A stretch of 64,000 nucleotides of DNA from Basidiobolus meristosporus CBS 931.73 (GCA_002104905.1 MCFE01000283.1:39449-103448), one strand, 5' to 3'; shown: positions 1-64,000, numbered from the stretch's first letter. Notes: generated from the sequence alone by a model not told the origin. Made by a program: numbers and translations.

Positions 1-255
1 TTCTCTTTGTCACTAGCTTGTTTCTACACCACTCCATACAGAATTTACACAAGCAAGAAACAGAGTACACCAATAAGGGGGACTAAGTTCCAGCAGGGAA
101 AAGAAATATATTGATTAAATAACAGGAAGTTCTTTGCAGATATTCAGGAGGCATTCATGGCAAAAGCAGTTGCAGCCAAGCATATGCTTGCAAGATGTTT
201 ATGTTACCATCAATACAAGGGATATGGCAACTTTGCAAGTATTACACTAAAAGCT
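1..255 (+). mobile_element. Fragment of CACTA-like transposon relic, inverted copy of ~7280-7535
   Basis: By eye, 1-255 aligns to the reverse complement of ~7280-7535 (ttctacacca...gatattcaggagg...tgcaagta...acactaaa). Almost no CpG. Confidence 0.55.
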
Positions 256-1193
256 GAAAATCTGAGGTGATAAAAGTATGTCAGTTATAGCATGAGTCTC
301 TGTGTGTAGAGGTTAGTAAGCAGGAGGCTATGGTTTTTTTTGTTTCAAACTATATGTGGAATACCTAAGGTAGTAATGGGTTAGCAAATACAGGGGGGTG
401 AATCCACAGTGGTAATATGAATGGTGCAAGGAGAGGTAGAAAAGAAAATACCATTTGGTAAATAGATATGATAGCATTATACAGAACTTGCTTTAGGATG
501 CCATTCTGCCACACCATTGCTAGCAGAGGTTGCAATGAAGCCATCAGATCACCTTCAGGTCTCTTGCCATCTATAGCAATGGGATGTATTGGCCAGTTGG
601 GTCCATTCAAATAAATGTGGGGCACATAAGGAGCATTAGAATGCCATGCAAATCTTGTCAAAAGACTGCTTATGCACCATCAAGTTTCTAACTTTATTTG
701 GCAGTAAAATCAGCAAAAGGCTGTCACAATCCAATCACAAGATTGTGAGGAGGGTCAATAATTTATAGCTGCCAGCATTATGATGGACTGATTGCAGGAA
801 CCTGATGGCTGACATTGAGTAGAAACATACATGTGACCAAGTTATTTCTCAAATGGGTGGGGATAGTAATAATGAGTGAGATATGGAATAATTAGACTTG
901 TTCCATTGGATAGTGCCACATAGTGCCAGCCTGTTTATAGTGCCGGATTGATCTGGCACTCTACAGCACTATCTGGCACTATAATTTCTACCATGATGCC
1001 AGTGGTATGATACAGCTACTGGTAATTTTACTCAATCTTACTTATGTTGCTCAGAATAGTGTTTTCCTTGCTTTATTTACTCATCATAATGCTCCAGACA
1101 CATTTCTTGCAGTGGATGTCTTCTTGTATGAACATACTGTGCATTAATAAGTATCTTAACTATTTTACCTATTCTGCTGTTTGCACCTATATA

Positions 1194-2003
1194 TTACTTT
1201 CCTCTGTATCTACCTGCCAATATGCTGAATCTCTTCAAATATCCAAATGTGTGCTCTACCCTTACTCTCAAATGATAAAATATCTCATTGTAGAGCTTCT
1301 GCTTCCTGCTAAGCACACCATTCCTTGGCTTCCTATAAGCTGTAATACATCCTAATCTCTGACAATCCTCTCCTATATAGGCTAAGTCTGCCATACATTT
1401 CTCCCCTCTACTGAATTCAGGATGATTCTCTACCCAGAGTGCTTTGTCATGCCTACTTGCAGCAAATGGCCCACTAAACCAGATGATGTTACCCTCAATG
1501 TTAGACAGTGCTTGAAACTTCACATGGTGTGCCTTGTACTTGCCAGAATAAAAGTGCCTCTGCCCTCTAGAAGGTCTGTTAATCCTCACCAGGAAGGTAT
1601 CCAAAATACTCCTGATATGGAACCTGTTGCTGAACACTCTGGGATATGGAAGTCTATTGGAGCTTCTGAACCTAGTATTCCAAGCTTGCTCTAAGTCATT
1701 CATACCCTCTGCAAGGTGGTTCTCCATTGCTGTCAGCTGGGAATGAAAGCTTCTAGGACTTTTGTTGCCATGGATGGTGGGATGAAACCTTGTAGGGCAA
1801 TAGTTCTTGTAATAGCAGAAAAGCTTAACAAGGGATCTCCTTGAGTAGATTGGGATTGATGGTCCACAGTACTTGGTATAGATCTCCTCCAGTGTGTCAA
1901 AAGGAAATCCAGTGGTAGTAATGGGATTGATGAGAAAAGACCATTCAGATGAGTAAGTCATATTAAAATTGATGGATGATTGTATGGAGGCGGTTTGAAT
2001 CAA
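1194..2003 (-). CDS. DDE transposase, DDE_Tnp_4/IS5-PIF-Harbinger type; probable frameshift near the 3' end
   Basis: Motifs ILDTFLVRINRP, FYSGKYKAHHVK, ASRHD, ADLAYIG, QKLYN...RVRVEHTFGYLKRFSIL retain the D-D-E triad. First ATG at 1961. A plausible C-terminus (IGANSRIGKIVKILINAQ...) continues in another frame to 1084. Confidence 0.85.
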   Translation of the reverse strand: MIQTASIQSSINFNMTYSSEWSFLINPITTTGFPFDTLEEIYTKYCGPSIPIYSRRSLVKLFCYYKNYCPTRFHPTIHGNKSPRSFHSQLTAMENHLAEGMNDLEQAWNTRFRSSNRLPYPRVFSNRFHIRSILDTFLVRINRPSRGQRHFYSGKYKAHHVKFQALSNIEGNIIWFSGPFAASRHDKALWVENHPEFSRGEKCMADLAYIGEDCQRLGCITAYRKPRNGVLSRKQKLYNEIFYHLRVRVEHTFGYLKRFSILAGRYRGK

Positions 2004-2319
2004 TTTGGTGCAATCTGCGTTATTTATCTGATTTTTAACACATTATGGTTAAATCTCCATCAATTGCCATGTATCCCATCATTATGTCACAAAATCATCT
2101 GCAAACAATGCCTTGGTACTTTTATTGATGCTTTAATCATAGGTCTATAATCAAATAGGAAATCTGCAATTGATGTGATCTGATCCGTGTCAACGCAATC
2201 CGAGATGCATCATGCATAATATATGGAAAATTCAACAATCACTTTAGTTTTCATATATATTTCATATAAGACCAGGTTGATGCCAATATACTGCTGAAGA
2301 GGTATCCAAATCCGTTGCT

Positions 2320-3552
2320 ATGGTCCCCATACCAAGCCTCAACTCATCTTTAGTACAACCCAGACAAAACCCATCCCCCAGCTCACAAGCGCAGTCCGGA
2401 CCGGCAAAGTTGATGTTGGATCCGTTCAAGTTCTTGCCAAATGATTTTAGTATGGCCCAAGTGTCTATGATGAGCCTTCATACAGATATTTGGGCACTAC
2501 TGATTAATCTAGCAGAACTAGATACCTCAGAGAGTCAACAAAGATGGAAGAATTTGAGTAGAAAGCTGTGGCATGAGTTCTACATCAAGATGCCAGCCAA
2601 TGTATGTAAAAAGATATATAACAAGACAAGTATTGAAATCAAGAATGAGCTGAGAGTGAGGGGATTTGACAAAGAAGCCGCGTGGGAGCGTTTTTGCGCG
2701 CAATTTGCACAGTACAGGCCGGACACGTCCGTTCGTGCCTCAATTTTGGGAACCAAAGAGATTTTGAATGAGTTTTTGCCTCAAATGACTAATGTACTAC
2801 GTGATATATTAGTAGAGCTAAGTGGCTTCTGAGAGCAATATACACAGGACTCATCCAGGCAACAGCTCCAAAGTATCAGACAGAGGGTAAGTGAATACCT
2901 TGAGGAATCAGATGGTGAGCTTCAGGAGGAAGAATACAGACCGCAAGCAACATCGTCCAGATTGCGCCAGCACGCCTTGCTGCATTCCCTACCATCTCTT
3001 GCAACCACAGCATGCTGGCGCACATCAGTCCAGAGTACGCCAACACCCTTTACCAGAACGCCCCGCGTTGAGTCAACGCGCGCGCTTCAGAGCAAAACTA
3101 CGAGAACTTGCCAAACTGCTCATTTAGACACAAGTCCATTGGAGCGGACCAAGTTGCGTCAACATGCTGCATCACATCAAACTCAGCCAAGGGCCATCTC
3201 AACGCGTCAAGGCGCACCTGCGCGTGCCGTCTTGCCTGACCATCAGTGAGTTACTTCTGGTGAACTGACTGATGATGACCAACATGAAGTGCCTCAACCA
3301 CCGGAGCCCTTGGCAAGTAAAAGAACGTGTCCGTGCGTGGCACTACAGGCCGGTTCAGTTGGTTCAGTCGGAGCAATTCAGCGCGGCCAAGCTGCAGCAT
3401 TGCACTCATCAACTAGGAGGCAAAATACTGACTACAAATACACAAGTAGCCAAGATGATAGTCAGCGAGGAAGTAGTATAGGTGTGCAAAGTGAGTCACT
3501 ACCAATTGCTTTGGTAGTAATCCCTGTGAGAAAAAAACCCAGCAGAATATGA
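2320..3552 (+). pseudogene. PHIS ORF2 (putative Myb/SANT-trihelix-like partner protein), interrupted by TGA at 2830-2832
   Basis: Near-identical to 9722-10984. The codon at 2830 is TGA here and CAA in copy 2. QQRWKNLSRKLW resembles the trihelix/MADF third helix (weak). Confidence 0.75.
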
Positions 3553-5313
3553 TGCAATTGCTTTGAATCGCTCACATTTGTAATGATCCCAACAACTCTT
3601 TTTTTTTGTAATCCAAATTGAGCCATTGCAAATCAGTCATCATCAAATTTTTGATAAAAGTGATATCAAGGTTGTCTCACATTTGAGACAGAACCCTTAT
3701 AAATAAACACTCTGCATATATATACATCATCTGTACTACCAGTGTGGCTATTGGATCTGTTCTGCACCTACACAATTGCTTGCGTGCTAGCTATGACACC
3801 TTGTCCAATCACTAGGATCAGGGATTTATTTGCTCAATGGGCAAAATGGGATATTTGATGGCAAATCAGGTAGCTTTCTCAGTAGTCAATGAGCCAATTG
3901 GGGGCTGCCAGCTTCAGGATACTTTTGGACCAATTAACCACTGAGATACCGTCCAATTGGAGTGAGGGTAACCAAAATAGTAAGTATCAGTGTAGTTTAT
4001 AGTGTGATACACATTTATATCCATTTACATTAAAGAAACATATCCAAATACCGGATTTTACCTGCCATTATAGCGGTATCCAATTGCGCACGTGATGCAA
4101 ACATTACAAGTTGGCGCAATCATCCGTGCCAACCTCATTGTGTCAGATTGTGCCATAGTGTGCAAGATCGTCCCGCATGGTGCAAAATTGTCCAAGAACA
4201 ATCCTGCCTTCTGGTAGCCATAATATCGCGCCCAATTGTTCTTTGCAACCGCGGATCACGCCACGCGCCCTGGCACGGTACAATGGAACAAGTCTAATAC
4301 CTTGGATCTCATGTATTCAACAGCTCTACTGCCCATTGCGGCCAGAAGAGCCAGCTATCTTGCTGATTGCTGGGATATCTCCCATGCAGATATTAATATG
4401 TGCTTTGACATTACAGTCATTTACTAATATCCTGCCAGATAGCATAAAAATTCTTCCAGCAATAGGTTTGTGTAGCCATCCAGGTTGCACAGTGATTTAT
4501 GCCCAGATAACAGCAAGACTACCATGAGATTTCTGCTCTAATACTGTAAAATTGGCAGCAGACTCAGGTTAATGTGAGTCAGCAGCCAACAGGATTTGCT
4601 GCTTGAGTACTTTTCAGTGAGTGTCCATCAAGTGCAAAGGCAAAGGTATGGTCAAGTATACCTTCAAAGTTGACCTTGCTTCTTAGTTGTCTGTAATGTT
4701 TGCCATCAAATACATTGGAGATGTTGGTGCTTGATTGTTGCTGAGTGCAGTACTTCATGGCTGCTCCATATTTAATGGACTGCATCAGCTTCTTTAGATA
4801 GGGTATTACCGGAATATATCTGGAGTGTGGAGAATGTCTTCCTATTGTGATGGTGGATACCTGATATTTGCCATTTGGCTTGACTTACTTATATATATAT
4901 ATACCAAAGCAAAGTTGTCTGGTTCCCAACTAAATTGGACTGCTGATAGCAGCAGAAGTGCAGTTGAACAACAGCTTACTCTGATATTTAGTGCAACAAG
5001 TGGTGCTACATCCAAAAAGTCCATGTAGACAGTGTACTCACAGAGGGTAATAATGCAAACTGTTCAGGTTCTATGTCATATTGGCAACTGGGCATCTGTG
5101 CAGAGCCACAAGCTGATCATAATGCTCATGGAGGTGAGAGTGTAGCAAATGCAGTACCTCCAGTAGATGACCAGCAAATGGTTGTCACAACAATACCACC
5201 ACTAGTACTAGCAAGTATGTTGTTAGCTTATACCAAAGCTTTAACAAGGCAGCTATGTGCAGTGGCCAACAGGATTGATACAATGACCCAGATAAATCAG
5301 GATATAGGCCAGA

Positions 5314-6002
5314 TGTTGTATCCAAGAGAAAAGTGTAATAAAGCTCTTGAATGAGATAACTGAACCTAAGTGACAACTAAGCACAGAATCTTGGAATTGT
5401 CAAGGGTGACAGAAATATTAGAAGAGAAGTTCTGGTATAATATTGGTTTTGTACGTGGTAGAGTTGAGCTATAAATGCAACAGAGTTGGTTTGCTATACA
5501 GGCTAGGCTTGGGGTTCTTGGGAATGCCAGATATGCTAGGCTTGGGTGAAAACTAGAACAGAATTGCTGCATTCTTAACTTTGCTGAGGCACAATCTTAA
5601 TTTTTTGAGACACACACTGAACCAAAAGTTTCAGTAATCTTTATTTATATTTTTCTGATCAAGTTGAATTAGTCAGTGCCAAGAGACTGGACTAATTGAA
5701 ATCTGTTGGGGTATTGATAGGTGCATAAGATAAATGAAAAATTGCATCATTAATCAGCTGATATCTTGGCAACTACTAAGTGGTTGGTTAGATCTCAGAT
5801 GACTAATCCTTTAGAAAGGCCAGTTGAGGATGTAATGACCACATGAAAATTAATCAGGTGTGACAGCTAAAAATAGCCTCTGAGAAGTGATAAAATAATC
5901 CATAACAGGGATAGGTTATGTTTGGGTTAGGGAAAATCAGTTAGGGTACTAGATTTTCTAATGGAGGGAAATTGGCTAAGCTTCAAATGTTGATGCACAT
6001 CA
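5314..6002. mobile_element. Solo LTR (689 bp), family shared with 48636-49333
   Basis: Starts TGTTG and ends CATCA. 5-bp TSD CCAGA at 5309-5313 and 6003-6007. Removing it restores collinearity with ~13200-13290. Confidence 0.85.
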
Positions 6003-7604
6003 CCAGAGACAGGAAGAGTAGATATATATGTAGAGCAATCATTATCCCAGGTAGAGAATGCAGTATGTAGGTTGCAACAAAAGAGCACAAGTAGCATGAT
6101 GTTCAACCAAGAAACAAATCATTTCCCAATGTAAATGCAGAGGCATGCTAAACAGTATTTGAAGTACCACAATAGTGCCTAAAGATAAAGATGATAGAGA
6201 CGCTTAATAGAGCACAGGAGCAAGAGAATGCAATATTTGTAGCCAAGCCTACAAATACATTGACATCAAGGATCTGTAAAGCTGCTGAGTGCAATGATGA
6301 AGGGTGTGCTAATAATCAAGGGCCTACTAGAAGTCTAGAATGCCATCACCTTAATACCAGCATGCCATGGGGCCATCAGGAACTCAAGGCTAAGTACAAT
6401 GCAAGCAATCTGCTCCATGAGCATTTACCTGGACTCAAGCTAGCCAGCAGACTTTAGGCTAGCATTGGTATGTCAAGAAAGTATTGCATAAATAGTAGTA
6501 ACTGTCACAGGCTGAAGAACAAGGGTACCACAGCTAAAAAATAATAGCATCCTCCTAAACTCATCATAGGCAGGGCTGAGAACTCCAAATAAGGTGCAAA
6601 AAAGCATCAGCCACCAGAAGAGTACCTGTAAGGGGCAGGCAGGCAGGGAATAGAAGCATCAGTGCAACAGTTACCCTATGAATAATAACTTGGCCCCATG
6701 GGTAGACCCAATCTAGATCAGCCATCAGAATCCTGCTTGGAGACTGTCAAAATACCAGCAGCCTGGAATTAGTGACCCTCTTAACAATTTTGTGACAGAA
6801 TCTTAATGGTGTTTTACTAAATTTACTGCCAAATAAAGTAAAAAACCTGACAGAGTTTAATCAGTGCTATAGCAATATTTGCATGGCATTTTTGCGGTCT
6901 TAATGTGTTCTTCAACTATTTTGAACGGATCTAACCAGCCAGTACATCTAGTTGCCTTATATGACAAAAAACTGGATGGTGTTTTGAGGGCCTCATTGCA
7001 AGTCTTTGATGGCATCATCATGGTAGTATAGCAGCCTACAGGTAGTTCTGTACAATGCTGCCATGCCAATTTACTAATTGGTATTTTCTTTTTCTGCCTC
7101 CCCTTGCACAAATCATATATTCCACTGTATAATCACCCCTCTATGTTTGCTTACCCACTACTACCTTAGGTATTCCACATGTAGTTCAAATCAAAAAAAC
7201 TATGGCCTCCTGCTTACCAACCTCTCCAAATGCATACACCTGCCGCAATTGACATACTTCTTTCACCTCACTTTTATGGCTTTTTAGTGTGATACTTGCA
7301 AGGTTGCCATACACTTTTTACTGTGGATAAAATATCTTCTTGCAAACATGTGCTTGATTGCCACCACATCTACCATGTATACCTCCTGAATATCCTCAAT
7401 GAACTTTTTGGTATTTAGCCAATGTATTCCTTCTCCCTGCTGGATTCTAGTCCTCTGATTGGTGTGCTCAGGCTTTTGTTTGTGTGAATTCTGTTTTGAA
7501 TGGTGTAGAAGTTGGCTTGTGATCAAGAGAAACCAGGCATACTTTGGTAGAGCTTTCCTAATCAAAATTAGTTGCTTGTTGCACCCTTCCCAACTTTGCA
7601 TCAC

Positions 7605-8132
7605 TTAACTGATTACCCAGACATTGGGGTTGCATAGCTTCCAAATTCCATAGGCATTGGTGTCTCTATGTGCACATCTGTCCTCAGTACTTCTCAGCTC
7701 TTCCTGGCTGTCCTCCATATACCAACTAATCATATCCATCGCAGACTTGAAGGTAATATTCTTGATGAGATTAGGATATGGTAGTGTCTGCAACCTGACT
7801 TGTCCTTTTATCTCCCTACACATCCACTCCATAGGAAACTCCCAAAAGGTGAAGCAAGGCCCAAAATTCTCCACACACCAAGCAAGAAGGAATAGAGACT
7901 GGATACAGTAGCAGCAGAAATCTACAAGTTCAGCTTTATGGTTATAGTATTGCTGCCCAAATCCTGTGACAAACTCCTTGTACAACTGCTGTAGATGTCT
8001 CAAGTTGGCATTGGTTTTCTGCTTCTGGATAAATATTCCTACAATGTCCACATATGACTCCCAATGCTTTGAGTGTACCCCTGGTAGGAATGGCTTCAGA
8101 AGGCTACTTGCATAAATACATATCCAGTTCAT
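7605..8132 (-). pseudogene. CACTA/tnp2-like transposase fragment
   Basis: HWESYVD...ENFGPCFTFWEFPMEWMCREIKGQVRLQTLPYPNL matches the GP..xxW.FPMER.CG.I...V.S...PY.NL pattern of CACTA-type transposases. Confidence 0.75.
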
Positions 8133-8986
8133 CCAGTCTTTGCATTTTTATTGTAGCATATGCATATTAATATTGATTGGAGCCCATGAGAAGTACTTAG
8201 GGTAGCAGATATTTTGCAATATCTTGCCAATTCTTTCAAAGATCTCTGGTATCTTGAAGGGCTCACTTGCTTGAAATGCCACATGTAAAGCTTAGTCATC
8301 AGTATATGGAGAATGTTGAAAAGTAAATGCATTGCTCCCAGTGGAAAGCTATTGCTCCAAGAGATACCCTCTATACTAGGTATCTCTGGTTTCCAATTGA
8401 TTCCATATTCTGGCTGATAGCCTATAGCTTGCCAACTTTACTGCAATTGCAAGCTGACTTCTGTACATTCTCTCTGTGGGAAGATGATGTTTTAGTGCTG
8501 GTATTTGGGTAATAATAATGTATGTGAGTTATCAAATAAATCCCTGGATCTCACACATTTGACATCAATACTGTCCATTGTGCCCAGAAAAGCCAGCTAT
8601 CTTGCTGATGGCTGGATTATCTCCATTGCAGATAGCAATAAGCACTCTGACATGATGGCCATTTACTGTTATTTTGCTGGAATGCATACTAAATTCATCC
8701 AACAATGGATACAGGTAGCTATCCCGGTTGGACAGTAATCTAGGCCCAGATACCAGTCAGACTACCATTAGATCCTGGCTCTGATACTGTAAGATAGTTG
8801 GCAGATTCAGGTGGATGAGAATCAGTGGCCAGCAATATTCAATGGTAGAGTACTTGTTTAATGAGAATCCATCAAGTGCTAAAGCAAAGGCATGGTTGTA
8901 AATACCTTCATAGTAGCCCTTGCTTCTTAGCTGTTTGTAATGTCTGCCATCAAATATATCTGATATGTTTGCGCTTCATTGATACT

Positions 8987-11726
8987 AGACTTGTTCTGTT
9001 GGATAGTGCCACATAGTGCCAGCCGGTTTATGGTGCCAGATTGATCTGGCACTCTACGGCACTATCTGGCACTATAATTTCTACCATGATGCCAGTGGTA
9101 TGATACAGTTACTGGTAATTTTACTCAATCTTACTTATGTTGCTCAGAGTAGTGCTTTCCTTGCTTTATTTACTCTTCATAATGCTCCAGACACATTTCT
9201 CTCAGTGGATGTCTTCTTGTATGAACATACTGTGCATTAATAAGTATCTTAACTATTTTGATGGTCCACAGTACTTGGAATAGATCTCCTCTAGTGTGTC
9301 AAAAGGAAATCCAGTGGTAGTGATGGGATTGATGAGAAAAGACCATTCAGATGAGTAAGTCATATTAAAATTGATGGATGATTGTATGGAGGCGGTTTGA
9401 ATCAATTTGGCGCAATCTGCTTTATTTATCTGATTTTTAATACATTATGGTTAAATCTCCATCAATTGCCATGTATCCCATCATTATGTCACAAAATCAT
9501 CTGCAAACAATGCCTTGGTACTTTTATTGATGCTTTAATCATAGGTCTATAATCAAATAGGAAATCTGCAATTGATGTGATCTGATCCATGTCAACGCAA
9601 TCCAAGATGCATCATGCATAATATATGGAAAATTCAACAATCACATTAGTTTTCATATATATTTCATATAAGACCAGGTTGATGCCAATATACTGCTGTA
9701 TAAGTATCCAAATCCATTGCTATGGTCCCCATACCAAGCCTCAACTCATCTTTAGTACAACCCAGACAAAACCCATCCCCCAGCTCACAAGCACGGTCCG
9801 GACCAGAAAAGTCAATGTTGGATCCGTTTGAGCTCTTGCCAAATGATTTTAGTATAGCCCAGGTGTCTATGATGAGCCTTCATACAGATATTTGGGCACT
9901 ACTGATTAATCTAGCAGAACTAGATACCTCAGAGAGTCAACAAAGATGGAAGAATTTGAGTAGAAAGCTGTGGCATGAGTTCTACATCAAGATGCCAGCC
10001 AATGTATGTAAAAAGATATATAACAAGACAAGTATTGAAATCAAGAATGAGCTGAGAGTGAGGGGAATTGACAAAGTAGCCACGCGGGAGCGATTTTGCG
10101 CGCAATTTGCACAGTACGGGCCGGACGCGTCTGTTTGTGCCTCAACTTTGGGAACCAAAGAGATTTTGAATGAGTTTTTGCCTCAAATGACTAATGTACT
10201 TTGTGATATATTAGTAGAGCTAAGTGGCTTCCAAGAGCAATATACACAGGACTCATCCAAGCAACAGCTCCAAAGTATCAGACAGAGGGTAAGTGAATAC
10301 CTTGAGGAATCAGATGGTGAGCTTCAGGAGGAAGAATACAGACCGCGAGCAACATTGTCCAGATTGCGCCAGCACGCCTTGCTGGATTCCCTACCATCTC
10401 TTGCAACCACAGCACACCAGCGCACGTCAGTCCAGAGTACGCCAACACCCTTTACCAGAACGCCCCGCATCAAGTCAACGCGCATCAAGTCAACATGCGT
10501 TGGGTCAACGCGCGTGCTTCAGAGCAAAACTACAAGAACTTGCCAAACTGCTCATTTAGACACAAGTCCATTGGAGCGGACCAAGTTGCGTCAACATGCG
10601 GCATCACATCAAACTCAGCCAAGGGCCATCTCAACACGTCAAGGCGCACCTGCGCGTGCCGTCTTGCCTGACCATCAGTGAGTTACTTCTGGTGAACTGA
10701 CTGATGATGACCAACATGAAGTGCCTCAACCACCGGAGCCCTTGGCAAGTAAAAGAATGCGTCAGCGCATGGCACTACAGGCTGGTGCAGTTGGTTCAGT
10801 TGGAGCAATTCAGTGCGGCCAAGCTGCAGCATTGCACTCATCAACTAGGAGGCAACATACTGAGTACAAATACACAAGTAGCCAAGATGATAGTCAGCCA
10901 GGAAGTAGTATAGGTGTGCAAAGTGAGTCACTACCAAATGCTTCAGTAGTAATCCCTGTGAGAAAGAAACCCAGGAGAAGATGATGCAATTGCTTTGAAT
11001 TGCTCACATTTGTAATGATCCCAACAACCCTTTTTTTTGCAATCCCAATTGAGCAATTGCAAATCAGTGATCATCAAATTTTTGATATAAGTAATATTAA
11101 GGTCGTCTCACATTTGAGACAGAACCCCTATAAATAAACACCCTGCATATATATATGTCATCTGTAATACCAGTGCAGCTATTGGATCTGTTTTGCACCT
11201 ACACAATTGCTTGTGTCCTAGCTATGACACCTTGTCCAATCACTAGGATCAGGGATTTACTTGCTCAATGGGCAAAATGGGATATTTGATGGCAAATCAG
11301 GTAGCTTTCTCAGTAGTCAATGAGCCAATTGGGGGCTGCCAGCTTCAGGATACTTTTGGACCAATTAACCACTGAGATACCGTCCAATTGGAGTGAGGGT
11401 AACCAAAATAGTAAGTATCAGTGTAGTTTATAGTGTGAGACACATTTACTTCCATTTACATTAAAGTAACATATCCAAATACCGGATTTTACCTGCCATA
11501 ATAGCGGTATCCAATTGCACACGTGATGCAAACATTACAAGTTGGCACAATCATCCATGCCAACCTCATTGTGTCAGATTGTGTCATAGTGTGCAAGATT
11601 GTCCTGCATAGTGCAAAATTGTCTAAGAACAATCCTGCCTTCTGGTAGCTATAATATTGCGCTTGATTGTTCTTTACAACCGCAGATTGCGCCGCGTGCC
11701 CTGGCACGGTACAATAGAACAAGTCT
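8987..11726. mobile_element. PHIS element copy 2, transposase internally deleted (~690 bp)
   Basis: TIRs AGACTTGTTCTGTTG (8987-9001) / CAATAGAACAAGTCT (11712-11726). TSD ACT (8984-8986) / ACT (11727-11729). The junction near 9258 joins copy-1 positions ~1166 and ~1857. Confidence 0.9.
9722..10681 (+). CDS. PHIS ORF2, 319 aa (helical N-terminal half, low-complexity S/T/R/Q C-terminal half)
   Basis: Uninterrupted ORF within the TIR-bounded element. The same frame reopens after TGA and runs to 10984, ending VRKKPRRR. Confidence 0.7.
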   Translation: MVPIPSLNSSLVQPRQNPSPSSQARSGPEKSMLDPFELLPNDFSIAQVSMMSLHTDIWALLINLAELDTSESQQRWKNLSRKLWHEFYIKMPANVCKKIYNKTSIEIKNELRVRGIDKVATRERFCAQFAQYGPDASVCASTLGTKEILNEFLPQMTNVLCDILVELSGFQEQYTQDSSKQQLQSIRQRVSEYLEESDGELQEEEYRPRATLSRLRQHALLDSLPSLATTAHQRTSVQSTPTPFTRTPRIKSTRIKSTCVGSTRVLQSKTTRTCQTAHLDTSPLERTKLRQHAASHQTQPRAISTRQGAPARAVLPDHQ

Positions 11727-13476
11727 ACTGAGTGTGGTACTTTATAGCTTTGCAATATTTGTTGGACTGAATGAGCTTCTTTAAATGTGGTATTACTGGA
11801 AGTTATCTGGAGTCTGAACAATACTTTCCCTCAATGGTGGTTGATTCCTGACAATTTGAACATGTTGCAATGGTTGCATTTTTTGGATGTGAATGCTGTG
11901 CAACTGCTGGCACATTCTGGAATTAGGACAGTCTCTGTGTCATATGTTCCTAGCTGAATGATGGTTGTCCACTTGTACTATGTACATGATAAGTTGCATC
12001 CCAGAATGATTCTGGCAAGAAGTAGTAGTCAATTCTCAAGGCCACCATTATTGATACCAGTGAAATTGTGCCACTTCTCTAGCTACAACATTACATCATT
12101 CACCAGTAGATGGATTACTGGGCTCACTTGGCTCCATAAAGTATGCTTGGCATTTGTTTCAATGGGTGCTGCCTCATTACATATTGGGATTTGACCAGAC
12201 TCATACATGGTACTATATTTAGGGGATATATTCTTGCATTGCAACAGTGAGCCTTCATTCTCAGAGCTGTCACTCTGCATGCTATTTTCAGAAGGCTGAG
12301 GTCAGCCTAAGATGCCAGAAACTAACCTGACTCAGTTTGCGCAAGGTTACAAAGATGACCAAGGGCCAATATAGAAGTATCAACTGGCTGGCAAGATAAT
12401 GTTGGCAGAATACTGACTGATGAATGGTCAAATTTAACTTGTGTGGCAAAACACTGGCTTTGATGCCTGTAATACTTCCTATGCACTCTGCATGCTTCAT
12501 GGCTGAGAGGCTTGCTACAATAGCCACATGGTCTTTTTTCTCTTCTCTTATGGAGTTGAATCAAAGTGGTCTTGCCCATGGGGCATACAGTTTGACCCTA
12601 ACAATGTAACACTACCATATCACATTTTGGTCAATACTCATGTGAGTTTAAGACAGTCTTGTATTTGAGACATTGCACTGAATGAATGTAACATCCACAT
12701 GATGACCCACCATAGTAAGCATTATAAATAAAGTTTTGGTATCACATACCTACATATATGTAACACTATTTTCCCATTGGTTTGACCCAGTTCCATATAT
12801 ATGCTGCCAAAAAATAAAGCGAAGTTGTCTGGTTCTCAACCAAACCCTGCCTCTGACAGCAGCAGAAGAATGATTGGACAACAGCTTGCTCTGACATTCA
12901 GTTCAACAAGCAGGGCTACATCCAAAAAGGCCATGTTGACAGTGTGCCCACTGAATATAATAATGCGTACTCCTCAGGCTCTCAGTCAAGTAGGCAATTG
13001 AGAACATTGGTGGTGCTACAAGCTGTCTGCTTTGCTCAGGCCAATGAGGGTGTTGTAAATGCAGTACCTTCAGTTAAAGACCAGCAAGTGGCCATTATAA
13101 CATCACCACCCCCCATATTAGCAAGTATTTTGTCAGCACATACAAAAGCATTGATGAAGCAATTAGGTGCAGTGGCTGATAGTATATATGCAATGACCCA
13201 GAGAAGTCACAAAATAGTCCAGAAACAAGATGAGCAGATAATATGTGTGGAGCAATCAATATCCCAGGTAGAGAAAGCAATATCTTTGCTGTAAAGAAGG
13301 AACTCAAGTAGCGCAATGTCACAGCCAAGAATTGAGCCATTTCCTGGTGTAAAAGCAGAGGAACACCATACAGTCTTTGAAGCACAACAACAGTGCCCAG
13401 AGGTCAGAAGTCTAGTGTACCTTCACCTTAAGGCCAGCATACCATAGGACCATCAGAAACTCAAGGCCAGCAGAAT

Positions 13477-14421
13477 GTGATTGACTTGCTCCATGAGCAT
13501 TATCCTGGATTCAAACAGGCAAAAGGATTTTGGGCCAGCATTGGTTTGCTAAGAAAGTATCTTAAGAATAGCAGAAACTATCAAAGGCGGAAGAAAAAGG
13601 GTTGCATGGCTAAAAACCAGTGGCTTCCTCAAGAGCCTGTTAGAAGCAGGGCCAAAAGCTCCAAACAAGTGTCAAAGAGGTATCAGGTAGCTGGAAGAGT
13701 GCCAATCAGGGACAAACAGGCAGATATAGATGCACAAGCACAACATTTATCAAGGAAAAAACATAGGACCACTAAAGAAGCACTCAGTCATAGTAGCAGC
13801 AATAAAAACCAGCTGCTTTCTCAGGAGCCCATCACAACTACAGCTGGGAGCTCAAAACAAGTGGTAAAGAAATGTCAAGTTGCCAGGAGAGTGCCAGCAA
13901 GGGACAAGCAGGCTAAAACAGATGCGTTAGAGCAGAATTTATCAAGGAAGAAATGTAGTTCATTACTAGAAGCACTTGGACAAAGCAGCAGTGATAAAGG
14001 AAAAGGTAAAGGGAAAAGTGTCTACCCAAGCCTGAGACAGGGAAGCATACAAAAAATACTGCAGTTCTTGCCAATTAACACCATAAGCCTGGAACTGACT
14101 GAATCCCAGCATGGCCAAGAAGAATCACCAACAAGAAAACAGTTGTTTTTACAAGAGTTGGAAGCACAGGTAGTTGAGCTACACTCCAGCAAGGTAGATG
14201 AGTTTGCTGAAAAAGGCAACTTTTCTACCACAGCCTCCACATCCTCCATTGCTGACAGAGTGGAGATCCCACTGATAGACAAGGCAACAATGTCAAGAAC
14301 TCAAAAGCCTATCATAATGCCTTTGGTCAAACTTTTGAACATTAATAGGTACACCAAGAGGTTGCAGAACTTCTTCACAAGCAGTGCTCAAGAAAACCCA
14401 CTTAAATATTGCAAGGATTAA
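13477..14421 (+). pseudogene. Lys/Ser/Gln-rich ORF remnant associated with the CACTA-like relic
   Basis: 314-aa open frame, CpG-free. Homologous to 6400-6500 and to 15100-15881. The frame continues past stops to ~14580. Confidence 0.45.
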
Positions 14422-15099
14422 TTGCAATGGCTGGCAGATGAGGTGCTAGACCTTGCAGTGCTGGTTAAATACCAGGATGTATGGGATCCAGTGAAGGAAC
14501 AGTGGCATAAAGCTGTTGGGTTCCTGCAGGAGTCATGGAAACAGAGTGTTACAGCAGAAACACTTATGAGTGGTGGATCTTAATGGTGTTACTTGCTGAG
14601 TGTGAGGTTGGGCTAAATGTTAGTGTAGGGTACAGGGACTTGAATAGGTCACTACAATTGGTGATTGAGGTACTACTGAAGTTTCATCAGAAATAAATCA
14701 ATTTGTATGCATAAAAAGTAAGAGAAACAGTTGAGTCAGGAAGTAAGGAGCATGAAAAAGAGGCAATAACCAATCAGTGTACACAAATGCAGGAGGTGAT
14801 TAAATATCAAGGATCAGAAAGTGAGAAAATTGGCAGGGAACCAATCAAAAGCCACTAATATAATGTTGGGATGAAAAATTTTGACCAAGTTTTTTGTGAA
14901 ATCTGGGGTGCAATTATTTTTCAACGGTCTCTGCATGGTGTCCTTACAGGATCAGTACCTCTTAGTCACAAGACTTTCAATATGTGATGGCCTTTTGACA
15001 GGATCATCACAGTAATTTTTCATTGGGTTATTAAGGAAAAAATGTAGTTCAATACAAGAAACACCTTGTCAAAGTAGCAGACAAGGGCCTGATGGTGAC

Positions 15100-15900
15100 A
15101 AAAACCTGTAGCTTCCTTGGGAGCCTATTACAAGCATAGCTGACAGCTTGAAACAAGTGGCAAAGAAATGTCAGGCTACCATGAGAGTGCCAGCAAGAGT
15201 CAAGCAGGCAATAATAGATGTACTAGTGCAGGAATCATCTAGAAGAAAACATAGCACAACAGAAGAAGCTCTTGTCCAATTATTGGTGAAGACTTTGGGG
15301 TGACAAATGTACAGGTAAATAGAGAAAAGCCTACCCATGTCAGAGACAGGGAAGCATAAGAGAAAAGCTGCAGTGCTTGCCAATTAACACATTGGCCCAC
15401 AACAGGCTGAATCCCATAATAGCCAAGCACTACCAACAAGACAACAGCTGTTTTCTCAGTAAGGAAAGTACAGCCAGTTGCTCTATACTCCAGTGAGGTA
15501 GATGAGCTTGCAGAGAAAGGCATTTTAAAAACCACTGTGTCCACATCCTCAATTGCAGATGGAGTGGAGATCCTACTGACTAACAAAGCAACAATGTCAC
15601 AAACTCAAAACAATATCATAATGCCTACAGAGGAATTTTGGAGCATTAATAGGCACACTGAGAGGTTGCAGCACTTCTTTAGGAGCAGTGCTCTAGAAAA
15701 TGCACTTGAATATTGCAAGGAATCATTGCAAAGCCTGACAGATAATGTACCAGACTTTGCAGTACTGGATGAAGACCATGACATATGGAACCAAGTGAAA
15801 GAACTATGGCATAAAGCCATAGGGTTCCAGCTACAGTTGTTAAAAAAGGGCATTACAGCAAAAATACTTATTGAATGGTGAATATTAATGAAGCAACCTG
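15100..15900 (+). repeat. Degenerate partial duplicate of ~13830-14600
   Basis: TSSIADGVEILLTNKATMSQTQ...ENALEYCKE (15537-15881) versus TSSIADRVEIPLIDKATMSRTQ...ENPLKYCKD (14240-14421). Confidence 0.7.
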
Positions 15901-16341
15901 TTGAGTGAGGGGTTGGCCTTAATGTTAGTGTTGTGTTTGGGGACTTGTTTAATGAGCTGAAAAATATGAAGCACAGATGTTAAAGTAGGGAAACCTATTC
16001 AGCTGATTTTGATAATCCAAGTGGCCTCAGTATCTTACTAATCAGTCTTATGAGGTAACATTGAGCTGGATGCAATAAGCAACTTATTTCCATTAGGACA
16101 ACTTAACCAAAGTAAGCTAGATATCTCCCAGGTACAAGTCAATTTCTTTGCCTTTCAATATAGATTTCAGACTAAGAGAATAGCAGAGCACAAATAAGTG
16201 TGGCAATAATCCAGTGGGGTGCAGGAATATATTGTCAAAGCACTAAAAGGTTCTTAGCATAGACTCATGAGGTTTTCATTACCTTGGTGGCAGCAACCAA
16301 GCTTATGATTGTGAGATGTGTATGTTTCCAGCAACACAAGG

Positions 16342-16873
16342 TGTCATGAGTAGACACAAGGCAGGAGAGTAGAGCTAGGCAAGGCAGGACCAGGAAAGGA
16401 CTAGGTGTGGATCAACAAGGCAAGATGTGTTTCCAAGGCAAGGTGGATTTTCAAGGCAAGGCTGTTTATTGAAGACCTGTGTTTATCAGACTGAGGAATA
16501 CATAAGGGGGGATAGGACTATATATACTTTTTGGCAATATGGATGCCAAGAGATATTGGCTAATACTGATTGGGTTCTGGGATGAGGCACAGTAAGTGTG
16601 CCAAGATAGAATATACTAAAGAACAGACTGGAATATCACACAGAGATATGTCAGAGGTCAGCTGATCATGTGACATGTAGTTACCTTATGTGGCATGGGA
16701 CTACATAAATTCTAACAGGAAGCTTCCATAGAATGTTCCATTGTGTAATGTTGACTTGGAGCTTTCAAGAAGTTGCCAGAATGTAGAAGAACTTTCTAGA
16801 AGGAACTTGGATTTCTTCACTAACTTGGTTTGGCTAGATAACTGGAGACCAGGGATGTCATATGATCATGACA
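16342..16873 (-). repeat. 3' LTR of the chromovirus (532 bp)
   Basis: Aligns to 21418-21965. Preceded on the minus strand by the PPT. Confidence 0.9.
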
Positions 16874-16888
16874 CTATTCTCCTCTTTT
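16874..16888 (-). other. Polypurine tract AAAAGAGGAGAATAG
   Basis: Purine run directly abutting the TGTCA start of the 3' LTR on the minus strand. Its TAG is also the end of the chromodomain frame. Confidence 0.8.
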
Positions 16889-19800
16889 GAGGGGCACTCC
16901 TAAAGCTTTTGGCTTTGGCTTTTTAGGGGATATCTGGTGGAATAGGGCAACTAGATCTTGGCAGTATGTTAGGTTTGCTGCTGGTTCCCAAGTTTGATCA
17001 TTTGGGCTGTAACCAACCCAATCTACCAGATAGTGAAGTTAGGATCTTATGTACTTTCAATACAACACTTGCTGAGCTTCAAACTCTTAGTGTTTGTCCA
17101 CTTGGATGGCTGGGGGACTTGCTGGGTGCTGGTTGGGTAGAGTACTTTTGTTGAATGGTTTTAGGAGGGATACATGGAATGTGCCATGAATTTTCATACT
17201 TGGTGGCAACTGTAGTTGGTATACAATTGGACTAAGTTTCTTCTTGAGCTTGAATGGACCTAGTCTCTTGTAGTCTAATTTGTCATAAGGGTGGCTGGTT
17301 GTAATATTTCTTCTCAAGAGCCATACTAAATCTCCTTCATTAAGCTTGGGGCTAGGCCGCCGTTTGTTGTCTGCAAACTTCTTGTACCCCTCATGTGCTA
17401 AGGATAGTTCTTTCTTGAGTGTTTCTTGGATTTCTAGAATTGTTGATGCATGTTCAGCTGCTGGGGGGCTCATAGTGTTTGTTGGGATCTGAATATCAAA
17501 TATGCAGACAAAAACCATCATTTGCATAGAATGTAGTGAGACCTGTTGCACCATGACATGAGTTGTTGTAGGCAAACTCTGCAAGTGGTAGCAGTTGGGT
17601 CTAGTTGTCCTGCTGATAGTTAATAGAGCACCAGAGGTAATGCTCAGGGATCTGGTTAATTCTCTCAGTCTGGCCATCTGACTGTGGATGCAAGCAGTTG
17701 AGAGCTTGACTTGCACACCAAGATATTGGATGAAGTGTTTCCAGAATTTTGATGTGAACTGGGGTCCTCTATGTGATACAATGTCATTGGGGATATCATG
17801 GAGCCTGAAAATGTTCTTGATCACTAAGTGGGTAGTCTCCTTTGCATCTATGTTCTTTGAGCAGGGAATGAAGTGAGCCATCTTGGTGAGCCAATCTGCC
17901 ACTACTAGGATTAAATTGAATTGGTTAGATTCTGGGAGGTCAGTGATGAAGTCCATTGAAAGTGATTTCCATTGCTGGTCAGGGATTGGCAAGGGTTGGA
18001 GAAGCCCATATGGCTGGTGTCTAGCAGATTTTACACAGTTACATGTATCACAGGATTGGAGGTACTCCTTGACAAGAGATATCATCTTGGGTCACCAGAA
18101 GTCCCTCTTGATTGCATTCAGGGTTTTGGCAGTACCAAAATGTCCTGCAGCCATTGAATCATTGCAAGAATGGATGATATCCAACTGGGTATCAAGGTCT
18201 GGAACAAACAGTTGGTACTTGTGGTAGATGATGTCATTGACTAGATGTAGGTGCTTGTCTCAGGTTGAGTACTTTTGGGATGGTAAAGTACTCAAGGTTC
18301 TTTTGGTCACAGAAGATCTTTACTTTTAGGCTTCACCATCAAGGTATTGTCTCCATTGTTCAAAGGCAACAATGATTGCAAGTAGTTCCTTATCATAGAT
18401 ATCATAGTCTACTTCAGCTGGAGTAAATTTCCAGGAGTAGAATGCAATAGGGTGTAGTACATTCTTGTCATTGTACGGAGAAAGGACTGCACCAAATGCA
18501 AAGTCAGAGGCATCAGTTTCTATGATGAAAGGTTTCTCAGGGTCAGGGTAAGCAAGCTGGGGAGCATACAGGAAGGATTTCTTGATGGAATTAAAGGACT
18601 TGGACTGTTCCTCATTCCAGGCAAAAGGCAGATTCTTCTGGGTGAGCTTTGTCAAGGGAGTTGCTATCTTGGAGTAGTTGGCTATAAATCTACAATAGAA
18701 TTTGGCAAATCCAAGGAAGGACTGCACTTCTTTTACAGAACAGGGAGTTTTCCATGACTGGATGGCTTCTACTTTCATGGGGTCCATTTGTGTTCCATTT
18801 GAGCTGATAAGATAACCTAAGCACTCAACTTCTTTCTGGTCAAACTCACATTTCTCCAGTCTGGCATAGTGGCCAGCAGTGTCAAGTTTGGTTAAGACTC
18901 TCTTGACATGGGAATTATGTTCTTCTTGGGTCTTAGAGTAGATCAAGATGTCATCAAGGTAGATAACCACAAATTGGCCAAGGCATTCACAGAATATGTC
19001 ATTCATCAGGTGTTGAAAGATAGCTGGGGCATTGGTGAGACTAAATGGCATAACTGTATACTCAAAATGACCATATCTTGTTCTGAATGCAGTTTTCCAT
19101 TCATCACCAGGCTTGATCCTGACAAGGTTATATGCTCCTCTGAGGTCAATCTTAGTAAATACTTTGGCAGCAGACAGTTGATCCAACAGGGTGTTGATCA
19201 GGGGCAATGGATACTGGTTCTTGATTGTGGTCTTATTCAGTGCACAGTAGTCTACACACACTCTTAGGGTACCATCCTTTTTTTTGACAAAGAGGATTGG
19301 GGCACCAGCTGGGGACTTAGAGTGCTGAATAAAACCTTTCTGGAGGTTTTCTTGAGTATAGGCATGGAGTTCTTTCAACTTGGGTTGCAAGAGGTTGTAA
19401 ATAGGACCAAAAGGTGGGGCTTTTCCTTCTTCAAGGTCAATGGGACAATCATAGGGTCCATGAGCTGGGAGTAGCTTGGCTTTCTTCTTGTCAAAGACAT
19501 GGGCAAACTCTTGATACTTGGCAGATATTCCATTGAAGGGGGTTCCCTCAGTGATAATGGGCTCCTGGGTCTGGGGTAGCTTAGGAAAAGATACTTCTTT
19601 ACCTGAAAAATCAGGTTGTTTCATAAAGTTGACATGGTGGATTCTGGGGAATGTCAGGATTTTGGTCTTCCAGGTGATAGCTAGGTCATGGTGACTAAGC
19701 CATGAGCTTCCAAGGACTACGGAGTAGTGGGGAGAGTTGATGATGTTGAAGGCTAGTGTCTTGTGGTGACCAGTACTGGACAACTGGAGTAGACATGTCT

Positions 19801-20071
19801 CATGGGTTACAGCACCAGAAGAGTGGGACCTTCCATCAATAACTTCTACTTGGACAGGACAGGATTTCAGGACAGTGGGGATTTGGTGCCTCTGGACAAA
19901 TAACTGGTCAATGAAACAGGAGGAGGCACCAAAATCTATGAGGGCAAGTATGCAGACAGGGCTGGATTCAGGGAGGTGGATGTTGACAGGCATTCTTAAG
20001 GACTGGATGGACTTGTTAGCGTATGATGTTTCTTGAATGTGCTGGATCTTCAATGGAGGGTCCAGTTGCAA
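16874..20071 (-). pseudogene. pol: pol polyprotein: aspartic protease, reverse transcriptase, RNase H, integrase, chromodomain
   Basis: ALIDFGAS (PR; the canonical DSG/DTG is altered), YLDDILIYS (RT), ETDASDFA and DKELLAII (RH), HDSMAAGHFG and LSMDFITDLP (IN), and EFEAQQVL..LHYLVDWVGYSPNDQTWEPAANL (chromodomain, 16930-17085). Several stops and frameshifts. Confidence 0.95.
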
Positions 20072-20139
20072 GCCTGTCAGTGTGACTGGACATTGGAGTT
20101 TCTCAATAATTCAGGAGAAGATTGCTCACAGGATGATTA

Positions 20140-21001
20140 CAGGAGCTTGAAGCTGGACTTCCTGTTAGGACAAGACTTGGCAAAGTGGCCTGGCTAACCA
20201 CAGTAAAGGCAGAGGTTTGCCTGTTGACATCTAGATCTTTCTTCTTTTGTGAGTTTCTTATATTTAGCACTGTCAATTTGCATAGGATCATCAGGCTTAG
20301 TGTTGGGTGACTGGATTACTAGGAAGAAGGTTGGCCAGAATTTCTGTTTCTTCTGGAAAAGACAATTGTCACATTGGATTGCTTGATGAATAGCTTCACC
20401 CAAAGTAGTTGGGCCAGGGAGAGTGAGAAGTAGGTCACTGACTTCATCACTGAGCCCATCTTGAAATGATCTAATTAGGGCAGTGTCACCCCAAAGGCTC
20501 AAATCACTGGCTGGTAGCCAGAATTCAGAAGCATACACAGATGCAGGTCTGTTTCCTTGCTTCAGGCTCTTGATCTTGTTGGCAGAAGTTCTGGCTTGGT
20601 CAGTGTTGCTAAATGTTAGCTCCATTTCTGTGAGGATGGCATGGTACTTGCTGAGTAGAGGGGAGTTGGTTTCCACCAAAGGGGAGAACCATTTGTGGGC
20701 AGTTCCAGTAAGCAGGTTAGAGATATAATCAACTTTTGCTTGATCTGTTGGGAACCAATTGGGTTGTAGTGACAAGTGGTGTTACACTATTTTGATTAAA
20801 CCTTGGAATTCATTCTGGGAGCCACCAAACCTGGTAGTTGAAGTGATCTTGGGATCATGGTAGGAGGGAGCCTGGATAGGCTGTTGAGCATTTTGGCTCT
20901 GGAGCTGAGCAACAGAGTTCTGAGGTCTGCATTGTCTTGTGGCAGCTGGGCAAAGGCAGCCATGAGACTTGCAAAGTTATACTCTGGACTGGATATGTCA
21001 T
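20140..21001 (-). pseudogene. gag: gag with CCHC zinc knuckle
   Basis: Retrotransposon gag core (KVDYISNLLTGTAHKW...LKQGNRPASVYASEF), PMQID motif and CLYCG*PGHFAKSC knuckle containing a TAG. Frameshifted N-terminus from ATG 21001. Confidence 0.9.
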
Positions 21002-21417
21002 AGTAGCAGGGGGCAGAGAAGTCTCTTGGACTTGTTCAGGAATACTGGATATTGCTAGCTAATTTGTGGGTTATAAAGCCACTTAGTTTGTCAAGAATAC
21101 AATTATTGAGCCACAATCCCCAACTTTGAATAAGTTAGTGTCACTTCAGAAGGTACTGGCTTTAATGATCCTTTGATAGAGTATTGTACTAAAGCTTGCA
21201 ATAATGTAACAACTGTAAACTACACCAGCAGGGTAATAAAGTGAATGCAGCTTTGGCCAATAATCTTACAAAGATAAAGTATCTTTGCCTTTAGAGGACA
21301 AGACTAGGGAAAAATCCAGGGTGATACCCATGGTAGGTATTCCTTTACAAGTTCTTCTTAAGAACTTTAGGTAGAAGGCAGAGTTCCACAGGTAAGTCAG
21401 GAGCAGTCTGATAAAAC

Positions 21418-21965
21418 TGTTATGAATAGACACAAGGCAGGAGAGTAGAGCTAGGCAAGGCAGGACTAGGAAAGGACTTAGGTGTGGATCAACAAGGCAA
21501 GACATGTTTCCTAGGCAAGGTGAATTTCCAAGACAAGTCTGTTTATTCAAGACCTGTGTTTATCAGACTGAGGAATACATAAGGGGGTATAGAACTATAT
21601 ATACTTTTTGGCAATATGGATGCCAAGAGATATTGGCTAATACTGATGGGGTTCTGAGGATGAGGCACAGTAAGTGTGCCAAGATAGAACATACTAAAAG
21701 AACAGACTTGAATATCACATGGAGATATGTCAGGGGTCAACTGATCATGTTACTTGGTCATGTGACATGTAGCTACAATATATGGCATGGGACTACATAA
21801 ACTCTAATGGGAAGCTTCCATAGAATGTTCCATTGTGTAATGTTGACTTGGAGCTTTCAAGAAGTTGCTAGAATGTAGTAGAACTTTCTAGAAGGAACTG
21901 GGATTTCTTCACTGACTTGATTTGGCTAGATAATAGGAGACCAGGGATGTCATGTGATTGCAACA
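21418..21965 (-). repeat. 5' LTR of the chromovirus (548 bp)
   Basis: Aligns to 16342-16873. Followed by the TSD CAAGG. Confidence 0.9.
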
Positions 21966-24120
21966 CAAGGCATATGGTAGCTTTGCAGATTATATACTGA
22001 AAAGCTATACAGAGGAGAGAGGAGTATGCCAGTTACAGCAGGTATGCATGTATGTAGAGGTTGGTTATCAGTGGCCATGGCTTTCTCTTGTTGAAACTAG
22101 ATGTGGAATACCAATGGTAATAGTTGCTGAGCTAGTAAAAGGCTTAATTGAACAGTGAAATATACAAATAGCACAAGGGGAGGTGGAATAATAAAATAGC
22201 ATTTGGCTAATTGGTACAGTAGCACTATATATGACCAGCAGTTGGCTGCTATGCTTGCATGCTAAGCATGACAGAGGTCTGTACACTGGCTGCCAAAACA
22301 ATGTCAGACTTTTTGCTGCTTAAAGCTGATAAAATATGCTGAACAGCTGTCAAGATTACTGGCATCCTTACTGCTGTATTGGTCAGTGCAGACAGCACCA
22401 CACTGTTACAACCCCACCTTAACATTGTACAGAGGGCAAAGCTTTCTAAACTGTTAGCATAGTTTTGACCTCATTGTGGGATCATGGCAAGGCAGCATTG
22501 GTGCTTAGTGCAATAGCATCAAGATTAGATGGTGCCAATGGCCAATGTTCCCAGTAGGTATAATCAAGTAGCAGTGATTGAAATGTTGTGTTGGTAACAG
22601 CATCTGAGAAATGCAGTACCTCAACTTGAGCTTCTACTTGGCCTAGACAGGGTGTAAAAGTGACAGGAAAAAGTTCTTTCTGAGCAAAAGTTAGAACAAG
22701 GACACAATATACAGCACCATTATAGATGAGATCTGCATGTTTAACTAGACTAGGGTTAGGGACTTGTGTTGTGACCAGTGTTCTCAAGAACTATTTAAGT
22801 CTTTCTGCATAACAGGTTTCTTGGATAAGGTGAAATCTAGTGTAGTTTAGTTGCACATCTATTATTGATGTCAGATATCTCAGCATTACAACAGACCTGG
22901 ACTGGGAAGGCTGCTGGATGATTACATTGGCTCAAAGCTAGACCCCATCCCCATGCCTAGTGCTTCAGAGCAGCCTGGTCTGCAGCAATACAGTTAGAAG
23001 CAGGTTGGTGGCTGTTGGCTCTTCTCACTATTCATTAATGTCTTTTACTTGGCACAGTCTATGAATATACCTTCTAACTCAGTCCATACAAAAGATACAC
23101 AGAGATGGCATAATATGATGCAGATTCAGTAACAGTGTTTAATTGGATTGTACCTCACTACCAAATACTTAAGCTTCCATATATCTCTGTTTTTGCCTGT
23201 TCACTGTTTGCTGACTTATGCAAGTATGCTTATCAAGTCAATGCTTGCAGGTGCTGGAGCAAAACATTAAGAACAACAAATGCTAATAGCCTGAAGAAAT
23301 ATACCACAGGTTTGATAAGAGGTGGATACACTGTAATCCAAGGGCCACAGTGCTGAAGAATAGCAGCCATACATCTTTAGTCCTGATTGCACTGTCAACA
23401 TTGACTGCAAATCTCCCAATTGCAAGCACAGCATCCATCCTGAGTGCCATATGCAAAAAAAGTAAAATGCATATGTAATAATGTGGATGATGACTTCTCA
23501 GTAGTGTAGCAATGTAAATAGTATTGAGTATTTGCTCCTATATATGCAGTATTGCACACCAATGGGCAAGTGCTTATTAGCCAGGCCACTCACCCATGCA
23601 ATAGTTGCATTACATAAAGAGAAAGAGCTGTGTATCACTTGGTCAATAGTTTTTGCATCTTGCTGCTAGCTCATTAGTAACTAAGGGTTACAATGATATT
23701 GATGCAACAAAACATTAGGAAACCCATCTTTCTGTATACTAATGAGCTTGCTTGGTGCAGTATTATCTCACTATAATTAAGTTGTGTTGTAGTTTGTTAT
23801 ATGTAGTTGTGAACTAAGAGAATGAGAATGGCTCACATAAAAAATTTGCTTAATCAAATTGATCAACTATTGGCTGTTATTTTGTAGAAACTGGCCCATT
23901 ATACCGGCACCTTAATTGCACATATGAAATCCTGACTGAAACCAGGATAATATAGATCACGTTGTTTAATTAACCGTGGGTGCTGTATTTCACATTGTAT
24001 AGTAGCCATAAGCGATATTTGTTGTCTGTCCAAAAAAGGAATGGGCCATTGTGAGTGCGGTGGGAGTGCGGCAAGATATATACATGTACTTGCCTGGTAT
24101 GATATACAACCGTTGATACA

Positions 24121-25146
24121 ATGAGCAGCACTTACCTGAAAGCCCTACTGTTGATGGGAGAGGTTTCTAGCCGTGAAGAAGGATTCAAAATACTTGCTTT
24201 AGTGTGTAGCACACTCCAGCAGCTGGGAATTTGCCAATTACATCTTCAGAATGGCATTTTAAATGCTTCGTGGCACGGGGGAGAATATCAAGAGGAAGAT
24301 GTGGCTGTCGGGGGGATACAGATAGGTGACTTGCTACCCACGGAAGGGGCTTTGCCAGACGCACCACCACACTCTGCAATGGATCCAGAGCACAATAATG
24401 ATGCGCAAGGAGACCAACCAGCTGATGATGCGGTTGTCAGCCGACTGGTGGGCGGCGAGGATATATCCCAAAATCCTGGCACCAGTGAAAACAATGTCTT
24501 GACCTTTATTGAAGATATATGTAAGGCTGCTGTTGAGGCTACAACGGGTGTGATGTCTTCTGAGTCACTCACTGCTCAAGAGAATCCAAGTCCGCTCTAC
24601 ACAGTGAACAACGCTGAAGAAATGTTACAAGAAATGGTCAACTTGCAAGAGGCAATCAGCAACCTGGACTTGCTGCTGCCGGGACCAAAGCAAAGTGCCA
24701 ACTTGAAATACTATTCGTTATATGAGTACTTCAGTATGTTTGCAAGACAACAGCTTAGAAGCAACAGTACACGCCATTTGACTAACCCCATTGCTGTGAA
24801 CAAACATATATTGCGAGCACTGAGACGTAAGATGAGAGAGCAGAGCCCTGAGTTTAACTATCATCGCTTTAAGAGGATATTGGATCGAGCTGGCCCTTTA
24901 TTCATGCTAACAAACTTTTTGGGGCCTGAGATCCTCAACTACGAGCAGGTGTTTACGGCAAACCGTCTAGCCAATCTGAAAGCGAAGGGACTTCGATCGG
25001 TATATTCATTTTTTATTGGAAATCCTAATTTCCGCAACATGTTCGCCGATCCAACCAAGGAAAGCATGTATGATCTATTTAGTGCCGAACTCCTATTTGA
25101 TTCATTTAAAAGCAAATATTGGACAATGCCATCAGCTAATGAATAA
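24121..25146 (+). CDS. Orphan 341-aa protein (acidic disordered N-half, basic helical C-half), function unknown
   Basis: Intact ATG-TAA ORF retaining many CpGs, with TATA-like GATATATAC ~45 nt upstream. No signal peptide. Confidence 0.7.
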   Translation: MSSTYLKALLLMGEVSSREEGFKILALVCSTLQQLGICQLHLQNGILNASWHGGEYQEEDVAVGGIQIGDLLPTEGALPDAPPHSAMDPEHNNDAQGDQPADDAVVSRLVGGEDISQNPGTSENNVLTFIEDICKAAVEATTGVMSSESLTAQENPSPLYTVNNAEEMLQEMVNLQEAISNLDLLLPGPKQSANLKYYSLYEYFSMFARQQLRSNSTRHLTNPIAVNKHILRALRRKMREQSPEFNYHRFKRILDRAGPLFMLTNFLGPEILNYEQVFTANRLANLKAKGLRSVYSFFIGNPNFRNMFADPTKESMYDLFSAELLFDSFKSKYWTMPSANE

Positions 25147-25229
25147 ATGTTGTTGTGAACCGTTGCTCCTTTCAAAGAAAATGCTGTAGTGAATCACTGC
25201 TCTTTTCACAGAAAATAGCAAATAATATG

Positions 25230-25600
25230 GGTAATTAAGTGCAGTCGTCGGTACATTCAGTGTCACTACAGGATAAGTATACTTCGAGTCCTGATTAGCA
25301 CAATCATCGCCACATAGGATAAGGGCTCCCTTCAACTTCCGGTGTGGAGTAGATCTCCTCTTGTGCGGGCTGAATCATAATAATGGGGTAATCAGAGTGT
25401 TCAGCCCCCTTCAGTTTGGCGTACTCAGATGCACTGGCTGAACCTTCTACTTCGAGGTTGGGCCTGCTTGAAGTTAACACTAAGACTTTTGTCACTAATG
25501 GTGCTAATAGTGTTCAGATAGCCATGCTTTCTGGTCACGGTGGTGAACACTTGACGCAACGTTGGTACTTGGTCAAAGACAGAACCCTAAATATAGCTCA
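25230..25600 (-). pseudogene. Family A' remnant (unit 0)
   Basis: Translates to pieces such as RPNLEVEGSASASEYAKLKGAEHSDYPIIMIQPAQEEIYSTP. No intact start. Confidence 0.8.
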
Positions 25601-26055
25601 GTATACTATCGAATGATGGCAGTAAAGATATTAATTCATCCGTAATCCCACAAAGTAACTACAGGCTTCTTTATCACGAGAGTAGCTTAGCATTCTACGG
25701 CAATGGAATTAAGAACTACGTAAGAACGACGCCATTCCTGTGTGCTCACCTCAAGCCATAGTATGAATCATTGTGGTTTATCTCTTCACAACCGCAAATG
25801 CCATTCCAAAGTGGAATTGAAGAGAAATGTTTATTTACTTTTCTTCATGTACTGAAGTGATTGGTCGCCTGGATTACGGTGTTAATCAACACCTATTCAC
25901 TGATCATTGCAATGAAAGTGAAACGCTGATTAACTTTACTCACCTTTGCTGCATAGTTTAGTAAACTGGGTTTGGTTGCTGATGATCGCTGATGAATCTA
26001 GCAAAGCATACATAAAAGCAACTGTTTGCCTTCCAGTGTGTCATCAAGAGCCAAC

Positions 26056-26457
26056 ATGCAACGCACTTTACGCATTCTATCCGCCTTTGTATTCCTATTC
26101 GGTGTATCTTATGCATCGCCCATTGCAACGTATGACAACCAGCAAGTAGACCAGGATCCGTGGACTTCGACAGTGAACCATTAATGCCATATACACTCAA
26201 CATACTATCAACTAGAGTCTCCAGACGCCTATCCATTGTTGGACAACGCTCAGACTAATTCTGCACAGAATGCTGAGGCACTTTCCAACCAGAATCAATA
26301 TGAGCAAGTGCAGCAAGTAGATCAGACATTGTACCAACCATCTGCGTCGACATATGCGCCATCATTTACTCCCGATGAGGATGACACTCAAGACTCGAGT
26401 GACGACGACAATCAGCCATCGTGTAAACGTAGACGTGGATACAGAGGCGGCTTTTGA
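26056..26457 (+). pseudogene. Family C copy 1, two compensating frameshifts with an internal TAA (or assembly error)
   Basis: MQRTLRILSAFVFLFGVSYASP... start. Small deletions at ~26150-26175 relative to the other copies. Frame restored by ~26200. Confidence 0.8.
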
Positions 26458-27050
26458 TGAAATCGGATCGTGTAAACACTAGTTTGGCATTCATAATAAT
26501 CCTATCAAATAATTGCTATTTCTGCAAGCTATCAAACGCACATTTCTTCTGCAAGCAAGATTATACCAACTGACATCAGGAAGAAATAGCGGAGACGTGA
26601 CCACAGGGATGAGTGGAATGAGGATCAACAGAAACAATCAAGTATAGATAGGAATACGCAGCACTCTTCTGTCAGCCATATATGTTCAGAGCATCATGAT
26701 AGAGAACAATAATGAACATTCAATAGGTACCAGCATTCTGGTAACGACTCCTCACATGATAGTGTGAATCATTTTGGTTTCTATAAATGGTTAAATTACT
26801 AAAATGGAATGTGGTGAGTAGTTGTGGTGAGCAACAGATGGATGATGATATAAGCAATGTAGATCGATGGCACATAGGTTCAATTGGCTGTGCATTGTTT
26901 TTATCCTAATTTTTGTCCTTTGATGATTGGCCACATAGAATAGCTATCAACATAGGATTAGCTTCACTCAACTGAGCTTCGATTGCTGATGATCGTTGAT
27001 AAATCTTGTCCATCAAACATAAAGCAACTGTTTACATTACAGTGTGTAAC

Positions 27051-27408
27051 ATGCAACGTAATTTCCGCATCTTATCCACCTTAGTATTCCTATTCGGTGT
27101 ATCCTGTGCATCGCCCATTGCTACATATGGTAGCCAACAAGTAGACCTAGGTGTCCCGGTGGACTATGGGGACTGAACCATCGATGCCATATGCACCGAC
27201 TGACTACCAGCTGGAGTCCCCAGTCACCTATCCCTTGTTGGTCAATGTTCAAACTGATTCCGCACTAAATGCTCAGGCACTTTCCAACCATCTACGTCAA
27301 CATATGTGCAATCATTTACCCCAGGCGAGGATGAGATCCAAGACTCAAGTGACGACGACGATCAGCCATCGTGTACACCGTAGTGGTAGATACAGAGACA
27401 GCTATTGA
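27051..27408 (+). pseudogene. Family C' (core-deleted paralog), unit 0
   Basis: MQRNFRILSTLVFLFGVSCASP start, extra G at ~27168, 49-nt deletion at 27284-27290, ends RYRDSY*. Confidence 0.8.
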
Positions 27409-28071
27409 TAAGAATAGGTTTAATACCATTGTGATCCCAGTATAATAAATAAGAAAATGTATTGTAAAATCGACATCACTCTAGTTTCCCTATTGATGTA
27501 AGCTATCAAATGCACGCAATTCTTCCGCGAACCAGTTTCTGACAATAAACACCAGGAAAAAGCCACAAAAGAGACATGACCAAAGGGATGGGTGGAACAA
27601 CGGCGAGTATCGGCAGAGATTGAGGTAAGGGAAAGAGCCGAACAAGCACCAATTTTCAAAATTACAATAAGAATGCATATTAGTTATGTGCTGGTAATGG
27701 TAGTGAGCAATAGTTAGGATTTCGTATTTTATCGCTCTGCTGGTGTTCATTGCTAAATTCACTCGGGAACATATAGCATGGGAACCATTATCACATGGTT
27801 ACAACATTGATGGTAGCAATAGTTCATTAACTTTGATGAACTCACACTTTATCAGATTGAAAAGCAGCATTCGCTCTACCATCATCGGCTCAATCGCATT
27901 GATATCGCGTAGTTTATATGGTTACAGCACGATAAATACACTGATAAATACACCAATGTATACCTAATATATACACATATGCTTTTGATATTTCAGCTGT
28001 AGTGTGGTAATTCACGGATTACGGCTGATGATGTTTCATATTAATATTAGGTAGCCTAATGATATATTTAT

Positions 28072-28447
28072 TTAATCAATGTATCGATTCCCACTGAAAT
28101 ATCTGATCTTGAAGTACTTATATGCAGACCTCTTGTACTTCTTCTGGCCTCCACCGTAGCCACGGGTGGCTGGCTGAGTGATGATGATCTGGGGCTGTTG
28201 CTGCTTAGGCTGATAGAGGGTTTGGTTGATAACCTGCGCTTGGTCAAACTGATTAGAGTTCGACAGGGCATCAGCATCACTGAACGAGTGAACGTTCACT
28301 CTGTCCAACAATGCCTTTCTGGGTTGCATGTCGGCTACATTGAAGTTTGGCATGTTGTAGGATGACTCTGGCTGAGTTGAAGTGTCATCCATTGAGTCCT
28401 CACCTTCGCCCTCATTCTCATCCATATAGTGATCACCCTCGTCCTGT
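28072..28447 (-). pseudogene. Family B, 5'-truncated (signal peptide lost)
   Basis: The C-terminal 117 codons are intact. Upstream it is joined at ~28447 to the C-promoter region. Confidence 0.85.
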
Positions 28448-28715
28448 CATACCAAAGTGGTATAGCACGCCCAGAATTGAAGAGAAATGTTGATTTATTT
28501 TTCTTGATGTGCTGAAGTGATTGGTCGCTTGAATTACGGTGTTAATCAACTCTTACTCACTGATCATTGCAATGAAAGTGAAATGCTGATTAACTTTACT
28601 CACCTTTGCTTCATAATTTAGTAAACTGGGTTTGGTTGCTGATGATCGTTGATGGATCTAGCAAACCATACATAAAAGCAACTGTTTGCCTTCCAGTGTG
28701 TCATCAAGAGCCAAC

Positions 28716-29150
28716 ATGCAACGCACTTTCCACATTCTATCCGTTTTAGTATTCCTATTCGGTGCATCTTATGCATCGCCCATTGCAACGTATGACAACC
28801 AGCAAGTAGATCAGGGCATCCCGGTGGATTTTGGTGACAATGCCGACAATGATCCATTGATGTCATACACACCAACATACTATCAACTAGAGTCTCCAGA
28901 CACCTATCCATTGTTGGACAACGCTCAGACTAATTCTGCACAGAACGCTGAGGCACTTTCCAACCAGAATCAATTTGAGCAAGTGCAGCAAGTAGATCAG
29001 ACATTGTACCAACCATCTGCACCGACATATGTGCAATCAAATACTCCCGACGAGGATGACACTGAAGACTCGAGTGACGACGACAATCAGCCATCGTGCA
29101 AACGTTGTCAACGACGCTACCGTAGACGTGGATACAGAGGCAGCTCTTGA
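28716..29150 (+). CDS. Family C secreted protein, 144 aa
   Basis: Signal peptide MQRTFHILSVLVFLFGASYA, core ALSNQNQFEQVQQVDQTLYQP, acidic block DEDDTEDSSDDD, tail CKRCQRRYRRRGYRGSS. The true ATG is 30 nt downstream of the ORF-track TTG. Confidence 0.85.
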   Translation: MQRTFHILSVLVFLFGASYASPIATYDNQQVDQGIPVDFGDNADNDPLMSYTPTYYQLESPDTYPLLDNAQTNSAQNAEALSNQNQFEQVQQVDQTLYQPSAPTYVQSNTPDEDDTEDSSDDDNQPSCKRCQRRYRRRGYRGSS

Positions 29151-29636
29151 TTCAATCAGATCATGTAAACACTAGTTTGGCATTCATAATAAATCCCATC
29201 ATATAATCGCTATTTCTGCAAGCTATAAAACACACACATTTCTTCTGCAAACAAGATTATAACAACTGATATCCGGAAGAAACAGCGGAGACGTGACCAC
29301 TGGGATGAGTGGAATGAGCATCATGAACATTCTGGCAATGAACCCTTAAACAATAGTGTGAATCATTTTGGTTTTGTACCCTCCAATTTGCGAGCAATAT
29401 TGAACAAACTACTAAAATGAAATAGTGGTGAGCAATCGTGGATAGCAATAAATGGATGATGGTATAGCTAATGAAATACGTAGATCGATGATACATGAGT
29501 TAAATTGGCTGTGGATTGTTTTTATTGATGATTGGCCACCTAGAATAGCTATCAACTTAGCTGAGCTTCGGCCGCTGATGATTGTTGATAAAACAAAAGC
29601 AACTTTTTGTATTCCAGTGTGTAACTAAGTGCCAAT

Positions 29637-29950
29637 ATGCAACGTAATTTCCGCATTTTATTCACCTTGGTATTCCTATTTGGTGTATCCTGTGCATCGC
29701 CTATTGTTACATATGGCAACCAATAAGTAGACCAGGGTGTCCAAGTGGACTATGAGACTGAACCATCGATTCCATATGCACCGACAGATTGTCAGCTAGA
29801 GTTCCCAGTCACCTATCGTTGTTGGACAATGTTTAAACTAACTCCGCACAGAATGCTCAGGCACTTTCCAACCATCTACGTCGACATATGTGTAACCATT
29901 TACTCCCGACGAGGATGAAGACCAAGACTTGAGTGACGATGACGGTCAGC
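29637..29950 (+). pseudogene. Family C' pseudogene, unit 1
   Basis: Premature TAA after NQ, the same 49-nt core deletion, 3' end deleted. Confidence 0.8.
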
Positions 29951-30262
29951 CACACTCTAGGATGTCCGATCTCCATATTGACTAAGCCCTTGTTGAGCTT
30001 ATTAAATGAGCCACCCACTACCTCCAAGCAGGACTTAAAGACGTGCATAGCCGAGCTTTACCAGTTTCTTACCCCTCTCCTGAATTGGTGGCTGGACTTC
30101 GGGTCATCAGAGGGAAGTATGGAGATTGGCGTGGTGTTGAGTTTGTCAAACGCTCTTGTTCCCATATTTCGTAATGGCTATATCTCTGCAATCACATATG
30201 AGACGAAAAATAAAATGAATAATGTAACTTTATTGGATTTGGACTTAAGTGCAGTCTTTGGT

Positions 30263-30841
30263 TCATTGAGTGTCTTCCATGGGCTCAGTATACTGTGAGT
30301 TCTGATTAGCACAGTCATCGACACATTGAACATCCTCCATGGGCTCAGTGTACTGTGCATCTTGGTTAGAGCATCCTTCAGCGCATTGGGTGTCCACTAC
30401 TGGTGTGGAGTATGTCTCATCTTGTGCTGGCTGAATTATAACAGTGGGGTAATTGGTGCCATCTTCTGAGTGTTCAGCATCCTTCTGTTTGGCGTACTCG
30501 GATGCGCTGGCTGAGCCTTCTACTTCGAGACTAGGGCCTGCTTGAAACTGAACATCGAGACTCTTGTCACTGTTGGCGTTGGCAGTGTTCAGATTGTCAT
30601 GCTTTCTGGTCACGGTGGTGAACACCTGACGCAACAATGGCACTTGGACGTTTGGCGTTTCAACAGTGGGCTGAACCTGGACTTGCTGGTAGCAGTTGCT
30701 TGCTTGGTCTGAGCATGAATACCTGCGATAACGGACTCTTCTATGCTCACGGTTGCATGATTCGGAGCATGGGACTGGAGCAGCAACGGCGGCTTGAAGA
30801 GAGGCAAGGCCCAAAATCAATGATACAATGAATGCACGCAT
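30263..30841 (-). CDS. Family A secreted protein, 192 aa
   Basis: Signal peptide MRAFIVSLILGLASLQAAVA, Cys/Arg N-terminal block, conserved core, two 20-aa C-terminal repeats QCxxxCxxQxxQYTEPMEDx. Confidence 0.85.
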   Translation of the reverse strand: MRAFIVSLILGLASLQAAVAAPVPCSESCNREHRRVRYRRYSCSDQASNCYQQVQVQPTVETPNVQVPLLRQVFTTVTRKHDNLNTANANSDKSLDVQFQAGPSLEVEGSASASEYAKQKDAEHSEDGTNYPTVIIQPAQDETYSTPVVDTQCAEGCSNQDAQYTEPMEDVQCVDDCANQNSQYTEPMEDTQ

Positions 30842-30882
30842 CTTTGAGAACTACTGAGTTCATTGCCAAGTACACTCGGGAA

Positions 30883-30896
30883 TATATAGCATGGGA
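30883..30896 (-). promoter_or_regulatory. Family A core promoter TCCCATGCTATATA (TATA element)
   Basis: Identical 14-mer starting 42 nt from the ATG in all five intact A genes (30883, 35395, 38450, 42700, 54368). Confidence 0.7.
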
Positions 30897-31176
30897 ACCA
30901 GTATAACATGGTTACAACGTTGATGGTAGCAATAGTTAGTTAACTTGGATGAACTCACACTTTGTCAGATTGAAAATTAGCATTCGCTCTACCATCATCG
31001 GCTCAATCGCATTGATATCGCGTAGATTATATGGTTACAGCACGATAAATACACTGATAAATACACCAATATATACGCATATGCTTTTGACAAAATTTCA
31101 GCTTTGGTGTGGTAATTCACGAAGCACGGCTGATGATGTTTCATATTAATATAAGGTGGCCAAATGAAATGTTTAT

Positions 31177-31731
31177 TTAATCAATGTATCGATTCCCACT
31201 GAAATATCTGATCTTGAAGAACTTATGTGCCGACCTCTTGTACTTCTTCTGGCCTCCACCATAGCCACGGGTGACTGGCTGAGTGATAATGATCCGGGGC
31301 TGTTGCTGCTTAGGCTGATAGAGGGTTTGGTCGATAACCTGCGCTTGGTCAAACTGATTAGAGTTCGACAGAGCATCAGCATCACTGGATGAGTGAGCGT
31401 TCACTCTGTCCAACAAGGCCTGTCTTGGTTGCATATCGGCTATATTGAAGTTGGGCATGTTGTAGGATGACTCTGGCTGAGTTGTAGTGCCATCCATTGA
31501 GTCCGCACCTTCGCCTTCATCTTCGCCCTCATTCTCATCCATATAGCTATCACCCTCATCCTGTTCCGGCTGATAGTCATATGCAGGCGATTGAGTTTCT
31601 TGGTAGCAAGGACTTATTTGCTCCCCGCACAAGTTGTTCTCGTTGCTAACCTGAGAAGAGGTATCTTCTGTGGCGGGTAATGCATGGATAGATGCAAAGT
31701 GCAGAGCGAACAAAGCGAGAGTAAGCTGCAT
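31177..31731 (-). CDS. Family B secreted protein, 184 aa
   Basis: Signal peptide MQLTLALFALHFASIHA, CGEQISPC, long D/E block, core ALSNSNQFDQAQVIDQTLYQP, tail KKYKRSAHKFFKIRYFSGNRYID. TATAAA 36 nt upstream. Confidence 0.85.
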   Translation of the reverse strand: MQLTLALFALHFASIHALPATEDTSSQVSNENNLCGEQISPCYQETQSPAYDYQPEQDEGDSYMDENEGEDEGEGADSMDGTTTQPESSYNMPNFNIADMQPRQALLDRVNAHSSSDADALSNSNQFDQAQVIDQTLYQPKQQQPRIIITQPVTRGYGGGQKKYKRSAHKFFKIRYFSGNRYID

Positions 31732-31909
31732 TTTGATGAATAGCGTAAAACTAGTCGTAAGCTCACTTTATAGTGGTATTTGGCGTAGTCTATTATACTG
31801 CATCCTATATCTGACTCACTTGAAGCCATGAATTCACATGCCATGTCCAGCCGTGGTTGACTTTCCACTAAGTACTTGTGAAGATATGGGCTCATATGGA
31901 TAATCGAGA

Positions 31910-32075
31910 TTTATTGAATTAAGTGCAGTTATCGGTACATTAAGTGTCCTCCATAAAGTCTGCAGTCGGTGAGTCCTGCTAAGCACAATCATTACAACAC
32001 TGAGCATATTCCGTGGGCTCAGTGTATTGAAGCAGCAACGACGGCCAAAAGAAAAAGTAGCTACGTCATTGAGCA
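31910..32075 (-). pseudogene. Family A' remnant (unit 2), internally deleted
   Basis: The 3' repeat region is joined directly to signal-peptide-like sequence. Confidence 0.65.
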
Positions 32076-32783
32076 TTTGGAAAGCCATATGTTAATAGTC
32101 GCAGTGATAAATTCACATTAATACCCTAAGCAACCACTATTCCTATGAATCTACAATTTGAAATCAACGCAAATCTAGGTTCATGTATCGACTTGAAGTT
32201 CATCTGCGGCGTTAGAGATCCCTTGGATAGAGGCGCTGTATCATCTTGTGGTGGTTGATGCAATGCTTGATGCTAAATCGTTAATCTAGCTCAGTATGCT
32301 ACCGAATGATGACTGGTAAAATATGAATTCATTCATAATCCCATAATACGCATTAAAATAGCTACAGGTCGCTATATAACCCGAGCAGGTTACAATTCTA
32401 CGACTATGAAATCAAGAACTACGTAAGAACGAAGCCATTCCTGTGTGCTCACCTCAAGCCATAGCTTGAAAAGGCGTAGTATGAGTCATTTTGGTTTGTC
32501 TCTTCACAACTGCTAATGTCATTCCCAAATCGTGCGGCAGCGCAGAATTGAAGAATGTTTATTTATTTTTCTTCATGTACTGAAGTGATTGGTCGCCGGA
32601 ATTACGGTGTTAATCAGCACCTATTCACTGATCATTACAATGAAAGTGAAATGCTGATTAACTTTACTCACCTTTGCTTCATAATTTAGTAAGCTGGGTT
32701 TGGTAGCTGATGATCGCTGATGAATCTAGCAAACCATACATAAAAGCAACTGTTTGCCTTCCACTGCGTCATCAAGAGCCAAC

Positions 32784-33236
32784 ATGCAACGCACTTTCCG
32801 CATTCTATCCGCCTCGGTATTCCTATTCGGTGTATCTTCTGCGTCGCCCATTACAACGTATGACAACCAGCAAATAGAACAGTATCCGTACTTCGACCAG
32901 GGTATCCAAGCGGACTTTGGTGGCAACACCGACAATGAACCGTCAATGTCATACACTCCAACATACTATCAACTAGAGTCCCCAAACGCCTATCCATTGC
33001 TAGACAACGCTCAGACGAATTCCGCACAGAACGCTCAGGCACTTTCCAACCAGAATCAGTACGACCAGGTGCAGCAAGTAGATCAGACATTGTACCAACC
33101 ATCTGCACCGACATATATGCAATCAATTACTCCCGACGAGGATGACACTGAAGACTCGAGTGACGACGACGATCAGCCATCGTGTAAACGTTGTCAACGA
33201 CGCTACCGTAGACGTGGATACAGCGGCCGCTTTTGA
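32784..33236 (+). CDS. Family C secreted protein, 150 aa (6-aa insertion IEQYPYF region)
   Basis: Intact ORF with the same architecture as 28716-29150. Tail CKRCQRRYRRRGYSGRF. Confidence 0.85.
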   Translation: MQRTFRILSASVFLFGVSSASPITTYDNQQIEQYPYFDQGIQADFGGNTDNEPSMSYTPTYYQLESPNAYPLLDNAQTNSAQNAQALSNQNQYDQVQQVDQTLYQPSAPTYMQSITPDEDDTEDSSDDDDQPSCKRCQRRYRRRGYSGRF

Positions 33237-33662
33237 TTCAATCGGGTCATGATAACACTAGTTTGGCATTCAAAATAAATCCTATAAAATAATCGCTACT
33301 TCTGTAAGCTATCCAACACACACATTACACCAACTGACATCAGAGGAGACGTGACCACAGGGATGTGTGGAATGAGCAATGCCTCCTCACATGAAACATT
33401 TTGGTTTAGTACCCTCCAATTTGCGAGCAATATTGAATAAACTAAAATGGAATAATGGCAAGCAGTCGTGGTGAGCAATAAATGGATGATGGTATAGGTA
33501 ATGAAATACGTAGATCGATGATACATAGGCTCAATTGGCTGTGGATTGTTTTTATTGATGATTGGCCGCATAGAATAGCTATCAACTGAGCTTCGGCTGC
33601 TGATGATTGTTGATAAAAACAAAAGCAACTTTTTGTATTCCAGTATGTAACTAAGTGCCAAT

Positions 33663-34025
33663 ATGCGACGTAATTTCCGAATTTTATCCACGCATTTTGT
33701 CCACATTGGTATTTCTATTCGGTGTATCCTATGCATTGCCCATTGCTACATATGGCAATCAATAAGTAAACCAGAGTGTCCAAGTGGACTATGAGACTGA
33801 ATAATCGATGCCATATGCGCCGGCAGGTTACCAGCTGGAGTCCCCGATCACCTATCCCTAGTTGAACAATGTTGAAACTAATTCCGTACAGAATGCTCGG
33901 GCACTTTCCAACCATCTACGTCGACATTTGTACAATCATTTACCCCAGACGAGGATGAAAACCAAGACTTGGGTAACCACGATGATCAGCCATCGTGTAG
34001 ACGTAGATACAGAGACTGCTATTGA
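33663..34025 (+). pseudogene. Family C' pseudogene, unit 2
   Basis: Frameshifted signal region and the same 49-nt core deletion. Confidence 0.8.
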
Positions 34026-34774
34026 TGAGAACAGGTTGTTGGTATTTCTACATTTTATTACTTACATGTAATCGATGTCACACCAGTTTCCCTATTTATG
34101 TAGACTATCAAGTACACACAATTATTGTGTAAATAAGCTTTCAAATATGAACACTGGAAAAAAAGATACATAAGAGATGTGCCCACAGGGATGGGTGGAA
34201 CAAGGGCGAGTATCAACAGAGATCGAAGTAAGGGAAAGAGCCGATCAAGCACCAATTTTCTCAATTACAATAAGAATCATTTGTCTGTAGTGCATATTAG
34301 TTATGTGCTGGTAATGGTAGTAAGCAATAGTTGGGCTTTGGTATTTTCTCACTCTGCTGGTACCAGTGAGTATAAGTCAAAAGCACCTGACTATTGGATT
34401 TGACACACACCGAATTCTCCTTATTTATCATGTATCCTACCCTCTATAATAGCGGACTCATGTTAGAACTTCTTGGAATGGTGATATGCTCAAGGAGACC
34501 CGATTTCCATATTGACTAAACCCACATAAAACCTATTGAATAAGCTACCCATGACCTTCAAGCAGTACTTCAAGACGTTTCTTACCCTTTTCCTGGATTG
34601 GTCACTGGACTTCGGGTTATCAGAGGGAAATGCGGAAATTGGCATGGTGTTGAGTTAGTAAAATACCCTTATTTTCTTGATGGTAACGGCTATATTTCTG
34701 CTATCCCATACGAGGCGAAAAATAACATGAATAATGAAATTTTATTGGATTTGGGCTCAAGTGCAGTCGTTGGT

Positions 34775-35353
34775 TCATTGAGTGTCTTCCATGGGCTCAG
34801 TATACTGTGGGTCCTGATTAGCACAGTTATCACCACATTGAACATCTACCATGGGCTCAGTGTACTGTGTATCTTGGTCAGAGCATCCTTCGATGCATTG
34901 GGTGTCCACTACTGGTGTGGAGTATGTCTCATCTTCTGCAGGCTGAATTATAACAGTAGGGTAGTCAGAGCCATCGTCTGAGTGCTCAGCACCCTTCTGT
35001 TTGGCATACTCGGATGCGCTGGCTGAACCTTCTACTTCGAGGCTAGGGCCTGCTTGAAACTGAACATCGAGACTCTTGTCACTGTTGGCGTTGGCAGTGT
35101 TCAGATTGTCATGCTTTCTGGTCACGGTGGTGAACACCTGACGCAACAGTGGCACTTGAACGTTTGACGTTTCAACAGTGGGCTGAACCTGGGATTGCTG
35201 GTAGCAGTTGCTTTCTTGGTCCGAGCATGAATACCTGCGATAACGGACTCTTCTATGCTCACGGTTGCATGATTCGGAGCATGGGACTGGAGCAGCAACG
35301 GCGGCTTGAAGAGAGGTAAGGCCCAAGATCAATGAAACAATGAATGCACGCAT
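34775..35353 (-). CDS. Family A secreted protein, 192 aa
   Basis: Intact paralog of 30263-30841. Confidence 0.85.
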   Translation of the reverse strand: MRAFIVSLILGLTSLQAAVAAPVPCSESCNREHRRVRYRRYSCSDQESNCYQQSQVQPTVETSNVQVPLLRQVFTTVTRKHDNLNTANANSDKSLDVQFQAGPSLEVEGSASASEYAKQKGAEHSDDGSDYPTVIIQPAEDETYSTPVVDTQCIEGCSDQDTQYTEPMVDVQCGDNCANQDPQYTEPMEDTQ

Positions 35354-35639
35354 CTTTGAGAACTACTGAGTTCATTGCTGAATTCACTCTGGAATATATA
35401 GCATGGGAGCCAGTATAATATGGTTTTAACATTGATGGCAGCAATAGTTAGTTAACTTTGATCAGATTGAAAATTTGCATTCTGTCTACCATCATCGCGT
35501 AGTTTGCATGATTACAGGAGGATAAATACACTGATAAATACACCAATAAATGCACATATGCTTTTGATATTCCAGCTGTAGTATAGTGATTTACGAATCA
35601 ATGCTGATGTTTCATTTTAATATAAGGTGGTCAAGTGAA

Positions 35640-36060
35640 ATGATGTTCATTGTGTCTATTTCCACTATAATATCCGAGCCGATCTCTTGTATTCCTTTCA
35701 GTATCTTGATCAGCGCATCCTTCAACGCATTGGGTGTCTACTACTGGTGTAGTGTATGTCTCATCTTGTGCAGGCTAAGTCACAACAATGGGAAATTAGA
35801 GTCATCGTCTGATTGCTCAGCACTCTTCAGTTTGGCGTACTCGGATGCGCTGGCTGAACCTTCTACTTCGAGGCTAGGGCCAGCTTGGTATTAAGACTCT
35901 TTTCCCTATCAGCGTTAGCAGTGCTCAGATTGCCATGTTTTTTGGTAACAGTGGTGAACACTTGACATAATAATGGCACTTGGACATTCGACGTTTCAAC
36001 AGTATGCAGAACTTGGACTTGCTGTTAACAGTCACTTGCTCGGTCGGGGCATTAGAAACT
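35640..36060 (-). pseudogene. Tiny family B 3' remnant (~35640-35692) fused to a family A' pseudogene (~35692-36060)
   Basis: B-like 3' end sequence is followed directly by A-like core sequence with stops. No start codon. Confidence 0.7.
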
Positions 36061-36757
36061 AGCAGTTGAAGTGCTGTGATAAATACACATTAATACCCTT
36101 AACAATCACTATTCTTACGGCTCTTCAGTTTCAGATCAACACAACTCGAAGATTCGTCTGCTACACTGGAAGATCACTTGGACAGAGGTGATGGTGAGTC
36201 ACATTTTTGCTAAGCTAAGCTGATTGGTGCAATGCATAATGCTACATCGTAAATTCAACTCAGTATACTATCGACTGAAGGCTGGTGAAGATATTAATTC
36301 AGTCATGATCCCATAACACTCACAAAGATTGTTACAGGTTGTTATATAACCAGAGTAGCCTAGCGTTCTACGACTATGAAATCAAGAACTACGTAAGAAT
36401 GAAGCCATTCCTGTGTGCTCACTTCAAGCCATAGCTTGAAAAGGCGTAGTATGAGTCATTTTGGCGAGTCCCTTCGCTACCGTGTTTGTCATTCCAAAGT
36501 GGTATGCCAAGCCCAGAATTGAAGACGAATGTTTATTTATTTTTCTTGATGTACTGAAGTGATTGGTCGCTTGGATTACGGTGTTAATCAGCTTTTACTC
36601 ATCGATCATTACAATGAAAATGAAATGCTGATTAACTTTACTCACCTTTGCTTCATAATTTAGTAAACTGGGTTTGGTTGCTGATGATCGCTGATGAATC
36701 TAGCAAACTATACATAAAAGAAACTGTTTGCCTTCCAGTGTGTCATCAAGAGCCAAC

Positions 36758-37192
36758 ATGCAACGCACTTTCCGCATTCTATCCGCCTTAGTATTCCTAT
36801 TCGGTGTATCTTATGCATCGCCCATTACAACGTACGGCAACCAGCAAATAGACCAGGGCATCCCAGTGGACTTTGGTGGCAACACCGACAATGAACCATC
36901 AATGTCATACACTCCAACATACTATCAACTAGAGTCCCCAAACGCCTATCCATTGTTGGACAATGTGAAGACGAATTCCGCACAGAACGCTCAGGCACTT
37001 TCCAACCAGAATCAGTACGACCAGGTGCAGCAAGTAGATCAAACATTGTACCAACCATCTGCGCCGACATTTGTGCAATCGTTTACTCCCGACGAGGATG
37101 ACGCTGAAGACTCGAGTGACGACGACGATCAGCCATCGTGTAAACGTTGTCAACGACGCTACCGTAGACGTAGATACAGAGACAGCTATTGA
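36758..37192 (+). CDS. Family C secreted protein, 144 aa, C/C' chimera at the 3' end
   Basis: Intact C core, but the ending RYRDSY* and the downstream flank match C' copies. Confidence 0.85.
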   Translation: MQRTFRILSALVFLFGVSYASPITTYGNQQIDQGIPVDFGGNTDNEPSMSYTPTYYQLESPNAYPLLDNVKTNSAQNAQALSNQNQYDQVQQVDQTLYQPSAPTFVQSFTPDEDDAEDSSDDDDQPSCKRCQRRYRRRRYRDSY

Positions 37193-37829
37193 TATGAATA
37201 GGTTTAATAAATAAGATAATGCAATATATAACCGACATCACTCCATCTTCCGACAATTAACACTAGGAAAAAATCACAAAAGAGACATGACCACAGGGAT
37301 AGGTGGAACAATGGCGAGTATCAACAGATGTTGAAGTAAGGGAAAGAGCCGATCAAGCACCAATTTTCACAATTACAATAAGAATGCATATTAGTTATGT
37401 GCTGGTAATGGTAGTGAGCAATAATTGGGCTTTGGTATTTCCTCACTCTGCTGATACCAATAAGTATGAGTCAAAAGTTCCAGATTATTGGATTTGACAC
37501 GCTCCGAGTTCTCCTTACATTATCATGTATTCTACCCTCTATAATAGCTGACTCTAGCTTGGAATGGCGATACACTCAAGGAGACCCGATTTGCATATTG
37601 ACTAAACCCATAAAAAACTTATTGAATAAGCTACCCATTACCTTCCAGCAGTACTTCAAGACGTTTCTTACCCTTCTCCTGGATTAGTCGCTGGACTTTG
37701 GGTCATCAGTTTGTCAAATACCCTTGTTTTCATGATGGTAACGACTATATTTCTGTTATCACGTAAAAGGCGAAAAACAAAATGAATAATGGAACTTTAT
37801 TGGATTTATGCTCAAGTGCAGTCGCTGGG

Positions 37830-38408
37830 TCATTGAGTGTCTTCCATGGACTCAGTATACTGTGAGTCCTGATTATCACAGTTGTCGCCACATTGAACAT
37901 CTTCCATGGGCTCAGAGTACTGTGTATCTTGGTCAGAGCATCCTTCGATGCATTGGGTGTCCACTACTGGTGTGGAGTATGTCTCATCTTGTGCAGGCTG
38001 AATTATAACAGTGGGGTAACCAGAGCCATCTTCGGAGTGCTCAGCACCCTTCTGTTTGGCATACTCTGATGCGCTGGCTGAACCTTCTACATCGAGGCTA
38101 GGGCCTGCCTGAAACTGAGCATCGAGACTCTTGTCACTGTTGGTGTTGGCAGTGTTCAGATTGTCATGCTTTCTGGTCACGGTGGTGAACACCTGACGCA
38201 ACAATGGCACTTGGACGTTTGGCGTTTCAACAGTGGGCTGAACCTGGACTTGCTGGTAGCAGTCGCTCGCTTGGTCCGAGCATGAATACCTGCGATAACG
38301 GACTCTTCTATGCTCACGGTTGCATGATTCAGAGCATGGGACTGGAGCAGCAACGGCGGCTTGAAGAGAGGCAAGGCCCAAGATCAAGGATACAATGAAT
38401 GTACGCAT
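37830..38408 (-). CDS. Family A secreted protein, 192 aa
   Basis: Intact paralog. Confidence 0.85.
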   Translation of the reverse strand: MRTFIVSLILGLASLQAAVAAPVPCSESCNREHRRVRYRRYSCSDQASDCYQQVQVQPTVETPNVQVPLLRQVFTTVTRKHDNLNTANTNSDKSLDAQFQAGPSLDVEGSASASEYAKQKGAEHSEDGSGYPTVIIQPAQDETYSTPVVDTQCIEGCSDQDTQYSEPMEDVQCGDNCDNQDSQYTESMEDTQ

Positions 38409-38740
38409 CTGTAAGAACTACTGAGTTCATTGCCAAGTACACTCGGGAATATATAGCATGGGAACCAGTATAACATGGTTACAACGTTGATGGTAGCAAT
38501 AGTTAGTTAACTTGGATGAACTCACACTTTGTCAGATTGAAAATTAGCATTCGCTCTACCATCATCGGCTCAATCGCATTGATATCGCGTACTTTATTTG
38601 GTTACAGCACGATAAATACACTGATAAATACACCAATATATACGCATATGCTTTTGATATTTCAGCAGTAGTGTGGTAATTCACGAACCACAGCTGATGA
38701 TGTTTCATATCAATATTAGGTGACCAAATGAAATGTTTAT

Positions 38741-39295
38741 TTATTCAATGTATCGATTCCCACTGAAATATCTGATCTTGAAGTACTTATGTGCCGACCT
38801 CTTGTACTTCTTCTGGCCTCCACCATAGCTACGGGTGGCTGGCTGAGTGATAATGATCTGAGGCTGTTGCTGCTTAGGCTGATAGAGGGTTTGGTCGATA
38901 ACCTGCGCTTGGTCAAACTGATCAGAGTTCGACAGAGCATCAGCATCACTGGATGAATGAGCGTTCACTCTGTCCAACAAGGCCTGTCTTGGTTGCAGGT
39001 CGGCTATATTGAAGTTGGGCATCTCGTAGGATGATTCTGGCTGAGTTGTAGTGCCATCCATTGAGTCCACACCTTCGCCTTCATCTTCACCCCCATTCTC
39101 ATCCATATAGTGATCACCCTCGTCCTGTTCCGGCTGATAGTCATCTGCAGGTGATTGAGTTTCTGGGTAGCAAGGACTTACTTGCTCCCCGCACAAATTG
39201 TCACCGTAGCTCACCTGAGAAGAGGTATCTTCTGTGGCAGGGAATGCATGGATATAAGCAAAGTACAAAGCGAGTAAAGTGAGAGTAAGCTGCAT
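38741..39295 (-). CDS. Family B secreted protein, 184 aa
   Basis: Intact paralog of 31177-31731. Confidence 0.85.
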   Translation of the reverse strand: MQLTLTLLALYFAYIHAFPATEDTSSQVSYGDNLCGEQVSPCYPETQSPADDYQPEQDEGDHYMDENGGEDEGEGVDSMDGTTTQPESSYEMPNFNIADLQPRQALLDRVNAHSSSDADALSNSDQFDQAQVIDQTLYQPKQQQPQIIITQPATRSYGGGQKKYKRSAHKYFKIRYFSGNRYIE

Positions 39296-39489
39296 TTTGA
39301 TGAATATCGTAAAACCAGTCGTAAGCTCACTTTATAGTGGTATTTGACATAGTCTACTATACTACACCCTGTATCAGACTCACTTGAGGCCAGGAATTCA
39401 CATGCTATGTCCTGCTTTTGTTGCCCATCAACTAACTACCTGGTTTAGCTATTAGCAATCAAGTTAGATTGGCGTTAAGAGCAAATGAT

Positions 39490-39815
39490 ATGGATAATCG
39501 AGATTTATTGAATTAAGTGCAGTTGTCGGTACGTTGAGTGTCGTCCATAAAGTCAGCATACAGTAAGTCCTGATTAGCACAGTCATTGCCAAACTGAGCA
39601 ACTTCCATGGGCTCAGTGTTTTGTATATCCTGATCAACGCATCCTTCAACGTACAATCGTACTTGGGCATTCGAAGTCTCTACAGTTGGCAGAACTCGGG
39701 CCTGCTGGTGGCAGTTACTTGCTCAATCGGAGCATGACGAACTACGATAATGATTTGGAGCGTGGAATTGGAGCAACAACGATGGCCAAAAGAAAAAGTA
39801 GCTACATCATTGAAG
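39490..39815 (-). pseudogene. Family A' remnant (unit 4)
   Basis: MM*LLFLLAIVVAPIP... start with stops and a large internal deletion. Confidence 0.65.
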
Positions 39816-40519
39816 ATTTGGAAAGCCACATGCTGATAGTCATAGTGATAGGTACACATTAATACCCTTAGCGATCACTATCCCTATGAATCTACGATCT
39901 CAAATCAACGCAACTCTAGGTTCATCTGCTGCAATAGAGATCGCTTGGATAGAGGTGATATATGAAGCCAGCAAAGTGATGGCGAGTTACATTTTTGCTA
40001 AGCGGACTTGAGGTGGTCGAAGCAATGCATAATGCTAAATCGTAAATATAGTTCAGTATACTATCGACTGATGGCCGGTGAAGATGTTAATTCGTTCATA
40101 ATCCCAACATACTCATAAAAATAGCTGCAGGGTACTATATAATCAGAGTAGCTTAGTAGCCTTCGACGATGAAATCGAGAACTACGCAAGAACGACGCGA
40201 TTCCTGTGTGCTCACCTCAAGCCATAGCTTGAAAAGGCGTAGTATGAGTCATTTTAGTTTGTCCCTTCCAAAGTGGTAGAGCAAGCCCAGAATTGAAGAC
40301 GAATGTTTATTTATTTTTCTTGATGTACTGAAGTGATTGGTCGCCGGGATTACGGTGTTAATCAACACCTATTCACTGATCATTGCAATGAAAGTGAAAT
40401 GCTGATTAACTTTACTCACCTTTGCTTCATAATTTAGTAAACTGGGTTTGGTTGCTGATGATCGCTGATGAATCTAGCAAAGCAACTGTTTGCCTTCCAG
40501 TGTGTCATCAGGAGCCAAC

Positions 40520-40954
40520 ATGCAACGCACTTTCCGCATTCTATCCGCCTTAGTATTCCTATTCGGTGTATCTTATGCATCACCCATTGCAACATATGAC
40601 AACCAGCAAGTAAGCCAGGGTATCCCAGTGGACTTTGGCGGCAATGCCGACAATGAACCATTAGTGTCATATGCACCAACATACTATCAACTAGAGTCCC
40701 CGAACGCCTATCCATTGTTGGACAACGCTCAGACTCATTCTGCACAGAACGCTCAGGCACTTTCCAACCAGAATCAATTTGAGCAAGTGCAGCAAGTAGA
40801 TCAGACATTATACCAACCATCTGCACCGACATATGTACAATCAATTACTCCCGACGAGGATGATACTCAAGACTCGAGTGACGACGACGATCAGCCATCG
40901 TGCAAACGTTGTCAACGACGCTACCGTAGAAGTAGATACAGCGGCCGCTTTTGA
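40520..40954 (+). CDS. Family C secreted protein, 144 aa
   Basis: Intact ORF. Tail CKRCQRRYRRSRYSGRF. Confidence 0.85.
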   Translation: MQRTFRILSALVFLFGVSYASPIATYDNQQVSQGIPVDFGGNADNEPLVSYAPTYYQLESPNAYPLLDNAQTHSAQNAQALSNQNQFEQVQQVDQTLYQPSAPTYVQSITPDEDDTQDSSDDDDQPSCKRCQRRYRRSRYSGRF

Positions 40955-41403
40955 CTCAATCGGATCATGTAAACATTGGTTTGGCATTCATAATAAATCC
41001 TGTCATATAATCGCTATTTGTGCATGCTATAAAACACGCACATTTCTTCTGCAAATAAGATTATAACAACTGATATCCGGAAGAAACAGCGGAGATGTGA
41101 CTACAGGGATGAGTGGAATGAGCATCAACCGAAATAACCAAACATAGATATGGATACGCAGTGCCTTTCGGTCAGGCATATTCGACGTTAAAACCTTTAT
41201 GCTCAGAACATCTGACAACTCCTCACATGACAATGTGAATTATTTTGGTTGTGTCCCCTCTGAATTGCGAATAATAACGAATAAGTTACTAAAATGGAAT
41301 AGTGGTGAGTAGTCGTGGATTGTTTGATGATTGGCCGCATAGAATAGCTTTTAACATAGGATTGATTTAACTCAAGTTAGTTCAATAATATAGTAAACTA
41401 AAC

Positions 41404-41515
41404 TTTGTATTCCTATTCAGTGTATCCTATGCATCACCCATTGCTACATATGGTAACCAACAAGTAGGCCCCAGTGGACTTTGGTGGCAGCACTGTGACT
41501 GAACCATCGATGTCA
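41404..41515 (+). pseudogene. Family C' fragment, unit 4
   Basis: Signal/N-terminal region only, truncated at ATCGATG. Confidence 0.65.
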
Positions 41516-42079
41516 CACCAGTTTCCCTATTCATGTAAGCTATCAAGTACACACAGTTCTTCTGTAAGCAAGCTTTCAAATATGGACACTAGGAAAAAAA
41601 GATACATAAGAGATGTGCCCACAGGGATGGGTGGAACAAACGAGTATCAACAGAGATCGAAGTAAGGGAAAGAGCCGATCAAGCGCTAATTTTCTTAATT
41701 ATAATTAGTGGTGCATATTATATGTGCACTCAGGATACCATGTTTTCTGGTAATGGTAGTGAGCAGTAGTTGGACTTTTTGAGATAGCGATACACTCTAG
41801 GATGCCCGATCTCCATATTGACTAAGCCCTCGTTGAGCATATCAAATAAGCCTCTCACTACCTTCAAGCAGTACTTCAAGACGTTTCTTACCCTTCTCCT
41901 GAATTGGTGACTGGACTTCGGATCATCAGAATGAAGTGTGGAAATTGGCTTGGTTTTTGGTTTGTCAAACGCTCTTTGCTCCCATGCTGTTAATGGCTAT
42001 ATTTCTGCTCACATATGAGGCGAAAAATAAAATGAATAATGGAACTTTATTGCATTTGGGCTCAAGTGCAGTCGTTGGG

Positions 42080-42658
42080 TCATTGAGTGTCTTCCATGGG
42101 CTCAGTATACTGTGGGTCCTGATTAGCACAGTTATCGCCACATTGAACATCTTCCATGGGCTCAGTGTACTGTGTATCTTGGTCAGAGCATCCTTCGATG
42201 CATTGGGTGTCCACTACTGGTGTGGAGTATGTCTCATCTTGCGCAGGCTGAACCATAACAATGGGGTAACCAGAGCCATCTTCGGAGTGTTCAGCACCCT
42301 TCTGTTTGGCGTACTCGGATGCGCTGGCTGAGCCTTCTACTTCGAGGCTAGGACCTGCTTGAAACTGAGCATTGAGACTCTTGTCACTGTTGGCGTTGGC
42401 AGTGTTCAGATTGTCATGCTTTCTGGTCACGGTGGTGAACACCTGACGCAACAATGGCACTTGGACGTTTGACGTTTCAACAGTGGGCTGAACCTGGACT
42501 TGCTGGTAGCAGTTGCTTTCTTGGTCCGAGCATGAATACCTGCGATAACGGACTCTTCTATGCTCACGGTTGCATGATTCGGAGCATGGGACTGGAGCAG
42601 CAACGGCGGCTTGAAGAGAGGCAAGGCCCAAGATCAAGGATACAATGAATGCACGCAT
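42080..42658 (-). CDS. Family A secreted protein, 192 aa
   Basis: Intact paralog. Confidence 0.85.
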   Translation of the reverse strand: MRAFIVSLILGLASLQAAVAAPVPCSESCNREHRRVRYRRYSCSDQESNCYQQVQVQPTVETSNVQVPLLRQVFTTVTRKHDNLNTANANSDKSLNAQFQAGPSLEVEGSASASEYAKQKGAEHSEDGSGYPIVMVQPAQDETYSTPVVDTQCIEGCSDQDTQYTEPMEDVQCGDNCANQDPQYTEPMEDTQ

Positions 42659-43006
42659 CTTTGAGAACTACTGAGTTCATTGCCAAGTACACTTGGGAAT
42701 ATATAGCATGGGAACCATTATAACATGGTTACAACGCTGATCGTAGCAATAGTTAGTTAACTTTGATGAACTCACACTTTATCAGATTGAAAATTAGCAT
42801 TCGCTCTGCCATCATCGGCTGAATCGCATTGATATCGCGTACTTTATTTGGTTACAACACGATAAATACACTGATAAATACACCAATATATACCCTAATA
42901 TATACACATATGCTTTTGATATTTCAGCAGTAGTGTGGTAATTCACGAATCACGGCTGATGATGTTTCATATTAATCTAAGGTGGCCAAATGTCATATTT
43001 ATTTAT

Positions 43007-43350
43007 TCAATGTATCTGTTCTTGAAGTACTTATGCGCAGATCTCTTGTACTTCTGGCGTCCAACATGGCTACGGGTGGCTGGCTGGGTGATGACGATCT
43101 AAGGGCTGTTGCTGCTCAGGCTGATAGAGGGTTCGGTCGATAACCTGCGCTTGGTCAAACTGATTGGAGTTCGACAGAGCATCAGCACCACTGGATGAGT
43201 GAGCGTTCACTCTGTCCAACAAGGCCTGTCTTGGTTGCCTATCGACTATATTGCAGTTTGGCATGTTGTAGGATGACTCTGGCTGAGCTGAAGTGTCTTC
43301 TATCGAGTCCTCACCTTCGCCTCCATCTTTGCCCTCATTCACATCCTTAT
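43007..43350 (-). pseudogene. Family B pseudogene, 5'-truncated and frameshifted
   Basis: The core ALSNSNQFDQAQVIDRTLYQP is present. Signal peptide missing, tail frameshifted. Confidence 0.8.
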
Positions 43351-44214
43351 AGTTGTGATAATTTTATGATGAATACACATTGATACCCTTGGCTATCACT
43401 ACTCTTATGGCTCTATAATTTCAACTCAACACAACCCCCGGTTAATGCTCCGACTTGAAGACTTATCTGGTGCAATAGAGGTCAATTGGGTAGAGGCGAT
43501 GTATGAAGTGATGGAGAGTTGCATTTTTGCTAAACCCACCTAAGGTGGTTGATGCAATGCATCGTAAATCTGGCTCAGTATACTATCGGCTGATGGCTGG
43601 TGAAGATATCCCAAAACACTCACAAAGATTGCTACAGGTTGCTATATAACCAGATTAGCTTAGCATTCTAAAACTATGAAATCAAGAACTACGTAAGACC
43701 GAAGCCATTCCTGTGTGCTCACCTCAAGCCATAGCTTGAAGAGGCGTAGTATGAGTTATTTTAGTTTGTCCCTTCCAAAGTGGTATAGCAAGATCAAAAT
43801 TGAAGAGGATTGTTTATTTATTTTTCTTGATGTCATAATAAATCCCATCACAAAATCGCTATATCTGTAGGCTATCCAACACATACAAACAAGATTACAC
43901 CAACTGATATCAGGAAGAAACAGCGTAGGACAAGCAATAAGAATACTTCTGTCAGGCATATTAGACGTCAAAACCTAATCATGGACATTCATGTAAACAC
44001 TCCCATGATTCATTTTCGTTTTGTTCCCACAAAATTACGAATAATAACAGATAAACTACTAAAATGGAATGGTGGTGAGCTATCGTGGTGAGCTATCGTG
44101 GTGAGCAATAGATGGAAGATTGTTGAGGCAATGAAGAACGTGGATCAATTGGCTGTGGATTGCTTGATGATTGGGCACCTCGAATAGCTATCAACATAGG
44201 ACTCAACTGTCATC

Positions 44215-44502
44215 AATTTCCGCCTCTTTTCTAATCACTTCATCCTATTCGGTGTGTATTTTGCCACACCCATAGCTACACATGACAACCAATAAGTAGA
44301 CCATGGGACTGAACCATCGATGCCATCCCTGGTTGGACAATGTTTAAACTAACTCCGCACAGAATGCTCAGGCACTTTCCAACCATCTACGCTGACATAT
44401 GTGCAATCATTTACTCCCGACAAGGATGAAAACCAAGACTCGATTGAAGATGACGATCAGACATCATGTTACCGTAGACGTAGATACAGAGACAGCTAAT
44501 GA
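44215..44502 (+). pseudogene. Family C' pseudogene, unit 5
   Basis: The same 49-nt core deletion plus further deletions and stops. Confidence 0.75.
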
Positions 44503-44859
44503 TATGAACAGGCCTAATACTATTGTGATCCCACTACAATAAATAGGTTCATGGATCATGTAGTCATTACTACTCCTATTCATGTAAGCAATTAGCAAGT
44601 AGAGCAGTCTCCGTACAATGCCATATATGCCGAAATTCTGGAGTCCATCGCTTCACAGCTCTCAGGAACTTGACCAGATATTGTATCAACTATCTGCGCC
44701 AGCTGACTTATCCATTTTGGCTACTCAGAAAGGTACTACTGGCTGATATTGCGGGACTGCTTTATTCTGCTCTAACCTTACTCTTGTTCCTGTGCTGGCA
44801 TGGATCATACTTCTGCTATTACATATTAAGCAAGCAATATATAATCAACGCAAATCTAA

Positions 44860-45110
44860 TGGCTTTAAGGTCATTCCACAGACTCAATATAGTGCTCATT
44901 TTGTTTAGCACACTCATTGCCATATTGGGCATCTTCCATGGGCTCTGTGAACTGTGTATCTTGGTTAGAGCATCCATCAATATAACAGGTGTCTTCATCT
45001 GCTATGGAGTATGTCCTATATTGCACAGGCTGATCCATAACAATGAGGAAATATTTGTCATACCTGGATGAACTGTCTTTACCTTCTTACTCAGGCCAGG
45101 GCATGCCTGG
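44860..45110 (-). pseudogene. Heavily eroded family A remnant at the array edge
   Basis: Aligns to 42100-42370, but the CpG positions are converted. Confidence 0.7.
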
Positions 45111-45699
45111 AACCTGACATCAGCTCTTCTGTTTATACCCAAGAGTTAAAGGCTGGGATCTGTATCCTTAGGCTCATAACTACCTACAATTGCCATATAA
45201 GTCTCTTATTTGTTGCAAACAACAATACTGCTCTCTATGCAGCTGAGATACATAGCCTCAGGCTGTGGCCTTCAGAGGTCTTCAGCCTGAGGCTTCAATA
45301 TGTCTATAGTCTGCAAGCACAAAACTCAGTGACTAAAAGATCCCAATGGAGACTGAATGTCAGTTTATAATTGATACACTAAGGGTATATATTAGCAATG
45401 CCATATACTCTCAGTCACTAAATGGTGGGGATGTTAAATCAAAAGGCTATGGACCTCTCAAGAACATGTTGATAGTCAGCCAGGGTGCCATGAGTACAAA
45501 GCAGAAAAACATCAGGTATTAGGAAGGGCACTACCCAAGTAGTAGCTGCACTGTGGTATTCACAAAGAAACAGGCAAAGAATAGTATTCAGAATCAATGA
45601 TACTGGCAGCAGTGAAGTTATGACAGAATAGTAAGCTAGGCCAAATAATCAAAGTTCTAGCTAATGCTTGGTGTATCCATACAAGTAGACATCCATCAC

Positions 45700-47500
45700 A
45701 GGGGATGGTTATGGACCACTAAGAGGAGTGAATTAACAAATAATAGTCCAACCTTGAATACATGAGCACCATGGCAAAGAAATCCTGCTTATGTACTGTA
45801 CAACTGAGTGGTTGTGGCTTCATAGTGGCATACTGTCTCATATAGTGCAGTATGCTCCCAGGCTCTAGTATGCTTGGCCTTTTCCAAGAGATTCTTGGGC
45901 ATTGGTTGAAGAAAGTGAAGGTAGCTAGCATTTGGGACTATGACAATTAAACTCCACTTGCAGATGTCAGGGATGTCTTAGGGATAAGTTTGCAACCTGC
46001 TTGACCATGTAAGAAGTAATTTGATCCTACAGGTGGATCCAATCCATATTTGCCATCAGGATCCCACATTGACACCACTGCAATACTAGCAAGTACAAAC
46101 TTGTGCTGCTCTCAATTGACTTTTGGAGGCATTGTAATAGTATTGATGACTAGACTGTCTGATATGGTACAAAACTTGGCAGCACTTTGCAGTGTCTACA
46201 GTCCTAATACCACAAACATGTGGCTTCTGAGTGTAATACTTGTAAACTTGCTCTATGCCTTGCATTGCTGATAGAATATGCCTTTTACAAATGTACATCT
46301 AGCTGCCATCACATGGCAAAGAGTATCTGCCCAATATCTCAAAATACTCCCAGACTTCTGGCTAATAAACTTCCTTTCCCTACTCCATTCTGGTCCCCTG
46401 TATGTGTGTAATCCCATTCCTTTTTGTGTAAATTGCTTTTGAAACGGTATTCAAGTTGGCTGGCATGCAAGAGTTACCTGACATACCTTGATATGGTTGT
46501 CTTCAGAAGTAATACTTGGTTGTTGTGCCAAGCCAGGCATTGCCTTATCTGACTTACTCCACATTTACTGAGACTGTTGTGCTTCTCAATACAAAAGGGA
46601 TATTTGCTCACTTCTTTTCTACTGTACTTGATGTTCCTCCATAAGTCATTCTTTGGATTGCAGATGTACTTGAATGTAATTATTCTGATGGTACTTGAAT
46701 ATGACAGAACCTGTAATTTATTCTTCTTCCTATCTCCTTAAATATCCACACCTCAGGAGACTCTAGGTGAACATAAATCTATGTTCTCTAAGCATCTAGT
46801 AAAAGTAGAGAAACCATAAATCAGAGATTTATATGTGCATCCTTATGCTTGCAGCAAAGCCTCCCAAGTCTTGATGAAAGCTCCTTACCTAAAATCAGTA
46901 GATGCATCATATTGCCATTGGTTGGCAGCTCCTGGGCACTTTCTCCTACACTGTCAACATATGACACCCAATGCTTCCAATGAACTCCAGGTACCACAGC
47001 TGTGGATGGACAGTGAGATAAATATGTATCTAGATCCTCCAAAAGAATTAGGTGCCTTGTGGATAATAATGGACTTTGTCATACAAACATGTATCTTCAC
47101 TGAAATATTTTGTACCTAGTAATAAGTAATAGATGTGCTTACTGCTCTGACATTTATAGCAGTTAGATAGAGCATGTTTGGCCAGTACTCCATCTAGTAC
47201 CTCAGTACCTGAGCTTCAACTCAGGGGACAGCTGCTGAAAGTACATAAGCATACAAGTGTGCACCTGTAATAAGCAACAAAAGAGGCACTATTGGCAGGT
47301 TGTTAACTTTCCTTGCCACTAAAGTTTAATTGAATGCAATCTGGCAGTATAGATGACAAATGACATAAAGTCTCCTAGAGATGTTCTCTCAGCTTGGTAC
47401 TAAAGTAAACTACTTTGTAATCACATCATAGACTCCAAAACACATATGTACTCACAGACATATGGCATATCAGAGGTATAAAGATTATAAGCTCAATGCT
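45700..47500 (-). mobile_element. Degenerate CACTA-like transposase relic 3; limits approximate
   Basis: VPGVHWKHWVSYVDSVG (46821-47042) matches LPGVHSKHWESYVDIVG of 7605-8132. CpG-free. Confidence 0.55.
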
Positions 47501-47547
47501 CTGATACATGTATTGCCATGATGTAGTGTTTATAGCCAGAATACAAT

Positions 47548-48263
47548 AGACTTGTTCTGTTGGATAGTGCCACATTGATCCATGAGTGCCAAATGATGCC
47601 ATAGTGTGCCAGAGAGGCCAAGTGAGCCTATACTGGGCCACAGAGTGTGGAACATAGATCTGCATCTTCATGGAAAGCAGCCCCGGTGTTTCACCTATGA
47701 TGCAGGAGAAAATCCATTTTTTGATGTTTTTTTGTGGATCAATGTTGTGCAGGATGTGTAAGAGCACAGAAGAACTGAAGACATGCATCAGGTTCTCAAT
47801 ACCCATGGCACTCTGAATCTAGCTCCTGTGGCTTGTAGCATGTCACAACAATGCATGGCACTTATCTGGCACAATTAGTGCTTTGTATTGATCTTACTTT
47901 AGGGCTAGTATTTAAATATAGTGTCAGATAGTACCAGTGGACCAAGATAGTGCCATGCATTGTTGTGACATGTTACAAGCCACAGGAGCTAGATTCAGAG
48001 TGCCATGGGTATTGAGTACCAAATGCATATTTTCAATCCTTTTGTGCTCTTACACATCCCACACAACATTGACGTAAAAAAAAAGGTCAAAAAATGGATT
48101 TTCTCCAACACCATTGGTGAAACACAGGGGCTGCTTTGCATGAAAATGCAGATCTATATTTCACACTCTGTGGCCAAGTATAGGTTCACTTAGCCTCCCT
48201 GGCACACTATGGCATCATTTGGCACTCATGGCTCAATGTGGCACTATCCAACAGAACAAGTCT
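47548..48263. mobile_element. Fold-back MITE of the PHIS family (716 bp, ~322-bp inverted arms)
   Basis: The terminal 31 bp are perfectly inverted and 28 nt are identical to the left end of PHIS copy 2. TSD AAT (47545-47547 / 48264-48266). Arms 47548-47869 and 47942-48263. Confidence 0.9.
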
Positions 48264-48635
48264 AATTAGTGTGCAAAAAACTGATCTTCAACAGAGGGAT
48301 AGTTACCTAAGATGCATAAGGAGCACTTTTGTTGGCCTGGGCATCATATAAATGTGCACATACAACTTTAGAGCTGATGCTACCCATGAGAAGTGCACAC
48401 ATGATAGAAACTGCAAGATTTCTTGGCACTATTACTACAGGGAGGTAATATATGGATGACATTGAGCAGCTAAATAGGTGTATACCTTTAAAGCACTGTT
48501 GTATGTACTTCTTTCAATAGTTGTTGTCCATATATAATATCAAAGAATATAATCATTATATGGTAATATTGCTCTATAAGTAGCTTACAACATGGTAGTG
48601 CAAGATCAAACAACTCTGCAGACAAAGTAAGTCAG

Positions 48636-49333
48636 TGTTTTGTTTAAGAGAAAAGTGTAATAAGACTCTTGAATGGTTTAACTGAACCTAAGTGACAACT
48701 AAGTGCAGAATCTTAGAATTGTCAGAGAGTGGTGGAAATATCAGCAGAGAGGTTCTGGTCTAATATTGGTCTTGTATAAAGTTGGGTTTGGCTATAAAGG
48801 CAACAGAGTTGGTTTGCTATGCAGGCTAGGTTTGGTGTTTTTGGGAGTGCTAGATATGCTAGGCTTGGGTAGAAACTACAACAGAATTGCTAAATTCTTG
48901 ATTTGCTGAGACACAATCTTAATTTTGTTGAGACACACACTAAACCAAAAGGTTCAGTAAGCTTTGCTTATACTTTGCTGATCAAGTTGAATTAGTAAGT
49001 GCCAAGAGACTAGACTAATTGAAATCAGTTTGGATGCTGATGGGTGCATAAGATTAATGAAAACTGCATCACTGATCAGCTGATGTCTTGGTAACTGCTA
49101 AGTAGTTGGATAGATCTCAGATGACTAATCACTTGGAAAGGCTTAGTATATCAGTTGAGGACATAATGACCACATGAGAATTGATCAGGTGTGACAGCTG
49201 AAAATAGACTCTGAGAAGTGATAAATCAAACCATGACAGGGATTAGTTATGCTTGGGTTAGGGAAAATTAGTTAGAGTACCAGATTTTCTGACAAAGTAA
49301 AATTGGCTAGGTTTTAAATGTCAATGCACAGCA
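48636..49333. mobile_element. Solo LTR (698 bp), same family as 5314-6002
   Basis: TG...CA ends, TSD GTCAG (48631-48635 / 49334-49338), collinear with 5314-6002. Confidence 0.85.
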
Positions 49334-49795
49334 GTCAGTACCATGGGGTACCTGAAATATTTCAGAGGCACTGATGCACTGACCATTGGCCTCCTGTGCA
49401 TCCAGCCATGCACTCTGAAAGTATCCTCTCTCACATGCACTAGCCCAGGTTAAGTACATCATTGATCAAGAGTAACAAATTAAACAGTGGAAGTGCAAAG
49501 CTGGCATGCAACAGCCAAACTGGTAATATGGTAATACCTGCATAGTAATATTGGCAAAGTTTTAAAGGTTGATGAACAGCAGTCAGTACTACATAGGGTT
49601 CCTGAAATATTGCAGAGGTGCTGATGCATTGACCATTGGCCTCCTTTCTATCCAGCCTTGTATACTGAAAGTATCCTCTACCTCATACACCAGCCCAGGT
49701 CAAGTACATCATTGACTAAGAGTAACAAATAAAACATTGGAAGTGCAAAGCTGGTGTGCAACAGCCAAACTGGCTATATGGCAATACCTGCATGC
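49300..49795 (+). repeat. Degenerate tandem duplication, 2 x ~250 bp, including the last ~35 bp of the solo LTR
   Basis: cagcagtcagtac...aatacctgcat occurs at ~49329-49541 and ~49578-49791. Confidence 0.75.
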
Positions 49796-50915
49796 ACTTA
49801 ACATATTCTCAGCACAGCTGTATGCATTACTCTTGGATCAGAGGGAACAATGCACAGGTAGAGCAAAGGGAGCACTACCTTGCTGTTGTTATTCACTGAC
49901 ATGCAGCTATCATCACCCTATTTTGCTTGCATTGCTGATTTTACCTGTTACTTTCCAGGTATTTAGGATGACCTTTTTGGCAGTAAGTGCTTACCTATGG
50001 AGGTCATCAGGGGTCTGTTGACCAGCATAAGCACTTACTGTAAGCCCATTTGGTGCTGCTCTTGAACTCCAGTACAGAAACTAGTTCACAATGAAAAATA
50101 GCTGCCAGATAGCTTAGTTGGATAATGTATACTATTGTTGATGCTTTTTGCATCCTTCTCATCTTACTTATAGTGTTTATGCTTTGAGAAAAGAACAAGA
50201 AAGGACCTTCTGAATACCATTACATGTCAGTTGAGTTCCAGGTCTCACTAAACTTACAGCTGTCAACATGTATAGTAATAGCTATTTGGCAGACTTACTT
50301 TTCAGTTAGAGACAAGACTAACTAGTATTCATACCAAATTTGATCATCAACTACTCTCTACTTGCCCCTAAAGTGCAGCTAGAAATCCAAAGGAAAAGCA
50401 CCAGCAGAATGCCTGCAGCATATCATTGGAATACCAGCAGAATGCCAGCTGATTATTAGATGAATTCTAGGTCTGAGATATCTCAAAGGGATGTGACATC
50501 TATGCTTTCTGTACACCTAGATTGTGATTTACAAATCTTTAAGAGCTCTAGCAATTGACCTTGTAAGAGTCACTCAGCACAAGTATCAAATACCTAAGAC
50601 ATGAAATAACTGAGAGTTGTCATAACAGCCCCAAACTTTGCACACATATTCTTGGAACCATCATAATTGCATTCTTCATGTTTGCATTGTTAAGACCATG
50701 GTGAAGTAAAGATGATACTCTTATATTTGATGAATGATTAGGAGCAGACCGCAAATTCTGCTTGTTCTCCCATTCACTTCCAGTATCTCTGAGACTCTTG
50801 AAACATTATACTCTATAATCTGCACAACCACTCTTATTTTTATCAAATTTGCTTATGCTCAGCTATTTGTGTCCTCACAAGAGCCTAAATCCTTCTTAGT
50901 TTGACTTTTGAATAA

Positions 50916-51485
50916 GTTAACAGTTGGGTAGAGTGGTGTCTTTCTGTATCTCAAGCTTCTGGAGAACTGATTGGTTGAAGGCTTCAGTAGTGGGTCACTT
51001 CTGATGATTTCTATCCATGTTTTTTGGAGCCTAGTGTTGACATGGGCATCTTCAAGTAATTGTGAGATGTCAAGGTTATTAAAGACTTGGGGAATGCGTG
51101 AGGCTGGCAACAGAGCAACGAAAACCAAGCACACTGGAGCAGTCTGAGTGGATGGTCATCAGTAGGCGCTACAACAAAGTGAGACTATCGACTTACTCTT
51201 TTCCGATTTTTATACAAAGTTGTGTGCCCGCTTAAACATTCCGTTATGAATTTGATTTTAAAGATCAGAAAATTGTAGTCGTAATCAAACAAGTGTGTCA
51301 TTTTGCAAACAAAATTTTAAGCATTTTTCCTTTCAAAGTGATTTTGTAGCAATATAGATTGATATTTTGATTTGATTTTTGAACGATAGTTGGATAACAG
51401 CAAGCGGTCAGAATGAGCGTACTGGGAATGTACTATATACATAATCCTGTAAAGTACAGATGCTCTCTATTTATAGGAAAAAATT
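50916..51485. repeat. Dispersed repeat of unknown class, copy 1 (copy 2 at ~63185-63990)
   Basis: Long collinear match, e.g. cagttgggtagagtgg...gggaatgtactatatacataatcctgtaaagtacag...ctatttataggaaaaaa. Confidence 0.8.
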
Positions 51486-51929
51486 CGTTGGAAATTTTCT
51501 CGCATTTCGTTGCCTAATCCCATAATATTGAAATCGACGAAACTAAATGTATTATATGTACTGTCGTAGACGGCAAACATTGACTATGAAATAACCAGTG
51601 CCATTCCTGTGTGCACGCATCGTAGTACGAGTCGTTTTGCGTCTCACGAATAAGACAATCGTATGTTGACTTAAACGGCAATTTAACTCCCAAAATCGAT
51701 ACATTTATTTTAAAGTTCGATGGAGTAAGTATATAAACATTGAAACTGGCGCTCACAAGAGCTTACTGACATCCTAAAGTATCTTCAAATGTGGAGCGCT
51801 CCCATTTCTTTTGGTGTCTGTCGATTTTTTTGGACCAGTACACTGTATCTGCGATGGATTGATATTCAATGAGACTGTGAGAGTAGAGTAGTCGTGCAAA
51901 GAATGATTATTTGTTTTGCCTACCCAACA

Positions 51930-52376
51930 TCCTCAGTTTAGGTTGATTTATCTGTTGGGGGGAATTGTCTCTGCCAAGGGGTTGTGTATTGTACGACTTG
52001 AGTGGACTGCGTCAGAACGTAGCGATATGAAGAGCTATTATCTGGATTTTCGCTCCCTTTTGCTTGGCATATTCCAGCGCGTTGGCCCCACCCTCCAGGT
52101 CGAGAATGGGTCCTGCTTGATACTTGACATTGAAGCCTTTATTGCTGTTGGCATTAGCAATGTTCAGGTTATTGTGGTTTCTGGTCACGGTGGTCAAACC
52201 TGGCACAATAGCGGGGATTGAACATTGGACGACTTAACAACGTTTTGGTAGCAATCATTCGCATACTGTACACATGGTAAACTGCGATAATGAACCCTTC
52301 CATACTCGCGAGTGCATGGAGAGTAACCGCTGATTGCGGCAAGGTCTAGAATCACTGCTACGGTAATAAAGCGCAT
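51930..52376 (-). pseudogene. Family A pseudogene, closest to 53829-54326
   Basis: MRFITVAVILDLAA... with a deletion at the signal-peptide end. Frameshift near 52200. The core NLNIANANSNKGFNVKYQAGP...EYAKQKGA is retained. Confidence 0.8.
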
Positions 52377-52559
52377 GTGGAGTGAATAACGTATTTGTGG
52401 GCTGGTATATAGGCTTGGCTGGACAAATTGCTATAACTTATTTCATGGATTAATCAGGTCATTACTCACACTATCGCTATGATACTTATATGCTGCCCTT
52501 GTATATTGTTGATGTGACACCACTTTGTGCTGCATATCCAATACTATACGAGATAATCC

Positions 52560-53009
52560 CTACTCCACCATGCCACTAAATTCCTTGAAAGTTACTGTTT
52601 CCGCACTTGCTCCTCTCCCGCAGCAATCTTTGTTACAACCGCAAATATCATTACCGCCCTTTTGCTGGGTAACCCCACAGACTAGGCTTAAGTTCTCCCG
52701 GCTTTTTCTGTCTTCTAAAAGCAATCCAGGGCGACAAAAAATATGTCGATCCCATGAGTTGCATCAAGAACACGCTTTGCCACGCTTCCACTCTGTGTAC
52801 CTAGGCTTTGAGAAAGCTCCTGGATCATCCTCACGCATTCTGCGAACCTTACTTCCTGTCCAGAATGAAGATGGAAATTCTTCACTACACGCCTTTACGT
52901 TTTTATATAGCTCTACATACTCGGGGGTTGCCGTAGTATTGTGTTGGTTGCGTTCAAGAGGAGCGGCAAAAGAGGATGCAAGTATCAAAGCACTGGCTAA
53001 GAGGATATC
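52560..53009 (-). pseudogene. Cys-rich secreted protein pseudogene (family D, ~148 codons)
   Basis: TATAAA upstream and signal-like ILLASALILASSFA/APLER, but no in-frame ATG (aagATATC, possibly ATGATC minus one G). In-frame TGA at 52764-52766, after which the frame continues CNSWDRHIFC...ICGCNKDCC...MVE* to 52560. Confidence 0.6.
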
Positions 53010-53357
53010 TTGAGTAGACACTCCTCTACGGCCTTTATATTCGTAATTATACCTTCTTGGTTTATAAGTCACACAACATGCAACTTTAATATTAATCACG
53101 TTTGGGATTTAAACAGTCTAGTTCATCCGGTATAAAGTAGTACTTTTCTTGGATTGGATTCATTACTAAGCCATATCTCTTACATTTGTGCATCGATAAC
53201 AACAGTGTCTTGAACGACCATTACTCACTACTCAGTATCATCTAGACAATTACGACAAAACAATAGGTAAAGATACTTTATGATGCTTGCTTCGAGTGAT
53301 GGTAGTACTTCAAGAATATTTCCTTTTAAACCCTTTCGTAAGGTCTAAGTACAAGCT

Positions 53358-53439
53358 GGTGAGGTGGCCGAGTGGTCTAAGGCGCTGCGTTCAGGTCGCA
53401 GTCTCTTCGGAGGCGTGGGTTCGAACCCCACCCTCATCA
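53358..53439 (+). tRNA. tRNA-Leu(CAG), 82 nt, intronless, long variable arm
   Basis: Acceptor stem GGTGAGG/CCTCATC, anticodon arm CTGCG-TTCAGGT-CGCAG (CAG at 53392-53394), T arm GTGGG-TTCGAAC-CCCAC, discriminator A, no encoded CCA, TTTT at 53444-53447. Confidence 0.97.
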
Positions 53440-53828
53440 TCCATTTTACTCTTAGCTTGCACAAAAATGATAAGAGGAAATATCACAATGCTAACAGTCA
53501 TTGGGCAGTCTGTCAATCTCGAATCTTTGTATTACCAAAGTCAATCCGGTAACCCTGCCAGACATTCTCTCTAATATCAACCTTTTCGGTGGAGGGCAGC
53601 ATCACTAAAGACTGAGGGTGAGTATGTTAGTACGTAAGCGAATATCTAATATTAATGCCCGCAGTTCTGATAATGATACAGGTGTGTGCAAGCAAAGAGC
53701 ACTGGAGACACAGTTAATGATAATCACAAGTAACAACAAATATAAGAATGTCATTTCAATTTTATTGATTGAAGATTTTCAGTAATAGTGTGGTGATGGC
53801 TGCCTACATTTGAAGCATTGTCACCGCA

Positions 53829-54326
53829 CTAATTGTATTGAACATTTTGCTCTGGGCAATCTTCTACGCATTGCATTTCTGCGACAGGGGCCGTGTATTG
53901 TACATCTTGAGTGGGCTGCATCAGAACGTAGGGAGAGAAAGAACTATCTTCCGAGTGTTCCGCTCCCTTTTGCTTGGCGTATTCTAATGCGTTGGCCCCA
54001 CCCTCCAGTTCGAGACTGGGCCCTGCTTGATACTTGACATCGAAGCCTTTGTTGCTGTTGGCGTTAGCAATGTTCAGGTTATCGTGCTTTCTGGTCACCG
54101 TGGTGAAAACCTGGCGCAATAACGGGGATTGGACATTCGTCGTCTTAACGACAGGCAAAACTCGAGCGTTTTGGTAGCAATCGCTCGCATACTGTGCACA
54201 TGGTAAGCTGCGATAATGCACCCTTCTATACTCGCGAGTGCATGGAGAAGAACAGCCGATTGGGGCAGCAACGGCAACTTGAAGAGCGGCAAGGCCTAGA
54301 ATCACTGCTACGGTAGTAGAGCGCAT
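53829..54326 (-). CDS. Diverged family A secreted protein, 165 aa (one C-terminal Cys repeat)
   Basis: Signal peptide MRSTTVAVILGLAALQVAVA, the same four N-terminal Cys and core as the array copies, and the same promoter 14-mer at -42. The TAG is followed in frame by CGDN, so it may be a recent truncation. Confidence 0.85.
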   Translation of the reverse strand: MRSTTVAVILGLAALQVAVAAPIGCSSPCTREYRRVHYRSLPCAQYASDCYQNARVLPVVKTTNVQSPLLRQVFTTVTRKHDNLNIANANSNKGFDVKYQAGPSLELEGGANALEYAKQKGAEHSEDSSFSPYVLMQPTQDVQYTAPVAEMQCVEDCPEQNVQYN

Positions 54327-54678
54327 GCTGAAGAATAGCTGAGAAATGAGTTAGTTGCATAGGCCGCTATATAGCATGGGAGGCTATATAATAAGGTTAA
54401 GTCGAGGGCATAAAGTGAGTCTTGTTACATTCTATAGACTTTATTGAGGAAGCCTGTAACATATAAAACACATGCACTGGAATGACAGCCTCTGTATATA
54501 TATATGGCTCTATCACCGCTGCCCATACTTCTCTTCAATACTCACAATGACATTGTGTACAACGATAAGTGCCACTGTTTCTGTGTGTGCATATCAGCAA
54601 ATTCTTGAGTACTGTACATCATCAGTATACCGAGTAATATGTTGCTCATTTTATTTCGTAAATTTACTTTCACTAGAC

Positions 54679-55203
54679 TTAATATCTGTTTCCACTGAAA
54701 TATCTAACTTTGAAGTGGCGACGAGCAGATCTCTTATACTTCTTGTACCCACCTCTAAGCGCACGCGCTGCTGGCTGAGTGATGATAATTTGTGGCTGTT
54801 GCTGCTTGGGCTGGTACAGGGTTTGGTCGATGACTTGCGCTTGGTCGAACTGGTTTGAGTTGGACAAGGCATTGGCTTTACTGGAGGAATGGCCATTGAT
54901 TTTGTCCAGCAAGGCTTGGGATGGTTGAAGATTGGAAATATCGAACCCTTGCAACCCAGAGGATCCTGGCTGCTCACCCGAAGTCTCGCTTGTCTGCATT
55001 GGCTCACTCATCTCCGAATCATCACCCTCCTCACTTGACGGCTGGTATTCTTGACTGGGGGCCGAAGTGTCCTGATAACAAGCACCCTGTTGTTCGACGC
55101 ATGGCTCATTGGTGAAGGCTACCTGGGAGTCACCGAGTGGGGTAGCGGAGATTGCTTGCAACGAAGCGATGGCGGAAACTAGCAAGAGGAAGGAAAGCTG
55201 CAT
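54679..55203 (-). CDS. Diverged family B secreted protein, 174 aa
   Basis: Start chosen at MQLSFLLL (55203) because TATAAA lies 36 nt upstream, as in B at 31731. Core ALSNSNQFDQAQVIDQTLYQPKQQQPQIIITQP and tail KKYKRSARRHFKVRYFSGNRY are conserved. Confidence 0.85.
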   Translation of the reverse strand: MQLSFLLLVSAIASLQAISATPLGDSQVAFTNEPCVEQQGACYQDTSAPSQEYQPSSEEGDDSEMSEPMQTSETSGEQPGSSGLQGFDISNLQPSQALLDKINGHSSSKANALSNSNQFDQAQVIDQTLYQPKQQQPQIIITQPAARALRGGYKKYKRSARRHFKVRYFSGNRY

Positions 55204-56541
55204 GACTGGCTGGTGGAGTCTCATGCGAATTTTGCCGATTTATATCACCTCGATCCCACTCAATTAGGCTTCGTTCATAGCACTTGCTTTATGCGAGCTA
55301 GATTGATTTAACCTTTGCTACTTTACCTCTTCGTACCAAGGCTACACAGTATAGGTTGCACTTCAAAGTGTGAAGAATGAGGGAGATCTGGTCAATGATA
55401 TCCTTAATATCGTTCAAAATTCTCTCAGTTTTTGCAATAACTATCCGTGTTAGTAAGGACTTCGGTAATTTTTTACTAATGAGCTTAAGTGTTACCGTCG
55501 AGAAAGTCCAAGGTCATTGCGGTCAATTTCAATGGGGTTTGGTACTCCTTTGTATCAGTGTAGTACTGTGAGCTTAACATGCACTTTTGGCATTGTTATT
55601 CCATCTTTAAGGCAAGTATCTCTTACGATAGTCCTGTCATTGCCTGGAAGGTATTGTCCTTTGGTAGTGCTGTTTTCTTGCTATACACATGCTTAAATAT
55701 ATTGCTGATCTGACCCTGCCGCAACTGGAGAGCAGCCACCACAGTCAAGCTTTGGGGCAGGCGTATCAAATTAACCTGTTATTACAAGAACCTAGGGTTG
55801 TCGCTGATTGGTGAACAATACGACTGTCTTGGGGTGTACAGCACAGTACAGGCAAGAATAAATTGATCAGCTGTTTGCCAAGAGTTGGGGATATTGAGTG
55901 GATAGTGCTTGGGATAGTTGAGGCTGCCTTGGAATTTCTTGTTGTAGTACACGCGTTTTCAATTAGTTATTTGTCAAGAAACAAGCCAAATGTGCCTGTT
56001 CACTTTATTTGTGTTACGCATTATCTATGCTGCTACCATTGATAGCTTGGATGGCGATGCTTTCTTGCAAGACACATGCACTTATCTATTGCAAACTTTA
56101 CCCTGCCACAGATGGAGTACAGCGTCGGATTAAGAGCTCAGCCACCGACTACCACGGTCATTCTTTTGGGCAGGTAGATTATATAACCTGTTATTTCAAG
56201 AACAGACTCATTGCTGATTGGTGCAAATCCTTGTCACCAATGACCGGCATGGTGCATAGAGACGGTGCCGGCATGAAGGAAATATTCATGGATGTGTTTA
56301 GCTAGTACTGGTTTCCTCAGGTAATATTGCAGATTTGGCCTCAACTGTAACCATTCATGATTTCTGGATCATTTCTCCAAGCTTGGCCTAAGACTCAGCA
56401 CTTTAGGTGGGAAGCCGCTATACTTAGTAGAAAAGGGCACATGAAGCAGCCAACACTAAGCCACCACTTGGATAAGGTGATATAAAGCAGCAGGTGTGGG
56501 CTTGTTAGTCTCAAGACTTATTGCACTCCACTTCCTCAGCC

Positions 56542-56760
56542 ATGGTATCCGATCAAGAAGCCCGTTTGTATTCTGCCGATGTCAGAGAAGAAATTGCCAG
56601 AGCCAAGAGAGCTAACAACGGAAACTACGCCTCAGTCACAGTCAAAGGGATTCGCTGGACTTGGAGAGGACCCGGAACTGGCGAGCTGTCCTTCAAGCAG
56701 ATCCTCGAAGGGAGAAAGGGGACCGCCTGCGTGGATAGCCAGACTTGGATAATCTCGTAG
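56542..56760 (+). CDS. Small orphan protein, 72 aa (MVSDQEARLYSADVREEIAR...), copy 1
   Basis: TATAAAG ~60 nt upstream, GCCATGG start context, duplicated at 57520. Confidence 0.5.
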   Translation: MVSDQEARLYSADVREEIARAKRANNGNYASVTVKGIRWTWRGPGTGELSFKQILEGRKGTACVDSQTWIIS

Positions 56761-57519
56761 GGTTTGGTTGGTGCTTGCGTAGCCGGTGGACTCTTGGAGA
56801 TGTTGCTGTTAAGGATATTTAGCTGAAACATTGCGAAATAAATTCATCCAAATCCGCATTCCTTTGACCTAGCTGTGATATGCTCAATGATGCAAAAAGA
56901 ATTGCATTACAAACATCCAGCACATTTGCTACCTCAAGTCCACATAACAGTGACATTTGGTACCTTAAGCCTTGCACTTCCACAGTTTTCAACGATATAT
57001 TACAAGTCACTGGAATATCCAATCCTCAATGCGTATTTTCTAAATCGTTGCATTATTAAGTCGGTGTGAATCTTCCCTTTAATAACTTATTGCATGGTTA
57101 AGCCGTGTACGTGTAACCATCAGTCCATGGAGATGTTGGGGCTGCACCGTCTTGGCTGTATAACTTACTGAGTGTCATTGTTGCAAGAGATAACAAGTGT
57201 GGATATTGGATAATATATACTGATTGTCGTGGGTGTCTTTGGCTTCACCACAGTTGGCCATCCAGTCTTTGCATCTGGTTCATGCCATGCTTGACCAATC
57301 CACTCAATATAAGCAACTATTCATCTGGAAGGTGCGTGGATGGTTTGTTACCGGTGTACAGTCAATCTGGATTGCTTGCTATAAATTGTTGCGGGCTGTA
57401 TGGAAGAAGTGAGGCGTCAAAATGCCGTAGTATTGAGTCACCGTCTGGGCGGGATAGATATAAAGCAGCAGTTGTGGACTTGTCTGTCTTAAGACTTATT
57501 GCACTCCACTTCCTCAGCC

Positions 57520-57744
57520 ATGATATCTGATCAAGAAGCCCGTTTGTACTCTGCTGATGTCAGAGAAGAAATTGCCAGAGCCAAGAGAGCTAACAACGGA
57601 AACTACGCCTCAGTCACAGTGAAAGGGATTTGCTGGACTTGGAGAGGACTCGGAACTGGCGAACTTTCCTTCAAGCAGATCCTCAAAGGGAGAAAGGGGA
57701 CCGCCTGCGTGGATAGGTTTGGTTGGTGCCTACATAGCCGGTAG
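57520..57744 (+). CDS. Small orphan protein, 74 aa, copy 2 (23-nt deletion changes the C-terminus)
   Basis: Near-identical first 65 codons and promoter to copy 1. Confidence 0.4.
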   Translation: MISDQEARLYSADVREEIARAKRANNGNYASVTVKGICWTWRGLGTGELSFKQILKGRKGTACVDRFGWCLHSR

Positions 57745-58585
57745 ACTCTTGGAGATGTTGCTGTTAAGGATATTTAGCTGAAGCATTGTGAAGTAATAAA
57801 CATTCCTTTGACCCAGCTGTATTATGCTCATTGCACTTTATTAAATATATGTGAATTGCTATTTTGATTGTCTAAGTGTGCAACTGCCATGTACAGGCTA
57901 AACTTGCAGCTTTCAGTATCTCAGGTTCTATTGTTTTTACAGACAAAGATAAATATTTTCTCGGGGGTGAATAGGCTGAACATCCTTTCCACAAGACTTG
58001 GTAATATGTTATCGTGAAATTCACACTTACCAGGTGTGGGGCAAGTATTACTGTTGTCCAAGGTTGATGATTCTGTGAACAGAATAGGAAATTTCAAAGG
58101 CGCCTTCATTATACCTTTTTCGAATAACCGTCATACAGATACAACACGCTTTACGATACAGTTGAAAGATAAAGATGTGATATCGAAGAGTGTTATTGTA
58201 GGGATGTGTAGAGTTCAAGAGTGAATGGCAACTACTTCAACGAATATTCTTGGCGTATTTTTAGTTGCAGTGGAGAGTATTTCTTCAGATACCGGGAGCA
58301 AAAACGGATATTTTGAATAAACATTAAAGTGATTTAATGGTATCACGGGCCCTGATCTTGGGGGAATAAATAGTCACATACGTCTACTAGTGTATTTATG
58401 CTTATTGTCCAGCATCCACCAGAGGTTTTTGACAGAGTAGCACTGTTATTTATACCGTTGTAAATGATGTGTAGCATGTATGGTTAGAATACCCCAACAT
58501 ACACTGTTTACTTCTTTATACAGCTACTTTGTATACTTGCATTATTTCTAGCATTCAACATTGAACGTAATAGATTTATTAATCA

Positions 58586-58783
58586 TCAGATACAGCATCT
58601 CTGGCCAGACTTGCATCCAGTATCCCAGAACACGGATCTCCAACCGGTGGGGCAGCTACCGGAAACGCACAAGGAGCCTCTTGAGTTCCCTTGGGCTTGG
58701 CACGAGAGAGCATCTACGGAGCCGGAACTGGAGCTGGCCACAAGGAAGGCGACCATCAAGGAGACTGCAAATTTCTTCATCAT
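58586..58783 (-). CDS. Secreted beta-defensin-like Cys-rich peptide, 65-aa precursor
   Basis: Signal peptide MMKKFAVSLMVAFLVASSSSGSVDA plus a 40-aa mature part with C-x10-C-x4-C-x12-C-x5-CC. TATATA upstream. Confidence 0.8.
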   Translation of the reverse strand: MMKKFAVSLMVAFLVASSSSGSVDALSCQAQGNSRGSLCVSGSCPTGWRSVFWDTGCKSGQRCCI

Positions 58784-59844
58784 TGTTTTGATTGAGAGAT
58801 TAGTGTGTGAATGATGTCTAGCAGCAAGGTTAGCTCAATATATAGGCGTCATTTCCACATTGCTGCACATACTTTTGTCAATAGTCGCTGTGGCTAGCTC
58901 TACGAATGGTTGTACAAGAGAAGAAGGTTACCTCGGTAATGTAAACCAGTTCCAGGAAATTATATGTATTGATGGCCAACATCAAAAGAGCAGTAGCATT
59001 TACATGGTATTTCTTGTATGGCATAGTGTCACCTCTTTGTTCATACATATAAATGATGCGGCAATAATATGCAAAATCAAAGGTAGCAATCCTTGAACTG
59101 GGCTACTCATCACATTTTGTGCCACACAGCTTTTGCCGTGCAATACACTCATCTACGAAGAATGTTCTAAATGCAGTACCACACGGCTGAAAGTAAGCCT
59201 TCCCTGTTATTTTCAAGTGTAGAACTACTTTGCCGATAGTTCAATAGATAATTTATTAGGTAGATACAACATCTTTGGTGTCCCGGAATACCAACCTTTT
59301 ACCAATACCTGAAGGGCGCAAGTAGAGAGTGTCAACACAGCTGGCCTCAATAATGGCAGGTAAGGAGAGTTGTAATCTGTAAAGTAAACAAGTACTCTTG
59401 AAGCATGTGCAATATAGGTCATTACGTACACTGCTAATTATCCTTCCTCTGTGCAAAGCACTCACTCAGCGGTTGTTGTGGCTAGGCAGTCTGTAACAAT
59501 GGAATATGTAAACCAGCTCTATACACAAATAGCAATGTAATGGTTACATTCACTCTACTTATTGACAGTTATAGCAATCATGAATATGCAGCATTGTTGC
59601 TTATACAGTGTAAATGATATATAGCACTGTGGCGAACAACAGTTCAATAGATGGTTCCCAATACAGTTGCACATATTAAGCCCCAAAGATGAGACCAGCA
59701 TATTTTGCTACACTATTGGCTCCCATTATACTGCTATATAGTTGCTTCTTAAGCACTAATCTCCGTATATACAATACGGCTTGTCTCTAGCATCTGCATT
59801 GTCATGTGTACGCTCCACATTGAACGTATTGGATTTATTGATTA

Positions 59845-60040
59845 TCAGATACAGCATCTCTGGCCAGATTTGCATCCGGTATCCCAGAATACTGATCTCC
59901 AACCGGTGGGGCAGCCACCGGAAACGCACAAGGAGCCTCTTGAGTTCCTTGGGCTTGGCACGAGAGAGCATCTACGGAGCCGGAACTGGAGCTGGCCACA
60001 AGAAAGGCAACCATCAGGGAGACTGCAAACTTCTCATCAT
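59845..60040 (-). pseudogene. Defensin-like copy 2, two single-base deletions (possibly assembly errors)
   Basis: 196 nt versus 198 nt. One A is missing in ATGAAGAA and one G in CAAGGGAAC. Confidence 0.75.
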
Positions 60041-61120
60041 TGTTTTGATTGAGAGATTAGTGTGTGAATGATGTCTAGCAGCAGGGTTGGCTCAATATAT
60101 AGGCGTCATTTCCACATTGTTGTACATACTTTTGTCAATAGTTCGCTGTGGCTAGCTCTACAAATGATTGTACATGAGAAGAAGGCTACCTGGGTAATGT
60201 AAACCAGTTCCACAGAGCTGCAGCATTGAGATGATGTTAATACACAAAAATAAATTGGCAATCCATGAACCGGGTTGCTCATCAGACATGCTATTGTGTA
60301 GTGGTAGTCCTACACCAATAAAGCATCTTTGGCCTCTAACTGGAAAGTAAATCAAGACCTCAAGATGCATAGACAATCTCGATAATTACGTTTACTGTAA
60401 CATGTACATTCCATGACTGTTGTGGCTAAGCAGTCTGTGACAACGGAATGAGTGTGGGTACATTGATTACAGTCAAATCTACCATTTGAGACTTAAAGCG
60501 GTAATGATATTCAATCGGGATATGCAAAGTCCTAGGTAACACTGTCGCTTATAAAGCATAAATGAATCTTGATTTTTAGGCCTAGATGCTGCTATTTGCA
60601 ATAACACGCAAGTATTTGATATAACTTTAGTGTTTGTAACGACTTGCATTGATTTTGCTACAAGTAAATATAGATATGAGATTGCTGTCCCACTTGGGAA
60701 TTGAAATATGTTGTATTCTTTACAACGACTTACCCGATAATTCATTAGATAATTTATTAGGTAGATACAACATCTTTGGTGTTCCGGAATATCAAACTTT
60801 GACTTGTGTCTGAAGGGCGCAAGTAGAGAGTGTCAACACAACTGGCCTCCATACTGGCAGGTAAGGAAAGTTGTAATATGTAAAGTAAGCAAGTCCTCTT
60901 GACGCATGAGCAATATAGGTCATTATGTACACTGTTACTTATCCTTCCTCTGTGCAAAACACTCACTCACATAAAGAGGAGGCAAACATATTTTGCTACA
61001 CTTTGGCTATATAGTTGCTGCTTGCTTCTTAAGCGCCAATCTCCGAATACTCTGTCCTGTTTCTAGCATCTGCATTATTGTGTGTAAATTCAACATTGAA
61101 CATATTGGATTTATTAACTC

Positions 61121-61318
61121 TCAGATACAGCATCTTTGGCCAGACTTGCATCCAGTATCCCAGAACACGGATCTCCAACCGGTGGGGCAGCCACCGGAAA
61201 CGCACAAGGAGCCTCTTGAGTTCCCTTGGGCTTGGCACGAGAGAGCATCTACGGAGCCGGAACTGGAGCTGGCCACAAGGAAGGCGACCATCAAGGAGAC
61301 CGCAAGTTTCTTCATCAT
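61121..61318 (-). CDS. Secreted beta-defensin-like peptide, copy 3
   Basis: Differs from copy 1 at only two residues (F/L in the signal peptide, S/G before the third Cys). Confidence 0.8.
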   Translation of the reverse strand: MMKKLAVSLMVAFLVASSSSGSVDALSCQAQGNSRGSLCVSGGCPTGWRSVFWDTGCKSGQRCCI

Positions 61319-63184
61319 TGTTTTGATTGAGAGCTTAGTGTGTGAATGATGTCTAGCAGCAAGGTTAGCTCAATATATAGGCGTCATTTCCCCATTGTTG
61401 CACATACTTTCGTCGATAGTCGCTGTGGCTAGCTCTACAAATGGTTGTGCAAGAGAAGAAAGTTACCCGGGTAATGTAAACCAGCTCAGAAGGTTACCTG
61501 GGTAATGTAAACCAGTCCCACAAAGCTGCAGCATTATGGCATAGTGGTACAGAGTCAATGTGGTATTAATACACAAAATCAAAATCCATAAACCGGGTTG
61601 CTCATCAGATATGCTATTGTGTAGTGGTAGTTCTACACCAATAAAGCATCTTTGGCCTCTAACGGGAAAGTAAATCAGGACCTCGAGATGCATAGCCAAT
61701 GTTGATAATTACGTTTACTGTAGCATGTACATTCCATGGCTGTTGTGGCTAAGCAGTCTGTAACAATGGAATGAGAGTGAATACCGTTTGAGACTTAAAG
61801 CGGTAATGATATTCAATCAACATATCGCAGGTAACACTGTCGCTTATAAAGTATAAATGATATATAATATTGTTGCACATGGTCTGCAATAAACACTTGC
61901 TAGAGAACCCAAAAATACCGATGAATCTTGATTTTTAAATCTAGATGCCGCTATTTGCAATAACACGCAAGTGTTTGTTGGACTCTAGTATGACTGAGAA
62001 GGTAACACTCTTTGATTTTTCGTCATTCCACATACAAGTAAATATAGATGTGACTAAGTGGGATGCAATGGCTTTGTGGATAAGAAGCTTACTACTTTCC
62101 ATTCATTAAAGTGGTGAAGTTTATCCGCAGCTTACATTAATAAGACTTTACCCGTGGAAATACACACTGAAGATTAAGATATTTACCATCTGGGCACTAA
62201 CTGCCTGATCCTCTTTCCCTCATATCCTGACATGTGCTTGTGCATACAAGTGCGTTGTTAGACTTTTAGGTAGCATTGGTATTGCCACTATTGCCCTACT
62301 TAGAGTTGAACCAAGAGTACTGGTGAAATGAGCAAAGTGCCATTTAATGAATCAATAAGTGCTGTTCATTGTCCTTGTCAAGCCATAACAAAATATTCGG
62401 TTAGGCCATCAATCCATTCAAGTTGTTCATGTCTCTAGAGCGGGTTAAGTCTTGGCATAGTGGTGGGCTGAGATGATAGACCCGAATCGAGGCTACATTC
62501 ACTGCGTTGGTGGCAAAAACTGAGTATGTAACACCGCAGGTTTGTTCATTCATTTCAATGAAGCCTTTTTGGATGAGAAATAGAAGTACGATAACAGCCA
62601 TGCATCCTCAATACTTCGGTGTATGCGTTGGTATGCCAGCCAAACTCCACACTTTCCATTGTAAGATGAGCTATGGGGAATCAAGTCGGCAATCTCCAGA
62701 ATAACCGTGTCAAACACTCTTCTTCCGGATTGAGCGTTTTCTTTGGCGCATTTGTCTACCCATAGACCATGGTTACTGAGATGTGAGTGTAGTATACAAC
62801 AATGCAAGGCATATTTTAAGAGAACACGTACGCTTTTGGACCTGGCTTACCGGAGTAAGGACTTCACCTTTGAAACAGTGTCTGTGGTACTAGGGGATCG
62901 AGCTAGAAGCGAGATAAATAGATTGATGATTACAATGCCTCTCTGTACCCCCCCCCACTGGCCCTATGCCCCAGCACAGATAGCTATTGCCCGAAATCAT
63001 TACGCAGGAGTGTCACCATACAGTCATTCCTGAGGTATGTGAGTGTGGTATGGGTCTACTAAGGAACAGTAAAGGTAGCTTAAAGCGATGGTAATGAATA
63101 TTAAAGCATTGTAATAAATAATCTCAATCCCATAACTCTTAGCCCCTTCATTCTATCTTTCGCTAAATTTGGATTTTCGAACAA

Positions 63185-63990
63185 GTGAGCAGTTGGGTAG
63201 AGTGGCGTCTATCTGTAGCTCAAGCTTCTGGAGAACTGGTTGGGTGAAGGCTTGAGTAGTGGGTCCCTGCTGATGATTTCGATCCATGTCGAGGGCGTTG
63301 TCCTCTGGAGCCTAGTGTTGACATTGGCATCTTCAAGTAATTGCGAGATGGCAAGGTTATTAAAGACTTGGGGAACGCGTGAGGCTGGCAACAGAGCAAC
63401 GAAAACCAAGCGCACTGGAGCAGTCAGAGGTTGGCAAGTCTGAGTGGATGGTCACCAGTAGCCGCTACAATAAAGTTCGACTACCGACTTACTCTTTTCC
63501 GATTTTTATGCAAAGTTGTGTGCCCGCTTAAACATCCAGTTATGAATTTTGATTTTAAAGATCAGAAAACTGTAATCGTAATCAAACAAGTATGTCATTT
63601 TGCAAACAAAATTTTAAGTATTTTTCTTTTCTTTGCTTGCTGATTTTCAATATGAATATGTAGCGAGAGAGATATTGGTATTTTGATTTGATTTTTGAAT
63701 GATATTTGGTTAACAACAAGCTGTCAGAATGTGCAGACCGTCCTCGCCAGGCTGTTGGAATAATCAACCGGCAAGTTCATCAACTGAACAGGTCCTAAGG
63801 TCCCGAAAGACCGATCGGCCACAGTTCACACTTCCCTTTACGGACAGCGCACTACATCTCATCTACCAGCTTGGTATTAGTGTCTTTGTTGGGAAACAAA
63901 GACTGGGAATGTACTATATACATAATCCTGTAAAGTACAGTCGTAACGATACCAAAACGACAGATGCCCCCTATTTATAGGGAAAAAATC
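63185..63990. repeat. Dispersed repeat copy 2 (see 50916-51485); may extend past the window end
   Basis: Collinear with copy 1, plus small insertions and an extra ~150-bp segment (~63735-63900). Confidence 0.8.
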
Positions 63991-64000
63991 GATAAAAATT

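Follow-up and report, generated by a model that had tools for sequence, protein, structure and literature searches.

Why does a fungus keep genes for three kinds of small secreted-type proteins side by side and multiply them together? The question is raised by the window analysed here, a stretch of 64,000 nucleotides from scaffold MCFE01000283.1 of Basidiobolus meristosporus CBS 931.73. Zygomycete fungi encode hundreds of small secreted proteins, and their spore coat and glue materials are molecularly uncharacterised. The analysis below suggests that the three kinds, here called A, B and C, derive from one split two-part protein, the halves of which are still neighbours and co-amplified in B. 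meristosporus and are found fused in the sister species B. ranarum; such an arrangement would predict that the halves act jointly.

The cassette array and its older relatives

Between 25.2 and 45.1 kb of the window, TBLASTN with one query per family returned approximately six units of about 4 kb each in the order A'(-)/C(+)/C'(+)/A(-)/B(-), some of them incomplete. Self-BLASTN showed that, at 25.6-45 kb, sequence of 83-92% identity recurs about every 3.7-4 kb, and the tandem cassette that an earlier note on this DNA had described is confirmed. An approximately 4-kb cassette encoding three kinds of small secreted-type proteins is arrayed in tandem in this region. ORFs and TBLASTN also led to the number of intact genes claimed before, i.e. 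four A, four C and two B. The remaining copies are pseudogenes, with stops or truncations in all A' and all C' copies, two B, two C and one A. The intact proteins comprise 192 aa (A), 184 aa (B) and, counted from the ATG, 144-150 aa (C); their genes are labelled "hypothetical protein" in GenBank. The features are as follows:

25267..25571, minus strand: A' pseudogene fragment, unit 1 (TBLASTN pieces to A residues 66-188 in several frames)
26056..26427, plus strand: C pseudogene, unit 1, one stop (TBLASTN, 74% to C)
27051..27374, plus strand: C' pseudogene, unit 1, three stops (TBLASTN, 45% to C)
28072..28446, minus strand: B copy, 5'-truncated (aligns only with residues 57-184; its annotated model has 117 aa)
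28716..29150, plus strand: C1, intact, 144 aa (ORF, TBLASTN, dN/dS, annotated gene)
29637..29875, plus strand: C' pseudogene, unit 2 (TBLASTN)
30263..30841, minus strand: A1, intact, 192 aa (ORF, dN/dS; TATATAT at -47)
31177..31731, minus strand: B1, intact, 184 aa (ORF, dN/dS; TATAAA at -41)
31943..32029, minus strand: A' fragment, unit 3 (TBLASTN)
32784..33236, plus strand: C2, intact, 150 aa (ORF, TBLASTN, dN/dS, annotated gene)
33691..34029, plus strand: C' pseudogene, unit 3, three stops (TBLASTN)
34775..35353, minus strand: A2, intact, 192 aa (ORF, TBLASTN, dN/dS)
35697..36057, minus strand: A' pseudogene, unit 4 (TBLASTN)
36758..37192, plus strand: C3 (= P0057), intact, 144 aa (ORF, dN/dS, annotated gene)
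37830..38408, minus strand: A3, intact, 192 aa (ORF, dN/dS; GenBank fuses A3 and B2 into a single 302-aa model)
38741..39295, minus strand: B2, intact, 184 aa (ORF, dN/dS)
39534..39764, minus strand: A' pseudogene, unit 5 (TBLASTN)
40520..40954, plus strand: C4, intact, 144 aa (ORF, dN/dS)
41404..41518, plus strand: C' fragment, unit 5 (TBLASTN)
42080..42658, minus strand: A4, intact, 192 aa (ORF, dN/dS)
43009..43354, minus strand: B pseudogene, unit 5, stop and frame change (TBLASTN)
44218..44469, plus strand: C pseudogene, unit 6 (TBLASTN)
44874..45101, minus strand: A pseudogene, unit 6, end of the array (TBLASTN)
52048..52376, minus strand: A-like pseudogene fragment (self-BLASTN, TBLASTN)
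53829..54326, minus strand: older-subtype A gene, 165 aa (in the P0010 cluster, whose 23 members are spread over many scaffolds)
54679..55224, minus strand: older-subtype B gene, 181 aa from the first or 174 aa from the second ATG (cluster of P0037, 22 members)
53252..56889, no strand: 3.65-kb repeated segment around the older A-B pair (a segment on scaffold MCFE01000731 matches it at 96% identity)

Retrotransposons and one DDE transposase are also located in the window.

The diverged A-B pair reported at 53.8-55.2 kb was recovered as well: the gene at 53829-54326 shares 57% identity with A, the one at 54679-55224 shares 56% with B, and order and strand are the same as in the array. In the 3.65-kb segment around this pair, terminal direct or inverted repeats were sought and none were found, and its carriage by a mobile element was rejected for this reason.

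Pairwise dN/dS values of the intact genes range from 0.24 to 0.47, and every bootstrap 95% interval lies below 1. The genes are real and under purifying selection, i.e. their reading frames are coding rather than due to chance. That the array represents functionless repeated DNA or mobile-element cargo, with ORFs intact through recent copying, is thus very improbable. The many pseudogene copies, the mobile elements in the window and the older A-B pair, which lies in a discrete segment repeated on many scaffolds, would be compatible with such an origin. However, a dN/dS clearly below 1, the retention of signal peptides, cores and tails across 40-50% divergence between two species, and the lack of terminal repeats flanking the 3.65-kb segment all speak against it.

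Protein features and promoters

The array genes are intronless, as had been stated, because the GenBank gene models and the ORFs are equal in length. A, B and C all start with signal-peptide-like N-termini, in which small residues separate a hydrophobic stretch from the predicted cut; this by-eye reading of the sequences supports the signal peptides proposed earlier. "Secreted protein" is the UniRef label of two relatives. TATA boxes had been assigned to all genes, which holds for A (TATATAT at -47) and B (TATAAA at -41) but not for C, where only CATAAAA is present. The composition corresponds to the previous description, since the proteins are rich in Q/N/D/E/Y and contain paired Cys, with a pI of 4.2-4.4 and a net charge of -9 to -15. 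Segregated acidic and basic blocks were verified in B and C, which exceeded 1000 of 1000 shuffles (kappa z 4.7-7.4), but not in A, where the value is not significant against 1000 shuffles (z 1.4).

A1 consists of a signal peptide, a CX3C motif, a basic loop, a CX6C motif, the A core (PLLRQVFTTVTRKHDNLNTANA...QAGPSLE.EG) and an acidic tail with two CX3C motifs. In B1, the signal peptide is followed by a CX6C loop, an acidic spacer, the B/C core (ALLD..ALSNSNQFDQAQVIDQTLYQP), the sequence IIITQP and a basic Tyr/Phe tail. AlphaFold2 with family alignments models A and B as disordered (mean pLDDT 39 and 53, respectively), with no secondary structure past the signal peptide and neither a beta-rich nor any other assembly-prone fold. 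The complex prediction of the A core (residues 55-130) with the B core and tail (residues 95-184), which was run without alignments, scored 0.00 and speaks neither for nor against binding. A GPI anchor is unlikely because the C-termini are hydrophilic, and no wall-anchoring signal is present.

Relationship between A, B and C

The motif that B and C had been noticed to share is part of a common 38-residue core (hhalign probability 98%, E 2e-14). A and B have the N-terminal Cys loop in common (hhalign probability 80%), and a relation between A and C past a short basic Cys/Arg/Tyr stretch is unsupported (hhalign probability 1.6%). The link between the families comes from B. ranarum, which encodes single-exon proteins in which the A core is fused to a half of either the B or the C type; for two of these fused proteins, P0055 and P0027, gene length equals ORF length. 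The A profile matches the N-terminal halves of P0142 (98.8%) and P0146 (99%); the C-terminal half of P0146 is matched by the C profile (98.4%). The cores and the B tail are near-invariant between B. meristosporus and B. ranarum, whereas the spacers differ in both length and sequence.

Hence, the hhalign results and the profile matches to the fusions do not support three independent families as initially assumed; A, B and C rather form one modular two-core superfamily, of which they appear to be module-loss derivatives. Its fullest form consists of signal peptide, CX6C loop, A core, variable spacer, B/C core and basic aromatic tail, and this form is still encoded in single exons by B. ranarum. 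Given these fusions, a functional tie between the families is better supported than it was from the window alone.

We infer that the cassette genes arose as duplicates, each of which retained a different half. A would have kept the A core, B the N-terminus together with the B/C core and the tail, and C would correspond to the C-terminal half of the A-C type, with a signal peptide that has no similarity to those of A or B. The resulting C<->B->A unit would then have been tandemly amplified, and entire arrays would later have been copied to other scaffolds. This unit persists within B. meristosporus, in which the C<->B->A order is kept in recent copies (85-95% DNA identity) and in old ones (52-73% protein identity). 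The arrays on other scaffolds show the same order and are collinear with the window at 93-95%, and a diverged triad has it as well (protein identities of 70%, 73% and 52%). The claim that the genes stay linked through old and recent duplication can thus be maintained for this species; however, the mixed cassette is not conserved in B. ranarum, where A and B were amplified apart, in single-family arrays. Since they occur there in separate arrays, equal dosage of linked partners is no general rule.

Comparison with known families and taxonomic range

The view that the proteins contain no recognised domain was strengthened. The Pfam scan of A, B and C returned no family and only sub-threshold composition matches (ProSAAS, Myticin prepro), searching PDB sequences with profiles of A and B gave nothing at E <= 1, and the best scores of the ESM Atlas feature search with B1 and the fused P0142 (0.78-0.80) are at chance level. 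The Atlas neighbours at these scores are arthropod low-complexity secreted proteins, which we regard as a lead only. Among 1.84 billion representative proteins, the B profile found 31 matches, all of them from Basidiobolus except one low-complexity bacterial repeat protein, and word-based searches with A, B and C matched in Basidiobolus only. In these searches, the superfamily occurs only in the genus Basidiobolus.

Several named families were considered and rejected. The automatic UniRef names (CBM1, SCP, C2H2, glucanase carbohydrate-binding domain) have no supporting model match, and for the CBM1 identity of some A paralogues neither a Pfam match of A at E <= 1 nor a precomputed one for its relatives exists. 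Hydrophobins have eight Cys in the pattern C-CC-C-C-CC-C; A also has eight Cys, but these form CX3C/CX6C pairs and never CC, and Pfam gives no match. The CX3C-Xn-CX3C motif of plant alpha-hairpinin peptides forms a helix-loop-helix with two disulfides, and the A tail resembles it in its spacing C153-x3-C157-x16-C174-x3-C178. However, this tail is acidic, AlphaFold2 shows no helix or helical hairpin there (pLDDT 34-37, a weak model), and A paralogues vary from one to three CX3C motifs, hence membership was rejected. Kex2-processed repeat proteins (KEPs) contain several peptide copies per precursor, split by KR/RR sites (PMC7329392). A, B and C have no repeated peptide units between dibasic sites and were not assigned to the KEPs.

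Possible functions of the superfamily

Our best guess, which we put forward tentatively and with somewhat less than even confidence, is that the proteins are parts of an abundant extracellular material that co-assemble. They would act outside the cell, in hyphal or spore surface material, or in an adhesive or matrix. Because of the high copy number, the purifying selection and the TATA-type promoters of A and B, a demand for much product may be assumed. The invariant short cores could serve as stickers, with the variable acidic stretches acting as spacers; Arg/Lys/Tyr blocks would pair with acidic ones, and A could be cross-linked through its terminal Cys pairs. A-type and B/C-type halves would cooperate, as in the fused proteins, where they are joined in cis. 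In a more specific version, which is unlikely as formulated, the separated halves would co-assemble into a bulk material not described before, held together by their invariant cores, by blocks of opposite charge and by Cys/Tyr cross-links; this material may coat the spores or hyphae, or serve as glue for the adhesive conidia, in a lineage without hydrophobins. Molecular data were sought in the literature on adhesive conidia, and none were found. If true, this would be a new class of extracellular material in fungi, in which the co-amplified mixed cassette determines subunit dosage, and any structural role would name a new fungal extracellular material.

Several known systems can be compared with such a material. 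The proteins of the vertebrate casein/SCPP cluster are secreted, acidic and disordered; they are produced in large amounts and assemble with one another. The Basidiobolus genes are likewise tandem and related, encode acidic secreted-type proteins predicted to be disordered, and seem to have evolved by duplication and module loss; however, there is no sequence relation, and co-assembly is here only inferred. Among the charge-driven adhesives of marine animals, sandcastle-worm cement and mussel foot proteins depend on DOPA and phosphoserine. These adhesives are also secreted, disordered and Tyr-rich multigene products with opposite-charge blocks and Cys, which suits the idea of a coacervate, but they are unrelated in sequence, and no modifying enzymes are known for the Basidiobolus proteins. 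Functional amyloids (curli, chaplin, repellent) are characterised by cross-beta fibre formation; AlphaFold2 shows no strands in A and B, although monomer models cannot exclude fibres. Generally, the predicted lack of an assembly-prone fold, the absent anchor signal, the non-significant charge segregation of A and the separate A and B arrays of B. ranarum count against a material.

Alpha-defensin precursors combine an anionic propiece with a cationic mature peptide, and B and C resemble such antimicrobial-peptide prepropeptides in their succession of signal peptide, acidic stretch and cationic aromatic C-terminus. This layout would suit peptide precursors equally well. The main rival, doubtful as it appears to us, is that the genes encode precursors of cationic bioactive peptides with antimicrobial or signalling function. 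After export, the acidic front would mask the conserved Arg/Lys/Tyr/Phe tail in B and C, or in A the basic loop framed by disulfides, until proteolysis sets it free; targets would be gut bacteria, competitors or the fungus itself, and amplification would serve the dose. The acidic block of B and C directly abuts the strongly basic aromatic tail, the B tail is near-invariant across species, dibasic sites (KR, RR) occur before or inside the tails, and Basidiobolus lives amid gut bacteria (PMC7466969). However, the site before the tail is KR in B of B. meristosporus and KK in B of B. ranarum, and extra dibasic sites within the B tail would fragment it. Moreover, the uncharged cores are the most conserved parts, which a mere propiece would not need and which reverses the usual pattern of conserved propiece and variable peptide. 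A has neither the acidic/cationic layout nor a C-terminal cationic peptide, and the overall charge is unbalanced and strongly negative (-9 to -15). If peptides are indeed released, the family would provide a fungal example of charge-masked peptide precursors.

Lineage-specific clusters of small-secreted-protein genes are exemplified in fungi by those of Ustilago maydis. The Basidiobolus array resembles them in that the proteins have signal peptides, fewer than 300 residues (here 144-192 aa) and no domain, are found in one genus, and are encoded in tandem near transposons. Being small, secreted-type, domainless, lineage-restricted and clustered corresponds to the operational definition of candidate effectors, and small secreted proteins specific to one lineage abound in the secretomes of zygomycetes (PMC9391592). 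Nevertheless, host- or partner-directed effectors, i.e. disordered proteins with cores that mimic or bind host or insect molecules and that expanded in an arms race, are an improbable explanation. Selection among the paralogues is purifying and not diversifying, the cores are invariant, dozens of near-identical copies point to dosage and not to variety, and B. meristosporus lives chiefly as a gut commensal and saprobe. In contrast to the known clusters, for the array no link to infection is known, and its genes would encode complementary halves of one ancestral two-core protein that were co-amplified as a fixed mixed unit. The cassette genes represent a sizeable and so far ignored share of the Basidiobolus secretome.

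One superfamily with two cores

A, B and C, the three kinds of small proteins with a signal-peptide-like N-terminus that are encoded in the repeated unit, had been described in the earlier note as three families, which has to be corrected to one split superfamily on the basis of profile comparisons and of fused proteins in B. ranarum. The motif claimed to be common to B and C was recovered as a 38-residue core (hhalign 98%, E 2e-14) with the consensus ALLD..(H)S....ALSN.NQ(F/Y)(D/E)Q.Q..DQTLYQP, and the signal peptide of A recurs in B, as does a CX6C-Y-Q loop (80%, E 1e-5). Between A and C, one short basic Cys/Arg/Tyr stretch was found in common, which was not significant.

Judged from sequence comparison, the fused B. 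ranarum proteins are the decisive observation for a single superfamily. In three database relatives (P0055, P0140 and P0142), a signal peptide and the CX6C loop are followed by the conserved A core, a variable Met/Glu/His-rich spacer, the B core, an IIP motif and a B-type basic tail. Three others (P0027, P0146 and P0151) carry the A core and then a C-type half with an acidic run and a Cys/Arg-rich tail. Both halves are supported by profile comparisons (A vs P0142, 98.8%; A vs P0146, 99%; C vs P0146, 98.4%). Furthermore, the gene spans of P0055 and P0027 equal their ORF lengths, hence both are single-exon genes and not merged models. Some members have spacers of Met-rich (MEMPTMEKT, MDMDMNM) or His/Lys-rich (EKPKKHHTW) repeats between the cores (P0140, P0141, P0139), and P0139 contains three B cores within one model.

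The simplest history would be the duplication of a two-core gene, after which each copy lost a complementary core, because the N-terminus has remained the same in A-only and B-only proteins; the direction of this change is inferred from the two species. P0055 is a single-copy fused A-B gene outside any array (B. ranarum locus L003:3770-4735, JASJQH010007255.1), and its neighbours are housekeeping genes for RNA 3'-phosphate cyclase, histidine phosphatase and tRNA intron endonuclease. These surroundings may represent the ancestral setting of the family.

The array and its genes

The ORF list, the self-comparison of the window and a TBLASTN map, for which one representative each of A, B and C served as query, concur on the six-unit array that had been read from the sequence, in which A' and C' denote extra A- and C-like copies.

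25.2-45.1 kb: six copies, partly incomplete, of a unit of about 4 kb, A'(-)/C(+)/C'(+)/A(-)/B(-)
37830-38408 (-): A gene A3
38741-39295 (-): B gene B2
52.0-52.4 kb: A fragment
53.8-55.2 kb: older, diverged A-B pair, with order and strand as in the array

As counted before, the intact genes of the array are four A (192 aa), four C (144-150 aa, counted from the ATG) and two B (184 aa). Stops, truncation or frame changes disrupt every A' and C' as well as two B, two C and one A. DNA identity among the array repeats is 83-92%, and the older pair, whose arrangement had also been recognized correctly, shares 57% (A) and 56% (B) protein identity with the array copies. Directly upstream of the array and outside the cassette lies a 341-aa ORF (24121-25146, +), for which neither a Pfam match nor a signal peptide was found.

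The intact paralogues show pairwise dN/dS values of 0.24-0.47, with every bootstrap 95% interval below 1. This selection, together with the conservation between species, contradicts functionless repeats, which we regard as highly improbable. A classical effector role is in agreement with the operational definition of an effector; however, the selection pattern does not suit it, and we consider it rather improbable.

Absence of introns was confirmed by GenBank single-exon models that match the ORF lengths exactly, and the intact genes of the window are named there as hypothetical proteins. The record of the database protein P0057 puts the window on scaffold MCFE01000283.1 of B. meristosporus CBS 931.73 (GCA_002104905.1), from 39,449 to 103,448. 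Each protein has a signal-like N-terminus, judged by eye from a typical hydrophobic segment followed by small residues. The TATA boxes proposed for all genes are present in A (TATATAT, 47 nt upstream of the start codon) and B (TATAAA, 41 nt upstream), but C has only CATAAAA. One GenBank protein, ORX92321.1 (302 aa, 37830-39295, -), is a wrong fusion of the separate A3 and B2 genes via a predicted intron. Comparable merged models exist among the database relatives (P0014, P0007, P0047, P0081 and P0082), hence fused proteins look more numerous in B. meristosporus than they are.

Linkage and copies on other scaffolds

The array is also present on the B. meristosporus scaffolds MCFE01000512 and MCFE01000112, with a pseudogene pattern identical to that of the window. 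These arrays align collinearly to the window with 93-95% identity, which exceeds the unit-to-unit identity inside the window and thus indicates that whole arrays were duplicated after the amplification of the units. MCFE01000731 carries an older triad, in which the C<->B->A order is kept (protein identity 52%, 70% and 73%), and the subtype of the older A-B pair occurs on at least 15 scaffolds. In the window this pair lies within a discrete 3.65-kb segment, which has a 96% identical counterpart on MCFE01000731 and in which no terminal repeats were found. A direct repeat with a 79-81-aa ORF (56479-56841 and 57457-57796, 88-94% identical) has its first copy inside this segment.

In B. ranarum, five A genes stand in a row on one contig and nine B genes on another, so the mixed cassette is an arrangement of B. 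meristosporus; the tie between the modules is visible in the fused genes of B. ranarum. The linkage and functional tie proposed earlier are real and firmer than could be known at that time, although they join parts of one split superfamily and not three families.

Protein properties and possible function

Mature A, B and C are acidic, with a pI of 4.2-4.4 and a net charge between -9 and -15. They are rich in Q, N, D, E and Y, as noted before, and also in S and T. A contains eight Cys, which form a CX3C, a CX6C and then two further CX3C motifs, whereas B has a single CX6C pair and C a single CXXC pair. AlphaFold2 with family alignments gave no fold for A or B (mean pLDDT 39 and 53). The segregation of charge blocks, which had been assigned to all three, holds for B and C, where z is 4.7-7.4 and none of 1000 shuffled sequences attained the observed segregation, and not for A (z 1.4).

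This layout of B and C would suit a precursor that releases its cationic tail, the main rival among the explanations. However, such a precursor would leave the invariant uncharged cores and the A proteins unexplained, as well as the dibasic sites, which are multiple and non-conserved, and we consider it unlikely.

What has to be explained is export, disorder and a variable number of terminal Cys pairs, in proteins whose two short cores and basic tail are nearly invariant while the spacers between them vary freely in length and sequence, and whose near-identical copies number in the dozens and are under purifying selection. Because of these features, we tentatively favor, at somewhat less than even chances, that the proteins are made in bulk as an extracellular material, as had been proposed in the note. 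Its parts would associate via the cores and charge blocks, and A-type and B/C-type halves would act together in trans, in the way they do in cis within the fused proteins. The cassette belongs to a known kind of locus, the lineage-specific gene clusters for small secreted proteins, but differs from such clusters by the well-documented gene fission followed by co-amplification.

Known relatives and other elements of the window

No Pfam match above threshold and, with the A and B profiles, no PDB sequence at E <= 1 was obtained, and the ESM Atlas feature search returned neighbours at chance level only (0.78-0.80). The B-family profile gave 31 matches among 1.84 billion cluster representatives, all from B. 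meristosporus or B. ranarum except for one low-complexity bacterial repeat protein. Relatives of A, B and C all come from Basidiobolus and, given these searches, the superfamily is confined to this genus as far as public sequence data go.

Several other elements were seen in the window.

1194-2003 (-): ORF encoding a transposase domain (DDE_Tnp_4, Harbinger/PIF-like)
1856-4296: segment near this ORF, recurring at 9258-11727 with 94-96% identity
17087-20775 (-): Ty3/gypsy-type retrotransposon with gag, protease, reverse transcriptase/RNase H and integrase ORFs (Pfam matches)
16342-16866 and 21418-21958: repeats (91% identical), probably the LTRs of the Ty3/gypsy-type element
58553-61484: repeat of about 400 bp in three copies, at 58553, 59814 and 61088 (93-95% identical)
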